Shown here: one piece after another, positions 1-64,000 of the stretch | How the letters are laid out: every line of letters starts with the position of its first letter | Numbering within the stretch: the first letter of the stretch is position 1 | IMG/VR virus record: IMGVR_UViG_3300021961_007031 | Source: a virus | Direction: 5' to 3' (one strand) | Length of the DNA: 64,000 bases | Translations under genes and position numbers: made by a program | The notes under the pieces: generated by a model | The model's input: the letters and a program-made list of their open reading frames with translations, nothing else | Told to the model about the DNA's origin: nothing | Databases searched by the model: none

Positions 1-6
1 AACTGA

Positions 7-34
7 TTGACTCATTGTAGATTCATGCTATTAT
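7..34 (+). promoter_or_regulatory. sigma70-type promoter, probably giving a near-leaderless mRNA
   Basis: TTGACT(7-12)-N16-TATTAT(29-34) with TGn extended -10; ATG at 40 with no SD. Confidence 0.6.
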
Positions 35-39
35 AAAGT

Positions 40-624
40 ATGATAGAAAATAAGACAAAAATAATACTAACCGATTGTGATGGCGTACTTTTGAACTGGG
101 AGTACGCCTTTAATATTTGGATGGAAGGTCATGGATATTCCATGGTCGAGAACGGAAAGTTCATTTATAACATAGCAAAACGCTATGGCATAGAGCCTGA
201 AGAAGGTGTTAAATGCATCCGCTTTTTTAATGAAAGTGCTACTATAGGCTTTCTACCAGCATTACGAGACGCAGAACATTATGTGCGTTTACTAGGTAAC
301 CTGGGATATAGATTCCATGTTATTACAAGTTTAAGCAAAGATCCCAACGCACAGAGATTGCGTACACGCAACCTAGAAAAACTGTTTGGTAATGTGTTTG
401 ATAAGTTCATATACCTTGATACTGGTGAAGACAAAGATACTGTCCTAGCAGAGTATAAGGATAGTGGATTGTTATGGGTAGAAGACAAACCTGCAAATGC
501 TGAAGTTGGTCTCGAAATGGGATTGCGGAGTGTGGTCATGGAACACGCCTTCAATTTACATTATGAAGGCGTGGCTCCGTTTGTTAAGAATTGGGCTGAT
601 GTATATAAACTAATTACTAATTAG
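40..624 (+). CDS. HAD-superfamily 5'(3')-nucleotidase-like protein (T4 30.2-like)
   Basis: DCDGVL motif I and WVEDK motif IV. Confidence 0.75.
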   Translation: MIENKTKIILTDCDGVLLNWEYAFNIWMEGHGYSMVENGKFIYNIAKRYGIEPEEGVKCIRFFNESATIGFLPALRDAEHYVRLLGNLGYRFHVITSLSKDPNAQRLRTRNLEKLFGNVFDKFIYLDTGEDKDTVLAEYKDSGLLWVEDKPANAEVGLEMGLRSVVMEHAFNLHYEGVAPFVKNWADVYKLITN

Positions 625-1235
625 GGATTATCACCAAATGTACTGTAACTAATCTGTTCGTTAGGTACATGACTACGGAATTTTTCGGCTTCTGTAAATG
701 CTATTTCATATTCAGCAAAACTACAAGTGATCTGCTGAGAAACTACTCCGCCTTCAATTGTGACACCAACATTATTACCATTAGTTTCATTTTCAGCAGT
801 ACTTGTATACTTGAAATTAAAAACAGTATTAAAATTTGTAATATCAGTAAAATCTGTTATAGTTCCAGCTGGAGTTAAGTTTGGGCCATCAGTTGAACCC
901 TCAGGTATGGGAGTGTTATATGCTGCACTAATAAAAGTATTGCTACTTGGATTCTTATAAAGATATCCAATACGATGCAAACATAGGTTACGATCATCAT
1001 CAGCATCTACATAGTTGTCGTTTAACAATTCTACTTTGATTGTATGCCAAGCATCTGCTGCTGGAGTAACACTACTTGTTACATCATATACAAATAAATG
1101 TGGGGTAGTGTGATCATTGCTAGTAATTTCTACATTATCAGCAATTACAGCACCGTTAAATGAAAATCTTGCAAGTGCATTTTCAGAACCATTTGAATCC
1201 TGGTGTAATTGGAAAGCAATTTTATAGTCTGCCAT
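621..1235 (-). CDS. hypothetical protein with a possible Ca-dependent carbohydrate-binding module
   Basis: Beta-rich; IKVELLNDNY..DDDRNL resembles the CBM60-like NDx..DRNL motif; minus-strand TAAATA at 1269-1274. Confidence 0.4.
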   Translation of the reverse strand: MADYKIAFQLHQDSNGSENALARFSFNGAVIADNVEITSNDHTTPHLFVYDVTSSVTPAADAWHTIKVELLNDNYVDADDDRNLCLHRIGYLYKNPSSNTFISAAYNTPIPEGSTDGPNLTPAGTITDFTDITNFNTVFNFKYTSTAENETNGNNVGVTIEGGVVSQQITCSFAEYEIAFTEAEKFRSHVPNEQISYSTFGDNP

Positions 1236-1267
1236 GTTATGACTCCATTTTTAAACTAGTTTATATG

Positions 1268-1984
1268 TTATTTATCGCCATATATAGACAATACTTCACT
1301 TACAACTGGGTGTCTTTCTATATCAGTGTAGTTAAATTTAACAAACTGAATATATTGACTATTGGAATAGTTGTTAAACAAATTGCCAAAGTCTATAAGT
1401 CCATTCTGTGCTTCTCGGCGATCAGTTTGCTGAATATCACCAGTAACAGCCATACGACTGCCTTCACCAATACGAGTTAACAGCATTTTCATCTGATTGG
1501 GCGTAGCATTCTGCATTTCATCAGCAATAATAAAAGCATTCTTAAATGTGCGACCACGCATAAAGGCTAAGGGTGAAATTTCGATAACCATTTCTTCAAT
1601 CATATGTTTGATTTCTTTAGGAGAAAAATACTCCTGTATAACGTCAAATATAGGACGAGTCCAGGGTTCCATTTTACTGTTTAAGTCTCCAGGTAGAAAG
1701 CCATGTTTTTCATCATCAACACCCACTGCTGGGCGTGTGATAACAATTTTGTCTATTGTGCGTTCTTTCAATTCTTTTATAGCAGTCAGTACTGCAAGCA
1801 TTGTTTTACCAGTACCGGCAGGGCCCACTCCGAAGACTATTACATTATTTGGATCTAATAGTTTGGATATGTAGGTTTCCTGATTAAGGCTTCTAGGTAC
1901 CAGCAGCACTTTACCCTTGCGCTGGATATATTCGTCGATATTAATAATGTTAGTGTTTGGCTTTTGTCTGGTCTTGCGACTCAT
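1268..1984 (-). CDS. phoH: PhoH-family ATPase
   Basis: GPAGTGKT, ITRPAV, GFLPG, FMRGRTF, IADEMQN, TGDIQQTD, RHPVV. Confidence 0.95.
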   Translation of the reverse strand: MSRKTRQKPNTNIINIDEYIQRKGKVLLVPRSLNQETYISKLLDPNNVIVFGVGPAGTGKTMLAVLTAIKELKERTIDKIVITRPAVGVDDEKHGFLPGDLNSKMEPWTRPIFDVIQEYFSPKEIKHMIEEMVIEISPLAFMRGRTFKNAFIIADEMQNATPNQMKMLLTRIGEGSRMAVTGDIQQTDRREAQNGLIDFGNLFNNYSNSQYIQFVKFNYTDIERHPVVSEVLSIYGDK

Positions 1985-2057
1985 TAAGTTGTCCTCCGTT
2001 TGGAAATTGAGGACAAATGATCTCTGTAATGTAACAATAATAACGATCTGAGAGCAT
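1950..2057 (-). CDS. putative 35-aa leader ORF overlapping the phoH start (MLSDRYYCYITEIICPQFPNGGQLNESQDQTKAKH)
   Basis: Read by hand; AAGGAGG SD just upstream of the ATG; lies downstream of minus-strand TAAATA (2077-2082). Confidence 0.4.
   Translation of the reverse strand: MLSDRYYCYITEIICPQFPNGGQLNESQDQTKAKH
1989..2016 (-). promoter_or_regulatory. hairpin occluding the phoH SD
   Basis: Perfect 8-bp stem TTGTCCTC/GAGGACAA; on the mRNA the 3' arm carries most of the GGAGGA SD. Confidence 0.55.
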
Positions 2058-2109
2058 ATGCCCTCCTTTCGCCAAATATTTAACGCTGTAGATTAGGAAT
2101 TATATGGTG

Positions 2110-2886
2110 TTATTTGAGTTTCTTGTTGGCAAATGTATACAAATAACTGTCCACAAAATCCTGATGGGCTATTTCCTTAGGGTGTGTAGTGTAAAATGGA
2201 TAGCCAGTGTCATGTGCCCATTTAAAAAATCCTGGAAAATGATAAAAGTTATCATGATCTAGACTATCATATAAGTTTTGAATACTGGCGTCCCAGGCAA
2301 CATTTTTGTTGAAGATACATTCATCTACATAGGTAAAAATATACTTCTTATTTTTTTGTTTTAGCCAGTTCTGTAGGTAAATCATTTCTTTGAGTGTAGA
2401 ATAGACTTCCCAGTATTCGTTATCTCCAACATGTTTAAAATACATTTCACTAAAGTCTGCAAGTCCAGTACTCTGTGCTATTAACTGGCTCTTTTTATAA
2501 TGATTAAAAATATTTTCCTTAAAGTTTTGAAATGCTTCTAGGATTACATTCTGGTCTCGCTCATGCGTCCATGGACTAATACTGTACCAGGGACTGTCTT
2601 TTTCTAGCGTATCATAGTTAAATCGAAACTCAAATCTAGTAGGAAAACTCCACATAACTGCTACTACACTGTCAATGTTGCGTTTGTCCAGCTCACTGAC
2701 TGTGTTAATAATATTTCTAGCAATAGCCGGATTACTCCATCCGCCTTGCGCTACACAAATAAATTTCATTTTTAATTTGGCAGCTAAATACCCAGCCCAG
2801 GTTAACTCACTAGGAGACTGCGGCGTGCAATCCATAAGTTCATTGCCGTAGGTAAAACTATCCCCACCTGCTACAAAAATTGTCAT
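2110..2886 (-). CDS. SGNH/GDSL-like phage protein
   Basis: N-terminal GGDSFTYG, GWSN and C-terminal THP. Confidence 0.6.
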   Translation of the reverse strand: MTIFVAGGDSFTYGNELMDCTPQSPSELTWAGYLAAKLKMKFICVAQGGWSNPAIARNIINTVSELDKRNIDSVVAVMWSFPTRFEFRFNYDTLEKDSPWYSISPWTHERDQNVILEAFQNFKENIFNHYKKSQLIAQSTGLADFSEMYFKHVGDNEYWEVYSTLKEMIYLQNWLKQKNKKYIFTYVDECIFNKNVAWDASIQNLYDSLDHDNFYHFPGFFKWAHDTGYPFYTTHPKEIAHQDFVDSYLYTFANKKLK

Positions 2887-2926
2887 TGATTCTTCAGTTA
2901 TTATATGCTATTATTATAAATATTTA
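2886..2926. promoter_or_regulatory. divergent promoter region: sigma70-like site plus back-to-back late TAAATA elements
   Basis: TTGATT(2886-2891)-N17-TATTAT(2909-2914); palindrome TAAATATTTA at 2917-2926 between divergent genes. Confidence 0.55.
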
Positions 2927-2937
2927 GTGGAGTTGCC

Positions 2938-3615
2938 ATGAACCTAAAAATTCTTAATGAAGTAGAACATATGTTACAGACTAGCCCACAGGCTGTTCGT
3001 AATCATCAAAAACTTAAACAATTAGTGCGTGGTATATTTGATGTAGAGTTAGAAAGCTCTATGTTTACCACTGTATATGATCTAACAGAAGAAATTGATA
3101 GACTTGTATTACACAAGTACTTTGGTGAAGTATGGCAGCCTGAAACTAAAAAGTTTAAGTATAGTGGCTTAAAAGTTGTAGAGGAAGTAAACAGTTTAAA
3201 TCCTCGTGCGGTACTGGATATTGGTTGTGGTTATAACGAGTTTAAAACACAGATTCCTAATTTGATAGGTATTGATCCCTATAATACAGCAGCAGATCTA
3301 CAAGTTGATCTATTAAGTTTTAAAACCGATACGAAGTTCGATGTAGTAATAGCACTAGGTAGTATTAACTTTGGCAGCACAGACAAAGTGTTTGCTGAGT
3401 TAGAAAAAGCAGTAAGTCTATGTGCGCCAGGCGCTGTAATGTTCTTTAGAGTGAATCCAGGCCATCAGCACGACAAGCCTGAAGCCAAGTGGATTACATT
3501 TTATCCCTGGAACTCTAACTTTATTGTTAACTGTGCAGATCATTTCAATGTAGATGTGCTAGACCTTCGTAACGATTCAAATAATAGAATGTATTTTGTT
3601 TGGCGTACAAGGTAA
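2938..3615 (+). CDS. class I SAM-dependent methyltransferase
   Basis: VLDIGCG motif I, IGIDP, FDVVIALGS. Confidence 0.8.
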   Translation: MNLKILNEVEHMLQTSPQAVRNHQKLKQLVRGIFDVELESSMFTTVYDLTEEIDRLVLHKYFGEVWQPETKKFKYSGLKVVEEVNSLNPRAVLDIGCGYNEFKTQIPNLIGIDPYNTAADLQVDLLSFKTDTKFDVVIALGSINFGSTDKVFAELEKAVSLCAPGAVMFFRVNPGHQHDKPEAKWITFYPWNSNFIVNCADHFNVDVLDLRNDSNNRMYFVWRTR

Positions 3616-3621
3616 TATTGA

Positions 3622-4476
3622 ATGGTATTTAAAAGAAAGTCACAAAATTTAAAATTATTAGTTGATCCTGTGCCGTTGCTAGAATTTAAAAAAAATCTAG
3701 TTACTAACTATTGCGGCTCTGACACATCTACTACATGTTTGGAACCGGATTGGTGGAAAACATGTCCTGTACAAGATTTTAATTATCAATTTAATAGTTG
3801 GGGATTTAGAGGACCTGAATATGACCAATATTTAGGAAAGCCAGTGAACATATGCTTGGGGGATAGTGCTACCGTAAACATTGGTGGCCCAGTAGAACAT
3901 AGCTGGCCTAGTCTACTACAGAAGCATTACGATATTCCATGTTTGAATTTTGGGATGGAGGCAGCAGGTAATGATGCAATAAAACTGGTTTATGATAGAG
4001 CTTGCCAGATATTTGATGTTAAAAAAACTTTTGTTGTTTATTCCTTCTTTCATAGAAGACTAGAAAATAATATTTTTATTAGTGAACCACATAACCATGT
4101 AGATAACATAGCCCATTTTAAAAAACATTTTATTAAGGACGCCTATTATAATTTTTTACCTTATTGGTTTTATAATGAAGAAGAATTAAATTATATTGGT
4201 AACTTATCACAGTCTTATTTAAGTATAGAAGAACAATATTGGGAGGACAGTATTCCTAGAAGTTTTTGTCTAAAGAAACAGTATAATATTTTAAAAGGAA
4301 ATGACTGGCCTTCTTATGAAGATTTTATTTTAGGAGCCACCCCACATCCTGATATTTACACTACAGAATGTAGGTTGTTAACTTATTATTTAAGGAACAG
4401 GGACGGCGTCCATCTTAGTCTGTATGCAAACCATAAATTGGCAGACAACTTATACGAGCAAAGTAAATTATGCTAA
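3622..4476 (+). CDS. SGNH-like protein, tandem paralog 1
   Basis: NSWGFRG, CLGDS, NRDGVH; strongly similar to the next ORF. Confidence 0.6.
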   Translation: MVFKRKSQNLKLLVDPVPLLEFKKNLVTNYCGSDTSTTCLEPDWWKTCPVQDFNYQFNSWGFRGPEYDQYLGKPVNICLGDSATVNIGGPVEHSWPSLLQKHYDIPCLNFGMEAAGNDAIKLVYDRACQIFDVKKTFVVYSFFHRRLENNIFISEPHNHVDNIAHFKKHFIKDAYYNFLPYWFYNEEELNYIGNLSQSYLSIEEQYWEDSIPRSFCLKKQYNILKGNDWPSYEDFILGATPHPDIYTTECRLLTYYLRNRDGVHLSLYANHKLADNLYEQSKLC

Positions 4477-5312
4477 TCAATGATTTAGAATGTTTTGAAA
4501 GAGCATCACACTATATAAAAAAATATAGTCTATCAGACACCATCGATGGATGTATGGATAAGTATTGGTTTAAGAACTATCCTGTCCAAAACTATGATTA
4601 CTATTATAACAGTTGGGGTTTTAGGGGACCAGAATATATTCAACATATAGGAAAACCAGTCAACTTATGTTTAGGAGACAGTTTTACAGTTAATATAGGC
4701 GGCCCTATAGAGCATAGTTGGCCCAGTTTGTTACAAGAAAAATATGACATACCTTGTTTAAACTTAGGCATGGATGGCGCTGGAAATGACGCTATAAGAT
4801 TAGTTTATAATAGAGCATGTAAGATATTCGATGTAAAGGAAACATTTGTAGTTTATAGTTTTTTTCACAGACGTTTAAAAAAATGTTTTTGGCAGCCATA
4901 TGAATATAAGTTTTCAAGCCAACCTCATGATCATGAAGAAAATATTAAACACTTTGAAACAAATTTTATTGATGAAGCACATTTTAATTTTGTACCTCCT
5001 TGGGGTTGGACAGAGGAAGAGTTACAGTATATTGAAAAACTATCTGAATGGTACATTGAAGACCTTGTTAAAGACACTTACTGGAACAATGATCTGCCTA
5101 GAAAATATTGTTCAAAAGAGCATTATGATAATCTAAAAGGTGAAAATTGGCCGTCATATGAGAAATTTATTTTAGGTGCAGACCCACATCCAGATATATA
5201 TGTTGAACCCTATAGAGTAAGATATCTAGAGCATTGTAATAGAGATGGATATCATTTAAGTTTAGCGGCGAATCAAAAATTAGCCGACAACTTATACAAC
5301 CAAACTAAATAA
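4470..5312 (+). CDS. SGNH-like protein, tandem paralog 2
   Basis: NSWGFRG, CLGDSF, NRDGYH. Confidence 0.6.
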   Translation: MLINDLECFERASHYIKKYSLSDTIDGCMDKYWFKNYPVQNYDYYYNSWGFRGPEYIQHIGKPVNLCLGDSFTVNIGGPIEHSWPSLLQEKYDIPCLNLGMDGAGNDAIRLVYNRACKIFDVKETFVVYSFFHRRLKKCFWQPYEYKFSSQPHDHEENIKHFETNFIDEAHFNFVPPWGWTEEELQYIEKLSEWYIEDLVKDTYWNNDLPRKYCSKEHYDNLKGENWPSYEKFILGADPHPDIYVEPYRVRYLEHCNRDGYHLSLAANQKLADNLYNQTK

Positions 5313-5368
5313 AGACGGTAACGCTGACTGTGGTCAAGTTCACCGACTATCTCAAAAAGGAAAAAATC

Positions 5369-5896
5369 ATGTTACCCCGAAGACATTTCTTCACGGGGGT
5401 GCCTGGTAGTCGCTGGAGTGGCGTTAGCCAAGAAATAGAGTCCAACGACCTCTACGACACATCAGACCGCACACCCGAACGCACTTATTCACATAGCGAA
5501 TATTCAGGACATGTTGGAGCATACTTTGGCACTGGCATGGAATTTCCTGCAGACCTCTCTCCGGAAAACTTGGACGCACCCTACACTGGCACTGGCTGTA
5601 GGTTGCATAAAAGTCATGAGTGGGCGTATAAACTCAACAAGATAGTAAAAATGTATCCTGACTCCTGGATTACACTTGTATACAGACCAAACGAAGCAAG
5701 TTTTGATTGGTGGAAACAAGCAGGAGGATGGAATATTACATACCCCAATTATGATTTTTATGTGGATGATGCAGGCATGCGTAGACACATAGCAATTATG
5801 AATGATTGTATTGCAAAGTTTGCGGGCAAGCACCATTTAAAATGGAAGCAAATATTAAAACACAAGGATGTTTATGTAGCAACATGGAAACCCTAG
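5369..5896 (+). CDS. hypothetical protein, sulfotransferase/P-loop-like N-terminus
   Basis: FFTGVPGSRWSGV; ATG at 5369 follows AAGGA; TAAATA at 5306-5311. Confidence 0.45.
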   Translation: MLPRRHFFTGVPGSRWSGVSQEIESNDLYDTSDRTPERTYSHSEYSGHVGAYFGTGMEFPADLSPENLDAPYTGTGCRLHKSHEWAYKLNKIVKMYPDSWITLVYRPNEASFDWWKQAGGWNITYPNYDFYVDDAGMRRHIAIMNDCIAKFAGKHHLKWKQILKHKDVYVATWKP

Positions 5897-7308
5897 TAGC
5901 ACTCATAGCCGGAACCCTATACGGACTTGTAATTGGTATTATACCCAGTGCAGGTGCCACTACGGGTTTGGTTGCACTATTTGGGGTAATACATTACTTT
6001 GTTAGTGAGCCCTATTTGGGTGTAGTGTTTCTAATGGCAGTTGTTGCTGCAAGTACAACAGGTGATAGTTTTACAGGTATACTGCTGGGCATACCAGGTG
6101 CTAATAGTGCTGCTGCAACAATGGTAGATGGGTTTCCACTAGCACAACAGGGCAGAGCAAGTTATGCTATTAGTGCCGCAGTCACTACAAGCACTGTAAA
6201 TGGTTTACTCTGGGGATGTTTGGTGTTCCTATTACTCCCCTGGTATAGCAACTTACTAATGATATTAGGCATACCTGAATTGTGGGCATTTGTAGTTCTT
6301 GCACTTGCCACAGTAGGGTTTGTTAGTAATAGTTTTTGGATAAGAAGTTTAGTAGCAATAGGTGCTGGTATATTTTTAGGGCTAGTAGGTGTAGATCCAG
6401 AAACAAACGCTCCTCGTTTTACTCTGGGTTGGTTTTATCTACAGGATGGACTACAGTTAATGCCGGTAGTTGCTGGACTTTTTGCTATACCAGAATTAGT
6501 AGCAGGACTACAGCGTACAAGTACGGCTAGAATTGTTCACAGTGAAATTTGGTTAGGAATGCGAGTAACCTGGGAAAACCGTTGGTTAGCCTTGCGTGGC
6601 GGCTTTATTGGTGCCTTTATTGGACTACTACCAGGACTAGGCGGCGCAATGGCGGACTGGATGGCATATGGTAGCGCAGTTGCAGCAAACCCTAAAGAAC
6701 ATTTTGGCCATGGAAATATCAAAGGTGTTATAGGACCAGAAGGTGCTAACAATGCACAAAAAGCCACAAGTATGATACCTACAGTGTTATTTGGTATTCC
6801 TGGCGCACCATTTGCTGCGGTACTGATGTCATTGTTTATGTACTTAAACTTTGAACTAGGCACACCCGACATTGCTCAGGATATAGAATTTTTTACTAGT
6901 ATGAGTTTTGGTTTCCTAGCAGCAACAGTACTAGTAGCAGTACTGTGTATAATACTAATGAAACCAATTACAAGAATCTGCACAGTGCCCTACAAGTATT
7001 ATTTTCCAGTGCTGCTACTGGTAATAGTTTGGGCAAGTATGCAGTATACAGGCGGATGGGAAGATTTTGCAATATTAGCAGCATTTAGTGTATTAGGTAT
7101 ATTATGTAAACATTATAAGTTTAGTAGGCCTGCACTTTTACTGGCTTTTATACTTGCAGACAAGATTGAGAGTTTTACCCTACAACTCACAAGTCTTTAC
7201 ACGGTAGGGGATTTAATTACAAGGCCCGTGTTCCTAGTTATTATGCTGGCAACCCTGGGCATCTTTGCATACAGTTTGAAGAGAAAAGGATCAATCAATT
7301 ATGCGTAA
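5884..7308 (+). CDS. tctA: tripartite tricarboxylate transporter large permease TctA
   Basis: Polytopic; GIPG, ATMVDGFPLAQQG, GLLPGLG, PEGANNA, LFGIPG; likely start ATG 5884. Confidence 0.9.
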   Translation: METLVALIAGTLYGLVIGIIPSAGATTGLVALFGVIHYFVSEPYLGVVFLMAVVAASTTGDSFTGILLGIPGANSAAATMVDGFPLAQQGRASYAISAAVTTSTVNGLLWGCLVFLLLPWYSNLLMILGIPELWAFVVLALATVGFVSNSFWIRSLVAIGAGIFLGLVGVDPETNAPRFTLGWFYLQDGLQLMPVVAGLFAIPELVAGLQRTSTARIVHSEIWLGMRVTWENRWLALRGGFIGAFIGLLPGLGGAMADWMAYGSAVAANPKEHFGHGNIKGVIGPEGANNAQKATSMIPTVLFGIPGAPFAAVLMSLFMYLNFELGTPDIAQDIEFFTSMSFGFLAATVLVAVLCIILMKPITRICTVPYKYYFPVLLLVIVWASMQYTGGWEDFAILAAFSVLGILCKHYKFSRPALLLAFILADKIESFTLQLTSLYTVGDLITRPVFLVIMLATLGIFAYSLKRKGSINYA

Positions 7309-8344
7309 ATTATTATTAACACTAGCACTAGTGTTTGGTGTCTCACCAGCACTAGCAGATTATACACTCGTTGTACCACAAAAGCCAGGTGGCGGTACAA
7401 GTGTCTGGGCACAAATTGTTGCCACAGAATGGGAAAAGCATCTAGGCGAAAAGATTGTTATTAAGCACATTCCAGGTGCTAGAGACATTCCAGGCTTTAA
7501 TGAGTTCCATAACGAACTACAAAAAGACCCAAAGACTATTATGGTATCACATGGGGGTAATGGCGTAAGTTTTCTACAGGAAAAAGTAGACTACAATTAT
7601 GCTGAGTATGACAGCGTAGGTTTAATGAACTTGGATATTATTTCCGGTATTCGTAAAGACTACAAGGCTGGCGAAAAGATTAAGTTTGCGGCTGGATCAG
7701 GTATGGTACCAGAAGGACTTGCTATTGCACAGTTACTTTGTGGCAACTTGGATAGTTTAGACGCATACACAGCCTGCTTTAACGAAAAAGTTACCTGGGT
7801 TCCAGGTATGAGTGGCGGAGAGCGTAGACTAGCATTCAAGCGTGGAGAACTAAACGGCACAAGAGAAAATCCAGCAGCATACAAGAAGCATGTAGAGTCC
7901 AACGCAGATGCACAACTTTGGTTTACACATGGCATTCTACAAAAAGATGGGTCACATGCTGATGACCCTAACTATCCAGGATACCAGTTTGAGATCTTAT
8001 TTGAAAAGCAATGGGGAGAAAAGCCCAACAATGTGCTTTATCCTGCTTACAAACTAGTTAAAAGTTTCCGTGATGGTTTACAAAAAGCATTTTGGGTTAG
8101 TAAAGACAATCCCAATTTGGACCATTTGCGTAAGACACTTACAGCAATGACTCGTGATCCTGCAAGTGCTGCCGCTATCCAAAAGAATGTTGGCAATTAT
8201 GAATGGCTAGTTGGTGATGCTGGTAACAAACAGCGTGACACTCTAATGACATTTATTACAGCAGATGCACTAAAAACACTAGTAGATTTTAACACCAGTG
8301 CTTTTGGTTTAGAAAGTGTTTACAAGCCAGAACTAGTTCAGTAA
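7301..8344 (+). CDS. tctC: TctC/Bug-like periplasmic substrate-binding protein (divergent)
   Basis: Signal peptide, LVVPQKPGGGT, VPGMSGG..AFKRGEL; adjacent to tctA. Confidence 0.75.
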   Translation: MRKLLLTLALVFGVSPALADYTLVVPQKPGGGTSVWAQIVATEWEKHLGEKIVIKHIPGARDIPGFNEFHNELQKDPKTIMVSHGGNGVSFLQEKVDYNYAEYDSVGLMNLDIISGIRKDYKAGEKIKFAAGSGMVPEGLAIAQLLCGNLDSLDAYTACFNEKVTWVPGMSGGERRLAFKRGELNGTRENPAAYKKHVESNADAQLWFTHGILQKDGSHADDPNYPGYQFEILFEKQWGEKPNNVLYPAYKLVKSFRDGLQKAFWVSKDNPNLDHLRKTLTAMTRDPASAAAIQKNVGNYEWLVGDAGNKQRDTLMTFITADALKTLVDFNTSAFGLESVYKPELVQ

Positions 8345-8562
8345 TGGTAGTATATATCAAGTATGCCAGTGCAGTGACCATCCTTTGTGCGATGGTCCTG
8401 CATGTTTCTGGTATTACACCCTGGAACAGCGTCCTACAAATGATAGGCGCAAGTGGTTGGATATATGTAGGCTGGCGCTGGAACGAAAAAGCAATTATTC
8501 TTAACTTCCTGCCACAGTTCTTCATTATAATTCCTATGCTGGTATACCTTTACTGGGCATAA
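8344..8562 (+). CDS. small 3-TM membrane protein
   Basis: Hydrophobic; coupled to the tctC stop; similar to 33687..33911. Confidence 0.6.
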   Translation: MVVYIKYASAVTILCAMVLHVSGITPWNSVLQMIGASGWIYVGWRWNEKAIILNFLPQFFIIIPMLVYLYWA

Positions 8563-8589
8563 ATACACTTATAAGGCAGGTACATTACT

Positions 8590-9117
8590 ATGGACATTAA
8601 ACAAGTTGTAGAAAACACCAAGAAAATATATATGAGTGAAAGTAGTCTTGAATTGCTCATGGACTTTGAGCGTGTTCTTGACGAAGTAGACCTGTATGCG
8701 TTTAAAAACTGGAAGCGTGGAGAACTTGTTGAAGGGCCAATCAAAACTAAACACTGGGTAGAATGTACCTTTATGTACCCACAAAAGTTTATGCCTGATC
8801 CAGATGGTGGCAAGCGTTTATTGGGCTATCATGCTATTGTAGAGTACAGGAAAGATAAACTTACAACACCAGTAAAAGTTGAAGATTATAGTGATTTTAG
8901 ACCTGGAACTAAAAAACCAAAACTAAAGGAAGATCCTGTTTGGTTAGTTAAGATCCGTATGCCAGCAGAACTAGTAAAAGACGCACAAGAGGGCTTTGTA
9001 GAACTAGAGGGCAAAGAAATAGACTTGAGCGAACTAGACCAAGCATATGATGAGGGTGTTCAGGACAGTGGTGATATTATGAATCAACAACAAGTTACAC
9101 CTGGAGTACCACAATGA
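8590..9117 (+). CDS. hypothetical phage protein
   Basis: Clean ORF after TAAATA (8560-8565). Confidence 0.6.
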   Translation: MDIKQVVENTKKIYMSESSLELLMDFERVLDEVDLYAFKNWKRGELVEGPIKTKHWVECTFMYPQKFMPDPDGGKRLLGYHAIVEYRKDKLTTPVKVEDYSDFRPGTKKPKLKEDPVWLVKIRMPAELVKDAQEGFVELEGKEIDLSELDQAYDEGVQDSGDIMNQQQVTPGVPQ

Positions 9118-9662
9118 CCCAGATCACTGAAGGTTTAGAGCGTGATGATCTAGTAGACAGAGTGCAACCTAAAGTGCACTTTGACGAATTTGCTCCTAAA
9201 ATGGGCAGTGATGATCAGGTTATTGTAAGCAGTTTTATGGTATTGGGCCAGGATGCTGCATATGATTTAGAAAACTTTTTAGAAAAAGGTTATCCATGGA
9301 TATTGGACGCCGAGACCAGTGCTGGCGAAAAAGAACCAGGTTACTATATTGTGTTTGTAGAAGCAGAGCGTAGAACCGGGTTTCCAGAAAAGTTCATGAG
9401 TTTAATAGGCGATTTACAAAACATTACTGGCATTAAACCTAGTGATTGGATTATGAAATACTATCAGGGCACAAGACGTGATCCCAAGTATAAACTTACA
9501 AGCCAGAATATTATTACACACGTACCGCTAAGTCCGAGAAAATATAGACAAAACAAAGAATCAGAAAACATGCTAGAGAGCATGCTAAACATAGCAAGAG
9601 TTCCACGAAAACAAGGTGATACACATGAATTTAGACAATCTCAGAAAACAGCTAGAAATTGA
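9114..9662 (+). CDS. hypothetical phage protein
   Basis: ATGA-coupled to the upstream ORF. Confidence 0.6.
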   Translation: MTQITEGLERDDLVDRVQPKVHFDEFAPKMGSDDQVIVSSFMVLGQDAAYDLENFLEKGYPWILDAETSAGEKEPGYYIVFVEAERRTGFPEKFMSLIGDLQNITGIKPSDWIMKYYQGTRRDPKYKLTSQNIITHVPLSPRKYRQNKESENMLESMLNIARVPRKQGDTHEFRQSQKTARN

Positions 9663-10065
9663 TGAAGGAGTAGTATACAAAGTATATTTAGACCACCTAG
9701 GGTATCCAACATTTGGCATAGGACATTTGATTAGGGAATCAGATCCAGAACATGGCGAACCAGTAGATACTCCAGTAAGTGAAGACAGAGTTGTAGAGGC
9801 ATTTGAACAGGATGTGCAATCAGTATTATCAGACTGTAATAAACTTTACGGAGACTTTGAAGACTTACCAGAGGAAGCCCAGGAAATAATTGCTAATATG
9901 ATGTTTAACCTTGGATATCCAAGATTGTCCAAGTTTAAAGGAATGAAACAAGGAGTTGATACTAGAGACTGGAATAAGGCAGCAGATGAAATGATAGACA
10001 GTAACTGGTATCGTCAAGTGGGCGCAAGGGCCCAAAGACTCGTAGATAGAATGAGAGCCATTTAA
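9625..10065 (+). CDS. T4-type lysozyme (GH24 endolysin)
   Basis: DEG..YLDHLGYPTFGIGHL catalytic E/D/T pattern, NMMFNLG, SNWYRQVG.RA. Confidence 0.9.
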   Translation: MNLDNLRKQLEIDEGVVYKVYLDHLGYPTFGIGHLIRESDPEHGEPVDTPVSEDRVVEAFEQDVQSVLSDCNKLYGDFEDLPEEAQEIIANMMFNLGYPRLSKFKGMKQGVDTRDWNKAADEMIDSNWYRQVGARAQRLVDRMRAI

Positions 10066-10076
10066 GGAGCATAAAC

Positions 10077-10319
10077 ATGGCCACATGGAGAAAAGGACAC
10101 GGCGTTGACCCTGTCGGAAACATTACTGAAGCAGACATTGATACATGGTATGCTAGTAAAGATCGCACTATAGTAGCAGGGCATGACGATGCTGACAGTT
10201 ATGTTAGAAAAGTAATTGTTGCTGGCATTGGTGTAGGCCACACAGTAAAAAACAAAGTTAAAGCAGGTAAGTTTTGGCTACAAATTTCAGGACCAACTAT
10301 TAACAAAATTTGGCAGTGA
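10077..10319 (+). CDS. hypothetical protein
   Basis: TAAGGAG SD. Confidence 0.55.
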   Translation: MATWRKGHGVDPVGNITEADIDTWYASKDRTIVAGHDDADSYVRKVIVAGIGVGHTVKNKVKAGKFWLQISGPTINKIWQ

Positions 10320-10323
10320 GACA

Positions 10324-10935
10324 ATGCGAATTAAAGAAATTTTAGAAGCAGTAGCCCAGGGCACAATTCCCCCTCAAGCTCAAAGAAAAGTACCACAAGG
10401 CACTGGCGCAATGCCAGACGAGTTTGGCGCAAGAACTATGGGTCAGGGCACAGAAGTTAGTGCTAGTGGTAGACAAACTACCTATAACAAGGATGGTTCC
10501 AGTGTTAACACTAGTGCACAAGGTCAGTTTACTAGAGATAAACTTGGTCGTGTTACTCAGGTTCAAACTCCTCGTATAGCTGGTCTTCAACAAACAAACA
10601 AGTACGATCCGGGATCAATTGGCAATAAGCCTACTAGTCAGTCAACTAATTTTAATTATAAGTTGGGTAAAGCTGAAATAGACGCTACTATGCCTGGACC
10701 TGCTAGCCAGGCTGATATCAATAAAGCTACTGATATAAAAGTTAAGTATGGTAATGCTGGAATGCAAGCAACTAGAGGGCCTGATGGTAAACTTACTACT
10801 AGTACAAGTTATGATTTTGGGCCCAATAAAGTCTCTGCAAAAGACGATGGCAGTATTGACGTTCTTAATAAAAAAACAGGCCAAACTTATAAGACATCAA
10901 CTGCCGCAATGGCGGCCGGTAAAGACGGAATTTAG
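10324..10935 (+). CDS. putative virion-internal protein
   Basis: MRIKEILEA N-terminus shared with the 22-33 kb block; G/T/Q-rich. Confidence 0.5.
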   Translation: MRIKEILEAVAQGTIPPQAQRKVPQGTGAMPDEFGARTMGQGTEVSASGRQTTYNKDGSSVNTSAQGQFTRDKLGRVTQVQTPRIAGLQQTNKYDPGSIGNKPTSQSTNFNYKLGKAEIDATMPGPASQADINKATDIKVKYGNAGMQATRGPDGKLTTSTSYDFGPNKVSAKDDGSIDVLNKKTGQTYKTSTAAMAAGKDGI

Positions 10936-10937
10936 GC

Positions 10938-11399
10938 ATGGGATTTAAATTAGCAGCAATTATGTTCGTTCTTATGCTCGCAATGGGTGGCGGTGCGTAT
11001 TGGTATTATAATGATACACAAGAGCGCATGGCTATCCTTGCTGCTAACGAAGCAAAGGCTACTATGGCTGCCCAAACAGCAGAAGCAGCCACAAAAGCCT
11101 TGCAGGAAAGTTATCAGCGTATGAGTCAAGAACTTGACCGTATAAACACACAGTTTGCAGCAGCAAGAGCAAACAATCAAGTACTCTCAGATAAACTTGC
11201 TAGACATGATCTAGCAGTGCTTGGGGAGAAAAAACCCGATACAGTTCAACGCATGATTAACAATGCAAGTGCAAAAGTATTAAGATGCTTTGAAATAGAA
11301 AGTGGTTCAAAATTAACGGAGGCAGAAACAAATGCTACGTCAGGTAAAGCGTTCAATAGTGAGTGTCCTTGGCTGTGGCCTGGTACTCCTAGCCCTTAG
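10938..11399 (+). CDS. putative i-spanin (Rz-like)
   Basis: N-terminal TM, long coiled coil, C-terminal Cys pair; overlaps a lipoprotein gene; near the lysozyme. Confidence 0.65.
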   Translation: MGFKLAAIMFVLMLAMGGGAYWYYNDTQERMAILAANEAKATMAAQTAEAATKALQESYQRMSQELDRINTQFAAARANNQVLSDKLARHDLAVLGEKKPDTVQRMINNASAKVLRCFEIESGSKLTEAETNATSGKAFNSECPWLWPGTPSP

Positions 11400-11811
11400 T
11401 GGATGTGGAAGTAAGCCCAAGGTCCTAGAGGTTAGTGCCAAGCCAGTCGAAATTCCAAAATTAGTTCTGCCCAAAGCAGATGTTCTAAATTTACAAAGCA
11501 AACAAGTAACATGGCATGTAGTTACACTTGAAAACTATCAACAAGTATTTGATATGATCCAAAAGTCTGGCAGACCCATGACGCTGTTTGCAATTACAGA
11601 TAAAGGTTATAGCAACCTTGGCGAAAATTTAAGTGCTATTAGAGCATTTATCGAGCAGCAAAAGGCAATTATTGTTGCTTATGAAAATTATTACCAACAG
11701 AGTGATAAAGCTATCAAAGACGCCAATAAAGAAATAGAACAAACTAACGAAAACATTAAGAAAAACAGAGAAGCATCCGAAGGCTTCGACTGGAAAGGAT
11801 TATTGAAATGA
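11332..11811 (+). CDS. putative o-spanin lipoprotein (Rz1-like)
   Basis: Lipobox LSGC, Pro-rich linker; 68-nt overlap with the i-spanin. Confidence 0.65.
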   Translation: MLRQVKRSIVSVLGCGLVLLALSGCGSKPKVLEVSAKPVEIPKLVLPKADVLNLQSKQVTWHVVTLENYQQVFDMIQKSGRPMTLFAITDKGYSNLGENLSAIRAFIEQQKAIIVAYENYYQQSDKAIKDANKEIEQTNENIKKNREASEGFDWKGLLK

Positions 11812-12272
11812 AGAAATACCTAGTAGCCGGAATTGCAGTAGTAGCACTTTTAGCAGCAGGTGGCGTTGGTTACGCAACAGTTAGCAACGATTGTGGTTAT
11901 GACGAAAAAGGTCAATTCCACAAGGGAGGCAAAGTGTATGCATACGGTACAATGGCTGATGCAAAGAAGTGTGCTGAAAAAGGTATACTTCCTGAAGTAA
12001 TAGCCAAGCGTTTAGGCGCATGGGGCAATGCAAAAACAAAAGCAGAAGCTCAAGCAATTAAAGATTTAAATGCAAAAGTAATTGCAGATAAGAAAGCAGC
12101 AGAAGAAGCAGCAAGAGCCAAAGCAGAAGCTGAAGCAGCAGCAAAAAAGGCAGCTGAAGAAGAAGCAGCCCGTCAAGCGGCTGAGGCAGAAGCAGCTAAA
12201 AAAGCAGCAGCATTACTACTACTTCAAGAAGCAGCCAAAGCAAAGGCAGCAGCACCAGCAGAGGTAAAATAG
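11808..12272 (+). CDS. exported Ala/Lys/Glu-rich protein
   Basis: Signal or TM segment followed by a TolA-like AAEEAA helix. Confidence 0.5.
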   Translation: MKKYLVAGIAVVALLAAGGVGYATVSNDCGYDEKGQFHKGGKVYAYGTMADAKKCAEKGILPEVIAKRLGAWGNAKTKAEAQAIKDLNAKVIADKKAAEEAARAKAEAEAAAKKAAEEEAARQAAEAEAAKKAAALLLLQEAAKAKAAAPAEVK

Positions 12273-12276
12273 ACTA

Positions 12277-12465
12277 ATGACAGGATATTTTTGTAATAAT
12301 TGTGGACGCCCAAGTCATTGTAGTGCCCCTTTATATGAAGATTATCGTAATTGGAAAATGGAGTACATGGGACAACTAAGAGTATGTGATAATTGTAGTT
12401 GTCCAGCATGTACACAAAAACTGGATGATCTAGAACTTCCTCATCCAGGAGATATAGGTTGTTAA
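12277..12465 (+). CDS. small Cys-rich metal-binding protein
   Basis: CNNCGRPSHC...CDNCSCPAC. Confidence 0.55.
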   Translation: MTGYFCNNCGRPSHCSAPLYEDYRNWKMEYMGQLRVCDNCSCPACTQKLDDLELPHPGDIGC

Positions 12466-12596
12466 CACAGGAAACAAAACCTGTGTGTCAGAATTGCGGT
12501 CACCCCTGTCATTGTGATACACTAGTTTGTGTTGAGTGTCATTGTATAGCATGTTTGCACAATGACGAGGAGACAAATCATGTTAGACATGATTGA
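12459..12596 (+). CDS. small Cys-rich paralog missed by the ORF track (45 aa, TTG start)
   Basis: MLTQETKPVCQNCGHPCHCDTLVCVECHCIACLHNDEETNHVRHD; AGGAG SD at 12447-12451. Confidence 0.55.
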   Translation: MLTQETKPVCQNCGHPCHCDTLVCVECHCIACLHNDEETNHVRHD

Positions 12597-12879
12597 GCGT
12601 ATGGCGAGCGATCGCCTCTGGATTTATACAAGTATTGCGGGTAGTATTGCAGGTGCTGCCTGTTTAGCCTATTTAAGCACTACACGCATAGGCTTGTGGG
12701 GATATGCACAGTTTGATAAACTTGTGGATTATCTTGTTGCTCGTTGGGGACTTACATGGCTAGAACAGCCCGACGATGCTTGGCGTAAACGCTATCCAAA
12801 AATTACTGCTAAGATTGATGAACTTGAAGCTCGTCTTGCTAGCCTCGAAAGACCCCCAAAAACAACTAAGAAAAAATAA
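12580..12879 (+). CDS. small membrane protein (holin candidate)
   Basis: GAGGAG SD, N-terminal TM, basic C-terminus. Confidence 0.45.
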   Translation: MLDMIERMASDRLWIYTSIAGSIAGAACLAYLSTTRIGLWGYAQFDKLVDYLVARWGLTWLEQPDDAWRKRYPKITAKIDELEARLASLERPPKTTKKK

Positions 12880-12930
12880 CATAACTTTAACAAAAGTGTA
12901 ACAGGAATGTAACATACTCGTGTTTAAATA
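12875..12930 (+). promoter_or_regulatory. Pho-box-like array upstream of pstS, followed by TAAATA
   Basis: AATAACA, TTTAACA, TGTAACA, TGTAACA at exact 11-bp spacing (12875, 12886, 12897, 12908); TAAATA at 12925-12930. Confidence 0.7.
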
Positions 12931-12959
12931 GTGGTATCATACACACAGGGAGACACAGT

Positions 12960-13970
12960 ATGAAAAACATTTTAATAACCTTAGCAGCCCTTGTATTGGC
13001 TGCAACAACAACACAAGCAGTTGCAAGAGATCAAATCAAGACCGTAGGCTCATCTACGGTTTTTCCTTTTGCAACTGTAGCTGCTGAAACATTTGCCAAA
13101 AACGGCAACAAAGCACCTATTATTGAATCAACTGGCACAGGTGGTGGCATGAAGCTATTTTGTGCTGGCATAGGCGTACAGCACCCAGACTTGACAAACG
13201 CAAGTCGTGCAATTAAAAAGAACGAAGTTGAAACTTGTAAAAAAAATGGCGTTACTCCATTAGAAGTTAAGATAGGTTTTGATGGCATTGCAATTGCAAA
13301 CTCTAAAGAAGGTGCAAAAGTTTCATTGACCCTTAAAGATGTATTCCTAGCACTAGCAAAGAATGTGCCAGATGGTAAGGGCGGAATGATACCAAATCCA
13401 TACAAAACATGGAAAGACGTGCGTAGCGATCTCCCCAACCAGCAGATCGAAGTTTTAGGGCCACCACCAACATCAGGTACAAGAGATGCATTTGTAGAAA
13501 TTGCAATGGAAGGTGGAGCAAAGCAAATTCCAGAATTAGCAGAACTTCGCAAGTCCAAGAAAAAAGTATTTCAAGCAATAGCACACACACTTCGTGAAGA
13601 TGGTGCTTTTATTGAAGCAGGCGAAAACGATAACCTGATTGTCCAAAAACTAGTGGCTAACCCAAAAGCATTTGGTGTTTTTGGTTTTAGTTTCTTAGAC
13701 GCTAACGGTGACAAGATTCAAGGTGCAACTGTAGAAGGTGCACAACCAACATTTGAAAACATTGCAAGTGGCAAATACAAAGTAAGCCGTTCACTTTACT
13801 TTTATGTAAAGAAAGAACACTTAGCCAGCATTCCAAACCTAAAAGAATATGTACAATGGTTTGTAAGCGAAAGAACTATTGGTGAAGAAGGTACAGCGGT
13901 CGATAAGGGACTTATTCCTTTACCAGCAGCAGATCTTAAAAAACTTCAACAAACAGTTGACGCAATGTAA
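12960..13970 (+). CDS. pstS: phosphate ABC transporter substrate-binding protein PstS
   Basis: Signal peptide, VGSSTVFP, STGTGGG, NASR, SGTRDAF, SRSLYFY. Confidence 0.93.
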   Translation: MKNILITLAALVLAATTTQAVARDQIKTVGSSTVFPFATVAAETFAKNGNKAPIIESTGTGGGMKLFCAGIGVQHPDLTNASRAIKKNEVETCKKNGVTPLEVKIGFDGIAIANSKEGAKVSLTLKDVFLALAKNVPDGKGGMIPNPYKTWKDVRSDLPNQQIEVLGPPPTSGTRDAFVEIAMEGGAKQIPELAELRKSKKKVFQAIAHTLREDGAFIEAGENDNLIVQKLVANPKAFGVFGFSFLDANGDKIQGATVEGAQPTFENIASGKYKVSRSLYFYVKKEHLASIPNLKEYVQWFVSERTIGEEGTAVDKGLIPLPAADLKKLQQTVDAM

Positions 13971-13996
13971 AACTTGTGTTACATTGATACATAAGG

Positions 13997-14027
13997 ATAG
14001 GGAGGAACCATTCCTCCCTATTTCCTT
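13997..14027 (+). terminator. intrinsic terminator after pstS
   Basis: 11-bp stem ATAGGGAGGAA-CCA-TTCCTCCCTAT followed by a pyrimidine/T tract. Confidence 0.65.
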
Positions 14028-14039
14028 AAGGAATATTCG

Positions 14040-14342
14040 ATGAGCACAGACAAAGTCAAAACCAGATACATCACCGCATTTTACACAGTATTTTTAGCAA
14101 AACTAAAGCGCATTGAAGAACGCATAGAAGCAGGCACTGCAGACGACGAAGACCTTAAAGATCATCAAAGTCTAACCAAGACACTAGCAAAAATTGAAGC
14201 ACAGGAAAACGGCGTAGAGGCAGGTGACAAAGATGATAAAACACTTGCTCGTGAACTACTAAAACAGGCAGAAAAACTCACTGCACAAGCATATAGATTA
14301 GATCCGTCCTTAGACCCGGCAAATAAACTTAAGGTAGCTTAG
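14040..14342 (+). CDS. hypothetical helical protein
   Basis: AAGGA SD; ORF. Confidence 0.5.
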   Translation: MSTDKVKTRYITAFYTVFLAKLKRIEERIEAGTADDEDLKDHQSLTKTLAKIEAQENGVEAGDKDDKTLARELLKQAEKLTAQAYRLDPSLDPANKLKVA

Positions 14343-14904
14343 ATTTAATTAAGTCAACAACTCTTTGGCTTTGAACAATCTCATAGTGGTTACGATCTAT
14401 TTCAACATGATCCATATCACTACGAGATTTCATACTTGCATGTGTGCAAATACCATCGTTTCTACCCGTTAACCAACTAACATCTCCAGCAGTTGATACT
14501 ACCTGTGTCCAGGGAACATCAATTTTAATAGTCCTGCTGTCTCTTATAAAACTACTCTGAGGTGTAATGTCTCTAAAAAGTTGAACGCCGGGATTCATAA
14601 ATCTACCCCAGGTTGCTATTTCACTACCATTATATGGTGTACTTAAAGTTATGCCTCCTATAACTTTATGTCTGTATTCTCTTAAAAGGTATAGGCTATA
14701 AATACCGCCCAAACTATGTCCCACAAAGAAGAAGTCTTCTTCGTATTCTCGCAACTCATCTATAAATCTCTCTATATTTCGGTGTGCACTGCATTCATTA
14801 CTGTCGTATATGCAGTAATGTATTTTATCAAACTGTAAGCTCTGCTGTATAAATGCAAAACTACGCTCGCTTGCATTTGCTCCGTGTGTGTATATGATTC
14901 TCAT
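14329..14904 (-). CDS. alpha/beta hydrolase (esterase/lipase-like)
   Basis: YTHG, GHSLGG nucleophile elbow, NDG, NH; likely start MRIIYTHG at 14904. Confidence 0.85.
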   Translation of the reverse strand: MRIIYTHGANASERSFAFIQQSLQFDKIHYCIYDSNECSAHRNIERFIDELREYEEDFFFVGHSLGGIYSLYLLREYRHKVIGGITLSTPYNGSEIATWGRFMNPGVQLFRDITPQSSFIRDSRTIKIDVPWTQVVSTAGDVSWLTGRNDGICTHASMKSRSDMDHVEIDRNHYEIVQSQRVVDLIKSKLP

Positions 14905-14907
14905 CAA

Positions 14908-14921
14908 ATATTTATAAATAT
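14908..14921. promoter_or_regulatory. palindromic bidirectional T4-type late promoter
   Basis: ATATTTATAAATAT reads TATAAATA on both strands between divergent genes. Confidence 0.6.
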
Positions 14922-14947
14922 GCAAAGTAAAGTTGAGGAGTGCTGAT

Positions 14948-15283
14948 ATGTCAGACGAAGAAAGAGCCCCAATACGTCAAAAGATAGAACTAGAAGTTGA
15001 ACTAGACACTAGTGAAAAGGTTGTCCTACCAAACAAATATCAGAATGTTATTGATCTTGCTAAAGCAGTTGATGCATGGAGAATTTTCCCAAGATTGTTC
15101 CTAACAGTTTATATTATTCTACTGTACAAGACCGTTATTTGGTTCATGGCATTGCAAGATCCAAATGTAAACCAAGCAGGGTTAATCTCTGTTGTAGTTG
15201 GAGCAGGCGCAGCATGGTTTGGTTTGTATACTGGCAGCAGCAAAAAGTTTGACGGTGCACCACCAGCAGCACCCAAAAAATAA
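14948..15283 (+). CDS. 2-TM membrane protein (holin candidate)
   Basis: GAGGAG SD; DAWRIFPR followed by two TM helices; follows a late promoter. Confidence 0.5.
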   Translation: MSDEERAPIRQKIELEVELDTSEKVVLPNKYQNVIDLAKAVDAWRIFPRLFLTVYIILLYKTVIWFMALQDPNVNQAGLISVVVGAGAAWFGLYTGSSKKFDGAPPAAPKK

Positions 15284-15289
15284 TAACTA

Positions 15290-15317
15290 TTGACAACTAG
15301 ATTTCTGCATGTATAAT
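15290..15317 (+). promoter_or_regulatory. sigma70 promoter of dnaJ-clpA, leaderless geometry
   Basis: TTGACA-N16-TATAAT; ATG 7 nt after the -10; no SD. Confidence 0.7.
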
Positions 15318-15324
15318 TATATGT

Positions 15325-16182
15325 ATGAACTACTATGATCTCCTTGGTGTAGAGAAATCTGCATCCGCTGACCAGATTAAAAGTGCTTTTAGGACCAAAG
15401 CCAGAAGCACTCATCCTGATGCGGGCGGAGATCCTGAGGATTTTAAGCGTCTAAATGAAGCATACGAAACACTTAAAGATCCAGGCAAACGTGCTGAATA
15501 TGACCACGCTAGTAGTGGTGCTGGGCGTATACATGTAAACATTAACGGCAGTCATCATGACATTTTTAGTAATATTTTTAGAGACATGCACAATGTTTTT
15601 GGACAGGAACAGGGACCTTTTGCTGGAACAAGAACATACAGGCGCCAACAACGCAATAAAGATTTAAGTATAGAGTACACTTGCAAATTAGAAGACACAC
15701 TTGCAGAGCAGGTAAAGCAAGTTAGTGTAAAACAAATAAGCGGCGATCGTAGATTAGTAGAAATAAAAATACCAATTGGTGTAAAAAATGGTCAGACAAT
15801 AAGGTATCATAAACTTGGTGACAATACATTTAAGGAGTTGACGCCAGGCGATTTACATGTTAAAATTAATATTATTCCAACAAGATTTGAAATTGAAGGG
15901 AATAATTTACACTTAAATCATACTATAGACTGTTTTGAAGCAATACTGGGCACAACTATACAGGTTAGGACACTGGAAGGCAAAACTCTAAATACAAACA
16001 TTCCGCCTGGCATACAGCATGGTATGAGCATGGGATTAAAAGGTCATGGGTTGTATGAGTTTAACAACCCTGGTAACAGAGGCGCATTGCTGGTAAAAGT
16101 AAACATCAAAATACCTGAGAACCTAACTCAAGAACAATTAAATATGATTAGAGCCATTAAGGAAGTTACAGTTGAAACATAG
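15325..16182 (+). CDS. dnaJ: DnaJ-class co-chaperone (class B/CbpA-like, no Zn finger)
   Basis: J-domain with HPD and a DnaJ C-terminal domain. Confidence 0.9.
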   Translation: MNYYDLLGVEKSASADQIKSAFRTKARSTHPDAGGDPEDFKRLNEAYETLKDPGKRAEYDHASSGAGRIHVNINGSHHDIFSNIFRDMHNVFGQEQGPFAGTRTYRRQQRNKDLSIEYTCKLEDTLAEQVKQVSVKQISGDRRLVEIKIPIGVKNGQTIRYHKLGDNTFKELTPGDLHVKINIIPTRFEIEGNNLHLNHTIDCFEAILGTTIQVRTLEGKTLNTNIPPGIQHGMSMGLKGHGLYEFNNPGNRGALLVKVNIKIPENLTQEQLNMIRAIKEVTVET

Positions 16183-18439
16183 TCCTCAAATTGACAAAAT
16201 TGTAGAAATTACAATGAAGGAAGCAAAAAAACGCAATCACAAATATGTGACTAGCGAACACTTGCTTTATGTACTACTGGGCAACGAACATATATCCGGA
16301 ATTCTTATAAAATTTGGTGTCCAATTGGACTTGTTTATTGCAGAAGTTCAGGAATATCTGGACAATAAACTAAAGCCAGAAGAGCAACCTGTAAACGAAC
16401 CTAAAAAAACACATACTATTGACAGAGTATTCAACCGTGCGTATTCACAAGTATTGTTTAGTGGACGCAATGAACTATTAGTAATGGATGTATTAATTAG
16501 TTTACTTGCTGAAGCAAACACTATGAGCAGTTATTTTCTACTCAAATACAATGTTAACAAAGAAGAACTAATAGAATTTATTACTGTAAATTTTGCCAAA
16601 GACTTGTATAATGATCAGGCAAGCAAGTATTATGAAAAGTTATTAGAAGAATATACAACTGACTTTACTAAACTAGCAAAAGATGGTAGTATAGATCCTG
16701 CTATTGGTAGAGATTCAATAATAGATGACATTTGCCAGACTATGGCTAGACGCAACAAAAGTAATGTATTAATGGTTGGAGATCCTGGTGTAGGTAAAAC
16801 TGCTATAGCAGAAGGTTTGGCAATTAAAATAGTAGAAGATGATGTTCCTGTATACCTCAAGGATCATAAAGTTTACAACTTGGATATTGGCGTGTTACTT
16901 GCTGGTACTCAGTATAGGGGTCAGTTCGAAGAGCGTGTAAAAGAAGTAATGGAAGCGTTAATGAACGAGGGTAAATGTATCTTGTTTATTGACGAAGCAC
17001 ATACAATGAAGGGTGCTGGTGCTGGATCCAGCGGCGGTACTGACTTTGCAAACATGCTCAAACCATATTTGGGCCGTGGTAAACTTAAAGTTATTGCAAG
17101 CACTACCTGGGAAGAATACACAGAGTCATTTGAAAAAGACCGTGCTCTAATGCGACGCTTCTATCGTGTTACTGTAGATGAGCCAACACCTGCACTAGCA
17201 AAGCAAATACTTAATGGTACAGTAAAGTACTATGAAGATTTCCATAATATGGATATTTCACCTGACAGTATTGACAGTGCTGTAGATTTAAGTGTCAGAT
17301 TTATGACTGACAAGCGTTTACCTGACAAGGCATTTGATCTAATTGACAGTGCCTGTGCAAGACAGAGACTACTGGGTGTAGAACAACCTACAATTACCAA
17401 GGAACTTATTGAACTAGAGTGCAGTAAAATTACTGGTATCCCATTGGATCAATTAAGCGATACAGTGACTAAAAGCGTAAACCTCATAAAGGTTGAGGAA
17501 AAGATCAAGAGCAAAGTTTATGGTCAGGACGAAACTGTAGAAAAGGTAATGGAAAAAGTTTATGTTAGTAAAGCAGGGCTTGCTCCTAATGATAAACCAA
17601 TTGGCGTATTCCTTTTCCTAGGCCCAACTGGCACTGGTAAAACAGAACTTGCTAAACAACTTAGCCAAAGACTTACAATGCAACTGTTACGCTATGACAT
17701 GAGTGAATATCAGGAACGTCACAGCGTTGCCAGATTTATAGGCGCACCTCCTGGCTATGTTGGATATGATGATAGCAGTTTAGGCGGCGGGTTATTAATT
17801 AGAGATATAGAGCGCAATCCTAACAGCGTTGTCCTGTTTGACGAAATAGAAAAAGCACACCCTGATGTAACAAATGTTCTCTTACAACTTATGGATGAAG
17901 GGTTTATTACTGCTACAAACGGCAAGCGTGTAGACTGTCGTAACACAATTGTTATTATGACTAGTAACCTGGGTGCACAGGAAATGGAACGCGAGCCCAT
18001 TGGTTTTGGTAGAACTTCTCGTTCAGGCGAAGATGACAAAGCAATGCAAGAGTTTTTTAGACCAGAGTTTAGAAACCGCATTGATGCTGTTTGCAAGTTT
18101 AACAAACTTGATGCACTTACAAAACGCAAGATTGTTATAAAGTTCGTACAGGACTTTACCGACCAATTACAGGAAAAAGGCATCAGTTTACATATAGACG
18201 AACCAAGTGTAGATTATATCCTAGATAGAGGATTCGATGAAAAGATGGGTGCAAGACCTGTTGCTAGAACTGTAGACAAATTACTAAGAGTTCCAGTTAG
18301 TAAGGAGTTAGTGGTTGACAACTCGCTAAAAGGCTGTAAAATAAAGGTTAGAGTTAATAAACATGGTTTACTCCTTAAATTTGTAAGGCAAAATGATGAC
18401 GAATCTAAGTCAGTTAGAGAAATTAACGTCAAAGTATAA
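16172..18439 (+). CDS. clpA: ClpA-type AAA+ unfoldase
   Basis: Clp N-domain, GDPGVGKT and GPTGTGKT, no ClpB M-domain, PIGF ClpP-docking loop. Confidence 0.88.
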   Translation: MKHSPQIDKIVEITMKEAKKRNHKYVTSEHLLYVLLGNEHISGILIKFGVQLDLFIAEVQEYLDNKLKPEEQPVNEPKKTHTIDRVFNRAYSQVLFSGRNELLVMDVLISLLAEANTMSSYFLLKYNVNKEELIEFITVNFAKDLYNDQASKYYEKLLEEYTTDFTKLAKDGSIDPAIGRDSIIDDICQTMARRNKSNVLMVGDPGVGKTAIAEGLAIKIVEDDVPVYLKDHKVYNLDIGVLLAGTQYRGQFEERVKEVMEALMNEGKCILFIDEAHTMKGAGAGSSGGTDFANMLKPYLGRGKLKVIASTTWEEYTESFEKDRALMRRFYRVTVDEPTPALAKQILNGTVKYYEDFHNMDISPDSIDSAVDLSVRFMTDKRLPDKAFDLIDSACARQRLLGVEQPTITKELIELECSKITGIPLDQLSDTVTKSVNLIKVEEKIKSKVYGQDETVEKVMEKVYVSKAGLAPNDKPIGVFLFLGPTGTGKTELAKQLSQRLTMQLLRYDMSEYQERHSVARFIGAPPGYVGYDDSSLGGGLLIRDIERNPNSVVLFDEIEKAHPDVTNVLLQLMDEGFITATNGKRVDCRNTIVIMTSNLGAQEMEREPIGFGRTSRSGEDDKAMQEFFRPEFRNRIDAVCKFNKLDALTKRKIVIKFVQDFTDQLQEKGISLHIDEPSVDYILDRGFDEKMGARPVARTVDKLLRVPVSKELVVDNSLKGCKIKVRVNKHGLLLKFVRQNDDESKSVREINVKV

Positions 18440-19034
18440 TCTACGCCTAATTAAAAGCGATAGAAAATTCTATAAAAAATATTGTTACAAATTAGCCTAT
18501 TATGTGTATAGTGCAAAGTATCCAAACATGGATTACTTTGACAAAATACTGGACAAACGAGTATATGCATTCCGTAACAACATGCACATTAGACGAGAGC
18601 AGGGCAAGATCAATGTGTATGCTACTAACATTGAAGATTTACAACAGTACATTAACGAATTTTCCGAAATGGATTATGTAGAATTAGCATACTTCCCTGA
18701 AGATGTTCCAGTAAATGTTAAACTACGAAAAACCCAACCAGAGTATCCGTATGAAGTAAAGTTACGCCGGCATGTTAAAAAAGAAACATTACAAACATTC
18801 TGGCAAACACATTGTGATAAAATGTGGATCAATAAAGACAGTAAGTATGAATTGGATTTAGCGCCAGAACTTAAACAGTTTATCCTATGGATACCAAAAG
18901 TAACCCGTACTAAAACTTGGCTAAGTACAACCTGGCGATTTAATGATGAGGATGTAAAAAACTTATTTGTGTTCACATTTGGCGAGCATGTACAGCAAGA
19001 AACCCTATACAAAAAGGAAAGCACAGATGAATAA
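18393..19034 (+). CDS. hypothetical protein
   Basis: ORF in operon. Confidence 0.5.
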   Translation: MMTNLSQLEKLTSKYNLRLIKSDRKFYKKYCYKLAYYVYSAKYPNMDYFDKILDKRVYAFRNNMHIRREQGKINVYATNIEDLQQYINEFSEMDYVELAYFPEDVPVNVKLRKTQPEYPYEVKLRRHVKKETLQTFWQTHCDKMWINKDSKYELDLAPELKQFILWIPKVTRTKTWLSTTWRFNDEDVKNLFVFTFGEHVQQETLYKKESTDE

Positions 19035-19296
19035 AAATCTATTGAATACCCTTGTAGAGCGTAAACTTGTTACTACAGAGACTGTAGTTAAGGCACGAGT
19101 ACCAACTCGTGGTTTCCATACTGGTGTGTTTATGAGTGTAAAAAACATTCACTGGGATCCACGAATGAGTGCAGATAACATAATTGATATTGAAGGTATG
19201 GAACCAGAACGGTTTGCTAAAAGTTATGACATTAAGCCTGATGGTACTGCAAAAGTATACAAAAAACGCGGCAGAAAGCCTAAACTTAACGCATAA
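19027..19296 (+). CDS. hypothetical protein with C-terminal AT-hook-like KKRGRKPK
   Basis: AAGGA SD; ATG 19027. Confidence 0.55.
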   Translation: MNKNLLNTLVERKLVTTETVVKARVPTRGFHTGVFMSVKNIHWDPRMSADNIIDIEGMEPERFAKSYDIKPDGTAKVYKKRGRKPKLNA

Positions 19297-19315
19297 ATAC
19301 TCCTATAAGGAGTAT
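19294..19315 (+). promoter_or_regulatory. late promoter overlapping an SD-sequestering hairpin
   Basis: TAAATA at 19294-19299; ATACTCCT-ATA-AGGAGTAT at 19297-19315. Confidence 0.7.
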
Positions 19316-19319
19316 ACCT

Positions 19320-19484
19320 ATGGCCAAACTCAATGAAGAAATGGTTGTTATCAAGATTAGTAAACTCTGTAGAGACAATGAAGAAATTGTAACTATGCTT
19401 GATGATGATATGACAGCCAGTTTAGAAGCAGTAATTCAAGAACTAGCAGGTCCTGATAAACTTGTAGAAGTGATTAAAGAATAA
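19320..19484 (+). CDS. 54-aa hypothetical protein missed by the ORF track
   Basis: MAKLNEEMVVIKISKL...LVEVIKE; AAGGAG SD; TAATG-coupled to the next gene. Confidence 0.7.
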   Translation: MAKLNEEMVVIKISKLCRDNEEIVTMLDDDMTASLEAVIQELAGPDKLVEVIKE

Positions 19485-19858
19485 TGACAGCAACAACCAC
19501 AGTAACACTATTACCAACAACAACATTTGGCACTGCTACAGGAAATTATGATGGTAGCAGCAGTTCCTTTAACAGCGACAAAGTTAAGGGAGATGGTTAC
19601 TATGGTTTCGCAGACGGTGTTCATACTATCCAGACACGAGTAACAGGATTGATTGGAACAGTAAAAATTCAGGCAACACTCGCAACAGACCCCGCTAGCA
19701 CAGACTGGGTAGACATTAGTAGTGTAGTTACAAGTGATGGAAGTACAACAGTAACCAACAGTTACTTTACTAACTTTACTGGCAACTATACCTGGATCAG
19801 AATTGCTGTAAGTTCATTTACAGCAGGAACTATAAACAACATTTACCTAGCACACTAG
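19484..19858 (+). CDS. probable virion structural protein (Thr/Ser/Gly-rich, beta)
   Basis: Composition and late-promoter context. Confidence 0.5.
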   Translation: MTATTTVTLLPTTTFGTATGNYDGSSSSFNSDKVKGDGYYGFADGVHTIQTRVTGLIGTVKIQATLATDPASTDWVDISSVVTSDGSTTVTNSYFTNFTGNYTWIRIAVSSFTAGTINNIYLAH

Positions 19859-19866
19859 GGCATAAC

Positions 19867-21081
19867 ATGATAACATGGTTATTTGATAACCGTAATCAGT
19901 ATGGCTATTTGCCAAATCTTGTAAAAGATAATACACTTCAGCCAGGTACTGATGCCTGGTATGATCTGTGTATTAAAGAGCCCTACAGTTACGAGTTTAG
20001 ATTTTTAAAATACTGCATACTAGATAGAGTACCATTTAAATGTGCTCTTGTTAACAGTGAAATCTGGGAAGGGCCTGCTTACTATCCCGTAAATCTAAAC
20101 TTTTTTGATCCTGAAATAGATTACTTTAGCCTAATGGATCCACAAAGCCTTGCAAAATTACAGCAGGGCAGATTTAAGTTTTTGTTTTATTACAGTGAAG
20201 GTGATGACATTCACGCTAGTGGTATAGAGTATGCCATAAAAACAATGATGACCCGGCATTCAGTAAGTTTAGAAAATGTTGTTTTTATTACTGCAAATGC
20301 TAGGATAGGTGGGAAATATCCTTATTTTTATTTCCCGGACGACGAACTTTATTATAGATACCTGCACATTAGAAATAAGGATTGGGTACAACAAGTACAA
20401 CTAGAAACTAAACCCTACAAATTTACATACCTAAACCGTGCAGATAAAGTATGGCGCAGAGTATTAGCAAGTAGGTTGCAAGCATTGGGTTGCTTAAAGG
20501 ATGCACAATTTAGTTATACTGGATATCAGTATGAAACAAGTAGCGTAGAAGAAGACTCGCCAGAAAATTGGAGTCGTAATTTAAACAGTGAAATATTTAA
20601 TAGTGTGTATTCTGCATTTGGATTAAGAATACCCTATACATGTGATGACTTGAGTTTAACAGAACACAATGATCACAAAATTATACATAAACCTCATTTT
20701 ACTGACAGTTACTGGCAGCTAGTGGCAGAAACACACTTTCATCAAGATACAGTGTTCTTGACAGAAAAGACATTTAAGTGTATATTAAACTTACAACCTT
20801 TCGTAATAGCTGGCAATCCACGGAGTATGCTGCTATTAAGAAAACTTGGTTATCAGACATTTGACAGTATAGTGAATGAAAGTTACGATAAAATGGAGGA
20901 TCCCTTTAGGCGTATGGATGAAATTATAAACATCGTTTACAGTTTAAATGATAGATCTCACGAAGACCATGTAAAAATTTTAACGGTTGCTAGACCAATT
21001 ATTGAGCATAACCAAAGACATTTTCTTGCCCCCAAAGTAGGCAGAATTCAAGGCTTACTTAAAAGATTGGATTATACATGA
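19867..21081 (+). CDS. hypothetical glycosyltransferase-like protein
   Basis: LVAET..FLTEKTFK..QPF..G..LGYQTF module shared with 60073..61125. Confidence 0.45.
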   Translation: MITWLFDNRNQYGYLPNLVKDNTLQPGTDAWYDLCIKEPYSYEFRFLKYCILDRVPFKCALVNSEIWEGPAYYPVNLNFFDPEIDYFSLMDPQSLAKLQQGRFKFLFYYSEGDDIHASGIEYAIKTMMTRHSVSLENVVFITANARIGGKYPYFYFPDDELYYRYLHIRNKDWVQQVQLETKPYKFTYLNRADKVWRRVLASRLQALGCLKDAQFSYTGYQYETSSVEEDSPENWSRNLNSEIFNSVYSAFGLRIPYTCDDLSLTEHNDHKIIHKPHFTDSYWQLVAETHFHQDTVFLTEKTFKCILNLQPFVIAGNPRSMLLLRKLGYQTFDSIVNESYDKMEDPFRRMDEIINIVYSLNDRSHEDHVKILTVARPIIEHNQRHFLAPKVGRIQGLLKRLDYT

Positions 21082-21746
21082 TACATTTTTTTACGCCTTG
21101 CTATGGGGGACAAATTAGCGAAGTCACATTCCAAGGATATATCCAATGGACCGTGATGGCTGTACAACACGACATACCATCTAAAATAGATACACTTAGT
21201 AACGAAAGTAATGTAAATCGTGCCCGCAATAGTTGTGTCGCTAAATTTTTAGCAGGCAGTGGTAGTCATCTTATGTTCGTTGATGCTGACATAAAATGGC
21301 GACCTGAACAAGTTGTTAAACTTGCAAGTGCAGACAAAGACATAATTGGGGGTCTATATCCTCAAAAAATAATTCCTCCTCGTTTAGTGGTTAATACAAT
21401 ACCCGATGCAGAGCGTGAAGGTGACCTACTAGAAGTAGGCACTATTGGCACAGGTTTTATGCTTATTAAGCGCACAGTATTTGAGCAAATGATAGAAAAT
21501 GGTGCACCAAAATATACAGATAACATAGGGCTTGGCAGTGAGTTTAGCGATTATCAGTATGATTTCTTTAACTGCACTATAGATCCTAAAGGTAGATACT
21601 TAACAGAAGACTGGAGTTTTTGTTATAATTGGCGCAGCATGGGCGGCAAGATCTGGGCAGATACTAGTATAGAACTAGGACATGTAGGGTACCATAGGTT
21701 TATGCCAGATATGGAAGCATTTAGGAAAGAATATGGAATCAGTTGA
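21078..21746 (+). CDS. GT-A fold glycosyltransferase-like protein
   Basis: RARN, LMFVDADI (DxD), GTGFMLIKR, TEDWSFC, LGHVG. Confidence 0.75.
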   Translation: MIHFFTPCYGGQISEVTFQGYIQWTVMAVQHDIPSKIDTLSNESNVNRARNSCVAKFLAGSGSHLMFVDADIKWRPEQVVKLASADKDIIGGLYPQKIIPPRLVVNTIPDAEREGDLLEVGTIGTGFMLIKRTVFEQMIENGAPKYTDNIGLGSEFSDYQYDFFNCTIDPKGRYLTEDWSFCYNWRSMGGKIWADTSIELGHVGYHRFMPDMEAFRKEYGIS

Positions 21747-22191
21747 AGTTAAACTTGAATTAACTGGTGTAGGTTTTGATAATCGCTGGCCCAGATGCAG
21801 AGTTCTAGTAAATGAAACATTATACTTTGATGATGTTGTGCAAGGTACAAAAGAAATAGTATTCAATGCCGATCTTGAAGATGACACTCAGAATAAACTA
21901 ATAGTAGATTATTATAATAGAGATTTCAGAAAAGATGTTATTTTAGGTCCAGATGGCCTGCCTGAAAAGGCTACTTCTGTTACAGTACAAAATTTATCCA
22001 TGGATGGTATTGAACTTGAACACCTCCCATATATGCACTCATATCAAGAAATATACGAGCCCTGGTATTTAGATCAGGATAGAGAAGAGTTTCCTAATCC
22101 TCGTAGAGAAGATATGCAACTTAGTTGGAATGGACGTTGGACACTTGATTTTACAACACCATTTTACATCTGGTTATTAGAAAATTTGTAA
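21733..22191 (+). CDS. hypothetical protein
   Basis: ORF in operon. Confidence 0.5.
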   Translation: MESVEVKLELTGVGFDNRWPRCRVLVNETLYFDDVVQGTKEIVFNADLEDDTQNKLIVDYYNRDFRKDVILGPDGLPEKATSVTVQNLSMDGIELEHLPYMHSYQEIYEPWYLDQDREEFPNPRREDMQLSWNGRWTLDFTTPFYIWLLENL

Positions 22192-22206
22192 CAAATAAAT
22201 ACATGT

Positions 22207-25161
22207 ATGAAAATAAATGAAGCAGTTCAGCAGGTTGTAGCCATATATCCTGGCAGATTTCACCCTTTCCATAAGGGTCACGCCAGCGTCTACAACTATC
22301 TTCGCAACAAGTTCGACACTGTTTTCATTGCTACAAGTGATAAAGTAGACCCGCCACGCAGTCCTTTTAGTTTTGCTGAAAAGCGAGAAATGATGATTGC
22401 TGCTGGTATTCCGCCCAGTGCTATTGTCCAAACTAAAAATCCTTATCAAGCACAAGAAATACTACAAGCATACGACCCAGCAACAACCGCAGTTGTGTTT
22501 GCTGTTAGCGAAAAGGATATGGCTGAAGATCCTAGATTTAGTTTTGCTAATAAGAAAGACGGGTCCCCAAGTTATTTCCAGCCTATGGCGCCAAACGCAA
22601 AACAAATGCAGTCCTTTGACAAGCATGGTTATATTACTACAGTGCCTACACTAGATTTTACTGTAGCAGGCGAACCCATGCGTAGTGCTACAGAGCTACG
22701 CCGCAACTTTGCAAATGCTGATCCCGAAACTCAAAAGACAATGGTCAATGATTTGTATGGTGCGTATAATGATAGAGTTTACCAAATACTAAGCAGCAAA
22801 CTTGCAGAAAGTTTAATGTTAGAAGACTATGCTAAACTAACCAATATTATAAATCGTATCTGGCAACTAGACCTAGAACGTCCACTAAACGAAGAAGTTA
22901 AACGCAAAGTTCTAGCAAACATAAAGTTGGCTACAGAAGCCTGGAGCGAAAAGTACAAGCGTAGCATAAACTGCAACAATCCAAAAGGATTTAGCCAACG
23001 AGCTCATTGTCAGGGTCGCAAAAAGAACGAAGACATAAATGAAGCATTTGATAGTCCTTATCCACTGGAATGGCAAGTCGAAGCACCCAATGAGTATAGT
23101 GCTTGGGCAAAAATTCCTTTTCAAGGTGGCGATTTTAGCTGGTTAAATGTGGACTTTGATCAACCAACACAGGGCAATTTTGCTATTGAATTTACACTAG
23201 GCGGCAGAACCAAAGCATCAGGGAAAGGAGATGAGTTTAGGATTTTCGCTACTGTTATAGAAGCAATTAAGCAGTGGTGGAAAAAAATAGATCAACGATT
23301 TGTTGATAGCATATACTTTAGTGCATCAAAAGATCCTAACGACAGCGAACGCAGACATGTATTATATTCAAGATTTGCTAAACAACTTGCTAGCCAGATT
23401 GGTTATACACTTGACGTAACAGATAAAGGCAGATCAGTATCATTTCTTTTAACCGCACCAAAGAGAACGTATCAAGTTAAAGAAGAGAGCGGACCTGAGG
23501 TCACAATGTGGACTAACCCAGACTGGTTTGGTGCAGATGTAGACACTGACTATTGGAATAAACAGCCTGTTAAAGTAATAGACATAGACAAGCTCGTCCC
23601 TTATGAACCAGAAGATAAGATGCAGGATCCCAAGTCTGCTGCTAATATGCAGGCTATTGCTAAAAGGATTCAAGCAGGCGAAAAGATAGATCCTATTGTT
23701 ATCAGCAAACATGAAGGCAAATGGTTGATACTAGATGGGCATCATAGATACTTTGCTAGTAAATTAGCTGGTGCTAAAAAAGTAAGAGTGGTAGTAGTAG
23801 ATCCTAAATATATCACATGGCGTGATGATGTGCCAGATGAGGATTATTATAACGAAGTATTAGAGAACCAATACAGCGACCTGGAACTAGCAATCATGGA
23901 AGGCGGCCACAGTCTAGAAGAAGGTGTTGGGCGTGATGTTGCTAACTGGGCAAAGAGACAGTATAGAAAAGTAGTACCCTTTACACAAGCAGATACAAAA
24001 GACATGATTGACAACATTGCTAAAGAAAAGGGTATAGATCCTCGTGTTATGCAAGCAATGGCAGACAAAGAATCTTCTTATAATACTGGCGCAATTGGCG
24101 ACAAGGGCAAGTCACATGGGTTATTCCAGTTACAAAATATTGCAGTAAAAGACATCAATGACTGGTATAAAACAGATTATACTGACAGTGATAGAATGGA
24201 TCCTGAGACCAATGCTCGTATGGCTGCTATGTATTTACAATTAGCAAAAGACAAATACGGTGCTAAAAATGATGCGGAAGCTATCGCTATGTTTAATGGC
24301 GGACCCAAGGCCTTAACTAACCGAAATGCAATAAATTATGCCAGAGATGTTGTAAGCAGAATGAAACGCAACCAACAACGAGTGGTTAGAGAAGCAGGCG
24401 TAGGCAAGATTACCAAACAAAATGCAACCAAAGACGCTCCTATTGGCAGCGAGTTTGCTAATGTTAAAAAGTTAGGTTTGGGTAGCGGCAAGCCACCTGA
24501 ACTACACAAAAAGGCTCGTAAGAACAGCGACCCAAATACATTATTCAATATTGGATTGGCGGAAGGCAAAGAAGGCAGTTACCTACTACAACTAGAGCGT
24601 GACGATGATCTGCTAGTATTACACATTACACATAGCAGAACAGGCAAGCGCACCGAAGTGCGTGGCAAACCAGATTACGAGGGTGATGGATACGATCCCA
24701 ATGATCAACTGCACCAATTGCTTGACAAGATTGGTAAGGCAGCAAGCATTAGCGACTTAATGAATGGCGAACTAGTAAGCATCAACCCTGTTCATCCACA
24801 GGGCCCAAGTGCTAAAGCACATGCTGAAAAAGCATTTGTAAGTGAGGACTTTGCTCAAGACCTAGAAGCAGAATTTCCTGGATTAGACTTAGATTTGTAT
24901 ACGACACGATCAGGTTACATATTGAGCAAGATTGTTCTTCCAGTAGGTGAACGCAACGAAGGCACTGGCAGCAAAGTAATGCAACGAATTGTTGACATGG
25001 CTGATCAGGAAGGAAAACTTATTGCACTAACACCTGATACTGCATTTGGTGGCACAAAGAGTAGACTAATAAAGTTCTACAAGCGTTTTGGTTTTGTGCC
25101 CAACAAGGGACGCAACAAGACTTTTGATTTTAGAGAAATAATGGTTCGCTATCCAAATTAA
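22207..25161 (+). CDS. multidomain (polyvalent) protein: HxGH nucleotidyltransferase-like, ParB/Srx-like, SLT lytic transglycosylase and GNAT domains
   Basis: PGRFHPFHKGH; ILDGHHRY; KESSYN..SHGLFQL; RNEGTGSKVM..LIKFYKRFGF; TAAATA at 22196-22201. Confidence 0.75.
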   Translation: MKINEAVQQVVAIYPGRFHPFHKGHASVYNYLRNKFDTVFIATSDKVDPPRSPFSFAEKREMMIAAGIPPSAIVQTKNPYQAQEILQAYDPATTAVVFAVSEKDMAEDPRFSFANKKDGSPSYFQPMAPNAKQMQSFDKHGYITTVPTLDFTVAGEPMRSATELRRNFANADPETQKTMVNDLYGAYNDRVYQILSSKLAESLMLEDYAKLTNIINRIWQLDLERPLNEEVKRKVLANIKLATEAWSEKYKRSINCNNPKGFSQRAHCQGRKKNEDINEAFDSPYPLEWQVEAPNEYSAWAKIPFQGGDFSWLNVDFDQPTQGNFAIEFTLGGRTKASGKGDEFRIFATVIEAIKQWWKKIDQRFVDSIYFSASKDPNDSERRHVLYSRFAKQLASQIGYTLDVTDKGRSVSFLLTAPKRTYQVKEESGPEVTMWTNPDWFGADVDTDYWNKQPVKVIDIDKLVPYEPEDKMQDPKSAANMQAIAKRIQAGEKIDPIVISKHEGKWLILDGHHRYFASKLAGAKKVRVVVVDPKYITWRDDVPDEDYYNEVLENQYSDLELAIMEGGHSLEEGVGRDVANWAKRQYRKVVPFTQADTKDMIDNIAKEKGIDPRVMQAMADKESSYNTGAIGDKGKSHGLFQLQNIAVKDINDWYKTDYTDSDRMDPETNARMAAMYLQLAKDKYGAKNDAEAIAMFNGGPKALTNRNAINYARDVVSRMKRNQQRVVREAGVGKITKQNATKDAPIGSEFANVKKLGLGSGKPPELHKKARKNSDPNTLFNIGLAEGKEGSYLLQLERDDDLLVLHITHSRTGKRTEVRGKPDYEGDGYDPNDQLHQLLDKIGKAASISDLMNGELVSINPVHPQGPSAKAHAEKAFVSEDFAQDLEAEFPGLDLDLYTTRSGYILSKIVLPVGERNEGTGSKVMQRIVDMADQEGKLIALTPDTAFGGTKSRLIKFYKRFGFVPNKGRNKTFDFREIMVRYPN

Positions 25162-25176
25162 AAAAAGAGACCATCA

Positions 25177-26175
25177 ATGAAAAAAACATTGTTAATTACA
25201 TTTGGTTGTAGTTGGGTCTACGGCGTTGGCGTTAATTATGAAGAAGGCATGTCCCGGGAAGATTATCAGCTGAATGCGTGGAATCCTGAACTATGTGATG
25301 AATACAGTTTTAGAGGTTTAATTAAAAAAAATTTAAATATTGATACTAAGAATTTTTCCTTAGGTGGCAGTAGCAATCAAATGCAATTTAGAGAGGCAAA
25401 ACAATATTTTTTCTCTCAACAATTTATAGACCACAAAGATAGTTACGATAACATTATTGTTTTATGGGGTATTACCTCAACTGCCAGAAATGAGTTTTAT
25501 TCTGTAGAGGACAAAACATTCCTAAACGTCCTTTACAATACATTTTTTGATAAATTTGACCCACTTGCTAAAAGCATAACGAAAAAAAATTATGACCTTA
25601 TAAAACGTCCTAACTGGCCTTCGTGGGAAGATTATAATAATCTTAACCTAGACAATATTGATTTAGAAACTTTAAAACAAATTGTTATATCTGAAAAATT
25701 ACATTTACGAGATATGCAAAAATCTACTACTTTTAGACATCTGTTGGAACACATATTAGGAAAATTTTCCTGGGACGTGGATGCAGCAATATATGAACTT
25801 TCGCTAGAGATTAAACTTTTTAATAGTTTTTTCGAAAGTAGTAACATAAAATTTTTATGGTATGATTTGTTTAATCACCATGATTATAAAAAAAGTTTTA
25901 AAAAATTTGTTGATCCAAGGGCAGAGTGGTTCGAACTAAAAAATTTTTTACAGTATGATAACAAATCAAGAGACATATTATCCTTAATATTAAAAAATAA
26001 TAATAGTTTTGTAAAGGACATAGCATATCATTTATCTGAGTGGAAAGATGACAATAAAAAAATAAATATGGGTGTAAAGAAAAAGTTATTAAATCCAATT
26101 AGTTTTCATCCTACTAAATTGGGGCACGTAGAGATAGCAAAAGTCTTACAACCAGAAATAGAAAGGTTTGTTTGA
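25177..26175 (+). CDS. SGNH-like protein (very AT-rich)
   Basis: FGCSWVYG, GSSN, FHPTKLGH, WPSWEDY. Confidence 0.6.
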   Translation: MKKTLLITFGCSWVYGVGVNYEEGMSREDYQLNAWNPELCDEYSFRGLIKKNLNIDTKNFSLGGSSNQMQFREAKQYFFSQQFIDHKDSYDNIIVLWGITSTARNEFYSVEDKTFLNVLYNTFFDKFDPLAKSITKKNYDLIKRPNWPSWEDYNNLNLDNIDLETLKQIVISEKLHLRDMQKSTTFRHLLEHILGKFSWDVDAAIYELSLEIKLFNSFFESSNIKFLWYDLFNHHDYKKSFKKFVDPRAEWFELKNFLQYDNKSRDILSLILKNNNSFVKDIAYHLSEWKDDNKKINMGVKKKLLNPISFHPTKLGHVEIAKVLQPEIERFV

Positions 26176-26660
26176 TGTCCAAAGAAAAAGATGTAATAAT
26201 ACACTTTGTACGATTCTGCAAAGACCAACTAAAATTGCCTACAGTGCCCAAAATTATTATTAAAGACAAAATTGACGACACAACATTTGGCCAATACAAT
26301 ACGCTAAAGAAAGACATTAGTATACGCACTGGCGACAGACATATTATGGATGTCTTGAGAACCCTAGCACACGAGCTAGTGCACCATGGCCAGAGACTAA
26401 TTACACCAGACCTAGATGGAAGCGATGGAAGCGCACATGAAAATCAAGCCAATGCTATCGCTGGAGTATTACTTCGTAAATATGGTGAGGACAATCCCAA
26501 ACTCTACGAACATCTAGAAGAAAGAGCAAGCATAGGAGTACCATTAAGTAGTGGACTTACGGTAACTATTGCGCCACACAGAGCTCTGAAAGTTAAAAAA
26601 TCCACACCGGGGAGGCATAGCTATGGAAACCCTAAACCTAAAAGAAAAAATTCTAAATGA
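26175..26660 (+). CDS. zincin-like metallopeptidase domain protein
   Basis: TLAHELVH (HExxH) and downstream ENQAN. Confidence 0.7.
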   Translation: MSKEKDVIIHFVRFCKDQLKLPTVPKIIIKDKIDDTTFGQYNTLKKDISIRTGDRHIMDVLRTLAHELVHHGQRLITPDLDGSDGSAHENQANAIAGVLLRKYGEDNPKLYEHLEERASIGVPLSSGLTVTIAPHRALKVKKSTPGRHSYGNPKPKRKNSK

Positions 26661-26946
26661 GGAGAAACTATATGAAAACAAACTACAACAGTGTCTTGAA
26701 GAACTTGAACAACTCATTGAAGATTTTAAAGGTCGTGCCAAACCAGGTAGTAGACCAGGCAGTCTAAAGCGTAAAGCAAGTCAGTATCTGGGCAAAGGAG
26801 TAGGCAATAAATTAAGTAAAAGTGAACTAAGACGACTAAGAGCAAAGGCAAACAAGATGCGTACCAGTGGTAATAAAGCTGAACGCAAGCGTGGCATACA
26901 GCTAGGTCGTCAAGTAAGTTTTGCTTTCAATATGCGGAAAGAATAA
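26623..26946 (+). CDS. small basic protein
   Basis: GGGAGG SD; PGSRPGSLKRK, K/R-rich. Confidence 0.55.
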   Translation: METLNLKEKILNEEKLYENKLQQCLEELEQLIEDFKGRAKPGSRPGSLKRKASQYLGKGVGNKLSKSELRRLRAKANKMRTSGNKAERKRGIQLGRQVSFAFNMRKE

Positions 26947-27209
26947 TGAAACTAGAGTGTGAGATATTAACAGAAGACTATAGTAACACCCCTGCTTACA
27001 GGGTATTTGTTAATGGCGAGCTAATGACTGAACGTGATTATGTTGTACCACCAGGCGAAGTAGGACATTACAATTTTATGTGTTACTTAACTTTGCCCGG
27101 TGGTGAAAATAAACTTGAAATTCAAGGAATAGGTCATAAGTTTAATATAGGCACGATGTGGTTAGATGACAAACAAATAGCTCACAACCAAGGAGTATTT
27201 CAGATATGA
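26946..27209 (+). CDS. hypothetical protein
   Basis: Coupled ORF. Confidence 0.5.
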   Translation: MKLECEILTEDYSNTPAYRVFVNGELMTERDYVVPPGEVGHYNFMCYLTLPGGENKLEIQGIGHKFNIGTMWLDDKQIAHNQGVFQI

Positions 27210-27412
27210 GAATAGACGAATTATTAGAAACAGCAAGCGCAGGTGCTACAAGCAGCGGCAATATTGCCACTGTGGCAAACCCTACAGTTGCTAGAGGCAA
27301 AGGCAAACCAAAAATGCAAAAACCTACTGATAATGCTCTGGATATGGATGCTAATTTGTTTAGTGGCGGTGCTATTAAGAGAAACACTTCAAAGCCATTA
27401 GGTGCTTTGTAG
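27206..27412 (+). CDS. small putative virion-internal protein
   Basis: MRIDELLE then TASAGATSSGNIA. Confidence 0.55.
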   Translation: MRIDELLETASAGATSSGNIATVANPTVARGKGKPKMQKPTDNALDMDANLFSGGAIKRNTSKPLGAL

Positions 27413-27447
27413 CATAAATACATATATAATCTTTTAAAGGTACAACT

Positions 27448-28542
27448 ATGAGATTCCGCGATTTTAAACCAGTTGTTAAAGAGAGCAAAACTCCAGAGCA
27501 AATTAAACTTGACTACTGTAGAGGGCTTATTACAAAAGAAGACGCGGTTTCTAGTCTTAAAAAGTTAGCGGAAGAAACTGACGCTGAAAAAGAATTTAAT
27601 GCAGCATTTGATAAAGAATACAAAAAAGCATTTGGCGACAAAAAGCCAGCACAATCTAAAAGAGAGCCTGAAAAATTTGGTGGTCTCGGAAGCCAGCAAG
27701 CATACGACGAATATAAACAAGATTTAGAAAAAAGACAAGCATCTATGCTTATGCGCCGTGCCAAACCAGGCGACGCAATGGATCCTTGGGATCCAGATGA
27801 TGGTAATGTATATAAAGACGAAACAACATGGCATTTAGATCCGAATTTTTCAGGATCACCAGGCGACTTTGAGCAACCTTGGATGAAAGTAAACACAAAA
27901 TATACAGTAGGCCCAGATGGTCGTATAGATTTTGGGCAGCGTAAACCCTACAAAGACGACAGACCTCCTCAATACCAAGAATTATCAGATAAAGAATGGG
28001 CTGCATTTAAAAAATCTCAACTAAGAGTAGATTATCCAAATACTCCTAATGACAAATTGCCATGGTACTTAAGAAAGGACGATCCAGATTTTGTACCATA
28101 TATGAGCGGCAAAAAACCATCAGGTGGTGATGCAGATCCAGCTGGTATGACTGGTGCTACTGCCGCTGGTACTCCATCAAGGGGTGGTGATGCAGATCCA
28201 GGCGGTATGACTGGTGCTGATGCTGCTGGTACTCCAGCAAAACCATCAGGCAAAGGACCTAACTTACAAACTAATTTAGGTAGAAGTAGAACTGACAAAT
28301 CAAATCAGTCTGACGATACTGGGCCAGATGATAAAGAAGCAGCCCGTATTGCAAAAAGATCAGAAAAAAGACAAGCAGCGAAACAAGATAGTTTAGACGA
28401 CTTGAGTTTTGGCAACGCATTTAAAAGAGCCCGTAAAGCACATGGCGGCGCCGGCGGCATATTTACTTGGCGTGGTAGAAGATACCAAACAAATATAAAA
28501 GGCGAACGATATGTTAAGAATCCAACGCCGGTACAAATATAA
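27448..28542 (+). CDS. putative virion-internal protein
   Basis: TAAATA at 27415-27420; MRFRDF..VKE; C-terminal SFGNAFKRAR..FTWRGRRY. Confidence 0.55.
   Translation: MRFRDFKPVVKESKTPEQIKLDYCRGLITKEDAVSSLKKLAEETDAEKEFNAAFDKEYKKAFGDKKPAQSKREPEKFGGLGSQQAYDEYKQDLEKRQASMLMRRAKPGDAMDPWDPDDGNVYKDETTWHLDPNFSGSPGDFEQPWMKVNTKYTVGPDGRIDFGQRKPYKDDRPPQYQELSDKEWAAFKKSQLRVDYPNTPNDKLPWYLRKDDPDFVPYMSGKKPSGGDADPAGMTGATAAGTPSRGGDADPGGMTGADAAGTPAKPSGKGPNLQTNLGRSRTDKSNQSDDTGPDDKEAARIAKRSEKRQAAKQDSLDDLSFGNAFKRARKAHGGAGGIFTWRGRRYQTNIKGERYVKNPTPVQI
28123..28242 (+). repeat. two imperfect 60-bp in-frame tandem repeats (GGDADPxGMTGAxAAGTPxx)
   Basis: Direct comparison of 28123-28182 with 28183-28242. Confidence 0.85.
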
Positions 28543-28554
28543 CTAGGAAAAAAC

Positions 28555-29100
28555 ATGAAAGACATACTTAACAAACTTGATAAAATCTTAAATGAAGGCA
28601 TGCTAGGCGACATGGCACATGCCTGTGAAGCAGATCATGAAGTTCAGATGGCTCGTGCAGATCTTTTCAAGATTGCAAAGTATGCTATTAAACTACATGA
28701 CATGATGAAAAATGTTAGCGAAATGGAAGGCATCCAGGGCTGGCAGCAAGCAAAGATTACAAAGGCTGCTGATTATTTAAGCAGCGTTTATCACAATTTA
28801 GACTATGAAATGAGTCCACTTAACCAAGCTCCAGAAGGTTCAGACACTGATGAAGTTATGGCACAGATGGCTTATGATCTTGCCGCTGATGATGAAATTG
28901 AAGAAGATAAAGTTCCATTGCCACCAAAGCGTCCAGAACCAAAGGCAGCGTCATACACTGATGCACAGAGAAAATCAATGGACGATGCAGTAGACGTAAT
29001 TACAAAGTCAGCAGAAGAAGAAGATGCAAAAAAGCGTAGAAACGAATCTACAGACTTAGGTAGAGCAACTAGAAAATTCAGCGATTGGGGAAAAAGATGA
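28555..29100 (+). CDS. putative virion-internal protein
   Basis: MKDILNKLDKILNE; DHEVQMARADL..WQQAKITKAADY. Confidence 0.55.
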   Translation: MKDILNKLDKILNEGMLGDMAHACEADHEVQMARADLFKIAKYAIKLHDMMKNVSEMEGIQGWQQAKITKAADYLSSVYHNLDYEMSPLNQAPEGSDTDEVMAQMAYDLAADDEIEEDKVPLPPKRPEPKAASYTDAQRKSMDDAVDVITKSAEEEDAKKRRNESTDLGRATRKFSDWGKR

Positions 29101-29615
29101 ACGACTTTACAAGCCTAGTTAAAAAACTAAACGAGATTAGTGACAGAGCAGAAGTTACTACAATTAATGAAAGTGTAGAACAGCCTGTAGCACGAACATC
29201 TAGTGATGTGAAGTCAACAGCAAAAATCCTACGCAAGTTTAGTGAAATTGAATCTGAAATCGTTGCTGAAGAAGCTCAAGCAAAAGAAGATGTTACTAGC
29301 GATATCAGCAATCGTTTTAGAGAGTTTATGAAAAGCGAAGTTGGTCAGGGTAATGACCTTGAATCAGTAAACACTGCTGTTCACGAAGCCCACACAACTG
29401 CAACTATTTTATCAGGAAGCATAGGTGTACTAGCTGACAGTTTAAAGCGTCAACTAGAAGCTACAAAAGAAGGTGGCGTATTACAACGCATGGTAGAACG
29501 TGAAGGTGGCGATACAACTCACATTGCAAAGGCATACGAAGCTCTCCAATTGGCCGCAGAGGCTCTTGACGCAGCACATATGTATGCAGTAAAATTAGAC
29601 GACCAAAAGAAGTAG
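29097..29615 (+). CDS. putative virion-internal protein
   Basis: MNDFTSLVKKLNE; acidic, helical. Confidence 0.5.
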   Translation: MNDFTSLVKKLNEISDRAEVTTINESVEQPVARTSSDVKSTAKILRKFSEIESEIVAEEAQAKEDVTSDISNRFREFMKSEVGQGNDLESVNTAVHEAHTTATILSGSIGVLADSLKRQLEATKEGGVLQRMVEREGGDTTHIAKAYEALQLAAEALDAAHMYAVKLDDQKK

Positions 29616-29625
29616 AGAAAAAATT

Positions 29626-30279
29626 ATGAGAGCATTTGAGTTTACCAACGAACAAACAAAAGTTGCCCCGTTAACCAGAGTTGCACCACTCACTAGAGTT
29701 GCTCCTGGTACCCGTGTTACAGGAAGTGAACCTAGTAGATGGGCAAAAAGTATGGGTAGCGATGCTGCTGCTAATGAAAAGAAACGAGCAGAAATATTAG
29801 CTCGTATGGAACGAGAACGCCCTGATTTCGAAAGAGCTGTACAAGGTCTGTCTGATACAGAATTAGCTGCTGCCAGAGAAAAGTATGCACAAAGTTTAGG
29901 ACTAAGAAATGCACAGGCTATGATAAACCTAGCAACAGGTTATGAAGCAGGCACAGGACAAATTAATCCAGATTACGACAAAGAACTACAAGCAAACAAA
30001 GCAGCCAATACTCAGGATATGACACAATATGGTGCTGCCAGAAGAGGTAACGCAAGTGTGCAATCTCCTTTTATAAGTTCACAACCTAAAAAGGCTGAGC
30101 CTGCACCTACACCAGCAGCACCTACACCTGCTCCGAAAGCAGATGCAGATGATAACCAAGGCCAATCTCAGGTTGATGCTGTTGCTAAACAAGGACGTTC
30201 ACAAGTTAATGCTGTTGCCAAATCAGGCATGGATGCTGTAAATGCATTAATGAGGAACGCTGGTTTAAGAGTAAGATAA
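29626..30279 (+). CDS. putative virion-internal protein
   Basis: MRAFEFTNE; three VAPxTR repeats; PAPT linker. Confidence 0.5.
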   Translation: MRAFEFTNEQTKVAPLTRVAPLTRVAPGTRVTGSEPSRWAKSMGSDAAANEKKRAEILARMERERPDFERAVQGLSDTELAAAREKYAQSLGLRNAQAMINLATGYEAGTGQINPDYDKELQANKAANTQDMTQYGAARRGNASVQSPFISSQPKKAEPAPTPAAPTPAPKADADDNQGQSQVDAVAKQGRSQVNAVAKSGMDAVNALMRNAGLRVR

Positions 30280-30470
30280 TGCGAGCAAAAGAGTTTCAAC
30301 CTAAAGCATTGACTGAAGCAGAATTTGACGAAGCAGCAGGTGAAAAGGATGCTTGCTATCGTAAAGTTAAAGCTCGTTACAAAGTATGGCCCAGTGCATA
30401 TGCTAGTGGTGCTCTAGTAAAGTGTCGCAAAGTGGGTGCTGCCAACTGGGGAAACAAGAGTAAAAAGTAA
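30279..30470 (+). CDS. small basic phage protein
   Basis: MRAKEF; KVWPSAYASGALVKCRK. Confidence 0.6.
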   Translation: MRAKEFQPKALTEAEFDEAAGEKDACYRKVKARYKVWPSAYASGALVKCRKVGAANWGNKSKK

Positions 30471-30724
30471 TGCTTATTACAGAAGTAGTACAAGAGGATC
30501 TACGAAAATGGTTCAAAGAGAAATGGGTTCGCTTTGGTCCTGACGGTAAGATACGTGGAGATTGTGCTAGAGGTAGTGAAAGCGAAGGTAAGCCTAAATG
30601 TTTGCCACAAAAGAAAGCACACGCATTAGGTAAAAAAGGGCGCAAGACGGCAGCAAGTCGTAAACGCAGGGAAGATCCCGATAAAAACAGACGCGGCAAA
30701 GCAAAAAACGTCGCTACAAAGTAG
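30470..30724 (+). CDS. small basic phage protein
   Basis: MLITEVVQE then DLRKWFKEKWV; PKCLP. Confidence 0.6.
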   Translation: MLITEVVQEDLRKWFKEKWVRFGPDGKIRGDCARGSESEGKPKCLPQKKAHALGKKGRKTAASRKRREDPDKNRRGKAKNVATK

Positions 30725-30733
30725 AAATAAACT

Positions 30734-31639
30734 ATGCTATTTTTAAATTACGCTGAGTTTTATTTAACCAACGTATGTAATTTGTCATGTCCAGGCTGTA
30801 ACAGGTTTAACAGTTTTAATTTTAAAGGGCATCAACGTTGGTCAGATTTAAAAGACACTTATACTAAATGGGCTAAAGTTTTACACCTAGGCAATTTTGG
30901 GATTTTGGGCGGAGAACCATTACTAAATCCTAATTTTATGGATTGGTTAATTGGAACAACTGACTTATGGCCCAAATCAACATGTAGGTTAACTACAAAT
31001 GGTTTTAGACTTAATAAAGTCAAAGGCTTGTACGATGTATTAAAAAGTCGTCCTAAAATTCAAATGTCAGTTGGTATTCATAATAAAATGCACAAGCGGG
31101 AAATAATGAATATTTTAGAAGAATTCCTTGCTGGGCCGCTTAAAATAGAACACGATAATTCTAATAAATATCAGCAAAAGTTGTATATCACCGATTCTAA
31201 TGATGTAAAAGTTAGAGTAGAATATAATTGGTGGTTTCATCAGGGAGCAATCATTCCTAACGATCAAGGAAAGTTAACTTTGCATAACAGTGATCCAGAT
31301 AAAGCGCATAGTATTTGCCACAGTTCAGAATGTCATCATTTTGCATATGGCAAATTATACAAATGCGGCGCCAGTGCGCTGTTTTCAGAGTTTGACGAAC
31401 AGATAGGTTTAGAACTAGATTCTAAAGATAGAGAATTAATTAATAATGTAAATTCATTATCAGTGGATGACGATTTAGAAACACAAAAACTGTTTATAGA
31501 AAATATAAAAAACCCTATACCACAATGTAAATTTTGTCCTGAAGTTTATATTGGAGATCAAATTTTTGCCTTAAAGAAAAAGGATATATTGGCCCAGCAA
31601 CGAGAGAGTACAAATGAGATTTTCCGAGTTAACACATAA
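30734..31639 (+). CDS. radical SAM protein
   Basis: CNLSCPGC, GGEPLL, TTNG, C-terminal Cys. Confidence 0.88.
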   Translation: MLFLNYAEFYLTNVCNLSCPGCNRFNSFNFKGHQRWSDLKDTYTKWAKVLHLGNFGILGGEPLLNPNFMDWLIGTTDLWPKSTCRLTTNGFRLNKVKGLYDVLKSRPKIQMSVGIHNKMHKREIMNILEEFLAGPLKIEHDNSNKYQQKLYITDSNDVKVRVEYNWWFHQGAIIPNDQGKLTLHNSDPDKAHSICHSSECHHFAYGKLYKCGASALFSEFDEQIGLELDSKDRELINNVNSLSVDDDLETQKLFIENIKNPIPQCKFCPEVYIGDQIFALKKKDILAQQRESTNEIFRVNT

Positions 31640-32171
31640 ACCTACACCAGTAGAATTAGCAATTAAAGAACATATTGCAAGAGGCGTTCCTTTTAGCGAA
31701 TGCATGTTTCGTCCAGGTAGTAAAGCGTTTACAGAGTTCTATAACACCCTAAGAGAAATGCGTGATACTCTAGAGTTAGATTGGCAGGATCAGGAACTAC
31801 TTGATACAGATATTGGCGAATGTGTTGTTATTGAAGGTGAACGTGTTCCTCTTGATGTTCCTATTGAAGAAGAAGTTGAACTTGATGAAGCAGAATATCA
31901 GGGCAAGCAAGTTAAACTTAATTCTCCAAAGCGTGGCGGAAGCAAAAAGTTCTATGTATATGTAAAGAACCCAAAGACTGATCGTGTTAAAAAAATTAGT
32001 TGGGGTGACACAACGGGCCTAAGTGTAAAGGCCAAAAACCGCGGCGCAGTTCGTAGTTTTGTTGCACGACATAAATGTATGCAAGCCAATGACAAACTTA
32101 CTGCAAGATACTGGAGTTGCCGCACACCACGCTATAAAGCACTTGGTGTTAAAGGCGGAGCTTGGTGGTGA
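31614..32171 (+). CDS. putative virion-internal protein
   Basis: MRFSEL; acidic N-half, LDE then AEYQG..KKFYVYVKN..ARYWSC basic C-half. Confidence 0.55.
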   Translation: MRFSELTHKPTPVELAIKEHIARGVPFSECMFRPGSKAFTEFYNTLREMRDTLELDWQDQELLDTDIGECVVIEGERVPLDVPIEEEVELDEAEYQGKQVKLNSPKRGGSKKFYVYVKNPKTDRVKKISWGDTTGLSVKAKNRGAVRSFVARHKCMQANDKLTARYWSCRTPRYKALGVKGGAWW

Positions 32172-32431
32172 GCCCTTATACAGAGTCCCGCAAAGACAAT
32201 GTAATTACAAGAAAATTTTCCCCTAGCGTTGACAGTGACGAACTTGTCTGGCACAGAGACAGGCGTGACCGTAGCATTACTATAGTTGAAGGTACTGACT
32301 GGAAACTACAAATGGATAATGAACTTCCAGTAACATTAAAGCCTGGTGATAGTTTTAATATACCCAAAAACACCTATCACAGAGTAATAAAAGGCACATC
32401 TGACCTTGTTGTTACAATACGAGAACACTAG
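32162..32431 (+). CDS. cupin-like protein
   Basis: WHRD..IPKNTYHRVIKG. Confidence 0.6.
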   Translation: MVVSPYTESRKDNVITRKFSPSVDSDELVWHRDRRDRSITIVEGTDWKLQMDNELPVTLKPGDSFNIPKNTYHRVIKGTSDLVVTIREH

Positions 32432-32460
32432 ATAAATATCATATATTTGCGGGAATTGCT

Positions 32461-33054
32461 ATGAGAGACCTTATTGACAGATTAAAACTAATCGAAAATT
32501 TAGAAAAAGGCGTACAGCCAGACTTTCACTTTATGATATTAGAGGATGGCGAAATCTTTATAATGGAAGGTGATGCAGAAATACAAGCAGTTGTTGATGC
32601 AATTAGATCACTAGCAAAGACAGGTGAAGGTAGACAAATTTCTCAAAATGTATTTGGTAAAGACCCAGATGATGTAACAGATGAAGAAATTTTCAACACA
32701 CTAATTGCTCCAGGTTATCAAGCATTAAAGCCATTTACTGGAATGATGAAACAAGGTTTAGACTCAGTACCTAGTGGCTACACCCCAAGTCAGATAGCAA
32801 AAGCTGGCACAACTCCTTTTGTTGGAGGCTTTGTACGAGACCAGATCAGAAAACAGATACCTAACCAGAAAGTTGATACAGGCCCAAATAATCTAGGAAC
32901 AGTAGACATTGATGCTAGTGATCGTGATATTGAACGTGTATTACAAGCCTATAACAAATTGGGTAATACATTTCCTAAAGCAAAAGACATGTTAGACCAA
33001 AAAGATGTTGATGGTGCACTAAGGCAAGTTTACTCAAGAATGAAAGCAGACTAA
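32461..33054 (+). CDS. putative virion-internal protein
   Basis: TAAATA at 32433-32438; MRDLIDRLKLIE. Confidence 0.5.
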   Translation: MRDLIDRLKLIENLEKGVQPDFHFMILEDGEIFIMEGDAEIQAVVDAIRSLAKTGEGRQISQNVFGKDPDDVTDEEIFNTLIAPGYQALKPFTGMMKQGLDSVPSGYTPSQIAKAGTTPFVGGFVRDQIRKQIPNQKVDTGPNNLGTVDIDASDRDIERVLQAYNKLGNTFPKAKDMLDQKDVDGALRQVYSRMKAD

Positions 33055-33371
33055 TGACTAGCTTAAGAAGAATTATAGATATTGTTGAACGTGCAGGCAT
33101 GGAGTATGTTGCTAACCGTGACTTTACACTTGTAGCAAAAACTGTTAAGGATGATGTAACATATGCCTTAGGCAGAGTTGATCATGATTACGATGACAAC
33201 CGCAAAGCTGATTATAGCATTTATAAGTTAGTACGAACAGGTGGTTACGAATTCAAGGGTACCTTTTATCCTCAAGATTTCTACACAGAAGTGGAAAGTC
33301 TAGACCTAAGTCCATATGTAAAACCAACTGAAGCACACAAAGCATTTAAATCCTGGGTAGAGCAACACTAA
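33054..33371 (+). CDS. hypothetical protein
   Basis: Coupled ORF; MTSLRRIIDIVE. Confidence 0.5.
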   Translation: MTSLRRIIDIVERAGMEYVANRDFTLVAKTVKDDVTYALGRVDHDYDDNRKADYSIYKLVRTGGYEFKGTFYPQDFYTEVESLDLSPYVKPTEAHKAFKSWVEQH

Positions 33372-33374
33372 CGG

Positions 33375-33403
33375 TTGACACATTAGCACTAGAGTAGTAT
33401 AAT
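33375..33403 (+). promoter_or_regulatory. consensus sigma70 early promoter of the replication operon
   Basis: TTGACA-N17-TATAAT. Confidence 0.85.
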
Positions 33404-33420
33404 TACACTATTATAAGGAG

Positions 33421-33690
33421 ATGTCAATGAGCTCAGATAGAGTCTTTAACAGCGAAGAAAAAGCAAAACTTACCCAACTTATTAATGAAGGTCTTACTGT
33501 ATTACAAGAAGTAGATGATCTTACAGAAGGTTTAAACGATACTGTAAAGGCAATTGCAGAAGAAATGCAGATTAAGCCAGCAGTACTTAAGAAAGCAGTG
33601 CGTACAGCATACAAGTCAGACTTTGCTAAACATAGCGAAGATTTAGCATCTCTAGAAAACATCCTAGCAACGGTCGGCAAACTTCAGTGA
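33421..33690 (+). CDS. T4 DsbA/GapR-like dsDNA-binding protein
   Basis: Helical; VKAIAEEMQIKPAVLKKAVRTAYK; upstream of the polymerase. Confidence 0.55.
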   Translation: MSMSSDRVFNSEEKAKLTQLINEGLTVLQEVDDLTEGLNDTVKAIAEEMQIKPAVLKKAVRTAYKSDFAKHSEDLASLENILATVGKLQ

Positions 33691-33911
33691 ACCAAAACAA
33701 ACCTTACCAGCCCCTGGCATGGTTAGGAACTGCTGCAATATTATGCGGATCAGTTCTTGCAGCCTTTAACGTTTTTCCTGTATACTTATATGTATTCCTT
33801 GTAGCAAATGCTATATGGGCTACAGTAGGTTGGTTGTGGCGTGAGTACAGTTTAGTTGTACTCAACGCCGGAATAACAGTAGTTTATCTTGCAGGATTGT
33901 TTTTTAAATAA
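33687..33911 (+). CDS. small 3-TM membrane protein
   Basis: Hydrophobic; similar to 8344..8562. Confidence 0.55.
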   Translation: MNQNKPYQPLAWLGTAAILCGSVLAAFNVFPVYLYVFLVANAIWATVGWLWREYSLVVLNAGITVVYLAGLFFK

Positions 33912-33927
33912 TTGTATAGGATTGTAA

Positions 33928-36579
33928 ATGTACGTTGACGCTTATTTTGATAGAGAACATGACAGGATCAATGTTGTAGAACGTGTAAACGGCAGGAGAG
34001 AATATCGTGAATTTCCTGTCAACTACATCTTTTATTACAACGATCCACGTGGCAAGCATCAGACTATCTATGGCAACAGAGTAAGCAGATTTAGTACCAG
34101 AAACGGTAAAGAGTTCCAGAAGGAACTTAAAATACACGGCAATCATGGCCTTTGGGAAAGTGATATCAATCCAGTATTTCGTTGTTTAGCAGAGAACTAT
34201 CTGGGCGTTGATGCTCCTAAACTACAAACAGCGTTTTTTGATATTGAGGTTGACTTTGACCCAGAACGTGGCTACAGTTCGCCGGATGATCCGTTTAACG
34301 CAATTACAGCAATTACAGTGTACATGGACTGGCTAGGACAACTAGTCACACTTGCTATTCCTCCCAAGAGCATGAGTATGGAAACTGCAAAGGAAACTGT
34401 TGCAGAGTTTGATAACATGTTCTTGTTTGATAGAGAAGATAGGCTGCTAGAAGCATTCCTGGATCTCATAGAGGATGCGGATATCCTAAGTGGTTGGAAC
34501 AGTGAGGGTTATGATATTCCCTACACAGTAAATCGTATCACTAGAGTACTGAGCAAGGACGATACTAGGCGTTTTTGTTTATGGGGTCAACTGCCCAAGC
34601 AACGCACATTTGAGCGTTTTGGCAAAGAAGATAGTACATACGATATTATCGGCAGACAGCACTTGGATTACATGCAGTTGTATCGCAAGTACACCTATCA
34701 TGAAATGCACAGTTACAGTTTGGATGCCATTGGCGAGTATGAACTTAATGAGCGTAAGGTTGCATATGAGGGCACACTGGACCAACTATACAACCAGGAC
34801 TTTTACACATTTATTGACTATAACAGACAGGACACTATGCTCCTGTACAAACTGGATCAAAAGTTAAAGTTTATTGATCTAGCAAACGAACTTGCTCATG
34901 CAAACACAGTGCTACTACCTACTACAATGGGCGCGGTTGCTGTTACAGAACAAGCAATTATTAACCACGCTCATGAGCAAGGGCTTGTTGTGCCCAACAA
35001 GAAAAAGCCAGACGAAGAACATAACAAAGCAGCAGGTGCGTATGTTGCAAAGCCCAAAGTAGGACTACATGACTGGATAGGCAGTATTGACTTGAACAGT
35101 CTGTATCCTAGTGTTATTAGGGCACTAAACATGGCACCAGAAACCATTGTAGGACAACTGCGCCCTATCATAACTAACCAAGCCATACAAACAATCTTAT
35201 CCCAGAAGGGCACATTTAGTGATGCTTGGGACGGCGAGTTTGGTAGCAAAGAATACCAAGCAGTTATGAACATGGAGGTGGGCACTGAAATTACTATTGA
35301 CTGGGAAAGTGGTGACAGTGACACACTTAGCGCAGCAGATGTATGGCGTCTAGTTTTTGATAGTAACAACCCCTGGATACTAAGCGCAAACGGTACTATC
35401 CTAACCTATGAAAAGAAGGGCATTGTTCCTGGATTGCTTGAACGCTGGTACGCAGAGCGTAAAGAACTACAAGCAAAGATGCGCGGTGCTGAAGGTGAAG
35501 AACGAGCGTTCTGGGACAAGCGACAACTTGTTAAGAAGATTAACTTGAACAGTTTGTATGGTGCTATCCTTAATCCATACTGCCGCTTCTTTGACCATCG
35601 CATTGGACAGTCCACTACACTTACTGGCAGATGTATTGCCAAGCACATGAGTGCACAGGTAAACAAACTGCTAACTGACAAGTATGATCACTTGGGTGAT
35701 TGTGTTATATATGGTGACACAGATAGTGTGTACTTTAGTGCTTGGCCAGTTATTAAAGAGCAAGTAGACGCTGGTAAGATGAAGTGGGGAAAGGATGAAT
35801 GCATCGCACTCTATGACCAACTTGGTGAAGCAGTAAACGAAACCTTTGCTGGTTTTATGGAACGGGCATTCCATTGTCCAAGAAGCTATGGCGAGATTGT
35901 TGCAGCAGCAAGAGAAATTGTAGCACTTAAAGGTTTGTTTATTACAAAGAAGCGTTATGCTGCACTTGTAATTGATACTGAAGGTTACCGCAGTGATACA
36001 GATGGCAAGCCCGGTAAAGTAAAAGCAATGGGATTGGATCTCAAGCGCAGCGACACACCCAAATACATGCAGGACTTTTTAAGTGAACTGCTACTGGATG
36101 TGCTTACAGGTAAAGATAGCGAACATGTCGTAGAGCGTATTAAAGACTTCAAGTATCAGTTCAAGGACAAGCCAGGCTGGGAAAAGGGTACACCCAAGCG
36201 TGTAAACAACCTAACTATGTACACTGCACGAGAACGAGCAGAGGGCAAGGCTAATATGCCCGGGCATGTTAGAGCAGCAATGAACTGGAACTACTTACGG
36301 GCACTACACAATGATAACTACAGTCAACAAATTGTTGATGGAATGAAGACCATTGTATGCAAACTTAAAGACAATCCACTGGGCTACACAAGCGTGGGCT
36401 ATCCCACAGACGAAACCACACTTCCTAAATGGTTCAAGGAACTGCCCTTTGATGATGGCGCAATGGAAGATGCTATCGTGGACCAGAAGATCGATAACCT
36501 TCTCAGTGAACTAAACTGGAATCTTAAAGAAAAGACACAAACTAAAAATACTTTTGACAGTTTATTCTCATTTGAGTAA
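33928..36579 (+). CDS. family B DNA polymerase (gp43-like)
   Basis: FFDIEV exonuclease I, DLNSLYPS, KINLNSLYG, YGDTDS, KKRYA. Confidence 0.97.
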   Translation: MYVDAYFDREHDRINVVERVNGRREYREFPVNYIFYYNDPRGKHQTIYGNRVSRFSTRNGKEFQKELKIHGNHGLWESDINPVFRCLAENYLGVDAPKLQTAFFDIEVDFDPERGYSSPDDPFNAITAITVYMDWLGQLVTLAIPPKSMSMETAKETVAEFDNMFLFDREDRLLEAFLDLIEDADILSGWNSEGYDIPYTVNRITRVLSKDDTRRFCLWGQLPKQRTFERFGKEDSTYDIIGRQHLDYMQLYRKYTYHEMHSYSLDAIGEYELNERKVAYEGTLDQLYNQDFYTFIDYNRQDTMLLYKLDQKLKFIDLANELAHANTVLLPTTMGAVAVTEQAIINHAHEQGLVVPNKKKPDEEHNKAAGAYVAKPKVGLHDWIGSIDLNSLYPSVIRALNMAPETIVGQLRPIITNQAIQTILSQKGTFSDAWDGEFGSKEYQAVMNMEVGTEITIDWESGDSDTLSAADVWRLVFDSNNPWILSANGTILTYEKKGIVPGLLERWYAERKELQAKMRGAEGEERAFWDKRQLVKKINLNSLYGAILNPYCRFFDHRIGQSTTLTGRCIAKHMSAQVNKLLTDKYDHLGDCVIYGDTDSVYFSAWPVIKEQVDAGKMKWGKDECIALYDQLGEAVNETFAGFMERAFHCPRSYGEIVAAAREIVALKGLFITKKRYAALVIDTEGYRSDTDGKPGKVKAMGLDLKRSDTPKYMQDFLSELLLDVLTGKDSEHVVERIKDFKYQFKDKPGWEKGTPKRVNNLTMYTARERAEGKANMPGHVRAAMNWNYLRALHNDNYSQQIVDGMKTIVCKLKDNPLGYTSVGYPTDETTLPKWFKELPFDDGAMEDAIVDQKIDNLLSELNWNLKEKTQTKNTFDSLFSFE

Positions 36580-36600
36580 TATGCGTATATAAATATATGC

Positions 36601-37530
36601 ATGAGCCGGCTTCTTAAAAATCATAGTTTACTAGACGAATATAAAAGAAGAATTGCGCTGTTGCCTGTTGATATTACCGGGCAATTGGAAATTATTGAAC
36701 AAACTATCAAGTCTCAGTTACCAAGGTGGAAAAATACTGATAAGCATAATGCTATACTTCAAAGAGTGCAAGAGTTAGCAACTGCTCAGAATAATTTAAA
36801 TTCTGCAATCCAAGATTTAACTCAAGAAATCCATAATCTTTTAGTTGGAAAAGAAAAAAGAATAATTCAAAGAGACTATCAAAGAGTAGAAAAGCAGGTT
36901 GTTGAAGATGAAGACTTCATAATACGAAATAGTTGGCTTACTAACGAAATTAAAGATAAGTTAATGGGTTATATACATAACCATAGTGCTATTTGGCAAC
37001 ATGGTAGTTTGGAAATCAATCCAGGCGATGGATATTTTAGCACTATAATGAATGCAGCAGATCCCCAATACTGTATAGTTGCTAATAAACAAGTAGAACA
37101 AGTAATAAAAAGTAAATTTAATGAGTTTTACAGCAATAGACGATTAAGATGCTATACCGATGTAGCACAGTTACCAGATAATGGTATAGGATTTTCTACA
37201 TGTATAAATTTGTATGAGTATTTGCCTGTGGACAATATAAAAGATATTAGTATGGCTACTTTTAATAAATTAAAGCCAGGTGGCAAATTTTTAATTACCT
37301 ATAACGACTGCGAGCAGCGTTACAGTTTAGAAATGCTTGGCAACGATGCAAGATGTTTGGCTACCAAAAGTTTAATAGAAGGTTTACACTATGGCATAGG
37401 ATATGACATATTAGAAGCAGGCAACACAAACGATGGTGTCTGGAGTTATATGTTATTACAAAAGCCAGGAACACTTACAAGCCAAAAAATGAATGCTCCT
37501 GCTATAGAATTTGTTGAAGAAAAAGTTTGA
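36601..37530 (+). CDS. coiled coil plus methyltransferase-like domain
   Basis: LEINPGDG, KLKPGG; TATAAATA at 36588-36595. Confidence 0.5.
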   Translation: MSRLLKNHSLLDEYKRRIALLPVDITGQLEIIEQTIKSQLPRWKNTDKHNAILQRVQELATAQNNLNSAIQDLTQEIHNLLVGKEKRIIQRDYQRVEKQVVEDEDFIIRNSWLTNEIKDKLMGYIHNHSAIWQHGSLEINPGDGYFSTIMNAADPQYCIVANKQVEQVIKSKFNEFYSNRRLRCYTDVAQLPDNGIGFSTCINLYEYLPVDNIKDISMATFNKLKPGGKFLITYNDCEQRYSLEMLGNDARCLATKSLIEGLHYGIGYDILEAGNTNDGVWSYMLLQKPGTLTSQKMNAPAIEFVEEKV

Positions 37531-37555
37531 CTCAACCCCTTTAACCAAGTATAAT
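37527..37555 (+). promoter_or_regulatory. sigma70 promoter
   Basis: TTGACT-N17-TATAAT. Confidence 0.8.
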
Positions 37556-37583
37556 AATCATATTATAAGCAAAGGATTTATCT

Positions 37584-38315
37584 ATGAAAGATTATCTATT
37601 AGATATTGTTAAGCATACACATAGTTTGGGTATTATTGATCTAGTAAAGATTACCGGAGACGATTCAAAGACAAGTATTGAAGGACTTGCAGAAGACCGT
37701 AGTGTAATTTTACAGGGCGAGTTCCATACGCCAGTTGCTGATTTTATTGGCACATTTGGTATGCCCAACCTAGACAAACTGGGCATTATACTACGCATTC
37801 CTGAATATGCAGATGATGCAAAGATTACTATCAATACGCAAGAGCGTAACGGCGAAACAGTACCAGTAGGTGTTCATTTTGAGAACAAGGCTGGTGACTT
37901 CCAGAACACATACAGATTTATGAGCAGCGACATTGTAAACGATAAGCTCAAAAGTGTTACAATGAAACCGGTAAATTGGGGTGTAAATTTCCAACCCAGC
38001 ATCGCAGGCATCCAACGCCTTAAGATGATGATTAGTGCTAACAGTGAGCAAAGCGTGTTCACTGCAAGAACAACTGGCAAAGATTTAACATTTGCATTTG
38101 GCGATGCTAGCACCCATGCTGGTGAGTTTGTGTTCCAACCTGATGTTGGTGGCAGCCTTAGCAAAGCCTGGAGTTGGCCAGTGGATAGCATTAGCAAGAT
38201 TCTAAGCCTAAGTGGCGACATCAGCTACAAGATAAGCGATGATGGCGTTAGCCAGATTACAGTTGATAGTGGTCTTGGTGTTTACAACTACCTACTTCCT
38301 GCTCAGACCAAGTAA
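37584..38315 (+). CDS. putative sliding clamp (gp45/PCNA-like)
   Basis: 243 aa; PCNA-like alpha/beta pattern ending YNYLLPA; near the polymerase. Confidence 0.6.
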   Translation: MKDYLLDIVKHTHSLGIIDLVKITGDDSKTSIEGLAEDRSVILQGEFHTPVADFIGTFGMPNLDKLGIILRIPEYADDAKITINTQERNGETVPVGVHFENKAGDFQNTYRFMSSDIVNDKLKSVTMKPVNWGVNFQPSIAGIQRLKMMISANSEQSVFTARTTGKDLTFAFGDASTHAGEFVFQPDVGGSLSKAWSWPVDSISKILSLSGDISYKISDDGVSQITVDSGLGVYNYLLPAQTK

Positions 38316-38941
38316 TGCATTTTGATGTAAAACTACTACCGGTGTTAATTAATCCAGAACTAAATTGTATCTGGATTAATATACCCAAAAATGCTAGTAG
38401 TTTTATGCAAAAGATGTTACAGGATAATGGTTGGCGAGAACCAGATTCTAGTATTACTTCAAGTCTACTAAACAGTAATATCCGTAAATTTGCAATTTTA
38501 CGCAATCCTGTAAAGAGATGGATCAGTGGATTTGCTGAGTGTTTTATGGATATGCCAGAGATGGTAAACATGTTAGATAATCCCGCATTCATAGAGGTTG
38601 TCCAGCGTTCACCAGTGTTTGATAATCATACTGAATTGCAGTGTACATTCATTCCTGATAGTAGGAATCTAGAGTACATTTTTATGGATAGTGATAGGCA
38701 ACCTCAAGTCTTTTTTTCTACAGTAGACACATGGTTTAAAAATAATGGATACCAAAGTGATTGTCATTTCTGGCGAGATCCTGTCAATCCCAGTAGTAAT
38801 GATCCGGTTAAAAAAGAAATAAACCGTATACTACAAAACATGCATCAAAACAAACATTCATTATTTGATAGTTTGGATACCTTTTACCAATCTGATTATA
38901 ACTTAATGAATGCTAGTAAGAGAATAAATTACGAATTATAG
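38315..38941 (+). CDS. sulfotransferase family 2-like protein
   Basis: IPKNASS (5'-PSB) and LRNPVKRWISG (3'-PB). Confidence 0.7.
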   Translation: MHFDVKLLPVLINPELNCIWINIPKNASSFMQKMLQDNGWREPDSSITSSLLNSNIRKFAILRNPVKRWISGFAECFMDMPEMVNMLDNPAFIEVVQRSPVFDNHTELQCTFIPDSRNLEYIFMDSDRQPQVFFSTVDTWFKNNGYQSDCHFWRDPVNPSSNDPVKKEINRILQNMHQNKHSLFDSLDTFYQSDYNLMNASKRINYEL

Positions 38942-38952
38942 AAAGTGTAACA

Positions 38953-39141
38953 ATGGAAATTAAAGATCGTATTGCTATACTAGAAGAACAACATAGTAGA
39001 TTAGCAACAGCCTGCGAAGAGTTAGAAAAATCAAGACAATCTGATCGCAGAGAAGAAACAAAATTAAAGTTGTTAGATTTAAAGAAAAAGAAACTATCAG
39101 TCAAGGATGAGATAGCAGTTCTAAGAGGCAGTAATGGCTGA
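38953..39141 (+). CDS. small coiled-coil protein (YdcH/DUF465-like)
   Basis: LEEQH..LKKKKLSVKDEI. Confidence 0.55.
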   Translation: MEIKDRIAILEEQHSRLATACEELEKSRQSDRREETKLKLLDLKKKKLSVKDEIAVLRGSNG

Positions 39142-39769
39142 AAGGTATTTTAGAGTTTACTTGTGGGGCTATGGTGGCGAACAGGTAGTAGGCTCAATTA
39201 CTAAAGAGCAGTATGAATTTTGGAAGGATATTGATGAAGAATATCTAATCTCTCATGCTTTTTGGGATCCTTGGGATGCTGGCGATGATAATCCTGTATA
39301 TGATGACACTGATCCAAGGTGGCTAGGTCAGTGGTATGAACTAGATGACATCTTACATGAAAATGGTGTTAATGTTTCTACAGCACAGGTAACAATTGAT
39401 GAATTGGAAGACGATGACTATGGTAGCAGAATCATTGACACTGTTATAGCCAACATGGATTGGCAGCGGTTTGTTGATGAGTACTATATACAACTTCCAG
39501 AGCCCGACAATCAAGAAGACGCAATCTACGACGCTGAGTATACTTTTCACGGCACAAGCGTAGAAAAGGGCTGTTTTGGTGAATATTATATAAAAACTGA
39601 TGGTGAAGATCTAAATATTAGTAAACTAGGTTTTTCCTTGACAATGACGCCAAATGAGGATATAATATTACAATTAACTGATTATGCAGGACAAGAGGTT
39701 GACAATGTTGGTGGTGATTCCAACGGAAAAGGTTATTATGCTAATGTTTACTCAAGGGACGAAGATTAA
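39134..39769 (+). CDS. acidic hypothetical protein
   Basis: GYGGE motif; very D/E-rich. Confidence 0.55.
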   Translation: MAERYFRVYLWGYGGEQVVGSITKEQYEFWKDIDEEYLISHAFWDPWDAGDDNPVYDDTDPRWLGQWYELDDILHENGVNVSTAQVTIDELEDDDYGSRIIDTVIANMDWQRFVDEYYIQLPEPDNQEDAIYDAEYTFHGTSVEKGCFGEYYIKTDGEDLNISKLGFSLTMTPNEDIILQLTDYAGQEVDNVGGDSNGKGYYANVYSRDED

Positions 39770-40221
39770 TGGCTGAAAGAGAAACCAACGACCAATATAT
39801 GTTGCGTATGTTGCGTGAAGAGGGTTTAAAGCAACGACTACGCACATCTAAAAAAATGATTTGGGTTACATTTCAAAAGGAAGGTATACACAAGTATCCT
39901 GCTGCACTGGAAGATCCTAAACTAGCAACCGGTGACGAATATGATGTAAGTTTCCTGGGTTATCCACACCGTCATATATTCCACTTCAAAGTTGCTATTG
40001 AAGTATTCCATGATGATAGAGATATTGAATTTATTCAGTTTAAAAGGTGGTTGACAAAATTATATGATCAGCGTACACTAGAACTTGATTATAAGTCATG
40101 CGAAATGATTAGTGATGACTTATATTTGCAGATACAGGAACGTTATCCTGGCCGTAATGTTGAAATTGAAGTTAGTGAAGACGGCGAAAACGGTAGTATA
40201 ACTTTTTATAACAAGGACTAA
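39769..40221 (+). CDS. dpdL: QueD-paralog T-fold protein, DpdL-like (putative CDG decarboxylase)
   Basis: EGIH, LGYPHRHIF (LxxxHRHxF), RDIEF, SCEM, VSEDGENG. Confidence 0.65.
   Translation: MAERETNDQYMLRMLREEGLKQRLRTSKKMIWVTFQKEGIHKYPAALEDPKLATGDEYDVSFLGYPHRHIFHFKVAIEVFHDDRDIEFIQFKRWLTKLYDQRTLELDYKSCEMISDDLYLQIQERYPGRNVEIEVSEDGENGSITFYNKD
40051..40079 (+). promoter_or_regulatory. internal sigma70-like promoter
   Basis: TTGACA-N17-TACACT. Confidence 0.45.
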
Positions 40222-40228
40222 AATTAAA

Positions 40229-40441
40229 ATGAAACCACAAGTTTCAAAAGTATTTGACGATTTAGACGATTTCCTACGTTTTTGTAAGACGTTTGGACAC
40301 CCTTATAACGAGGCTGACCTATACAACAACGATAGCGAAATATATCAGCAGTACCGTATGCTTAAAGAAGGCAAACGCATAAGTAATAATTGGATGCGTG
40401 ATGCAAAGATTCATGGACACAGGATCTTTGGTAACCGTTAA
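40229..40441 (+). CDS. hypothetical protein
   Basis: AAGGA SD. Confidence 0.55.
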   Translation: MKPQVSKVFDDLDDFLRFCKTFGHPYNEADLYNNDSEIYQQYRMLKEGKRISNNWMRDAKIHGHRIFGNR

Positions 40442-40746
40442 TGTCGGATCCAAGTCTTAAGTTTCCCAATGCAATTACAGTAAACGCCTCCAACTACACC
40501 GACAGGAAAAATCATCTTCCTGGCGAAGGTGGTGCTCTTAATGCTGGCTATACGCCCGTAGATGCATTATGTATGGTTAGCAATTTACTTGGCAGTCATG
40601 GTCTACGATATAATGTAGATTGGTGGTGGGATGGATTTGGTTACGGTGATTATACCATTAATGGTCCATCTTACACACTAAATTTAATGTTTGCTAAAGA
40701 AGAGCATCGTTTACTACTTGATTTGGGACTTAAGAATGCAGGTTAG
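40441..40746 (+). CDS. hypothetical protein
   Basis: Coupled ORF. Confidence 0.5.
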   Translation: MSDPSLKFPNAITVNASNYTDRKNHLPGEGGALNAGYTPVDALCMVSNLLGSHGLRYNVDWWWDGFGYGDYTINGPSYTLNLMFAKEEHRLLLDLGLKNAG

Positions 40747-41959
40747 TTTTATAGGGTTGGGCAAACTTGGTTTGCCATGTGCAGAGGAAATAGCAAAAAA
40801 AGGACACACTGTTCTGGGTTACGATGTAGCACCGGTAACAAGCGAACTTGTAGACATCAAAGACACATTAGCGGAAGCAATAAAGTTTTCTAAGATTGTT
40901 TTTGTTGCTGTTCCTACTCCACACGAAGCCAATTATGATGGCCGTGTACCAACGGCACATTTAGAACCCAAAGACTTCAACTACGACATTGTAAAACAAG
41001 TATTGCGTGAGTGTAATGAACTCATGTACTCTGCACAAATGATTGTGTTAATTTCTACAGTGCTTCCTGGCACAGTGCGTAGAGAATTCGTTCCATTAAT
41101 TACAAATACACGTTTTGCGTACAACCCATATCTGATCGCAATGGGCAGCGTTGCCTGGGATTTTTTAAATCCTGAGATGGTTATGATTGGCACAGAGGGT
41201 GGCGATACTACATGGGATGCACAACTACTAGTAGACTTCTACAAAACAGTTATTGATAATGATCCACGCTTTGTAGTTGGTACTTGGGACGAATGCGAAT
41301 GTATCAAAGTGTTTTACAACACATTTATCAGTACCAAAATTGGACTGGCAAATATGATACAGGATGTTGCAGTAAGGCAGGGCAATATCAATGTTGATGT
41401 GGTTACCCAGGCACTAGCAGAGTCAACTAAACGAATCATGGGCCCGCAGTATATGACTGCAGGAATGGGTGATGGTGGTGCTTGCCATCCACGGGACAAT
41501 ATTGCCCTGCGCTACATGGCACAAGAACTAGATCTAGGTTATGATTTGTTTGATGCTATAATGAATGCAAGAGAAAAGCAAGCACACAACCTTGCAAAAC
41601 ATTTAGTGGATTTAGCAAACGAAAATGAGATGGAAATCTATATACACGGCAAAGCATACAAGCCAGGTGTAGAATACATTGACGGAAGTTATAGTTTATT
41701 AATTGGACATTATGTACAAGAAATGGGCAAAAGTGTAACATACATTGATCCATTGACTGGTGATAATAACGAACCCAAGCAACCTTGTGTAGTATTGTTA
41801 GCCCATAGTGCAAGTACAACATACAAATATATGCACCAGGAAAGCAATACAGATAAATTATATTGTGTGATACCCATGGGAAGCATAGTCGTAGACCCAT
41901 GGCGCAAGTTCCAAAGTCACGCAAGCAAGGTAATACATTATGGCAATACGCGAGTCTAA
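40736..41959 (+). CDS. UDP-glucose/GDP-mannose dehydrogenase family
   Basis: GLGKLG, VAVPTP, STVLPGT, GGACHPRD, GKAYKP. Confidence 0.9.
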   Translation: MQVSFIGLGKLGLPCAEEIAKKGHTVLGYDVAPVTSELVDIKDTLAEAIKFSKIVFVAVPTPHEANYDGRVPTAHLEPKDFNYDIVKQVLRECNELMYSAQMIVLISTVLPGTVRREFVPLITNTRFAYNPYLIAMGSVAWDFLNPEMVMIGTEGGDTTWDAQLLVDFYKTVIDNDPRFVVGTWDECECIKVFYNTFISTKIGLANMIQDVAVRQGNINVDVVTQALAESTKRIMGPQYMTAGMGDGGACHPRDNIALRYMAQELDLGYDLFDAIMNAREKQAHNLAKHLVDLANENEMEIYIHGKAYKPGVEYIDGSYSLLIGHYVQEMGKSVTYIDPLTGDNNEPKQPCVVLLAHSASTTYKYMHQESNTDKLYCVIPMGSIVVDPWRKFQSHASKVIHYGNTRV

Positions 41960-42479
41960 GTGGCACATAGGCTATATAGATCCCTTTTGGGATAATGCAC
42001 ATCATATTTTAGATTATGAGTCTGAAACGTTTAACAATTCAGACGACATTATAAGTTGGATGGAAAAAGGGTATACTGCACCGTATGTAGGTGATTTATG
42101 CGACATGCGTAAACTACAAACATGGTATGCTACAGACTTAACACAAATTTTTACAAACATCTATGGCATTCAGGATGTTGGTACAAGTTTCTACAGAATG
42201 AGAACAGGCGTAGTTCTACCCCCACACCGCGATACCTACAAAAAATATCGTGAATTGTTTAATGTAGAATTACATGAAATCCAACGTATCGTAGTTTTCC
42301 TTGAAGATTGGCAATCCGGACATTACTTTGAAATAGAAGGCAAGCCGATTGTAAGTTGGAAACGAGGCGATTACATATGGTGGCGTGGTGACGCAGAACA
42401 TATGGCCGCTAATATTGGCGATCGTGACAGATACACTTTACAAATAACAGGACACGATGGATTACAACGTTTTAAATGA
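41940..42479 (+). CDS. 2OG-Fe(II) oxygenase-like protein
   Basis: PPHRD (HxD), EHMAAN, RYTLQI. Confidence 0.65.
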   Translation: MAIRESKWHIGYIDPFWDNAHHILDYESETFNNSDDIISWMEKGYTAPYVGDLCDMRKLQTWYATDLTQIFTNIYGIQDVGTSFYRMRTGVVLPPHRDTYKKYRELFNVELHEIQRIVVFLEDWQSGHYFEIEGKPIVSWKRGDYIWWRGDAEHMAANIGDRDRYTLQITGHDGLQRFK

Positions 42480-43059
42480 TTTCGAACAGGTGCTTAGTGA
42501 TTATACTGGAGCACCCTATGTTGTATTAACAGACAGTTGCACTCATGCTATTGAACTTTGTTTAAGACTTAAAAAGTGGCAGGGTCCAGTCATACTCCCT
42601 AAACGCACTTACATAAGTGTTCCTATGACCATGCACAAGTTAGGGTTGCCTATTTACTGGGACGATGAACTTGAATGGCAGCATGAATATAGAATTGCTC
42701 CTACAAACATCTGGGATAGTGCTAGAGCATTTGATAAAAACATGTATGTTCGGGGTCGTATGCAATGTTTGAGTTTTGGCTTTGATAAGCGTCTTAATAT
42801 CGGACATGGCGGTGCAATACTATTAGACAGCAGAGGCGATCACCATATCCTAAAACGCATGGCTTACGATGGAAGAGATTTAAGTATTAGTCCCTGGGAA
42901 AAACAAGGCGGATGGTACTTAGGGTTTCATTATAATATGCGATTAGAAGACGCCGCAAAGGGTATTGAAATGATGCAGAAGCCCGAGCATTTACCCAGTT
43001 TAGCCAGCCAAATTAAAACATATCCAGATTGCAGTAAAATTTCAGTTAATATTGACTAA
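42457..43059 (+). CDS. short DegT/DnrJ-family PLP aminotransferase
   Basis: DSCTHAIEL, WDSA, LSFGFDK, GGAIL, GFHYNM. Confidence 0.75.
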   Translation: MDYNVLNDFEQVLSDYTGAPYVVLTDSCTHAIELCLRLKKWQGPVILPKRTYISVPMTMHKLGLPIYWDDELEWQHEYRIAPTNIWDSARAFDKNMYVRGRMQCLSFGFDKRLNIGHGGAILLDSRGDHHILKRMAYDGRDLSISPWEKQGGWYLGFHYNMRLEDAAKGIEMMQKPEHLPSLASQIKTYPDCSKISVNID

Positions 43060-43080
43060 TCGTCTAAATAATCTTATCAT
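43052..43080 (+). promoter_or_regulatory. composite promoter of dpdA
   Basis: TTGACT-N17-TATCAT with CGTCTAAATAA (43061-43071) in the spacer. Confidence 0.7.
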
Positions 43081-43102
43081 TAGATATTAAGAAGGTAAAG
43101 AT

Positions 43103-44566
43103 ATGGCAACCAGAGTTAATCTAAGCGAAAAGAATTATGACTACGCAGTGTTTACTCCTGCACTTAGCGGCTTTTATCAGAGTTATGTAAGCAAACAACA
43201 ACAAGACCCCAATCATGTAGAACAGTCTCGTATACCTGCAAAGTTTGAAAATGGTATAGAAGGACTTAACTTTCTCAATCCAGAGCAGGGCTACTTTACA
43301 TACAATCATGTACTCTACAGTGCTGGGCATGCTGAACTAGACATGGCTAAAGCAGTGGATCGTGAAAGCATGATCCATAAGCGTGACAGAGACAATACAG
43401 TGCTTATTGGTGACAGTGGCGGATTCCAGATCAGCAAAGGCGTTTGGCAAGGCAACTGGCTAGAGCCTGAAGGGCAATGTGCTGCTACAGACAAACAGCG
43501 TGGTACAGTTTTAAACTGGTTGGAAAATACAGCAGACTACAGTATGGTACTGGATATTCCTACAAATGGTTTAAACTTTGTTGACGAAAAAACTGGTAAG
43601 CCACGCTGTGGTTTGAATGACTACGCAGAGTTCCGCGACGCTACCAAGGCAAACAATAACTACTTCTTTAAACATAGACAGGGCAAAACAAAGTTCCTAA
43701 ATGTTCTGCAGGGCAGCACATACGAGCAAGCAGATGATTGGTTTGACAATGTATGCTTGCCTATTGTAAATGAAACAAGTGGCTGGGCATTTGGTGGTGT
43801 ACAAAAAACAAACCTTAACCACAGTTTAAGAAGGTTGCTATATCTCAAAGAACTTGGATTGCTACAAAAAGCAGAATGGATTCACTTCCTAGGTACAGGT
43901 AGACTTGATCAGGGTGTGATGTATACTGCAATGCAACGGGCTATTAGGAAGTCTATAAATCCAGACCTTACAATAAGCATGGATTGTGCAAGTCCATTTA
44001 TTGCTACAGCAAACGGCCAAGTGTACACTGACAATACATTTAATAACAAGCGTATTGGTTACAACATGGTACACATGGTAGACGAAAAGGATCCCGCACA
44101 CAAAGAAGCACCCTGGCCCTGGGACGACAGTCCTATTGGTGCTAGACTTACCTGGCGTGATGTTAACTGGTATGATCCAGGCGACTTAAACAAGATTGGT
44201 AAGGAAGGCAAAACCAGTTGGGATAGTTTTGCATACTGTTTAATGATGGGACATAACATCTACAAGCATATTGACTCAGTGCAAATGGCTAACCGTCTAA
44301 TGGCACGACCCATTGGTATGAATGAATGGATACCTGATCAATATCTACAGTTCCAGGAGCTCTGTGTAGACTTGTTTGCTAGAGATTACAACAAGAGCAT
44401 GGCTGCTATTGATGCAGAACTTGACAAGCATGAAGGTTTGATTAGTAAACTAAGCCGTATTAAAAATCTTAAAAACACAAACGCATTTGACAGTTTGTTT
44501 AGTTTTGATGTTCCCACAACCAACACTGATATAGACAGTAGCCAGGAAGAGGATGATGCTAGATGA
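43103..44566 (+). CDS. dpdA: TGT-fold DNA 7-deazaguanine transglycosylase (DpdA/DpdA2-like)
   Basis: GDSGGFQ, MVLDIP, NVLQG, GWAFGG, HFLG, SMDCASP; folE, queD and queE in the window. Confidence 0.78.
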   Translation: MATRVNLSEKNYDYAVFTPALSGFYQSYVSKQQQDPNHVEQSRIPAKFENGIEGLNFLNPEQGYFTYNHVLYSAGHAELDMAKAVDRESMIHKRDRDNTVLIGDSGGFQISKGVWQGNWLEPEGQCAATDKQRGTVLNWLENTADYSMVLDIPTNGLNFVDEKTGKPRCGLNDYAEFRDATKANNNYFFKHRQGKTKFLNVLQGSTYEQADDWFDNVCLPIVNETSGWAFGGVQKTNLNHSLRRLLYLKELGLLQKAEWIHFLGTGRLDQGVMYTAMQRAIRKSINPDLTISMDCASPFIATANGQVYTDNTFNNKRIGYNMVHMVDEKDPAHKEAPWPWDDSPIGARLTWRDVNWYDPGDLNKIGKEGKTSWDSFAYCLMMGHNIYKHIDSVQMANRLMARPIGMNEWIPDQYLQFQELCVDLFARDYNKSMAAIDAELDKHEGLISKLSRIKNLKNTNAFDSLFSFDVPTTNTDIDSSQEEDDAR

Positions 44567-45633
44567 GCACCATTTATATTATATGTCTGGAACCAATTGA
44601 CCAGAGATATACTAAACAGTGGTATACAAACATTCCCAATATACTGGAACAGCGTATTCAGGAACAGGGCTTAGATTATCAGGTAGTTACTATTGAAGGT
44701 GAGACTGTGCCTGACAACACAACAGCAGGTGCGTTCCTGGACTTTGGTGCTACAAATGTTTATAAAGCAAGCCAGACTGTAACTGTTAGCAAGATGTTCA
44801 GTGCAGGAGAAATTAAGCCTGGCGACAAGTTTTTGGTTACTGATGCCTGGAACTTTATTATTACACCTATCAAATACATGAGCGATTTGCTGGACATTCC
44901 AGTAGAAATACACAGTATCTGGCATGCTGGCGCATATGATCCTAGCGACATACTGGGCTACAAAATGAACAAGCCCTGGCCCTGGGAAGCAGAGCGCAGT
45001 TGGTATCACAGTAGCGATTACAACTATTACGCCAGTGAGAACCATCGCAGGATGTTCCTCAACAACTTAAACATTCCAGAAGAGTATCATTATAAAGCAG
45101 TGCGTAGTGGACAGCCACACGAACTGATAATTGCAGATCTTGTTAAACATCAAAGCACGCCTAAACAAAATCGTGTTATGTGGCCGCACAGATACAATGC
45201 TGACAAGCAGCCAGAGATAGCAGAAGACTTGAGCACTGATTTTGACATGGTAATCACACAAAAAATGAACTTGAGTAAACCTGATTACTATGCTACAATG
45301 GGTACAAGTAAACTTATTTTTAGTTGTGCATTGCATGAAAATCTTGGCATCAGTGTCATGGAAGCGGTGCTGACTGGAGCAATACCTGTTGTGCCGGATC
45401 GTTGCAGTTACAGTGAAATGTATTTGGATGAATTTAAATATCCCAGTGAATGGACTATCAATCAGGAGAGTTACGAAAAGAACAAACATAGAGTAGTTGA
45501 GTTTATACAAGACAAACTGGACAACTATTCTAACTATCATAACCTAATTCGTGAGCAACAGAGTATTCTTGTCCAAGATTATTTGAGCTGTGACGTTATG
45601 ATGGACAGACTATTAAACACGGAAGTTCAGTGA
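44563..45633 (+). CDS. GT-B glycosyltransferase coupled to dpdA
   Basis: WHAG, WPHR..DKQPE, ENLGISVMEA..GAIPVVPDR; ATGA overlap. Confidence 0.8.
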   Translation: MSTIYIICLEPIDQRYTKQWYTNIPNILEQRIQEQGLDYQVVTIEGETVPDNTTAGAFLDFGATNVYKASQTVTVSKMFSAGEIKPGDKFLVTDAWNFIITPIKYMSDLLDIPVEIHSIWHAGAYDPSDILGYKMNKPWPWEAERSWYHSSDYNYYASENHRRMFLNNLNIPEEYHYKAVRSGQPHELIIADLVKHQSTPKQNRVMWPHRYNADKQPEIAEDLSTDFDMVITQKMNLSKPDYYATMGTSKLIFSCALHENLGISVMEAVLTGAIPVVPDRCSYSEMYLDEFKYPSEWTINQESYEKNKHRVVEFIQDKLDNYSNYHNLIREQQSILVQDYLSCDVMMDRLLNTEVQ

Positions 45634-46397
45634 TGAAATTAGCTGTCTGTGGTGATTCTTGGGCTAGTATAGATAATAATGACCCATCATCTAGTTTTTC
45701 AGAGATACTGTGTAAAGATCATGGCTGGGATTTATATAACTTAGCTCGCCCAGGAGCAAGTAATTTTGCAATTTGTTTGCAAATAGATCAGGCAGTTAAA
45801 CTTGATGCAGATTTTGTAATAATAAGCACAACTACTCCTGGACGTATTGAAGTTCCTTTAAAAGGAAAAACATATGTAAAGGAACTAATAGGCAAGAATA
45901 TACATTATCCAGACACTAGGCAACCTGCAATATCAGACATAGGCAAAGAAATGATGAAAGATCCTACTATTGCTGTAGATGTACTTGGTAATTTTGAGAC
46001 TATATGGAATGAGGACTATAAAAAAGTTTTGCCAGAGACTTTCCTAGATACTTTAAAATCTTATGTTGTGGATATGTTTGACCAGAATATAAAATTACAA
46101 TATGATACATGGATTATGAGCGATGCATGTCGTAGGTTATTGGATAAGAAAGTTCCCTTTTTAATAATAATTGATTACTTATATAATGGCTACAGTGTAG
46201 GTGATCCTTATCATGATTTTGAAGTAGATTTAAATTGGATACCGGCGAAATATTTAATACACTATGACGATTTCGCATGGCATAGGGAAACTGTTGTTGA
46301 CAATAAACACTATTACCATTATAGTTCGTCTAGTGCCCAAAAAATAGCAGATTACATATTTGCAAGAATAAACAAAGTAAAGGAACTTAGTGCATGA
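45633..46397 (+). CDS. SGNH-like protein
   Basis: VCGDSW, GASN, C-terminal YH. Confidence 0.55.
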   Translation: MKLAVCGDSWASIDNNDPSSSFSEILCKDHGWDLYNLARPGASNFAICLQIDQAVKLDADFVIISTTTPGRIEVPLKGKTYVKELIGKNIHYPDTRQPAISDIGKEMMKDPTIAVDVLGNFETIWNEDYKKVLPETFLDTLKSYVVDMFDQNIKLQYDTWIMSDACRRLLDKKVPFLIIIDYLYNGYSVGDPYHDFEVDLNWIPAKYLIHYDDFAWHRETVVDNKHYYHYSSSSAQKIADYIFARINKVKELSA

Positions 46398-47083
46398 GAA
46401 ATACTTCCGAAAAAATTATAGAACGAATAAAACAAAAAAATGGACGCTACTGGGCTGGCGACAACATAAGCCAATATCTAGAACCAGGTGACAAAGAAGC
46501 ACTTATTGACGAACTTACTGGTAAGTTTGAAAGTGTTATAGATAGTTTGGTTATCGATCGTTATACAGATCCAAATAGTCGTGATACTGGCAGACGTTTG
46601 GCCAAGATGTACATTAAAGAGATAATGAGCGGCCGGTATAATCCTAAACCCAAAGCAACTGCTTTTCCTAATCATACTGATGAACCATATGATGGCATGC
46701 TGGTTGTGCGTAGTGAACTTAAAAGCATGTGCAGCCATCATCATCAACCAGTTGCAGGTGTCGCTTATATAGGTATTATTGCCGCAGATAAACTTATTGG
46801 TTTGAGCAAGTATACACGCATAGCGCAATGGTGTGCAAGGCGTGGTACACTACAAGAAGAACTTGCCATGGATATTGCAAGAGAAATTATGAATGCCACT
46901 GGCAGCAAGAACGTCGGCGTATATATACAAGCGACGCATGGCTGTTGTGAGAACCGTGGTATCATGGCACACAGTAGTCTAACACAAACTACAGTTTTGC
47001 GTGGCAGTTTCCATAATGATCCTGCTTGCAAGAAAGAGTTTATGGACAATATTAAATTGCAACAGGAATTTGCACCAAGATGA
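46394..47083 (+). CDS. folE: GTP cyclohydrolase I
   Basis: SMCSHH, GLSKY.R, LQEEL, HGCCENRG. Confidence 0.95.
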   Translation: MRNTSEKIIERIKQKNGRYWAGDNISQYLEPGDKEALIDELTGKFESVIDSLVIDRYTDPNSRDTGRRLAKMYIKEIMSGRYNPKPKATAFPNHTDEPYDGMLVVRSELKSMCSHHHQPVAGVAYIGIIAADKLIGLSKYTRIAQWCARRGTLQEELAMDIAREIMNATGSKNVGVYIQATHGCCENRGIMAHSSLTQTTVLRGSFHNDPACKKEFMDNIKLQQEFAPR

Positions 47084-47997
47084 AATTACTATTAACTGGC
47101 AGCAGTGGGTTTATAGGTCAGGCCATAACGCCTAGACTTGAAAAAGAATACGAATTACATCATTTGCAAAGTGATTTATTAAATCATGCTGATGTAAAAG
47201 CAGAAGTTGCAAATGTAAATCCAGACCTTATTGTACATTTGGCTGCTAGGACCGAAGTAGAAAAGAGTTTTTACGAGCAAATAAGTTTTAGTGAAGTCAA
47301 TTATATTGGCACACTAAACCTTATAGAAAGTGCTAAAACACTAAAAAATCTTAAAAACTTCGTATTTGCTAGTACAATGGAAGTTTACGGATGGCAGCCT
47401 ATTAGTGATGAAATCGAACACACTGGAACATATAAAACTAGAGTAGCATTTGACGAGAATACTATACCTAACCCAAACGCTCCTTATGCAGTAGCAAAGT
47501 ATGGATGTGAAAAGTATTTAGAGTACGCACATCGTTGTTTAAATTTGCCATTTACTGCTATAAGGCAAACTAATGCATATGGCAGACACGACAACGATTT
47601 CTTTGTTACAGAAGCAATTATTAGTCGCATGTTAAAAAATCCACACGAAATTGACATGGGTTACGCTAAACCTTGGCGTAATTTTATCTATGTTGACGAT
47701 CTTATAGAAGCATGGATGACAGTCATTACAAATCCAGAAAAAGTTAACACAGGTAAAATTTTTACTATTGGTCCAGATAACGCACTTAGTATAGAAGACT
47801 ATGTAAATATAATTGGAAAAAAACTTAATTGGCATGGTCAAATAAACTGGAATAAGCGTCCTACCAGAGATGGAGAGATTTATTGGCTAAACAGTAATCA
47901 TGATCTAATTACAAAAGTGTTAGGTTGGCAACCTAAAGTGTCAATAGACGAGGGATTGGATAAAACTATAGAAATATGGAAAATCAAACTAAGTTAA
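47080..47997 (+). CDS. NAD-dependent nucleotide-sugar epimerase/dehydratase
   Basis: TGSSGFIG, HLAA, YAVAK, RNFIYVDD. Confidence 0.9.
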   Translation: MKLLLTGSSGFIGQAITPRLEKEYELHHLQSDLLNHADVKAEVANVNPDLIVHLAARTEVEKSFYEQISFSEVNYIGTLNLIESAKTLKNLKNFVFASTMEVYGWQPISDEIEHTGTYKTRVAFDENTIPNPNAPYAVAKYGCEKYLEYAHRCLNLPFTAIRQTNAYGRHDNDFFVTEAIISRMLKNPHEIDMGYAKPWRNFIYVDDLIEAWMTVITNPEKVNTGKIFTIGPDNALSIEDYVNIIGKKLNWHGQINWNKRPTRDGEIYWLNSNHDLITKVLGWQPKVSIDEGLDKTIEIWKIKLS

Positions 47998-49781
47998 ATG
48001 TTTATCTTTTCCAACCTCAATATGCAGTTGAAAGAAGAAAAGAAAACACTTATTGGTTGCCATACAGTGCAGGTTGTTTATGGACTTATGCTAACACGTT
48101 TCCTGAAGTACAGGAAAGGTACCAGTTAGCAGAGCTTGGTTTCAAGCGAGAAGATCCTCGTAACATTATTGAACGTATGAAAAAACAGCCGCCTGCTGTT
48201 TGCGGGTTTAGCTGTTATGTATGGAACGAAAAGTATTGTTTAAGCCTTGCCCAATTAGTAAAGCAAAACTTTCCAGATGTAAAAATAGTTTTTGGCGGCG
48301 CTCAAGCAAGCAATAGATTACTTGATTATCCATTTATAGACAGTGTTATCATTGCAGAAGGTGAAGAAAGTTTTGTTGACTTTTTAACTGCTGAAACTCC
48401 TAAACAGACATACAACAGACAGAGACTTACAAATTTAGAAATTCCCAGTCCCTATCTAACAGGTATATTCGATAAACTTATAGCAGAAAATCCTAACGCA
48501 CTTTGGAGTATGACATTTGAAACTAATAGGGGGTGTCCATACTCTTGTACATTTTGCGACTGGGGCGGAGTTACATACAGCAAGGTTAGACGATTAGAGT
48601 TAGACCGGATTACTAAAGATTTAGAGTGGGCAATAGGCAAGCCTATAAGTTACATTATCTGTGCAGATGCTAACTTTGGAATATTTAAAGAACGAGATTT
48701 AGAAATTGCACGTATACTAAGAAGAGTAGCTGATAGCAGTGGAGTAGAGGCTATAAATCTACAGTATGCTAAAAACAGCACAGAAATAGTTTTTCAGATA
48801 GCACAAATTATAGGAGAATATAGCAAAGGCGTTACAGTAAGTGTTCAAAGCATGCATGATGTTACCTTGGAAGCAATAAAAAGGAAAAACATGGATGTAA
48901 ACAAAATTGGAAATCTAATGGAACTCAGCAAGCAATACAATGTGGGCACCTACACTGAAGTAATACTTGGTTTGCCTGAGGAAACATTGAATAGTTGGTG
49001 TGAAGGTTTATGCAAATTACTAGAACTTGGCCAACATAACAGCATAGACATGTGGTTTGCCCAGTTACTAGAACGTAGCGAAATGGCTTCTCCTACTAGT
49101 ATAGAAAAATATAAAATTTCCCGAATTTCCAGTTCAGACTATTTTGCACTCTATAATAGCAATGACTATAAAGATATACAAGAGGAAATAGAACTTGTCA
49201 ATGGCACCAGTACTATGTCTCTAGAAGATATTGTGACTGGATACATGTACGGTTGGCTAATTATACAGTGGCACATAAGTGGCTACAGTCAACAAGTTGC
49301 AAAGACTGTAAGATATCAAAATGTTTCCTATAAAAAATATTACGATACATTGTTTAACATGGTACAGCAACATAAGATTTTTGGCAACCACTTCAAAGAA
49401 CTCAAAAGCCTTGTAACAACATATCTTAAACAAGGCAAGTTAGACATAGACGAAACTAAAAGTCATGGCCATAATATGCATTCTTTTAGTTATGAGTTTC
49501 TGTATAATAATAAACAAGCTGCCTACGACTTAGCAATAGAATGTGGAGAGCATTTTATTAATTTAACAGAATCTGATAAATTTACACAAAAACATTTTTT
49601 GTTTGACAAAGATACTAAGTATCCATTATATTGTAAAGACATTGTAATTAACCCACAACTACAAGACACCACAGATTTTGACTTTTATGCGCTTAGAAGA
49701 AAAAATCTTTTAAAAAATAATATTACCAAAAAGGAGATAACCAATGCCCATGCCAGAACGCATTACAGTACCAGCAGGTAG
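47976..49781 (+). CDS. B12-binding-domain radical SAM protein
   Basis: GFSCYVWN, FGG, GEGE-like AEGE, RGCPYSCTFC, DANFG. Confidence 0.85.
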   Translation: MENQTKLNVYLFQPQYAVERRKENTYWLPYSAGCLWTYANTFPEVQERYQLAELGFKREDPRNIIERMKKQPPAVCGFSCYVWNEKYCLSLAQLVKQNFPDVKIVFGGAQASNRLLDYPFIDSVIIAEGEESFVDFLTAETPKQTYNRQRLTNLEIPSPYLTGIFDKLIAENPNALWSMTFETNRGCPYSCTFCDWGGVTYSKVRRLELDRITKDLEWAIGKPISYIICADANFGIFKERDLEIARILRRVADSSGVEAINLQYAKNSTEIVFQIAQIIGEYSKGVTVSVQSMHDVTLEAIKRKNMDVNKIGNLMELSKQYNVGTYTEVILGLPEETLNSWCEGLCKLLELGQHNSIDMWFAQLLERSEMASPTSIEKYKISRISSSDYFALYNSNDYKDIQEEIELVNGTSTMSLEDIVTGYMYGWLIIQWHISGYSQQVAKTVRYQNVSYKKYYDTLFNMVQQHKIFGNHFKELKSLVTTYLKQGKLDIDETKSHGHNMHSFSYEFLYNNKQAAYDLAIECGEHFINLTESDKFTQKHFLFDKDTKYPLYCKDIVINPQLQDTTDFDFYALRRKNLLKNNITKKEITNAHARTHYSTSR

Positions 49782-49932
49782 AGACCCAAGTCGTAATCAT
49801 TTTTATGCTAGCCTAGTAAAAAGCATTGTGCGTTTAGGCGCATGTGCTGCACTGTTTACAGGCAATTTAGGTACAGCAGCAATCATGTTTGCAACTGCTG
49901 AAGTTATTGGCATTGCAGAAGAATTGGTATGA
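49744..49932 (+). CDS. small membrane protein
   Basis: AAGGAG SD; hydrophobic. Confidence 0.5.
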   Translation: MPMPERITVPAGRDPSRNHFYASLVKSIVRLGACAALFTGNLGTAAIMFATAEVIGIAEELV

Positions 49933-50636
49933 TTTTCCTTTTTGATGTAGACAATACAATAACCCCATATAGGGAACATATGACTCCTGAAATGGCTGAA
50001 ACACTGCTACAGTTACCCAACTTTAGTTTTGTTACAGGTAGTGATACACAAAAGACTATAGAGCAAGTAGGTTTGGATATCTTTAATCAAGCAGACTATA
50101 GTTTTAACTGTATAGCAAATGATGTATACAAAAAAGGCAAACCTTTTTATCGCAATAATTGGAAACCAAGTCGCCAATTCCATGCATTCCTAAATCAACT
50201 AGTAGACCTGAGTCCATACCCACACAACTATGAAAAAAATATAGAAGTTAGAACAGGTATGGTAAATTTTAGTACTGTTGGCCGCGGAGCAGTAGGACAA
50301 CAACGCAAAGACTACTATGAATGGGATTGTGAACATCGCGAAAGAGAGCAGCTATGCCAATTAGTAGAAAGACAATATCCTGATCTTACCGCTGTTATAG
50401 GTGGCGAGACAGGAATAGACATTTATCCCAAGGGCGCAGACAAGTCTCAATGCCTAAAACATTTTGCTGGGATGCCCGTACATTTCTTTGGTGATGCATG
50501 CCAGCCTGGCGGCAATGATTATTGTATAGCGCATGCTTTGAGTGGTAGAAGTGATTGTATTGTAAGTCATGTCAAGGATTGGACAGAAACATGGGAAATA
50601 CTCCAAAAATATACGAATCCCCAGACGGCGGCCTAA
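49929..50636 (+). CDS. HAD-IIB phosphomannomutase-like protein
   Basis: FDVDNT, VTGSD, RTGMVNFS, FFGD..GGND. Confidence 0.82.
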   Translation: MIFLFDVDNTITPYREHMTPEMAETLLQLPNFSFVTGSDTQKTIEQVGLDIFNQADYSFNCIANDVYKKGKPFYRNNWKPSRQFHAFLNQLVDLSPYPHNYEKNIEVRTGMVNFSTVGRGAVGQQRKDYYEWDCEHREREQLCQLVERQYPDLTAVIGGETGIDIYPKGADKSQCLKHFAGMPVHFFGDACQPGGNDYCIAHALSGRSDCIVSHVKDWTETWEILQKYTNPQTAA

Positions 50637-50845
50637 CTGTCTATGAACGAGACTTGGGTGCAGATCCTAGCACAAGAACTCCAGTGAAACAAATTTTTAA
50701 AACACACCCACATCCCCTAGCAGCAACTTGGCAAAGGATAGAACTTATTGAAAAATATCCAGAACTTAAAGCCAAGTGGGAAGAGTACATAGAACTAGAA
50801 CAACATTACATAGCATGGGATATTCTTTCTAAGAAAAACGATTAA
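50591..50845 (+). CDS. hypothetical protein
   Basis: IYESPDGGLTVYER. Confidence 0.55.
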   Translation: MGNTPKIYESPDGGLTVYERDLGADPSTRTPVKQIFKTHPHPLAATWQRIELIEKYPELKAKWEEYIELEQHYIAWDILSKKND

Positions 50846-51585
50846 TGACTGATACTTTATTAATCACAATTGGCGAAAGTTGGACATGGGGTGAAAGTCT
50901 TGAAGAAAAAGGCTTAGATAGATTAAAAACTATATTCGGCTATCATTTGTCAAACATGTTAAATGCACAATGGCAAAATATAGCATTGAGCGGTGCTAGC
51001 AATGCGTGGATTGCTAAACAATATAATGATTGTATTAATAAAACCTACGATTACAAAAACGTTATAATAGTTTGCACTCTAACAGAAGTAGGAAGAGATT
51101 TTAATGTTCCTGAATTTGACAACAATAGAAACTATTTTGCTGACTTAGAAGTAACAGAAACTTTACAAGATGTGCAAAATTTACAAAGCAAATGGGTAGA
51201 AACACAATTTGCAAAGTTTAAATATACTTCCCTTTTCGCAACTAATTTTGTAGATAGTAACTATCCTAATTTGCCAACATTGGATAAATCATGGATAGAT
51301 TTAATAGGTGAACATATAGGAATTAAACCTCCAACTAACACATATACGGTAAACAGTTGGGCATTTGACAAACTATTAACAGCAACAAACTTTAAAAATT
51401 ATGATTACGAAGTTTGGATTAAATCTGTATTACAAGAATTTAAAAAAGCAGAAGCATTAACAGAATGGTTAATTAACAGCCCACTAAATTTTAAAGTTGG
51501 TAGTAAACATCCTACGCCCGAAGCACATTACTTATGGGCTGAATACCTATACAATCAGATACAAAAACGGTTGACTAATTTCTAA
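50845..51585 (+). CDS. SGNH-like protein
   Basis: IGESWTWG, GASN, KHPTPEAH. Confidence 0.6.
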   Translation: MTDTLLITIGESWTWGESLEEKGLDRLKTIFGYHLSNMLNAQWQNIALSGASNAWIAKQYNDCINKTYDYKNVIIVCTLTEVGRDFNVPEFDNNRNYFADLEVTETLQDVQNLQSKWVETQFAKFKYTSLFATNFVDSNYPNLPTLDKSWIDLIGEHIGIKPPTNTYTVNSWAFDKLLTATNFKNYDYEVWIKSVLQEFKKAEALTEWLINSPLNFKVGSKHPTPEAHYLWAEYLYNQIQKRLTNF

Positions 51586-51598
51586 CATATGTTAATAT
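51571..51598 (+). promoter_or_regulatory. sigma70-like promoter
   Basis: TTGACT-N16-TAATAT with TG. Confidence 0.5.
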
Positions 51599-51623
51599 TA
51601 CTGTTAGAAAGGTGTGATATTCT

Positions 51624-54600
51624 ATGAAAAAGTCGTTCTTCTTTGCGCTATTAGCGTCTATGTTGATCTTATCTGCTTGCCAAGGCGGCGGTGGTGATGC
51701 TATAAAGAAAAGGTTGGATCCACCACCAGAAGAACCAGTAAAACCTACACCACCTACTAATCCTAAACCACCGACTGATCCTCTTCCTCCATCAGTTTCT
51801 CCTTTAGCAGAAATTAGCGATGCGTTAAAGGAGTTGAAAGATAAAATAGAAGAGACAACTACTTCAGCAACTGTTCAGGCTATACTCAATCCTGATGATG
51901 AAGACCGACAGGATGCCAGGGAATTTGTTGTTATAATAGATAATGTATTGAACGAATGGAATACATACAAAAGAAGAATAGATGGCAATTTACTTTTAGC
52001 AAAAATGAACTCTTCTGAATGGCGCGAAGCAGAGGCAGTAATAAAAATTATTAGCGACTTACGGCCCAAATTTGACAATGTAGCAAATGGCGGAAGATAT
52101 GACACAGATGACTTTGAATTTTTGCTTACTGACGCAGCACTTGAACAAAGGATAGAACAGGAAAAAGCACAGATTCCAGTAATAGATAGGGGTTCATCTA
52201 CAGTTAGTTCAGTGGAGATAAGCAATGTTTCCGATGACATTGTTGAAACTTTGCCTGATATTATAGAAGATATTAACCTTGTGCGTAGCGGAGGTACCAG
52301 TATTAACGATCTAATACGCAAACATACATTTACTAGAGTTATAAAAGAACACAAAAGGTCAATACATAGAACAACTATTACTACTCAAAATGTTACAACT
52401 ATCAACTACACTGATGGCTCACCTCCTACTATAATTGTTTCTACACCAAGATCAGTGACCAATGAAACATCAACTGGCATAGTTACTGAAAAATCAAGAG
52501 AGGATATCGAGGAAGTAGTACCTTATACTACAAGACAGGAAGATACAGTAGTAACTGTAAGACAAGGCCGGCCTGAAGTTGTTGTAGAAAATACTGACCG
52601 TGTAGAAACTACTACAAATCCTGATGGTAGTATACTAAACACTACTATAAGGCGATCAGTTACCACTACAACTACGCCGGTTATCACTGAAACTATTAAC
52701 CCTAACATTACTGTATATGAGTATACAGATGGTCATAGGTTTAGTCATAACGATGGTGATATGGATATCTCAAGAAGTATAGAAAATATAGTTGATGTTG
52801 TTACTAATGAAACTATAGTACAAACTACAACTGAACATATAGTAGCATCAGAAACTACAACTAATGAAGTTGTAACACAAGTAACTGAATCTGATCCTGT
52901 ATTTGCAACTACATATGAAGACAGGACTACAACCTCTACTTCTAACAATATTGAAACAACTACAGTTACAAGGTATTATACAACTACTGCTACTGTAACA
53001 ACCACAACTACTACAAGTACCACACCTGTAACAGTACAAACATGGACAGATGGTAGAACTGATACCATTAGAGGCGAAACAGTAGTTACAGTAACAACAT
53101 CTGATACAGTGCAAACAGATAATTGGAATGTTGTAGTGAGTACTACTACACGAGAAGTAGAAGTTGTAAATGATGACGATCCCAATATGGGAACTCGTAC
53201 AGCAGGATATAATCCTGATCCTGTAAGTTATCGCACAACTGAATTTGCTGGTACAAGTGGCACAAACTACAAGTTAGCAATTAACGCAGATGTTGCTTAC
53301 TCTCGTGGTTGGACTGGCAAAGGTAGTTTGATCACCATTGCTGATACAGGATGGGATAGAGATCATCCTGATCTAGTTGGTGCAGTTAAGCATGAGTTTA
53401 ACACAATGACTAACGATACTACATTTATGGATGATAATGTAGGACACGGCAGTCATGTAATGGGAATTGCTGCCGGCCGTAAAAACGGATTAGGCACACA
53501 TGGTGTTGCATTTGATGCTGATGTTGCTGTAGCAAAAATTTCAGATAGTACTGGTTATAGTTTCCAAAGGGCTCTGGTTGCAGCAGCCTGGGCAAGAGAT
53601 CTTGGAAGTGTGGCTTTTAATGTTAGTGCAAACTATGCGGAAGACTTAGCATTCCAATACAGCATAACTGAATCAGGCACAAGAGGACTCAAGTACAGCA
53701 ACCATTACTACTATGGTGTAAACGGGTATAATGGCAGTGTAGTAGAGGCTCCATTATGGGCTACTGCATTAGGCAGCAATCAAATACTTGTTAACAGTGC
53801 AGGTAATTTGCGTAAGGACTATGTAAGTGGTAGTGCACAAATGGCTCACGCAACTGATGCAAATGGTAACCTAATATTAGGTGGCCGTATGATAATTGTT
53901 GGGTCATATGATACAGTTAATCAGCAGGTTGCAAGTTATAGCAACAAGGCTGGTACTGTGTGTGCAACCTGGGACTTCACAAACAATGTATGTAAAGACG
54001 CTGCTCGAGCAAGTGACTTTTACATTCTTGCTCCAGGTGACAATATCCAGAGTGCATACAAAGATGGAACTGACAGATTAATGAGTGGTACATCAATGGC
54101 TGCACCAGTTGTAACAGGTGCTATTGGTATCATACATCAGATGTGGCCACACATGATGGGTGCTAACCTTGTTCAACTATTACTTCTTACAGCAGACAAG
54201 GATCTTCCTGGATATGATGTAACTGTACACGGGCAGGGTTTGCTTGACTTGGACAAAGCAACGCAACCCGTGGGCGCCACAGGCATTCCTACAACAGGAC
54301 GCACAAGCGGTGCCATTGCTAACATTGAAACACTTAGCGGCGGCGCAGGCGTAGGCACTGTAAGCACAGATGCGTTCGCTGCATTAAGCAATGTAGCAGT
54401 GTTAGATAGTTTTGAGCGTGACTTTAGTGTAGACCTAAACAATGCTCAAGCAGTCGACACTCGTCCTGGATCACAAGTTGAAACTTTAAGTTTTGGAGGA
54501 ACCTATGACGGTTATTGGAATCTTGCTGGTGGTAGCGAAAAGTATATCATTAATGATGATCTCATAACCAGTTTTAAGTTTGATGAAGAAAACCAACTTA

Positions 54601-55205
54601 AAGGAGATTGGGGTTTAAGACTAGCATATGTACTAGTAGACAACTCAAGCACACAATTTGTTGCTAGCATTGGAATGGTTAAGGAAACAGACAAGTTCCT
54701 TAATAACACGCAACAAGGTTTTATGGGTGTTGGCAAAACACACATAACAAACTATGCTGGTGTAAATGTAAACCATAAGTTTGATGACAATTGGTTTGCA
54801 TTTGGTAACCTACAGTTAGGATTAACTGATGTTGAAAAGTCCAAAGAGTTTAGCCTAGTTACCGGTTACACTGACCTTGTAAGCAATAGTTGGGGCATTG
54901 GTGCTGGTTACCAGTTCGATAATGGATGGACGGTAGGCGCCAACTTTAGTCAGCCAATGGCTATTAGCAGTGGTAAAATGAACTACAAAGTGCCAGTAGG
55001 ACGCACACTTGACGGCGATGTATTATTCAATGAAGGAAGTGCAGATGCAAGTACGAAATATATTGAATATGACACTGGTCTTTTTGTAAAATATAACTTA
55101 AACGATATGTCAGTTGCTGGCTATGCTGAACATCGAGCAAATGTAGCCGGTATAAAAAATAACAACGAAGTGAATGTTGGTATTAAAGTAGACATTAAAT
55201 TTTAA
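51624..55205 (+). CDS. lipoprotein subtilisin (S8) protease with Thr-rich stalk and autotransporter-like C-terminal beta-barrel
   Basis: Lipobox LSAC; ADTG, HGSHVMG, GTSMAAP triad; amphipathic beta C-terminus ending in F. Confidence 0.85.
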   Translation: MKKSFFFALLASMLILSACQGGGGDAIKKRLDPPPEEPVKPTPPTNPKPPTDPLPPSVSPLAEISDALKELKDKIEETTTSATVQAILNPDDEDRQDAREFVVIIDNVLNEWNTYKRRIDGNLLLAKMNSSEWREAEAVIKIISDLRPKFDNVANGGRYDTDDFEFLLTDAALEQRIEQEKAQIPVIDRGSSTVSSVEISNVSDDIVETLPDIIEDINLVRSGGTSINDLIRKHTFTRVIKEHKRSIHRTTITTQNVTTINYTDGSPPTIIVSTPRSVTNETSTGIVTEKSREDIEEVVPYTTRQEDTVVTVRQGRPEVVVENTDRVETTTNPDGSILNTTIRRSVTTTTTPVITETINPNITVYEYTDGHRFSHNDGDMDISRSIENIVDVVTNETIVQTTTEHIVASETTTNEVVTQVTESDPVFATTYEDRTTTSTSNNIETTTVTRYYTTTATVTTTTTTSTTPVTVQTWTDGRTDTIRGETVVTVTTSDTVQTDNWNVVVSTTTREVEVVNDDDPNMGTRTAGYNPDPVSYRTTEFAGTSGTNYKLAINADVAYSRGWTGKGSLITIADTGWDRDHPDLVGAVKHEFNTMTNDTTFMDDNVGHGSHVMGIAAGRKNGLGTHGVAFDADVAVAKISDSTGYSFQRALVAAAWARDLGSVAFNVSANYAEDLAFQYSITESGTRGLKYSNHYYYGVNGYNGSVVEAPLWATALGSNQILVNSAGNLRKDYVSGSAQMAHATDANGNLILGGRMIIVGSYDTVNQQVASYSNKAGTVCATWDFTNNVCKDAARASDFYILAPGDNIQSAYKDGTDRLMSGTSMAAPVVTGAIGIIHQMWPHMMGANLVQLLLLTADKDLPGYDVTVHGQGLLDLDKATQPVGATGIPTTGRTSGAIANIETLSGGAGVGTVSTDAFAALSNVAVLDSFERDFSVDLNNAQAVDTRPGSQVETLSFGGTYDGYWNLAGGSEKYIINDDLITSFKFDEENQLKGDWGLRLAYVLVDNSSTQFVASIGMVKETDKFLNNTQQGFMGVGKTHITNYAGVNVNHKFDDNWFAFGNLQLGLTDVEKSKEFSLVTGYTDLVSNSWGIGAGYQFDNGWTVGANFSQPMAISSGKMNYKVPVGRTLDGDVLFNEGSADASTKYIEYDTGLFVKYNLNDMSVAGYAEHRANVAGIKNNNEVNVGIKVDIKF

Positions 55206-55216
55206 GGAGTTATAGG

Positions 55217-55657
55217 TTGAGCCTAACTAAACTAACATATGAAAATGTAGAAGCATTAGAGTTCGACGTAAGTCATGATCCGGTGCGTCCAGAACTTTCA
55301 CTAGACTTTAGGTTAAGTGCTGGGCGAGAGATCTATGTATTGGAAGAGGATGGAAAATATCGTGCAGCAATATGTGTAGCCTATACAAACGAAGTTCCTA
55401 CTACTGTAAAGGAACTAGATCAGTTTAGTGTTGAAAATGGATCTATTGCTATTGCTTACACAGTATGGAGTAAAGCACCACGAGCTGGCAGAACCATTGT
55501 TTTCGAATTACTGGATTTATGCAGAGAAAAAGAAGGGATCAAACGTCTAGTTACATTGAGTCCAAAAACTGACATGGCTAGACGATTCCATCTAAATAAC
55601 GGAGCAGTTACTTTGCAGAACAATACTGCAACTGATAACTATGAATATAGCCTATGA
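55217..55657 (+). CDS. GNAT-like hypothetical protein
   Basis: YTVWS..RAGR..VTLSP..RFHLNNGA. Confidence 0.5.
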   Translation: MSLTKLTYENVEALEFDVSHDPVRPELSLDFRLSAGREIYVLEEDGKYRAAICVAYTNEVPTTVKELDQFSVENGSIAIAYTVWSKAPRAGRTIVFELLDLCREKEGIKRLVTLSPKTDMARRFHLNNGAVTLQNNTATDNYEYSL

Positions 55658-56091
55658 AATTTTTCAAAGACAGGAAAAGAATTATACTTGACAGAGTTGG
55701 TCAAAAGCCCTATTTGGTTAGGTATTATCTATTCCTAAAAGATCGCAAATGGTTTCCATTTAACATCTTTTTGCACAAGTTTTTACAAGGGGATCCAGAT
55801 GAACTTCATGATCATCCGTGGCCCTACTTTACACTTATACTACGAGGCGGTTACTGGGAGACTACACCCCAAGGACGGTTTTGGCGTGGTCCAGGACACA
55901 TGCGTATAAGTGGACCAAAAAGTCTACATCGTGTAGAATTAAAGCCTGGAACAAATGCATGGACTCTTTTTATCCCTGGCCCAAAACTTCGCGAATGGGG
56001 TTTTATTGTAAATGGCAAATGGGTGCATAATGAGAAGTATTTTGCATGGAGAAAGCAGAAGGTAAGAGATGAAAAAACTGTATCTATCTGA
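55654..56091 (+). CDS. cupin-fold protein
   Basis: LHDHPW..GGYWE..HRVEL. Confidence 0.6.
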   Translation: MKFFKDRKRIILDRVGQKPYLVRYYLFLKDRKWFPFNIFLHKFLQGDPDELHDHPWPYFTLILRGGYWETTPQGRFWRGPGHMRISGPKSLHRVELKPGTNAWTLFIPGPKLREWGFIVNGKWVHNEKYFAWRKQKVRDEKTVSI

Positions 56092-56617
56092 CAAACAAAT
56101 TCAAAAGGGCGTGCATGACATTGTACGCCAAATGTATCGTCATAACTGGCGTCCTGATTACATTGTAGGCATTACAAGAGGTGGATTGATTCCTGCCGTA
56201 ATGATGAGTCATCTAACAGGCATTCGAATGGAAACAATTGATGTCAGGTTAAGAGACTCTGACAACAGTCCCGAACATGCACTGTGGATGGCTGAAGATG
56301 CGTATGGATATGATGACAAAGACTACTACGATCCTGCAATGGGACACAATAAAACATCTGAAGGAAAGCGTAAAAAGATTCTTATTGTAGACGACATCAA
56401 TGACACTGGTGCTACATTTCAATGGATCAAAGAAGATTGGCAATCAAGTTGTATGCCACGTGATCCAAGTTGGAATAATATTTGGGGCAGTAATGTAAGA
56501 TTTGCTACTATAGTAAATAATCTTGCAAGCCCTTTTGAAATCAATTATACTAGTATTGAAATCAACAAAGCAGAAGAAGACACATGGGTTGTATTTCCAT
56601 ATGAGGAGTGGTGGTAA
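56069..56617 (+). CDS. type I phosphoribosyltransferase (Gpt-like)
   Basis: GITRGG, ILIVDDINDTGAT, WVVFPYE. Confidence 0.88.
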   Translation: MKKLYLSDKQIQKGVHDIVRQMYRHNWRPDYIVGITRGGLIPAVMMSHLTGIRMETIDVRLRDSDNSPEHALWMAEDAYGYDDKDYYDPAMGHNKTSEGKRKKILIVDDINDTGATFQWIKEDWQSSCMPRDPSWNNIWGSNVRFATIVNNLASPFEINYTSIEINKAEEDTWVVFPYEEWW

Positions 56618-56802
56618 TGCCCAAAGCAAAATATTCACCGTGCATCAGCGTATGCACAATAGGCGACGATGGTTACTGTTTAGGTTGTGCTCGTACACCT
56701 AAAGAAATAAGAGGCTGGCGAGACCTTACAGAAGAAGAACAATTAGACGGTATTGAAATGTTGCGTGAAAGACAATTTGAAAGAGCTAACAAAGGAAATT
56801 AA
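56617..56802 (+). CDS. DUF1289-like small Cys protein
   Basis: SPCISVC..CLGCART..EI..W. Confidence 0.75.
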   Translation: MPKAKYSPCISVCTIGDDGYCLGCARTPKEIRGWRDLTEEEQLDGIEMLRERQFERANKGN

Positions 56803-56807
56803 AACTT

Positions 56808-57377
56808 ATGTTTACTGAATATAAAGATTGGATTACAAACGGCAAACATTCAGAGGTGCTTGGAGAACTAATTCTTAGAGCAAGATGGAAATTTGGTCAA
56901 GTAAGTGATAATGAAATTGAACCAAACTTTCCAATGTGGTTTCAAAATTTTTATGATCCACGTTCCAAAGCATGGGGCACTGACGTGCCTGAAGTTGCTA
57001 AGGAGTTAACTGAAGAATTTATGAAACTTGTTCCTGAAAATTATATTCTTGTACGGAGTATGGCAAGTGCAAATACATTTGGGTTGGATGGAGACTGGCA
57101 CACTGACTGGCCTGACCCTGATACAAGTATTACTGGCGTTTTGTATACAGACAGAAATTGGGAAAGAAATTGGGGAGGTGAAACAGTATTTGTAGATGCT
57201 GATGGTAAAATGGTCGCAAGTGAGTATGAGCCTCGTAAATTAATTACCTTTGATGGCAGCATTCCACACATCGGCAAAGGGCCGCAACGCCGTTGCAAAG
57301 AAATGCGTAGTATTCTAGCATTTCAAGCAGTGGACGGAGATGTTCTCGAAAAAAGAATGCAACTTAATCTCAAATGA
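56808..57377 (+). CDS. 2OG-Fe(II) oxygenase
   Basis: WHTD, WGGET, IPH, R. Confidence 0.8.
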   Translation: MFTEYKDWITNGKHSEVLGELILRARWKFGQVSDNEIEPNFPMWFQNFYDPRSKAWGTDVPEVAKELTEEFMKLVPENYILVRSMASANTFGLDGDWHTDWPDPDTSITGVLYTDRNWERNWGGETVFVDADGKMVASEYEPRKLITFDGSIPHIGKGPQRRCKEMRSILAFQAVDGDVLEKRMQLNLK

Positions 57378-57380
57378 ATG

Positions 57381-57409
57381 TTGACTCGTCTAAATAAGTG
57401 TAGTATTAT
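57381..57409 (+). promoter_or_regulatory. composite promoter of queD
   Basis: TTGACT-N17-TATTAT with CGTCTAAATAA (57387-57397) in the spacer. Confidence 0.75.
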
Positions 57410-57415
57410 ATTAGC

Positions 57416-57472
57416 AAGAGGTCTAAAGTGTTCGTCCCTCTATAAACATTCCGCACACTCTTATCAAGGAGT
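57416..57472 (+). ncRNA. candidate preQ1-I-like riboswitch in the queD leader
   Basis: AGAGG-U..C-CCUCU-AUAAA core; loop AGUGUU can pair with tail AACAUU; ACUCUU/AGGAGU anti-SD hairpin. Confidence 0.5.
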
Positions 57473-57479
57473 ATAAACT

Positions 57480-57950
57480 ATGGCCAAATATATTAGTACA
57501 AAAACATACAGGCATTTAGGTCCAGTTGCATACAGGCAATGGAGAGCAGACAGTCATTGCAATTTAATCCATGGCTATGCACTGAGCTTTCACTTTGAAT
57601 TTGAAACAGACGATTTAGATGCTCGTAACTGGGTGGTTGACTTTGGTGGTCTAAAGCCACTAAAGAACAACCTAGAAGACTGGTTTGATCACACACTGCT
57701 AGTAGCACAGGATGATCCGGACCGGGATACTCTGTTGGACCTAGGCAAAAAAGGACTAGCAAAAATTACGGAAGTTGAAAAGACTGGATGTGAAGGTCTA
57801 GCAGACTTCCTTTATGAGTATGTAAACACAATATTCTTACCAAGTTGGGAACCTGGCACTAGAGTTTGGTGCTGTAGGGTTGAAGTAAGAGAAACCGACT
57901 CAAATATGGCTATGCGAGTTGGACACAGAGAAGATGGAGAATTTGAATGA
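57480..57950 (+). CDS. queD: 6-carboxy-tetrahydropterin synthase QueD
   Basis: HCNLIHGY, WVVDFG, FDHTLL, GCE, VRET. Confidence 0.88.
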   Translation: MAKYISTKTYRHLGPVAYRQWRADSHCNLIHGYALSFHFEFETDDLDARNWVVDFGGLKPLKNNLEDWFDHTLLVAQDDPDRDTLLDLGKKGLAKITEVEKTGCEGLADFLYEYVNTIFLPSWEPGTRVWCCRVEVRETDSNMAMRVGHREDGEFE

Positions 57951-58237
57951 CAATGTTTAAAGGTTTTTTAAAATGGTTTTTAGGTGATAGTGAGAAAAAA
58001 GAAGTTGAGTCTGTACCACAATATCTAACAGGCAACCAAACAGTTAAGCCAAAGGCTGCACCAAAGCCCAAAGCAAAGGAAGCAGTAAAGAAGCCTGTGA
58101 TTAAAGAAGAAGAACTTAAGAAGATGACTAAAAAGCAAATTGATGACTGGGCCGCTGGCGCCGGCGTTACACTTGATCGTCGTCTTACAAAAGATAAAAT
58201 GATTGCTGAACTAAAAAAGAGTGTAACTATATCCTAA
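57947..58237 (+). CDS. hypothetical protein with a Rho-N/HeH-like C-terminus
   Basis: LKKMTKKQI..LDRRLTKDKMI. Confidence 0.5.
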   Translation: MTMFKGFLKWFLGDSEKKEVESVPQYLTGNQTVKPKAAPKPKAKEAVKKPVIKEEELKKMTKKQIDDWAAGAGVTLDRRLTKDKMIAELKKSVTIS

Positions 58238-58238
58238 C

Positions 58239-59114
58239 ATGAGTTATGTGATAACTTATCCAGGTGGTGCTTATGGTAACTTTGTAGGTTTTACTCTAAG
58301 GTGGTTAATGGGCGAGTATCCAGTGGATTTTAGACCATTTACTAGTAAAGGCAATAGCCATAGTTGGAATGCTCAAATTGTTAAATTTGATAAAGTTAGT
58401 CTAGAAAACCTTGAACCAATGCTTGGCATAGACACTTTTGCTATTCTTCACCCTAAGGGTCAAAAGGATCACAACCTTATAGAACGTTTAGAGTTACTAA
58501 CCAAATGTTACGATAAAGTTATATACATATGTCCTAGATTTGAAGACTGTATTTGGCTATTAAATAATAGACAAACAAAAATATATCCAGAAGGTTGGAT
58601 AGAGCATTTCAAAAATAAGAATGAGTTTGCAAATTTAGATTCATGGGAATCAAGTACTAAAGAAATCTGGGAAGAGCGAGAATTTCTTAGCATTTACCTA
58701 TATGATCAATTATTATCAGAAACAGAACTAGCAAATATAATAGATTATAAAAATTATGATTCTAATAAAATTAAAATCATATACATGAATGATCTTAGAG
58801 ACAATTTTTCACTAACATTTAGATATCTTTGCTCATGGTTAAATTTAGAAGTGGTGCGCTCACAACTTGAGATTGACAATCTTGAAAAAGATTGGAAAAA
58901 TAATGAAAAATTTTTATTTAAGGATAGATTGATTGAAGACTTAGTTAATGCTACAATAGATAATAAAAATTTTCCAATGGAAAATTTAACTTATGTAGAT
59001 GAAGCAATGATGCAATGGAAGTTACGCAATAAAGGTTTTGAATTGAAGTGCTATAACCTTAATAAGTGGCCCGAAACAACAAGCGAATTGAGAGATCTTA
59101 TATATGAAAATTAG
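58239..59114 (+). CDS. hypothetical protein (AT-rich)
   Basis: YPGGAYGNF N-terminus. Confidence 0.5.
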   Translation: MSYVITYPGGAYGNFVGFTLRWLMGEYPVDFRPFTSKGNSHSWNAQIVKFDKVSLENLEPMLGIDTFAILHPKGQKDHNLIERLELLTKCYDKVIYICPRFEDCIWLLNNRQTKIYPEGWIEHFKNKNEFANLDSWESSTKEIWEEREFLSIYLYDQLLSETELANIIDYKNYDSNKIKIIYMNDLRDNFSLTFRYLCSWLNLEVVRSQLEIDNLEKDWKNNEKFLFKDRLIEDLVNATIDNKNFPMENLTYVDEAMMQWKLRNKGFELKCYNLNKWPETTSELRDLIYEN

Positions 59115-59985
59115 ATACACAGAAGCATTTTACAGTGTTCAAGGTGAAGGAAGATTCGTTGGCGTTCCCAGTGTTTTCCTTCGCATGTATGGCTGCAACT
59201 TTACTTGCCCAAAGTTTGGACTTGCTAGGAACGCCGACGCTAGTGAAACAGAAACAAGACTTGACGAAATTATCTATGAAACAACCAAGGCGTTTCCTGA
59301 GAAATATGACAGTATTGACAAATTGCCGCTTATGGAAACAGGATGTGATAGTTATGCTGCTTGGCATCCAGCGTTTAAGCATCTGCAAAATGATGTAGAT
59401 CTGGACACACTTGTAGATAGACTGCTAGCCCTAACTCCTAATGGTTGTTGGACACAGGAAAACGGGCAAGATGTGCATTTGGTTATTACAGGTGGCGAAC
59501 CATTGCTTGGATGGCAAAGAGTTTATACACAATTATTTGAACACCCACGTATGAAGGACTTAAAAAATGTCACTTTCGAAACTAACACCACGCAGCCTTT
59601 GCGAGAAGATTTCAAGACTTACCTCAACAATAATCAACAACTACATGTTACATGGTCATGTTCCCCAAAACTATCGGTTAGTGGACATGATTGGAATGAT
59701 GCTGTATTGCCTAGCATTGCTCGTAGTTACTGCGATGTTAATGGTAGCTACCTGTATCTCAAGTTTGTGGTTTGTGATGATATTGACGTGGCAGAAGTTG
59801 ACAGAGCTGTTGCAGAGTACAGAGCGGCAGGAGTTACAGGCTCGGTTTACATCATGGCTGTCGGCGGGACAACAAAAAGTTACTTCGCTAACGGAAAAAG
59901 TGTCGCAGAACTTGCACTCCAAAAAGGCTACTGCTACAGCCCAAGACTCCACGTCGACGTATTCGGCAACGCCTGGGGTACCTAG
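59104..59985 (+). CDS. queE: 7-carboxy-7-deazaguanine synthase QueE
   Basis: FYSVQGEG, FLRMYGCNFTC..GCDS, ITGGEP, ETN, SPKL, PRLH. Confidence 0.92.
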   Translation: MKIRYTEAFYSVQGEGRFVGVPSVFLRMYGCNFTCPKFGLARNADASETETRLDEIIYETTKAFPEKYDSIDKLPLMETGCDSYAAWHPAFKHLQNDVDLDTLVDRLLALTPNGCWTQENGQDVHLVITGGEPLLGWQRVYTQLFEHPRMKDLKNVTFETNTTQPLREDFKTYLNNNQQLHVTWSCSPKLSVSGHDWNDAVLPSIARSYCDVNGSYLYLKFVVCDDIDVAEVDRAVAEYRAAGVTGSVYIMAVGGTTKSYFANGKSVAELALQKGYCYSPRLHVDVFGNAWGT

Positions 59986-60072
59986 TCCTGTTAATGAAAA
60001 AGGTTATCCTTCCTACGAAGCAGTTAACAATTTAAACGAAACTCTTGAAGAAAGAGCAAGGAAAGCTGGACT

Positions 60073-61125
60073 ATGACAGAGCCTGGCTCTTATTCTGGCA
60101 GAGGTATGATAGACAAGCATTTAATACCAGTACTAAATGATGTTGGGTATTATCCAGATATAATCAATATATCATCTCTCGATCCCGATAAAGAACTGCA
60201 GGATAAACAAATACTATCTGATTGTGTTTTGATAACATGTATTGATCCATGGAGATTTAACGATAGTGATGTTTTTAATCATCCAAGTTTAACAGGAAAA
60301 ACTATTATATTGCAAACACTGGGTTATACTAACACCAAGTATAACAATTTACATTATAAAATATCTTTTCCTGCTTTTTACTTTATGCGACACAAACCTG
60401 AGGTAGATGTTTTATCTACTAGAGATTTAGATTATGGCTTTAGTTGTTTAAACAATACTCTTTCTCCTGAACGCATAGTAATAGGGCATAAATTTTATTC
60501 CCATGACCTTTTGGATAAAATTATTTTTTCTCAAAATCGTACTGATTATGATGATTATATAATAGAACGGTTATCAGAGGATTCAAAAGATATATACTCA
60601 GGTGTTAATCTGCCAAATCTAGATCAATATTTAAAAATGTTACCTATATCATATGAAGAGGACACAAGTAAATATTTAAGTTTTAACAACCATAAAGAAC
60701 ACATGATTTGGGCACATGGAACAGATCATCCTGCCTGGAAAAATGCATATTGTAACATTGTTACGGAAACCACAGCAACAGAATATCCATTTTACTTAAA
60801 TCTAAATAGCCCTTTTTTTAGTGAAAAGTCACAAAAACCTTTTAGTAGCAAGCAGATTCCCTTGATAGTTGGCGCACAAGGACATTATGCTTACTTGAAA
60901 GATTTAGGATTCGAAATGATGGAAGACTTATTGCCATCCGGATATGATAATATGACTTTTTTAGAAAAAGTAGATGCAATGATATCAGTTGTTATTAAGG
61001 GCAAAGATTTTATTAAAGACTTTTATTTTGATCATTTGAAGGAAATCGAACACAACTACGATCTAGTAATGGGTGATAGTGTAGAGAATAAAATTTTAAA
61101 TAACATTAGGAGTGTATTCCAATGA
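60073..61125 (+). CDS. hypothetical glycosyltransferase-like protein
   Basis: NIVTET..SEKSQKP..QIP..G..LGFE; shares a module with 19867..21081. Confidence 0.45.
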   Translation: MTEPGSYSGRGMIDKHLIPVLNDVGYYPDIINISSLDPDKELQDKQILSDCVLITCIDPWRFNDSDVFNHPSLTGKTIILQTLGYTNTKYNNLHYKISFPAFYFMRHKPEVDVLSTRDLDYGFSCLNNTLSPERIVIGHKFYSHDLLDKIIFSQNRTDYDDYIIERLSEDSKDIYSGVNLPNLDQYLKMLPISYEEDTSKYLSFNNHKEHMIWAHGTDHPAWKNAYCNIVTETTATEYPFYLNLNSPFFSEKSQKPFSSKQIPLIVGAQGHYAYLKDLGFEMMEDLLPSGYDNMTFLEKVDAMISVVIKGKDFIKDFYFDHLKEIEHNYDLVMGDSVENKILNNIRSVFQ

Positions 61126-61685
61126 AATCAGTTTGGGTAAGACATGGCGAAAGCGAGTATAACCTAGAAAATCGTTGCACAGGTTGGCACGATCCTGATC
61201 TTACTGAACTGGGCAAGGAAGAAGCACAAAAAGCAGGTAAATATCTTTGCGAAAAATATGGTAGTATTGCAAACCTATACTCTAGTGATTTGCGTAGAAG
61301 TTTTAACACTGCTAATATAATCTCAGAGTCAACAGGTTGGAATATTACTCCACAAGTTAGCCCTGCTATACGAGAAAGAGATTTTGGTGACTGGAGTGGT
61401 AAGAAAAGGGACCAAATAAAACTATTACTTGGAGAAGATCAATTTACAAAAATACTTAAAGGGTGGAAAACTAAACCTGCAAATGGAGAAAGTTTACAAG
61501 ACACTGCCGCAAGAGTTTATGGATTTTTAAAAGAAATAGAAGATAGATCCAACGAATTACCACATGTAATTGTTTGTCATCGTAATACAATAAGAGCAGC
61601 GGCAGTAGTACTTGGCAAAGTTACGCCAGAAGAAATTAATGAGTTTGAAGTGCACACAGGAGAAATATTAGAATGGGACTTTTAG
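61122..61685 (+). CDS. histidine phosphatase (phosphoglycerate mutase family)
   Basis: VRHGES, SDLRR, ERDFG, GESL, VCH. Confidence 0.9.
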   Translation: MKSVWVRHGESEYNLENRCTGWHDPDLTELGKEEAQKAGKYLCEKYGSIANLYSSDLRRSFNTANIISESTGWNITPQVSPAIRERDFGDWSGKKRDQIKLLLGEDQFTKILKGWKTKPANGESLQDTAARVYGFLKEIEDRSNELPHVIVCHRNTIRAAAVVLGKVTPEEINEFEVHTGEILEWDF

Positions 61686-62041
61686 ATAATGCAAAACGTG
61701 CTATAGGCTTGGGCAATGCAAAAAAAGTAAAACAAGCAGCACCACGAGCAAAAGTAAAGTCAGAAAAAGAGAAGGCTACAGAAGCTGGCGAGCCCTGGGT
61801 AAATGTTATCGGATTAGAGTTAGATCCTGAAAATCCTGGTAATGGTGCATTTGAATTAGACTGGAACGAACACTTTATTAAGCGTCTCTGGAAAGCAGGT
61901 TACCGTGATGAAGACGAACATGACATGGTTGATCGCTGGTTCCAGGATGTATGTAGACAAGTAGTTATGGAAACATACGAAAAAGATCAAGCAATGGTAA
62001 CTAGAAACGACTTAGGCGGCGGCAAGTCAGAATACAGATGA
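61673..62041 (+). CDS. hypothetical phage protein
   Basis: EPWV..FELDWN..VDRWF. Confidence 0.6.
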   Translation: MGLLDNAKRAIGLGNAKKVKQAAPRAKVKSEKEKATEAGEPWVNVIGLELDPENPGNGAFELDWNEHFIKRLWKAGYRDEDEHDMVDRWFQDVCRQVVMETYEKDQAMVTRNDLGGGKSEYR

Positions 62042-62229
62042 TAAAACCAATAAAGCCAGATCGTGTAAATGACTACTCAAGGTATATGTTAAAGTCACTT
62101 ATGCTATTTTGCGGCGTGCCTTTAATCTTTGGTTTGTTTGTTAAACCCCTAGCTCTAGCATTTATAGTTTTTATTTCAGATTACTTGTGGCATGTAAAAG
62201 AAAAGATTAATAATGATACTCTACGTTAA
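62038..62229 (+). CDS. small membrane protein
   Basis: Hydrophobic, coupled ORF. Confidence 0.45.
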   Translation: MIKPIKPDRVNDYSRYMLKSLMLFCGVPLIFGLFVKPLALAFIVFISDYLWHVKEKINNDTLR

Positions 62230-62974
62230 CGGCGACAGTCATAGTGCCGGTGCAGAACTAGTAGAAGATTTTTGTTTTGCAGAAGACGATAAGCAATACT
62301 TTCATTATGGTAGAACGCCACATCCACTAGCTATACCCAAAACTTTTGGTCATCATTTGTCAAGAAGACTTAATTGTGGATACTTTTTAGATGCTGAAAG
62401 TGCTAGCAGTAATGATCGTATTCTACGCACTACAAGAATATTCCTAGACGAGATATACAAAACATCCAAGACTATAATAATTGGTTGGAGCTCTTGGGAA
62501 AGAGAAGAAATTTTCCATGTCGATAGGTACTATCAATTAACTGCAAGCGGTACTGACAGTGTGCCGGAAGATTTACAAGAACATTATAAAAATTGGGTTG
62601 CTAATCAAACACAGGATACTTTAAGAGAAAAGCAAATACATTGGCACGATAAAATCTGGGACTTCCACTTAGAACTAACAGAAAAAAATGTACAGCATTT
62701 GTTCTTTAATGCAATGCAACCGTTTAATCCAGACTGGGTTGAAACGAAAGATTGGGGAAATTGCTATATAGATCCGTATAGTCCTGATTTAGTGTATATT
62801 AACTGGGCTAAGAGTAAAGGATTTTTACCAGCAAATTTTGGCGGTAATCACTATGGAGAGGATGCTCATAAAGCATGGGCAAAAGAATTACATATACGAT
62901 TGACAGGAGCGCCAGAAAGTAGTACTATTACTAAAGTAATAACTGCAACTGTTCAACCATACAAGCCGAGGTAA
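62213..62974 (+). CDS. SGNH-like protein
   Basis: NGDSHSAG, SSN, NHYGEDAH. Confidence 0.6.
   Translation: MILYVNGDSHSAGAELVEDFCFAEDDKQYFHYGRTPHPLAIPKTFGHHLSRRLNCGYFLDAESASSNDRILRTTRIFLDEIYKTSKTIIIGWSSWEREEIFHVDRYYQLTASGTDSVPEDLQEHYKNWVANQTQDTLREKQIHWHDKIWDFHLELTEKNVQHLFFNAMQPFNPDWVETKDWGNCYIDPYSPDLVYINWAKSKGFLPANFGGNHYGEDAHKAWAKELHIRLTGAPESSTITKVITATVQPYKPR
62900..62928 (+). promoter_or_regulatory. sigma70 promoter upstream of rnh
   Basis: TTGACA-N17-TACTAT. Confidence 0.65.
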
Positions 62975-62976
62975 GT

Positions 62977-63972
62977 ATGAGTACATACCTACTAGTAGAT
63001 ACAGCAAATACATTCTTTAGAGCACGCCATGTTGCACATCGTGGCATGGATACCTGGACACGTTTAGGCTTTGCTATCCATGTTACTATGAGTGCAATTA
63101 ACAAAGTATGGCGTCAAACAAATGCGGATCATGTTGTATTTGCACTAGAAGGCCGTAGTTGGCGCAAGGACTTTTACGAGCCTTACAAAAAGAATCGTAA
63201 AGTAGCACACGATGCTCTAACAGAAGAACAGCAAGAAGAAGATAAACTGTTCTGGGAAGCCTATGACGAGCTAACAAAGTTTTTAGCAGAGCAGAGCAAC
63301 TGTAGTGTGCTACGCTGCGAAATAGCAGAAGCAGACGATATTATTGCTCGTTGGATCAGCAAACACAATAATGATCAGCACATTATACTAAGCAGTGACA
63401 CTGATTTTGTGCAGTTAGTTAGCGACAATGTAAAGCAGTATAACGGCATCACTAACCAGATGATTACACTTGAAGGCATATTTGATGATTATGGCAAGCC
63501 TGTAAAGGATAAGAAAACAGGTGAACCTAAAGAAGCACCTAACCCTGAATGGTTACTGTTTGAAAAATGTGTGCGTGGCGATGCAACTGACAATGTGTTC
63601 AGTGCTTATCCAGGTGTGCGTACAAAAGGTACAAAGAACAAAGTAGGATTGCAAGAAGCATTTGAAGATCGCAACACAAAAGGTTATAACTGGAACAACC
63701 TAATGCTACAACGCTGGACTGATCACAATGGTGATGAGCATCGTGTACTAGACGATTACGAACGCAATCGCACACTTGTAGACTTAACTGCACAGCCGCA
63801 GGAACTTAAAGTCTATATCGACAGTGCTATAGAAGAACAGTTAGAATCTAAAACTAATGGTAGTATGGTAGGCGCAAAGTTCCTTAAATTTTGCGGCAAA
63901 TATGAACTGAATAGGATTGCTGAAGATGTTACAAAGTATGCAGAATGGCTCCAGAGAGGCTACAATGCTTAA
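62977..63972 (+). CDS. rnh: T4 RNase H-like 5'-3' exonuclease/flap endonuclease
   Basis: LLVD, SWRK..YK.NR, EADDII, SSDTDFVQL, GDATDNV. Confidence 0.9.
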   Translation: MSTYLLVDTANTFFRARHVAHRGMDTWTRLGFAIHVTMSAINKVWRQTNADHVVFALEGRSWRKDFYEPYKKNRKVAHDALTEEQQEEDKLFWEAYDELTKFLAEQSNCSVLRCEIAEADDIIARWISKHNNDQHIILSSDTDFVQLVSDNVKQYNGITNQMITLEGIFDDYGKPVKDKKTGEPKEAPNPEWLLFEKCVRGDATDNVFSAYPGVRTKGTKNKVGLQEAFEDRNTKGYNWNNLMLQRWTDHNGDEHRVLDDYERNRTLVDLTAQPQELKVYIDSAIEEQLESKTNGSMVGAKFLKFCGKYELNRIAEDVTKYAEWLQRGYNA

Positions 63973-64000
63973 AGCAAAACCAGTAGTTGATAACAAGTTC

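Follow-up and report, generated by a model that had tools for sequence, protein, structure and literature searches.

A glycosyltransferase (GT) encoded by a large marine phage is a true member of the viral deazaguanine module; viral contigs numbering in the hundreds and seven or more lineages of cultured phages conserve it. The window analysed here is the whole stretch of 64,000 nt from IMG/VR record IMGVR_UViG_3300021961_007031, and all genes given with coordinates below lie on its + strand. In the best reading of the locus, to which we assign a probability of about 0.55, 7-carboxy-7-deazaguanine (CDG) is converted to 7-deazaguanine, which is inserted into the DNA by a DpdA-like transglycosylase and then putatively glycosylated. 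The occurrence of the GT within the deazaguanine gene set of hundreds of phages makes a sugar-bearing purine in DNA likely, and no description of such a purine was found in the literature searched.

Synthesis of the deazaguanine base

The window encodes the GTP cyclohydrolase I FolE (46394..47083; PF01227, E 7.6e-40; NF006824, E 8e-40), which is found in 245 of 301 related viral loci, a QueD-like CPH4 synthase (57480..57950; PF01242 (PTPS), E 8e-16) and a QueE-like radical SAM CDG synthase (59104..59985; phrog_2076, E 1.4e-48), the N-terminus of which is matched by NCBIfam QueE models below their cut-off (E 1e-8 to 1e-10). The QueD motif reads CNLIHGY, and the pattern CxxxHGY also occurs in the QueD proteins of the Cellulophaga phage phiST and the Acidovorax phage ACP17. 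Together the three enzymes would convert GTP to CDG along an established pathway. These genes and those for the DpdL-like protein, the TGT-fold protein and the GT had been named in a preliminary description of the window, and all were confirmed on the + strand at the coordinates given in this text.

A Pfam scan of about 60 larger ORFs in the window detected neither QueC (PF06508) nor QueF, as had been claimed before, and QueC is also absent from the genomes of the Pseudomonas jumbo phage PA5oct, of ACP17 and of Phosso as well as from GT-bearing viral contigs that are 90-99% complete. Lack of QueC leaves no onward route to preQ0, and the earlier suggestion that the pathway halts before this intermediate is thus supported both by the window and by complete or near-complete genomes of GT-bearing relatives. 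A frequent companion of the module, present in 125 of the 301 related loci, is a purine phosphoribosyltransferase (PRT) of the xanthine-guanine type (56069..56617; PF00156, E 3.4e-15; NF006613, E 8e-12), which matches the purine PRT of PDB entry 1vdm (E 5e-11); in the phage BUCT-ZZ01 an annotated XGPRT is located between QueE and QueD. Speculatively, the XGPRT-like enzyme may return excised guanine to GMP and GTP, the substrate of FolE.

The DpdL-like protein P0001 (39769..40221; phrog_17812, E 2.7e-36) carries the sequence LGYPHRHIF. This agrees with the published DpdL motif LxxxHRHxF, for whose bearers decarboxylation of CDG is the proposed role (Cui, Hutinet et al., NAR 2023, PMC10516641), and the motif had been correctly given in the preliminary description. 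The accompanying assignment of P0001 as a second T-fold protein was not reproduced, as hhalign gave 4% and PTPS was matched by only 2 of 16 family members (E 0.086). In tblastn comparisons P0001 is 73% identical to its Phosso counterpart, 58% to that of ACP17 and 34.5% to the phiST DpdL locus (E 3e-11). Residues H41, H67, H69, H81, E87, C111, E112, E137 and D138 are invariant in the family. By extension from the literature, P0001 would convert CDG to 7-deazaguanine.

It is quite improbable that the DpdL of the GT-bearing clade is not a CDG decarboxylase and that DpdL and the GT instead turn CDG or CPH4 into another base, such as one bearing a new sugar-accepting group, so that the product is not a dDG derivative. 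In favour of such a base, the role of DpdL is only a proposed one, and expression of the ACP17 dpdL and dpdA genes in E. coli without the GT yielded no dDG, as was likewise the case for dpdL and dpdA of phiST (PMC10516641); the ACP17 outcome also counts in favour of the best reading. Moreover, identity between GT-linked DpdLs and the phiST protein is only about 35%, and 7-deazaguanine offers no obvious sugar acceptor. However, the HRH/His/Glu signature is common to P0001-type DpdLs and the phiST DpdL, the DpdL partners of remote GTs are merely 31-41% identical to the best of four DpdL queries, and no further conserved oxidoreductase was found in the module among the 301 pooled loci.

The DpdA-like DNA transglycosylase

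P0003 (43103..44566) is a DpdA-like DNA guanine transglycosylase of a divergent TGT-fold subfamily that has no Pfam or NCBIfam match. Its AF2 model (pLDDT 84.5) retrieves more than 200 PDB matches with Foldseek, all of them tRNA-guanine transglycosylases (E about 1e-9), and D104 (in DSGGFQ), D151 and D294 (in MDCASPF) are invariant in 34 homologues. By hhalign, P0003 scores 83% with the ACP17 DpdA, which is a different subtype (BLASTP E 1e-4), and 57% with the 259 aa DpdA3 of phiST, a marginal relation. With this fold and these catalytic aspartates, P0003 would exchange guanine in the phage DNA for a base that is probably 7-deazaguanine. The C-terminus of P0003, FDSLFSF, is an ending also seen on the DNA polymerase.

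The sequence at the junction between dpdA and the GT gene, AGATGAGC, confirms the earlier observation that the GT start codon overlaps the dpdA stop codon (ATGA).

The glycosyltransferase and its linkage to DpdL

P0004 (44563..45633) is a GT-B/GT4-like glycosyltransferase of a DpdL-associated family with an E259-x7-E267 motif. The structural matches of its AF2 model (pLDDT 86.6) include PglA, BshA, MshA and PimA at E about 1e-9, with GT4 enzymes that act on small molecules and lipids as its top neighbours and T4 beta-GT not among them. P0004 is 43% identical to the GT of Phosso, 37% to PA5oct gp167 and 31% to ACP17 gp124. Although family members share only about 20-55% identity, 15 columns in the acceptor-side half are at least 90% conserved, which fits a single shared acceptor. 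With a pI of about 5, P0004 is acidic, as is DpdA, and this property therefore decides nothing. Fusions of DpdL or DpdA to the GT were not found, which weighs slightly against the best reading.

The linkage of the GT was surveyed in 301 viral contigs from IMG/VR, drawn as four independent samples. The GT is found beside DpdL in 72 of 80 loci selected by the GT and in 71 of 80 loci selected by DpdL (41 of the 43 with sufficient flank). For remote GT subfamilies this holds in 55/61 and 77/80 loci, so that linkage stays at about 90-96% even for GTs of only about 20-25% identity; in the pooled set DpdL is present in 284 loci and the GT in 288. The same linkage occurs in the cultured phages PA5oct, ACP17, Phosso, BUDD/X1, BCSR5 and BUCT-ZZ01, and hosts of cultured phages with the module comprise Pseudomonas, Acidovorax, Xanthomonas, Burkholderia, Sinorhizobium and Synechococcus. 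The phages RHph_I1_18, Ahp1, Bakedbeans and D479 have no GT despite their closely related DpdLs. The constant partner of the GT is DpdL and not DpdA, to which the preliminary description had coupled it: direct GT-DpdA neighbours occur in just 8 of 211 loci, direct GT-DpdL neighbours in 89 of 271, and the most frequent gene order is DpdA-DpdL-GT-FolE. Overlapping or abutting dpdA and GT genes are found in three lineages, namely the window, PA5oct and ACP17.

The GT4-type enzyme would move a sugar from a nucleotide sugar to the deazaguanine, most likely after insertion, yielding a glycosylated deazapurine. As 7-deazaguanine has no hydroxyl, attachment of the sugar would have to be through N, C or O6, a type of linkage uncommon for GT4 enzymes. 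A possible model is HuiG of huimycin biosynthesis, likewise of the GT4 type, which places a sugar on a ring or exocyclic nitrogen of a free 7-deazapurine base and thus provides, by analogy, a precedent for a GT on a deazapurine base; it differs, on a comparison by description, in belonging to an actinomycete secondary-metabolite cluster without dpdA. If the phage GT similarly worked ahead of insertion, with a free deazapurine base or a nucleotide intermediate as its acceptor, the sugar would be transient or remain on a soluble product and virion DNA would contain plain dDG or dCDG. Such an order of events is unlikely, even though HuiG, whose GT family matches PF13439, uses UDP-GlcNAc on the free base, the structural neighbours of P0004 have small-molecule acceptors, and tubercidin biosynthesis employs a PRT on CDG, an activity that the PRT accompanying the module might parallel. 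Against it, phiST manages both synthesis and insertion of DG in the absence of a GT, a soluble glycoside brings the phage no obvious benefit, and a sugar-carrying base is unlikely to fit a TGT-type pocket.

The sugar-nucleotide genes

Several candidate genes for tailoring the donor sugar are embedded in the module. They comprise an NDP-sugar (UDP-glucose type) 6-dehydrogenase, UGDH (40691..41959; PF00984, PF03721, TIGR03026), found inside the core span of 12 related loci and outside it in 7; a cupin-like protein (41940..42479) with only a weak Asp_Arg_Hydrox match (E 0.003), 16 inside and 3 outside; a compact (200 aa) DegT/perosamine-synthetase-like protein (42457..43059; PF01041, E 1.5e-13), 33 inside and 3 outside; and an SDR NDP-sugar epimerase/4,6-dehydratase (47080..47997; PF01370, E 3.6e-39; TIGR01181, E 3e-32), 36 inside and 20 outside. 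The DegT-like protein aligns with perosamine synthetase at positions 41-98 and 178-255, with about 80 residues left out in between, and places a lysine opposite the K of the GNK segment of that chain. Genes of these four kinds occur within the module at 56 of 269 loci (21%), a 3.7-fold enrichment, and the kit is an optional part of the module. In the roughly one fifth of lineages that carry embedded sugar genes, including the window, their products probably modify the donor, which may thereby become an amino or deoxy sugar, whereas the other lineages may draw on a host nucleotide sugar. The preliminary description had named flanking sugar genes as suppliers of the GT. Of these, the UGDH, SDR and DegT-like genes are optional members of the module, and the PMM-like HAD also encoded in the window is not tied to it, as PMM is found inside the module in no related locus and outside it in 14.

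The GT and the sugar genes might instead be independent of deazaguanine, merely sharing an early or DNA-metabolism operon and directed at a different base in DNA, at a protein of the phage or its host, or at an envelope precursor. Sugar-nucleotide genes are common auxiliary metabolic genes in marine phages and usual GT4 acceptors are lipids or small molecules. The UGDH gene is closest at the DNA level (68-70% identity) to Synechococcus phage Bellamy, one marine virus record and Pelagibacter phage HTVC008M, all absent from the tblastn matches for DpdL, DpdA and the GT, and neither PMM nor a B12 radical SAM gene (1 of 301 loci) is associated with the module. This independence has a low probability, as the tie to DpdL persists across highly divergent GT subfamilies and unrelated phage groups while other neighbours vary, dpdA and GT genes are juxtaposed in separate lineages, and the window ORFs scanned revealed no pathway to hydroxymethyl-pyrimidines.

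Relation to known systems

phiST encodes FolE, QueD, QueE, DpdL and DpdA3, and has been proven to make plain dDG (Cui, Hutinet et al., NAR 2023, PMC10516641). In common with the window it has the three enzymes for CDG formation, a DpdL bearing LxxxHRHxF, a DNA transglycosylase of the TGT fold, the CxxxHGY QueD and no QueC, but it has no glycosyltransferase, purine PRT or sugar genes. Since plain dDG arises in phiST from a system that has DpdL but lacks a GT, the GT is an add-on that stands outside base synthesis and insertion.

Glycosylation of phage DNA is known for 5hmC, the acceptor of T4 alpha/beta-GT and of metavirome GT-A and GT-B enzymes (bioRxiv 10.1101/2023.12.21.572611). Those systems resemble the putative role of the window GT in post-replicative transfer from a nucleotide sugar to a modified base, in the GT-B fold of some members and in clustered sugar-activating genes. 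They differ in using the hydroxyl of a pyrimidine and in having thymidylate-synthase-like or TET-like neighbours, whereas the window GT belongs to a family adjoining DpdL and FolE and its nearest folds are GT4. In QTMAN/GTDC1, which form mannosyl-queuosine in tRNA, the acceptor is the cyclopentenediol hydroxyl of queuosine, which the GT-bearing phages are not known to make; the QTMAN_N domain (PF12038) had no match in 81 GT family members or in five phage records.

Close counterparts are found in ACP17, where gp123 (DpdA), gp124 (GT), gp125 (DpdL) and gp126 (QueE) form a cluster, and in PA5oct, with gp168 (DpdA), gp167 (GT), gp166 (DpdL) and, further on, gp162 (QueE). Both share with the window the GT family and a DpdL of 58% identity, and in both the GT abuts or overlaps dpdA, but UGDH, cupin and DegT genes are embedded in neither cluster. 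In both phages the annotation of the GT and of the DpdA-like gene reads 'hypothetical protein', and no discussion of them was found in the literature searched. ACP17 has been listed as a DpdL phage (PMC10516641), and, in line with the best reading, PA5oct DNA resists G-containing restriction enzymes and is reported to carry a modified G of undefined structure (PMC12191111).

A DpdL-associated glycosyltransferase family and its predicted base

Hundreds of environmental large phages, together with the cultured phages PA5oct, ACP17, Phosso and BUCT-ZZ01, are predicted, with roughly even odds (about 0.5), to carry a glycosylated 7-deazaguanine in their DNA in place of guanine, which, if so, would make it the first purine known to bear a sugar in DNA. 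The sugar would be attached by a dedicated family of DpdL-associated glycosyltransferases (GTs), the N- or C-glycosidic bond to the deazapurine being an unusual one, and its kind would vary with the lineage (amino or deoxy sugars are possible), according to an exchangeable kit of donor-sugar genes embedded in the module. To our knowledge every glycosylated DNA base described so far derives from a pyrimidine, namely glucosyl- and arabinosyl-hmC, base J and the recent hmC glycans, and among the full texts searched no paper on a glycosylated deazaguanine in DNA was found. If the prediction is true, a sugar on a deazapurine would represent a new class of DNA hypermodification, with a bearing on restriction, CRISPR, glycosylase-based defence and the sequencing of phage DNA.

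Synthesis of the deazaguanine precursor

The window co-encodes FolE (46394-47083; PF01227, E 7.6e-40), a QueD-like protein (57480-57950; PTPS, PF01242, E 8e-16) and a QueE-like protein (59104-59985; phrog_2076, E 1.4e-48), and with the DpdL-like protein P0001, the DpdA-like protein P0003 and the glycosyltransferase P0004 every gene that the preliminary description had named in the deazaguanine module was recovered. It had also reported the absence of queC, queF and gat-queC, and indeed neither QueC (PF06508) nor Gat-QueC nor QueF is found among the window ORFs scanned. QueC is likewise absent from the complete genomes of PA5oct, ACP17 and Phosso and from contigs that carry a GT and have an estimated completeness of 90-99%. 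The window thus contains the genes for synthesis of 7-carboxy-7-deazaguanine (CDG) and no route to preQ0, and in lacking QueC, Gat-QueC and QueF it and its complete relatives do not fit a pathway of the preQ0 or G+ type.

The QueD proteins of the window, of ACP17 (L003:5798-6271) and of phiST (L085:4478-4969) carry CxxxHGY in place of the canonical CxxxHGH, and the third zinc-ligand histidine is replaced throughout this group. The feature was considered as an anomaly of the window and rejected because phiST and ACP17 share it. ORFs belonging to no recognised family separate the GT from FolE (45630-46397, 255 aa) and QueD from QueE (57947-59114, 96 aa and 291 aa). In L005, the locus of the closest relative, FolE directly follows the GT and QueE follows QueD, and the additional ORFs of the window are, judged by this comparison, lineage-specific insertions. 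The ORF o211 (39134-39769) gave no signal of a hidden pathway enzyme in families, PHROG or the protein atlas.

The DpdL-like protein P0001

P0001 is a 150 aa protein (39769-40221) that has no Pfam hit and contains the sequence LGYPHRHIF. The motif LxxxHRHxF is the signature of DpdL, the proposed CDG decarboxylase, where it stands in place of the CxxxHGH of QueD (Cui, Hutinet et al., PMC10516641); the preliminary description had named this mark for DpdL, in agreement with the published motif. All 16 DpdL family members aligned keep H67, H69 and F71. By tblastn P0001 matches the phiST DpdL locus CGPG_00067 (34.5% identity over 77% of the query, E 3e-11), with which it also aligns in family alignments, as well as ACP17 (58% identity) and Phosso (73% identity). 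A T-fold check of P0001 by hhalign, comparing its family with the QueD of the window, gave 4%, and the PTPS model is matched weakly by two of the 16 family members (E 0.086). The HHpred value of 99.89% for a T-fold/PTPS relationship was published for the phiST protein and not for P0001 (PMC10516641). In the window DpdL co-occurs with FolE, QueD, QueE and DpdA and without QueC.

In Vibrio phage Bakedbeans the DpdL match is located at the C-terminal end of gp176 (L169:4251-5402), an annotated protein of 383 aa. In this phage a stretch of about 250 aa may thus precede DpdL as a fused N-terminal domain, a possible hint at a DpdL partner.

The DpdA-like transglycosylase P0003

P0003 is a 487 aa protein (43103-44566) without a sequence match in Pfam, NCBIfam, PHROG or PDB. 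Its AlphaFold model (pLDDT 84.5), generated from 34 homologues, retrieves solely tRNA-guanine transglycosylases (TGTs) from the PDB with Foldseek (more than 200 hits, E about 1e-9). All 34 homologues keep D104 (in DSGGFQ), D151 and D294 (in MDCASPF), and from the resemblance of the motifs we take D104 and D294 to be equivalent to TGT Asp102 and Asp280. The model portrays P0003 as a catalytically intact TGT-fold enzyme. It is only remotely akin to the known DpdA proteins of ACP17 (hhalign 83%; BLASTP E 1e-4 across 192 aa) and phiST (DpdA3; hhalign 57%), and we therefore regard it as belonging to a DpdA-like subfamily of its own. This subfamily is very large, as 7397 of 8000 candidates scored reach E 0.001 or better. 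A 97%-identical DpdA (P0005) is encoded on a contig of 220 kb.

The C-terminus of P0003, KNTNAFDSLFSFD, has in common with the window DNA polymerase the residues in which that enzyme ends (KNTFDSLFSFE). The shared FDSLFSF lies at 44486-44506 in P0003, just ahead of a disordered acidic tail, and at 36553-36573 in the polymerase, and an F at the FDSLFSF position is invariant in the 34 DpdA homologues. From its sequence FDSLFSF could be a clamp- or replisome-docking peptide common to both proteins; if it docks both, base exchange would be placed at the replication fork.

The glycosyltransferase P0004

P0004 is encoded at 44563-45633, its ATG overlapping the dpdA TGA, and its model (pLDDT 86.6) adopts a two-Rossmann GT-B fold. 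The closest structures in Foldseek are those of the GT4 enzymes PglA, BshA, MshA, PimA and glycogen synthase (E 1e-9 to 1e-8). P0004 contains the E259-x7-E267 motif, of which E267 is invariant in 50 diverse GT members and the first glutamate changes to aspartate in one subfamily. PF00534 (Glycos_transf_1) is matched by 43 of the 50 members with a best E of 4.6e-11; P0004 itself scores E 0.0038, below the cut-off. On the strength of its model P0004 is an intact GT4-type enzyme. The T4 beta-GT does not appear among the best Foldseek hits listed for P0004, where at least 500 GT-B chains match, and no genes of a 5hmC pathway were seen in the window. In the protein atlas the GT is surrounded solely by viral and bacterial clusters with a GT1 domain.

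It is conceivable that the GT acts on an acceptor unrelated to the module, but we consider this unlikely. Fused DpdL-GT or DpdA-GT proteins were not found among the longer proteins searched, which is weak evidence. The acceptor-side half of the GT retains 15 columns that are at least 90% conserved in a divergent family, in which identity to P0004 ranges from about 18 to 55%, and this suggests one common acceptor.

Two further clues were discarded. Kinship to QTMAN/GTDC1 by way of QTMAN_N (PF12038) was rejected, since this model finds no match, even at an E threshold of 1, in two sets of 31 and 50 family members or in five phage records, and the protein atlas does not favour the kinship either. 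The global charge of the GT is uninformative as a hint of DNA binding because DpdA is equally acidic.

Linkage of the glycosyltransferase to DpdL

The linkage was tested on four sets of IMG/VR loci, gathered by the window GT (80 loci), by DpdL (80), and by the remote GT members P0395 (61) and P0381 (80). The 80 loci selected by similarity to P0004 contain, within 10 kb, DpdL in 72 cases, FolE in 72, a P0003-type DpdA in 60, a purine phosphoribosyltransferase (PRT) in 55 and QueE in 50; in most of the 8 loci without DpdL the contig upstream of the GT is too short to reveal one. Among the loci selected by DpdL alone, a GT of the same family is found just downstream in 71 of 80, and in 41 of the 43 where the flank is sufficient. 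DpdL is also present in 55 of the 61 loci of P0395, which is 26% identical to P0004, and in 77 of the 80 loci of P0381, which is only 18% identical. The 301 pooled loci, which are partly non-independent owing to near-duplicate contigs but cover several GT subfamilies and gene orders, contain a GT in 288, DpdL in 284, FolE in 245, DpdA in 221, QueE in 172 and QueD in 84. The linkage between GT and DpdL is near-obligate.

Of the gene orders, DpdA-DpdL-GT-FolE is the commonest (135 loci); 20 loci share the window's DpdL-DpdA-GT-FolE. The immediate neighbour of the GT is DpdL in 89 of 271 loci and DpdA in only 8 of 211, which identifies DpdL as its conserved partner. The preliminary description had proposed a CDG-type module with a GT coupled to DpdA and, as a test, conservation of the dpdA-GT adjacency in related phages. 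The module and the linkage of a GT to it stand, but the adjacency fails as a conserved feature.

A GT profile search returned 738 clusters at E up to 1e-30 and 1550 at E up to 1e-10, counted at 50% identity, and IMG/VR contains at least 595 relatives of DpdL; from this abundance of the module the predicted base is possibly common in aquatic viromes.

The window also encodes a purine PRT of the xanthine-guanine type (56069-56617), which is present in 125 of the 301 related loci and lies between QueE and QueD in BUCT-ZZ01. It might recycle excised guanine to GTP for FolE or, by analogy with tubercidin biosynthesis, might ribosylate a deazapurine.

Cultured phages and the proposed mechanism

The PA5oct-like jumbo phages encode a TGT-like protein (gp168) and, next to DpdL (gp166), a GT of the window family (gp167). 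In ACP17 gp123, gp124 and gp125 are followed by QueE, and the GT adjoins DpdL. A GT of the same family also adjoins DpdL in Phosso, Xanthomonas phages BUDD and X1, Burkholderia phage BCSR5 and Synechococcus phage BUCT-ZZ01. DpdL is present with no detectable GT in RHph_I1_18, Ahp1, Bakedbeans and D479.

phiST likewise has no GT at its locus and no tblastn match to P0004, and its DNA contains the plain 7-deazaguanine deoxynucleoside (dDG) instead of all G (PMC10516641). It thus shares DpdL with the window but differs in the lack of a GT. As phiST makes dDG without a GT, the GT is expected to act once the base has been made and inserted, and to take no part in those steps. Under the proposed mechanism DpdL would make 7-deazaguanine, DpdA would insert it into DNA and the GT would then add a sugar. 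HuiG of huimycin biosynthesis, a GT acting on a free 7-deazapurine, provides a chemical precedent for the window GT. The window GT could in the same way act on the free base or nucleotide; given the dDG of phiST this appears improbable. Chemically the mechanism is weakest in that 7-deazaguanine has no hydroxyl, so that the sugar link would be N-, C- or O6-glycosidic.

DpdL is a predicted decarboxylase only, and phiST or ACP17 dpdL together with dpdA formed no dDG in E. coli, for which the authors propose that further enzymes are possibly needed (PMC10516641). A product of DpdL other than 7-deazaguanine is considered very doubtful. The main text of PMC10516641 does not mention a glycosyltransferase, and glycosylation of the inserted 7-deazaguanine would, if true, address why dpdL and dpdA alone gave no dDG.

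Indirect data on a 7-deazaguanine derivative in virion DNA come from the relative PA5oct, whose DNA resists several G-containing restriction enzymes, and the phage is targeted by nucleases that act only on phages with hypermodified DNA (2025 preprint, PMC12191111). For PA5oct this preprint cites just QueE and a PTPS and leaves the base undefined (PMC12191111). The predicted base would address the nature of the modified G in this therapeutic candidate phage, and since cultured phages carry the module the question is testable now.

Sugar genes of the module

Among the sugar genes of the window, the NDP-sugar 6-dehydrogenase (UGDH; 40691-41959), the cupin-like ORF, the DegT-like protein and the SDR epimerase/dehydratase all proved genuine. 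The DegT-like protein (42457-43059, 200 aa) aligns to residues 41-98 and 178-255 of perosamine synthetase and lacks the approximately 80 residues in between; one of its lysines aligns with the K of the GNK segment of perosamine synthetase. It recurs in 37 related loci, where it almost invariably lies within the module.

At least one sugar gene lies inside the DpdA-to-FolE span in 56 of the 269 loci that have three or more core genes (21%), and sugar genes reach a density of 6.3 per 100 kb inside the span versus 1.7 outside. The DegT-like gene is the clearest case (33 inside, 3 outside), whereas PMM is never inside (0 versus 14 outside), and the order of the sugar genes varies among lineages. 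PMM, which had first been proposed among the suppliers of the GT, is not associated with the module. The remaining genes we interpret as a donor-sugar kit that is optional and can be exchanged. More speculatively, UGDH, SDR and the DegT-like protein resemble routes to amino-pentoses or amino-deoxy sugars.

A B12-binding radical SAM protein of 601 aa (47976-49781) has the SDR and the PMM-like gene as its neighbours and matches a KedN5-family C-methyltransferase model at E 4.5e-51, far below the cut-off. Being found in only one of the 301 related loci, it is probably outside the module.

Genomic setting

The gene content of the window is of the large marine phage type. Nearly all long ORFs are on the + strand and the G+C content is approximately 35-43%. 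A host-like auxiliary run (1268-18439) comprises PhoH, a PstS-like phosphate-binding protein, a TctA tricarboxylate transporter subunit, DnaJ and a 755-aa ClpB/ClpA-like double AAA+ ATPase, and the window further encodes the DNA polymerase (33928-36579), a 5'-3' exonuclease and a subtilase of 1193 aa (51624-55205). In a protein of 984 aa (22207-25161) a cytidylyltransferase-like domain at the N-terminus is paired, unusually, with an SLT (lytic transglycosylase) domain.

Follow-up and report, generated by a model that had tools for sequence, protein, structure and literature searches.

Eukaryotic DNMT1 and UNG2 bind PCNA through PIP boxes (QxxΦxxFF) and are recruited to newly replicated DNA. 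Among phages, clamp binding by gp43- and gp55-type tails is established for T4 (PMC2988020, PMC6212786), and an 11-mer of the RB69 polymerase has been crystallised on its clamp (PMC2988020). In T4 DNA ligase, the LDFLF motif that binds the gp45 clamp sits in an internal loop, and the Kd of the interaction is about 11 uM (PMC6212786). A DNA-modifying enzyme is also found to bind this clamp: T4 alpha-glucosyltransferase (alpha-GT) binds gp45 (Sommer et al. 2004), and the pull-down was repeated in 2026 (PMC13216743). The alpha/beta ratio in T4 is set mainly by expression level and not by the clamp contact (PMC13216743).

In current descriptions, phage DNA acquires its 7-deazaguanines after replication, by base exchange through free DpdA. 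The replacement of G spans 0.02% to 100%, and what sets its extent is an open question in the field. In bacteria, DpdA requires the ParB-like ATPase DpdB, which has been modelled surrounding the DNA (PMC10164549). The protein named DpdA2 by Hutinet et al., a characterised DpdA, comes from nt-1, a T4-type phage in which about 0.1% of G is modified. DNA of phage PA5oct resists cleavage at G-containing restriction sites, which constitutes restriction evidence for modified G (PMC12191111); Iyer et al. 2021 merely list a deazaguanine system for this phage. The preliminary description of the locus studied here proposed that a DpdA-like enzyme rides the sliding clamp, and stated that no account of this was known for Dpd systems. 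A clamp-docking peptide on a DpdA or tRNA-guanine transglycosylase (TGT) was likewise not found in the literature on DpdA or deazaguanine in connection with clamps, PIP boxes or the replisome, although a clamp-bound phage modifier has a precedent in T4 alpha-GT. Docking peptides of this kind and the enzyme superfamily have each been described; their combination has not.

A stretch of 64,000 nt from the IMG/VR virus record IMGVR_UViG_3300021961_007031, referred to as a whole as the window, was used for the analysis. Comparison of its DNA polymerase, sliding clamp and TGT-like enzyme with those of related viruses and with the T4/RB69 clamp clients suggests that the TGT-like enzyme is tethered to the phage's own sliding clamp, a reading to which we assign a probability of roughly 65%. 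The evidence from this analysis consists of a peptide that the polymerase and the enzyme have in common and that is conserved in each, the two folds and the gene order. The features are listed in Table 1.

Table 1. Features of the window that bear on the proposed clamp tether
Feature	Coordinates	Strand	Basis or remark
Radical SAM protein, weakly QueE-like, uncertain	30734..31639	+	Pfam Radical_SAM, Fer4_12; PHROG 2076 'QueE-like', E 6e-4
Family B replicative DNA polymerase, 883 aa	33928..36579	+	Pfam DNA_pol_B and exonuclease domains; PHROG 262, E 1e-194
C-terminal polymerase peptide KNTFDSLFSFE, candidate clamp-docking tail	36544..36576	+	core FDSLFSF at 36553-36573
PCNA/gp45-type two-domain sliding clamp, 243 aa	37584..38315	+	predicted fold
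TGT-fold, DpdA-like enzyme, 487 aa, zinc-less	43103..44566	+	predicted fold
Predicted disordered C-terminal tail, residues 454-487	44462..44563	+	pLDDT <50
Polymerase-like peptide KNTNAFDSLFSFD in the tail of the TGT-like enzyme	44471..44509	+	core FDSLFSF at 44486-44506
Acidic tail end with reduced copy (TDIDSSQEEDDAR) of the second conserved element	44510..44563	+	tails of relatives
GT-B-like glycosyltransferase	44563..45633	+	weak Glycos_transf_1 match; ATGA stop/start overlap with TGT-like gene
GTP cyclohydrolase I (FolE), first 7-deazaguanine pathway enzyme	46394..47083	+	Pfam E 8e-40; NCBIfam FolE

The peptide shared by the polymerase and the TGT-like enzyme

Analysis of the two C-termini revealed the same seven-residue core, FDSLFSF, in both proteins. 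In the polymerase, which ends in ...TQTKNTFDSLFSFE, the core spans residues 876-882 of 883 and is followed by just glutamic acid and the stop codon. In the TGT-like ORF, which ends in ...NLKNTNAFDSLFSFDVPTTNTDIDSSQEEDDAR, it spans residues 462-468 of 487 and is followed by 19 mostly acidic residues. The last helix of the model of the TGT-like protein ends at residue 451, and the peptide lies about 10 residues beyond it. The polymerase encodes the core as TTT GAC AGT TTA TTC TCA TTT and the TGT-like gene as TTT GAC AGT TTG TTT AGT TTT, which gives synonymous differences at three of the seven shared residues (TTA/TTG, TTC/TTT and TCA/AGT). The residues K-N-T upstream of the core are common to both tails, again with different codons. 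The preliminary description had reported the polymerase tail and its copy in the DpdA-like ORF, the three differing codons and the placement of the copy just before a disordered acidic tail; all of these observations were reproduced here at the same positions.

A scan for strict F-D-x-L-F-x-F, which had been proposed for the whole proteome, was run on all six frames of the window and returned the polymerase and the TGT-like ORF only. From amino acid composition, a second copy of FDSLFSF is expected 2.8e-5 times among the 21,225 residues of the plus-strand ORFs, and this sequence is the sole 7-mer common to non-paralogous proteins in the window. In the whole genome of PA5oct, F-[DN]-[ST]-L-F yielded terminal copies in the polymerase and the TGT-like enzyme only. 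With the L031 and L022 ORFs set aside, most of the additional matches from a looser scan of all loci fell on the minus strand, in probably non-coding ORFs. A sulfotransferase-like ORF (38315-38941) containing HSLFDSLDTFY was considered as a third carrier and was rejected because the stretch is part of the domain and orthologues do not retain it.

The polymerase and the sliding clamp

The closest solved relatives of the polymerase in the PDB are RB69 gp43 (E 6e-65) and T4 gp43 (E 4e-56). When the polymerase tail alone was used as the query, the PDB search gave only a match to a bZIP protein, which is spurious.

The ORF between the polymerase and the TGT-like gene that had been described earlier as a clamp gave a model of pLDDT 90 with two topologically repeated domains, as expected for a sliding clamp of about 230-260 residues. 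This model matched PCNA over its full length by Foldseek (E 4e-11, TM about 0.7) and aligned with PCNA by VIA (Z 18.6, rmsd 2.9 A over 223 residues), so that both comparisons place the predicted fold in the PCNA/gp45 type and uphold the earlier assignment. Homologues of the ORF are labelled PCNA or clamp in two phage records. The ORF had no Pfam match, and a clamp-profile sequence search of the PDB was also empty. A clamp loader was not found in the window, where the sole AAA+ match is a Lon-like protease.

The TGT-like enzyme and its neighbourhood

The model of the TGT-like ORF (pLDDT 87) matched tRNA-guanine transglycosylases by Foldseek (E 7e-9) and by VIA (Z 20.4 over 305 residues), consistent with a (beta/alpha)8-barrel of the TGT type. 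Alignment by hhalign of a 47-member family profile with a 'TGT domain-containing protein' of Vibrio phage GR7B gave a probability of 97.6% and paired GDSGGFQ, LDIPT, QG/HG, FDCASP/SSDAST and the HN motif. The motifs GDSGGFQ, LDIP, QG, FDCASP and HN are invariant across the 47 diverse family members, and we take the aligned DSGGFQ and FDC-type aspartate to map onto the catalytic residues of Z. mobilis TGT. The zinc site (CxCxxC...H) is lost, since CNCPVC of the GR7B protein aligns with PW-DSPIG in this family, and the HN motif alone is kept.

Searches of the ORF against Pfam, PHROGs, NCBIfam and the PDB (phmmer or profile) gave no useful match, and a match to PF01702 is absent for this ORF as well as for its homologues in PA5oct, Vibrio phage 2.275.O and Sinorhizobium phage Phosso. 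The ORF is thus linked to TGTs solely via fold comparison and one profile-profile alignment. Among predicted viral structures (BFVD), the nearest named ones are the 'tRNA guanine transglycosylase' of Motura and nt-1 DpdA2, with a phiST protein matching less well. The structural match to nt-1 DpdA2 has an E of 2.6e-10, and searches of the nt-1 genome with the family profile and with a related protein were empty. As regards DpdA3, the comparison yields the weak structural match to the phiST protein. The family itself is large, with more than 7000 protein clusters at E <0.001 and about 600 IMG/VR viral contigs.

Overall, our analysis supports the predicted assignment of this ORF to a divergent, zinc-less branch of the TGT/DpdA superfamily. 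Its likeness to phage DpdA1-4 and bacterial DpdA comprises the TGT-derived fold, the DSGGFQ-type motifs and the deazaguanine gene neighbours; unlike known DpdA, it has lost the zinc motif, is longer, carries a polymerase-like tail and has no PF01702 match. Fold and context thus bear out the earlier label 'DpdA-like' for a protein that stands outside every curated TGT model and whose substrate we infer. Judged from fold and gene context, the enzyme most likely replaces guanines of the phage DNA with a 7-deazaguanine derivative, a chemistry that is not assured because the zinc site is lost and curated TGT models give no match.

The gene context had been invoked earlier as well, and a TGT fold near folE is what we find. 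The folE gene lies 1.8 kb downstream of the TGT-like gene and is the only clear pathway gene in the window, where neither queC nor queD was confirmed. The TGT-like locus is surrounded by nucleotide-sugar enzymes. The glycosyltransferase gene that overlaps its end also follows the TGT-like gene in PA5oct. Relatives carry deazaguanine genes too, namely QueF, QueC, Gat and FolE in 2.275.O and QueE in PA5oct, so that a 7-deazaguanine-gene neighbourhood is represented by FolE here and by operons in relatives.

Conservation of both tails and gene order in related viruses

A total of 91 related viral contigs were fetched, and both tails were readable in 81 loci, representing 69 distinct pairs. The identity range of these 81 contigs is 40-97%. 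Absence of the motif from orthologous tails had been named in the preliminary description as grounds for abandoning the idea; the motif is present in the 81 contigs and in three cultured phages. Among the 69 distinct polymerase tails, the consensus at the extreme C-terminus is N-T-F-[NGD]-[KSN]-L-F-[DS]-F-E. The TGT-like consensus is N-x-F-[NGD]-[SN]-L-F-[ED]-[FVI]-[ED], followed by 18-64 more residues. The two agree also outside the L-F core, in the flanking N-T and in the trailing aromatic-acidic positions. In the best 120 TGT-like proteins the tail is variable save for the island F-[NGDT]-[SN]-L-F-[ED], and in the 47-member alignment F466, the phenylalanine after leucine, is kept in at least 90% of the members of an otherwise variable tail. 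Some orthologues have a degenerate first aromatic position (I-S-N-S-L-F, G-N-K-D-L-F). Downstream of this first peptide, the tails of relatives contain a second conserved element, (E/D)(I/V)DLxNPxDDxLRxLE.

Analysis of cultured phages revealed the same pairing. In PA5oct the polymerase ends in ...HFDSLFGW and the TGT-like protein contains ...SFNSLFDVD..., and in Phosso the polymerase ends in ...TTFNDLFTF and the TGT-like protein in ...KIVEGLF. In 2.275.O an altered form ends both proteins, ...NNTDLFDW in the polymerase and ...NNNDLFGW in the TGT-like protein, and no other individual case speaks as well for covariation as this parallel change. Tail covariation across related phages, which had been suggested as a check, was borne out in direction, with tail pairs from the same genome closer than shuffled pairs (3.13 versus 2.75 identical variable positions, a value matched by three of 5000 shuffles), but the effect is small. 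The covariation between the two tails is real but small by a statistic that ignores phylogeny.

Polymerase, clamp and TGT-like genes lie on one strand in 83 of the 92 loci and occur in that order in 72 of these 83. The median spacing is 45 bp between polymerase and clamp and 334 bp between clamp and TGT-like gene. Unusually, an insertion of about 4.8 kb of sugar genes separates the latter two in the window. In Vibrio phage GR7B, which has a related TGT-domain protein, this polymerase type was not found. The polymerase of nt-1 ends in TLESFFG, and nt-1 DpdA2 has no polymerase-like tail, which indicates that the tail is a feature of this TGT-like family and not of DpdA generally.

Comparison with known clamp clients and the proposed tether

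According to the T4 record, gp43 ends in ...EEKASLDFLFG and gp55 ends in ...SPSLDFLYEAND, with the tail SLDFLYEAND. The statement of the preliminary description that T4 and RB69 proteins bind gp45 through a short hydrophobic C-terminal peptide agrees with the literature (PMC2988020, PMC6212786). The pattern Φ-D/x-x-L-F of such peptides is found here as F-D-S-L-F-S-F-D, compared with L-D-F-L-F-G and L-D-F-L-Y-E in T4. As in the T4/RB69 clients, a short hydrophobic-acidic peptide on a flexible terminus or loop is common to the polymerase and a non-polymerase protein. The peptide of the TGT-like enzyme is predicted to lie beyond the folded domain, in a stretch modelled with pLDDT below 50. A cognate gp43-like polymerase with the same C-terminal peptide is present in 81 loci and 3 cultured phages, and a cognate PCNA/gp45-type clamp is encoded in the same genome. 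The acidic residues after the motif recall gp55, and the placement of the motif short of the extreme end recalls T4 ligase. Unlike the T4 clients, the sequence is F-D-S-L-F-S-F and not L-D-F-L-F, and its carrier is a putative base-exchange enzyme of the TGT fold, a class not among the known gp45 clients. The difference from LDFLF and the internal position in the enzyme, where a terminal one might be looked for, count against tethering, the latter with the qualification that the T4 ligase motif is also internal.

Since T4 gp43, gp55, gp33 and DNA ligase dock LDFLF/Y on gp45, the clamp is by analogy the candidate partner, and the most economical reading would make the TGT-like enzyme one more client of the phage clamp. 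In the proposed mechanism, the peptide N-A-F-D-S-L-F-S-F-D would insert into a hydrophobic pocket of the PCNA-like, presumably trimeric clamp, and the clamp would keep the enzyme on DNA, tracking the newly replicated duplex. The enzyme might share a clamp with the polymerase by occupying a different subunit, or might use clamps that stay on the DNA, and the outcome would be processive base exchange coupled to replication. T4 late transcription uses clamps left on DNA. The timing given in the preliminary description, right behind the fork, has alternatives, because clamps left on DNA would serve equally. Each comparative test that was run supports the interpretation put forward there, in which clamp binding, the DNA substrate and the timing are inferred.

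The shared peptide could be explained without a clamp tether in several ways. The match may be an accident of history without function, for instance because the polymerase 3' end recently recombined or was copied, or may be due to mere chance, and its length of just seven residues would agree with this. The low chance expectation and the three differing codons speak against it. The pairing also persists across lineages whose identity falls to 27-45% and in the three cultured phages, among which 2.275.O shows the parallel change. Together, these observations make such an origin highly improbable. A peptide with a function may dock a different partner common to both proteins, such as the clamp loader, the single-strand binding protein, the helicase/primase or a scaffold of the replication compartment. 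Sequence comparison does not pin down the binding protein, T4 gp43 tails have been reported at more than one site on gp45 (PMC2988020), and the tail of the enzyme has more than one function to judge from its second conserved acidic element. We nevertheless regard a different partner as unlikely, as the tails of gp43 homologues, equal in position and chemistry, bind the clamp in T4 and RB69 and the clamp is the gene that nearly always adjoins both carriers.

The other alternative concerns the enzyme and not the peptide. The TGT-fold protein may be a tRNA transglycosylase, a base-removing DNA glycosylase or a non-catalytic binder of DNA or bases, in which case its tail would not be there for hypermodification. 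Such a role would fit the loss of the zinc cysteines, the lack of a sequence match in Pfam, NCBIfam and the PDB, and the fact that FolE alone is clear in the window. We consider it quite unlikely, given that all 47 diverse family members keep unchanged the motifs that align with the active-site region of TGT, that the fold match reaches Z 20, and that the nearest annotated viral structures are phage proteins of the TGT/DpdA type, including nt-1 DpdA2 and the Motura protein. Furthermore, relatives of the gene lie within full deazaguanine operons, PA5oct has modified G, and the polymerase-type tail together with the position beside the clamp favours a DNA substrate. An enzyme that exchanges guanine in DNA and is held on the clamp remains our preferred reading.

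A DpdB was not seen in the window, and its function may be taken over by the phage clamp. A wider proposal, which we put forward tentatively and think more doubtful than the tether itself, is that the replication clamp replaces the ParB-like DpdB as the DNA-tracking factor of a zinc-less DpdA-type transglycosylase in a very large family of jumbo phages from marine and soil sources and from Pseudomonas. Guanine replacement, perhaps with glycosylation by the coupled glycosyltransferase, would then be co-replicative and processive, and the tether would set the completeness of modification.

If the clamp tether is true, it constitutes a concrete mechanism that couples base exchange to replication, and it extends the known clients of phage sliding clamps by a further class of enzyme. 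The polymerase-tail peptide would then serve as a signature for replisome-tethered DNA modifiers in uncultured phages, and the cultured family members PA5oct (P. aeruginosa) and 2.275.O (Vibrio) make the idea directly testable. The proposed arrangement is similar to that of DNMT1 and UNG2 in that a modifying or base-excising enzyme is recruited by a short clamp peptide; the chemistry and the class of motif differ. It also resembles T4 alpha-GT, a phage DNA modifier that is linked to the sliding clamp and proposed to act with replication, with the difference that alpha-GT decorates hmC already incorporated, whereas the TGT-like enzyme would replace the base itself. A tether of this kind need not matter much in vivo, because the contact of alpha-GT with gp45 is not the main determinant of the modification level in T4. 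In the T4 record, the tail of alpha-GT contains A-Y-E-F-L-Y.

Gene neighbourhood of the TGT-like enzyme and FolE

The TGT-like gene and folE are embedded in a series of mostly overlapping genes on the + strand (window 38315-50636). The gene content of this region suggests a sugar-decorated deazaguanine. In the cultured Vibrio phage 2.275.O (L106 5917-12576), a 370-aa gene comes next after the TGT-like one, and then QueF, a YhhQ-type transporter, QueC, a Gat-type amidohydrolase and FolE; together, these genes constitute a full preQ1-type operon, which is located directly behind the polymerase and clamp genes.

Features in the window and in other records (positions refer to the window unless a record is named)
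Feature	Location	Strand	Remark
Sulfotransferase-like gene	within 38315-50636	+	
UDP-sugar dehydrogenase gene	within 38315-50636	+	
2OG-oxygenase-like gene	within 38315-50636	+	
DegT-like gene	within 38315-50636	+	short
GT-B glycosyltransferase gene	within 38315-50636	+	ATGA overlap with TGT-like gene
NAD epimerase/dehydratase gene	within 38315-50636	+	
B12-radical SAM gene	within 38315-50636	+	
Phosphomannomutase gene	within 38315-50636	+	
309-aa ORF	36601-37530		between polymerase and clamp
Double-AAA+ protein, 755 aa	16172-18439		PHROG 4871 ('ATP-dependent protease')
1193-aa protein	51624-55205		subtilase domain
182-aa ORF	L031:12275-12820	+	just downstream of L031 TGT-like gene; weak T5orf172 match
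T4 alpha-glucosyltransferase	L093 (T4) 12625-13827	minus	

Tail elements and possible further carriers of the peptide

The tail of the TGT-like enzyme contains, C-terminal to the polymerase-like peptide, a second, acidic element that is conserved (window 44510-44563; related viral contigs L013-L092). This element reads (E/D)(I/V)DLxNPxDDxLRxLE in the majority of the relatives and is shortened to TDIDSSQEEDDAR in the window enzyme.

Analysis of the related contig L031 revealed NEFNSLFDVEE in the 182-aa ORF, 17 residues before the C-terminal end, and the 7-mer NEFNSLF is also present in the tail of the TGT-like protein encoded by L031. The product could thus far be regarded as a possible third protein with the putative docking peptide; alternatively, it may be a mobile endonuclease having copied the TGT-like tail. 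Binding to gp45, the sliding clamp, is reported for T4 alpha-glucosyltransferase (PMC13216743). About 20 residues before its C-terminus, this enzyme has A-Y-E-F-L-Y, which is similar to the gp55 clamp motif L-D-F-L-Y-E.

Other genes in the window

Only ~45 bp separate polymerase and clamp genes in most relatives; in the window, the 309-aa ORF is located there. This ORF is without a family match; its N-terminal part is coiled-coil-like and its C-terminal part resembles, by eye only, a methyltransferase. The double-AAA+ and subtilase-domain proteins are unusual cargo for a phage replication/modification region. A tandem pair of paralogous genes (window 3622-4476, 284 aa; 4470-5312, 280 aa) has many identical 7-mers in common.

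Follow-up and report, generated by a model that had tools for sequence, protein, structure and literature searches.

The locus analysed here raises the question of what the leader of a phage queD-like gene is: is it a regulatory RNA and, if so, to which kind of RNA does it belong, and in which direction would it switch translation? The window, that is, the whole stretch of 64,000 nucleotides of viral DNA that was analysed (IMG/VR virus record IMGVR_UViG_3300021961_007031), includes a 102-nt spacer (57378-57480) that separates a 2OG-oxygenase/endonuclease V-like ORF (56808-57377) from a gene of the PTPS/QueD family. A first-pass annotation of this spacer had presented it as a candidate variant preQ1-I riboswitch acting as a translational OFF switch, and had suggested, among other checks, an Infernal scan with the Rfam preQ1 models and a covariation analysis of the queD leaders of related phages. 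The structural part of this proposal is borne out: a riboswitch-like leader is indeed found upstream of queD, conserved and covarying across homologous leaders, and judging by the alignments of these sequences, it is a conserved H-type pseudoknot that is common to about 100 distinct homologous phage leaders.

The gene downstream of the spacer matches Pfam PF01242 (E = 8e-16) and phrog_2389 (E = 2e-41), with a TIGR03367 score under the cut-off, and is directly followed, in the gene order, by a 96-aa ORF (orf96). The overlapping or closely spaced starts and stops suggest that the genes from queD to a histidine phosphatase probably comprise one operon (Table 1), within which no family was assigned to orf291 (291 aa) and orf350 (350 aa). 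A FolE gene is located 11 kb upstream, at 46394-47083, amid sugar-modifying enzymes. A 487-aa ORF labelled ‘DpdA-like' is an Atlas lead only, with neither Pfam, PHROG nor PDB-sequence support, and was set aside. QueC (PF06508) and TGT (PF01702) were not found in five related long contigs, an absence that is uninformative at the completeness of 26-51%; related contigs measuring 92-181 kb have a CheckV completeness of 26-51%, from which the genomes of these phages would be about 350 kb in size.

The spacer itself carries a putative promoter, called by its match to the sigma-70 consensus, from which the transcript start was predicted: the position of this site would place the start of the RNA a few bases 5' of P1 (57417). 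The segment between the two promoter boxes contains CGTCTAAATAA, with a TAAATA late-promoter-like element. The homologous leaders of the window type retain a TTGAC(A/T)-17-TACAAT site that ends 7-13 nt upstream of P1.

Table 1. Elements of the queD leader and of the genes that follow it, in coordinates of the window
Feature	Position	Strand	Remarks
Promoter	57381..57409	+	sigma-70-like TTGACT-17-TATTAT; 10/12 consensus matches
P1, 5' strand, AGAGG	57417..57421	+	complementary to 57437-57441
L1, UCUAA	57422..57426	+	variable first base, invariant C-U, then 0-6 variable bases
P2, 5' strand, AGUGU-U-CG	57427..57434	+	partner 57452-57459; covariation
L2, UC	57435..57436	+	ends in invariant C (57436) directly 5' of the P1 3' strand
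P1, 3' strand, CCUCU	57437..57441	+	pairs with 57417-57421
L3, AUAAACAUUC	57442..57451	+	A-rich, 10 nt; invariant ...A.A(U/C)UC end
P2, 3' strand, CG-C-ACACU	57452..57459	+	C57454 opposite U57432: invariant U.C mismatch
Aptamer core, P1 to P2	57417..57459		43 nt
SD-sequestering hairpin, ACUCUU / AUCA / AGGAGU	57457..57472	+	evaluated at -4.6 kcal/mol
Shine-Dalgarno (SD), AAGGAG	57466..57471	+	8 nt upstream of ATG; read from sequence
queD-like gene, PTPS / 6-carboxytetrahydropterin synthase family	57480..57950	+	ATG at 57480; putative regulated gene
Rest of probable operon	57947..61685	+	order: orf96, orf291, QueE-like, orf350, His_Phos_1
QueE-like radical SAM gene	59104..59985	+	phrog_2076 and N-terminal QueE TIGRFAM matches under cut-off
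His_Phos_1 histidine phosphatase	61122..61685	+	last gene of probable operon

Folding of the window leader by itself is uninformative because its minimum free energy is no better than that of shuffled sequences (z = 0.21), so that the case for a structure beyond chance rests on comparative evidence. With the QueD protein as query, IMG/VR yielded 389 relatives, from which 80 loci with 79-96% identity were taken for comparison of the 110 nt upstream of each start codon, and the motif is present in 52 of these. Both helices of the pseudoknot show compensated changes among the leaders, namely, GAGG/CCUC, GCGG/CCGC and CCGG/CCGG in P1, and GUGU/ACAC, GACAC/GUGUC, GGCAU/AUGCC, GGCG/CGCC, GGUUU/AAGCC, GACUU/AAGUC and more in P2. 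Covariation was judged by pair counts on the alignments and by RNAalifold, which yields the identical P2. In 17 hand-checked leaders, 98.5% of the cells pair, with double changes in 7 of the 12 pairs; the covariation score of this set was matched by none of 500 shuffles, and sliding one strand by a single column reduces the pairing to 36-39%. Extension to 31 distinct rows leaves 98.9% of the cells paired, with covariation in six of the seven P2 pairs and a P1 middle pair that is A-U in 17 rows and C-G in 13. Among 102 distinct leaders, the four inner pairs of P1 are 100% paired (middle pair, A-U 47, C-G 55), the inner variable pairs of P2 are 91-92% paired, with all four Watson-Crick types represented, and the purine-pyrimidine (R-Y) pair 57434/57452 is A-U in 83 leaders and G-C in 19, with no exceptions. 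The G-C state of this pair is found in the window-type leaders and the A-U state in the others.

The covariation sought in related phages is, thus, present, with a different P2 from the one that had been proposed. The letters quoted in the first-pass annotation all lie at its stated positions, and the two strands of its P1 are both complementary and conserved. The suggested P2, AGUGUU with AACAUU, is paired in 66.9% of the cells, mostly through G.U, and shows one double change, compared with 99% pairing for the refined P2. The latter had been listed as an alternative fold, in which AGUGU (57427-57431) is joined to the ACACU region, and this alternative turns out to be the conserved helix. Capture of the anti-SD region by AAGAG (57416-57420), also put forward as an alternative, works in the window only and, as judged by eye, is not conserved in the other leader types, where the complementarity is missing; it was rejected as a feature of the family.

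The refined P2 is made up of five covarying pairs, the invariant U.C mismatch, a C-G pair and the R-Y pair. In the window, the P1 loop consists of 15 nt, UCUAAAGUGUUCGUC, and the tail is AUAAACAUU. At the first position of L1, the 102 leaders have A (43), U (35) or C (24). L2 is NC in 98 of the 102 leaders and NNC in four (N in NC: U, 65; A, 18; C, 15), and L3 is 10 nt long in 99 of the 102, with an invariant C at its end; conservation of L2 and L3 in the leaders L083-L162 is partly imposed by the search pattern, and that of L3 is also present in the protein-anchored set L001-L080. The invariant unpaired bases that stand beside helices of varying sequence are a hint of a ligand.

The motif is common in phages and is consistently linked to a single gene. 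A covariance model, R1, was built from 17 seed sequences over 50 positions, P2 being treated as the nested helix. Run on 53 sources (the window plus 52 loci), it reports a single copy in every locus, with no second copy in the 64-kb window, and detects members of a different platform type (type B, below) outside its seed with E from 2e-5 to 4e-3. A 23-nt degenerate pattern derived from L2, P1, L3 and the start of P2 matches at least 120 IMG/VR contigs, and all 80 pattern loci examined among these matches are R1 hits (E < 1e-3). All 133 matches in phage contigs, as well as three in MAG contigs, precede queD or one short ORF before queD. According to automated calls, 123 of the 133 lie directly upstream of QueD; five of the other 10 have a single short ORF (58-113 aa) between them and QueD, and in the last five, the start was mis-called inside the type-B hairpin, the leaders themselves showing QueD directly downstream.

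Outside the phage contigs, prokaryotic genomes totalling 596 Gb contain 105 matches to the pattern, approximately the number given by a rough chance estimate from its information content. Three of the 80 matches that were scanned are full-length R1 hits, all upstream of QueD, two of them from the ‘Rickettsiales MED657' MAG and one from a Haliscomenobacter MAG. The neighbours on these contigs are phage-like (exonuclease, glycosyltransferases, UDP-glucose dehydrogenase), and the three contigs are probably phage-derived; no copy was detected in a clearly cellular genome among the 80 scanned of the 105 matches in the 596 Gb. One R1 copy, at 51.8 bits, lies upstream of a MAG-contig QueD with 43% identity to that of the window, which indicates that the RNA was kept over deep divergence. 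Among cultured phages, those whose QueD proteins are most closely related, Acidovorax phage ACP17 and Xanthomonas phage X1, do not carry the motif, and a search of cultured-phage DNA gave two distant queD matches and nothing else. As far as these searches reach, the motif is apparently restricted to phages.

This motif is not a known family, being absent from Rfam. In the scan against Rfam 15, no family reached its gathering score in the whole window, and this includes the preQ1 models, for which the first-pass assignment had predicted a relationship. The PreQ1 model, when run on a 171-nt stretch of the window, scores 11.5 bits (E = 5.9; gathering score, 39), through an alignment that spans 57417-57446 and covers the stem, the loop end and AUAAA. 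There is no PreQ1 match in two other members (short stretches, E up to 10) or in ten whole loci (E up to 1), and searches for preQ1-II (RF01054) and preQ1-III (RF02680) likewise returned nothing in short stretches (E ≤ 10) or in ten whole loci (E ≤ 1). Two kinds of permissive hits were dismissed as chance-level, SBWMV2_UPD-PKl, which scored 22.4 bits over the SD hairpin in a permissive Rfam scan, and snoRNA and lncRNA fragments in permissive scans of the window and 12 other members. A full-text literature search retrieved no description of the motif, and of the five motifs in three classes listed in a 2024 review on preQ1 riboswitches, none has this architecture (PMC11625349).

The queD leader can be compared with preQ1-I (RF00522) feature by feature. 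The two have in common an H-type pseudoknot, an A-rich L3 and a position upstream of a gene of the 7-deazaguanine pathway; furthermore, they are alike in a P1 of 5 bp with a conserved closing G-C pair (in the queD leaders, the GG/CC pairs do not vary), in an unpaired C that immediately adjoins the P1 3' strand on its 5' side and follows U, A or C, and in translational control, which is predicted for the queD leader. The specificity base of preQ1-I, C17, is located directly before the P1 3' strand, within UC or AC, and by analogy, the invariant C57436 appears to be a candidate ligand-pairing base (PMC11625349).

Two of the four pocket bases of preQ1-I are not retained in the queD leaders: the conserved U6 corresponds to the first base of L1, which varies between A, U and C, and A30 corresponds to the last base of L3, which is an invariant C. 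Whereas P2 of preQ1-I consists of 3-4 pairs, that of the queD leader spans eight positions, with the invariant U.C mismatch, and is twice as long; L3 is 10 nt long and ends in UUC or CUC, unlike that of preQ1-I, which ends in A; the core is 43 nt in the window compared with about 34 nt; and the SD is outside the aptamer, 7-12 nt downstream of P2 in the window, whereas in translational preQ1-I, P2 buries SD bases. Also unlike preQ1-I, the platform of the queD leader predicts an ON switch and the motif is seen in phage DNA only. Because of the differences in the pocket, P2, L3 and the SD, the queD leader was not filed under preQ1-I; the earlier label is right to the extent that this is not a standard preQ1-I riboswitch, but the membership in that family that it implies is not upheld by the score. 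A true but diverged preQ1-I, with the usual alpha mode of preQ1 binding and with lineage-specific decoration in the form of a longer P2 and L3, would account for the weak alignment in the window, the pseudoknot, the specificity-like C, the closing G-C pair and the link to que genes. Such an origin seems highly improbable given that the score is far under the gathering threshold, that the other members of the family have no match at all, that the equivalents of U6 and A30 are not conserved, that P2 is devoid of the SD and that the core is larger. The queD leader may function as a purine-type junction aptamer whose pocket has changed, and the ligand site could be either the junction of P1 and P2 or the U.C mismatch.

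Downstream of the one aptamer, three platform designs are found. In type A, which is that of the window, ACUCC/GGAGU or ACUCUU/AGGAGU covers the SD; in type B, the SD is covered by CCUAUG/CAUAGG; and in type C, (U/A)G(U/C)CAUC with GAUG(G/A)C(A/U) covers the start codon and codon 2. The anti-start helix of type C covaries with codon 2 (UGUCAUC:GAUGGCA, AGUCAUC:GAUGACU, ..CAUUG:CAAUG..). The SD-hiding hairpin described previously for the window, ACUCUU (57457-57462) with AGGAGU (57467-57472), is real and conserved, with equivalent helices of different sequence in the other leader types. In each of the three designs, the 5' arm of the sequestering helix starts inside the 3' strand of P2, the two having 2-4 nt in common; in the window, the first 3 nt of the hairpin (57457-57459) are the last 3 nt of P2, and the best sequestering duplex takes these three P2 bases. 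In 85 of 96 leaders, two or more P2 bases are taken up by the best helix that can form between the P2 end and the SD/AUG region.

The sequestering helix reaches -5 kcal/mol or lower in 87 of the 96 leaders, with a mean z of -2.1 relative to shuffled arms. The mean energies are -4.8 kcal/mol for the P2 duplex and -7.3 kcal/mol for the sequestering helix, and the values for the window are -5.2 for P2, -5.8 for the sequestering helix and -4.5 kcal/mol for the P1 hairpin. In a crude thermodynamic model, which leaves out the tertiary energy of the pseudoknot and possible stacking, the SD is unpaired with a mean probability of 0.50, which increases to 0.77 once the aptamer bases are made unavailable; the accessibility of the AUG is, on average, unchanged (0.33 against 0.35), and in some type-C leaders, the modelled AUG remains paired even with the aptamer locked. 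Since P2 and the sequestering helix share nucleotides, the two exclude each other, and because of this mutual exclusion, a ligand that locks P2 should turn translation ON. Such an overlap between the sequestering helix and the P2 3' strand is the arrangement typical of an ON switch and, in terms of this model, speaks against the OFF direction that had been assigned to the leader; provided that the element is a ligand switch at all, ON would be clearly preferred to OFF. In translational riboswitches of the ON type, such as the add adenine and guanidine-III riboswitches, a strand of the aptamer overlaps the anti-SD or anti-start sequence, and the ligand frees the ribosome site. The queD leader resembles these in that a P2 strand overlaps the anti-SD or anti-start sequence, but differs in its fold and conserved bases, which are unrelated to theirs, and in having no match in Rfam.

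With the direction reversed, which is in essence the first-pass model with P2 corrected, the same pseudoknot would stack on a shortened SD hairpin or otherwise block the ribosome, such that preQ0, preQ1 or CDG would repress queD-queE. Instead of competing, P2 and a truncated sequestering helix might in principle stack on each other, which is conceivable given that the end of P2 adjoins the start of the hairpin; the AUG that stays paired in the model of some type-C leaders despite the locked aptamer points the same way, and product feedback is the rule among the described preQ1 riboswitches, for which the review describes gene-off conformations only (PMC11625349). An OFF switch is nonetheless unlikely, in view of the requirement of the sequestering helix for bases of P2 in most of the leaders and in three unrelated platform designs, the increase in the modelled SD accessibility upon locking of the aptamer and the location of the SD outside P2, unlike the arrangement in translational preQ1-I. 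It counts against the ON reading that activation is an unusual mode of switching for a biosynthetic operon.

The features by which riboswitches are usually recognized, namely, covarying helices, conserved unpaired bases, a variable platform and a consistent association with the queD operon, are all found in the queD leader. The preferred reading, held with somewhat better than even confidence, is that its pseudoknot is the sensor of a translational ON switch, confined to phages within the searches performed, with a ligand that probably has a guanine-like face. The pseudoknot and the sequestering helix are of comparable stability, the ribosome site being free when the former is formed and blocked when the latter is formed; without the ligand, the sequestering helix would win. 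Binding of a small ligand at the P1/P2 junction would then tip the balance to the pseudoknot, withdrawing the anti-SD or anti-start bases, and the locked pseudoknot would turn the translation of queD-queE ON. Through its guanine-like face, the ligand would pair with C57436 and might be a 7-deazapurine, a pterin such as the substrate or product of QueD, or guanine; with the preQ1-I-like C and the G-C floor, any guanine-faced base would be expected to fit.

QueD converts dihydroneopterin triphosphate to 6-carboxytetrahydropterin, and QueE then turns this into 7-carboxy-7-deazaguanine. The ON logic would suit a signal from a precursor or substrate, such as a pterin or a breakdown product of guanine nucleotides, better than end-product feedback. 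As a rough ranking, a 7-deazapurine would come first, at somewhat less than even chances; a pterin would be about half as likely, on a par with the absence of any small ligand, where a protein or another factor would take its place; and guanine or another purine would be slightly less likely still.

The case of no small ligand corresponds to a protein operator or a ligand-independent timing device, in which a phage or host protein would choose between the pseudoknot and the sequestering helix. T4-like phages have RNA operators in their leaders, among them the gene 32 pseudoknot and the operators of RegA and gp43. The pseudoknot in the T4 gene 32 leader is the nucleation site for gp32 on the gene 32 mRNA; an operator of this type lies on the mRNA of its own binder and is followed by an unstructured A/U-rich tract for cooperative binding. 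The queD leader is similar in that a T4-like phage mRNA would begin with an H-type pseudoknot of small size, with putative control of translation, but unlike the gene 32 operator, it precedes queD rather than a gene for an ssDNA-binding protein, and is followed by a defined sequestering helix that is mutually exclusive with it, and its junction resembles that of purine aptamers. A protein activator would explain the ON logic more easily, contacts with a protein could equally account for the invariant loop bases, and the nearest cultured relative in QueD, phage ACP17, is annotated with a gene for a T4-type regA translational repressor. Overall, such an operator appears unlikely: the element is small and compact, with the unpaired C before the P1 3' strand and the A-rich L3 that are typical of purine-type aptamers, its association is with a single metabolic operon, down to 43% QueD identity, while the neighbouring genes differ, and no conserved candidate for a protein partner was seen beside it.

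Under the preferred reading, that of a ligand-sensing ON switch, it can be tentatively proposed, as a possibility that falls a little short of even, that the queD leader represents a new riboswitch class, confined to large aquatic phages, that senses a guanine-faced metabolite (a 7-deazapurine or else a pterin intermediate, for instance the substrate or product of QueD) and turns on the translation of phage queD-queE for 7-deazaguanine synthesis. Riboswitches are described as rare in phages, and the glutamine riboswitch, a family that is also bacterial, is carried by Melnitz-like phages and pelagiphages (PMC9004378). The queD leader would be comparable to these cases as a riboswitch-type element in aquatic T4-like phages; the difference is that the copies of the glutamine riboswitch belong to cellular families (PMC9004378), whereas the queD motif occurs in cellular assemblies only in the three MAG contigs of probable phage origin. 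If the proposal is correct, this would be an abundant, well-supported and apparently phage-specific riboswitch class that seems to lack cellular members, detected in at least 120 contigs, and the first activating switch in the 7-deazaguanine pathway.

With its preQ1-I-like junction, two changed pocket positions, different P2 and predicted inverted logic, the element offers a natural test case for the way in which small pseudoknot aptamers acquire a new specificity and a new read-out; about 100 natural variants are available for the design of mutants and constructs, and the compact core of 43 nt might serve as a sensor part in synthetic biology. 7-Deazaguanine bases modify phage DNA against restriction. 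If the leader is the switch that is proposed here, phages would control the synthesis of 7-deazaguanine at the level of RNA.

The conserved pseudoknot of the queD leader does not accompany every queD gene. Among the 80 protein-anchored queD loci from IMG/VR, 27 lack the motif within a distance of 3 kb, and in all 27, another gene lies immediately upstream of queD, with a small spacer or none at all. One further locus (L076), which is counted outside these 27, contains a copy with a CCGG/CCGG stem that escaped detection by the covariance model R1, built from 17 leader sequences. Three copies were found on MAG-binned contigs, two of them from a ‘Rickettsiales MED657' MAG and one from a Haliscomenobacter MAG; in each of these contigs, the motif and queD are surrounded by phage-like genes, and the contigs are probably prophages or phage DNA that was wrongly assigned to a MAG.

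Features of the window and of homologous loci
Feature	Location	Strand	Remark
Sigma-70-like promoter site	window 43052-43080		5' of the 487-aa ORF at 43103
Sigma-70-like promoter site	window 57381-57409		5' of the queD leader
Same-strand gene run	window 40691-49781		from UDP-sugar dehydrogenase to B12-binding radical SAM enzyme
487-aa ORF	window 43103-44566		no Pfam, PHROG or PDB-sequence match
FolE	window 46394-47083		within the same-strand run
291-aa ORF	window 58239-59114		inside the queD-queE gene run
350-aa ORF	window 60073-61125		inside the queD-queE gene run
Motif copy	L237 2018-2071	-	MAG-binned contig
Motif copy	L274 4925-4978	+	MAG-binned contig
Motif copy	L270 1260-1309	+	MAG-binned contig
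Motif-free queD loci	L018, L019, L028-L037, L039-L044
Motif-free queD loci (continued)	L048, L051, L053, L056, L058, L064, L073, L074, L078

In the type-C leaders (L153, L097, L101, L136, L096 and L132), the helix masking the start codon extends into codon 2 of queD and covaries with it (GCA, Ala, versus ACU, Thr), so that this second codon is constrained by the putative RNA switch. A low-scoring Rfam hit at 57457-57483, to the SBWMV2 3'UTR pseudoknot (22.4 bits; gathering threshold 39), lies on the hairpin sequestering the Shine-Dalgarno sequence of queD and is a chance resemblance.

The two promoter-like sites share the 11-mer CGTCTAAATAA, which includes a TAAATA late-promoter-like element, within their 17-nt spacers.

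Neither the 291-aa nor the 350-aa ORF, both under the same leader as queD, matched any family in Pfam, PHROGs or NCBIfam (nor, for the former, any PDB sequence), and both lack the QueC-type SGGxDS motif; they are candidates for uncharacterised pathway enzymes. For the 487-aa protein, Pfam, PHROG and PDB sequences gave no match; the sole support for its candidate DpdA-like identity is a feature match in the ESM Atlas (0.94), where 17% of the members of the matching viral cluster contain a TGT domain. Its gene run also encodes a UDP-sugar dehydrogenase, a short DegT-like protein, FolE, an NAD epimerase/dehydratase and a B12-binding radical SAM enzyme, a gene content that points to a 7-deazaguanine decorated with sugar or otherwise tailored further.
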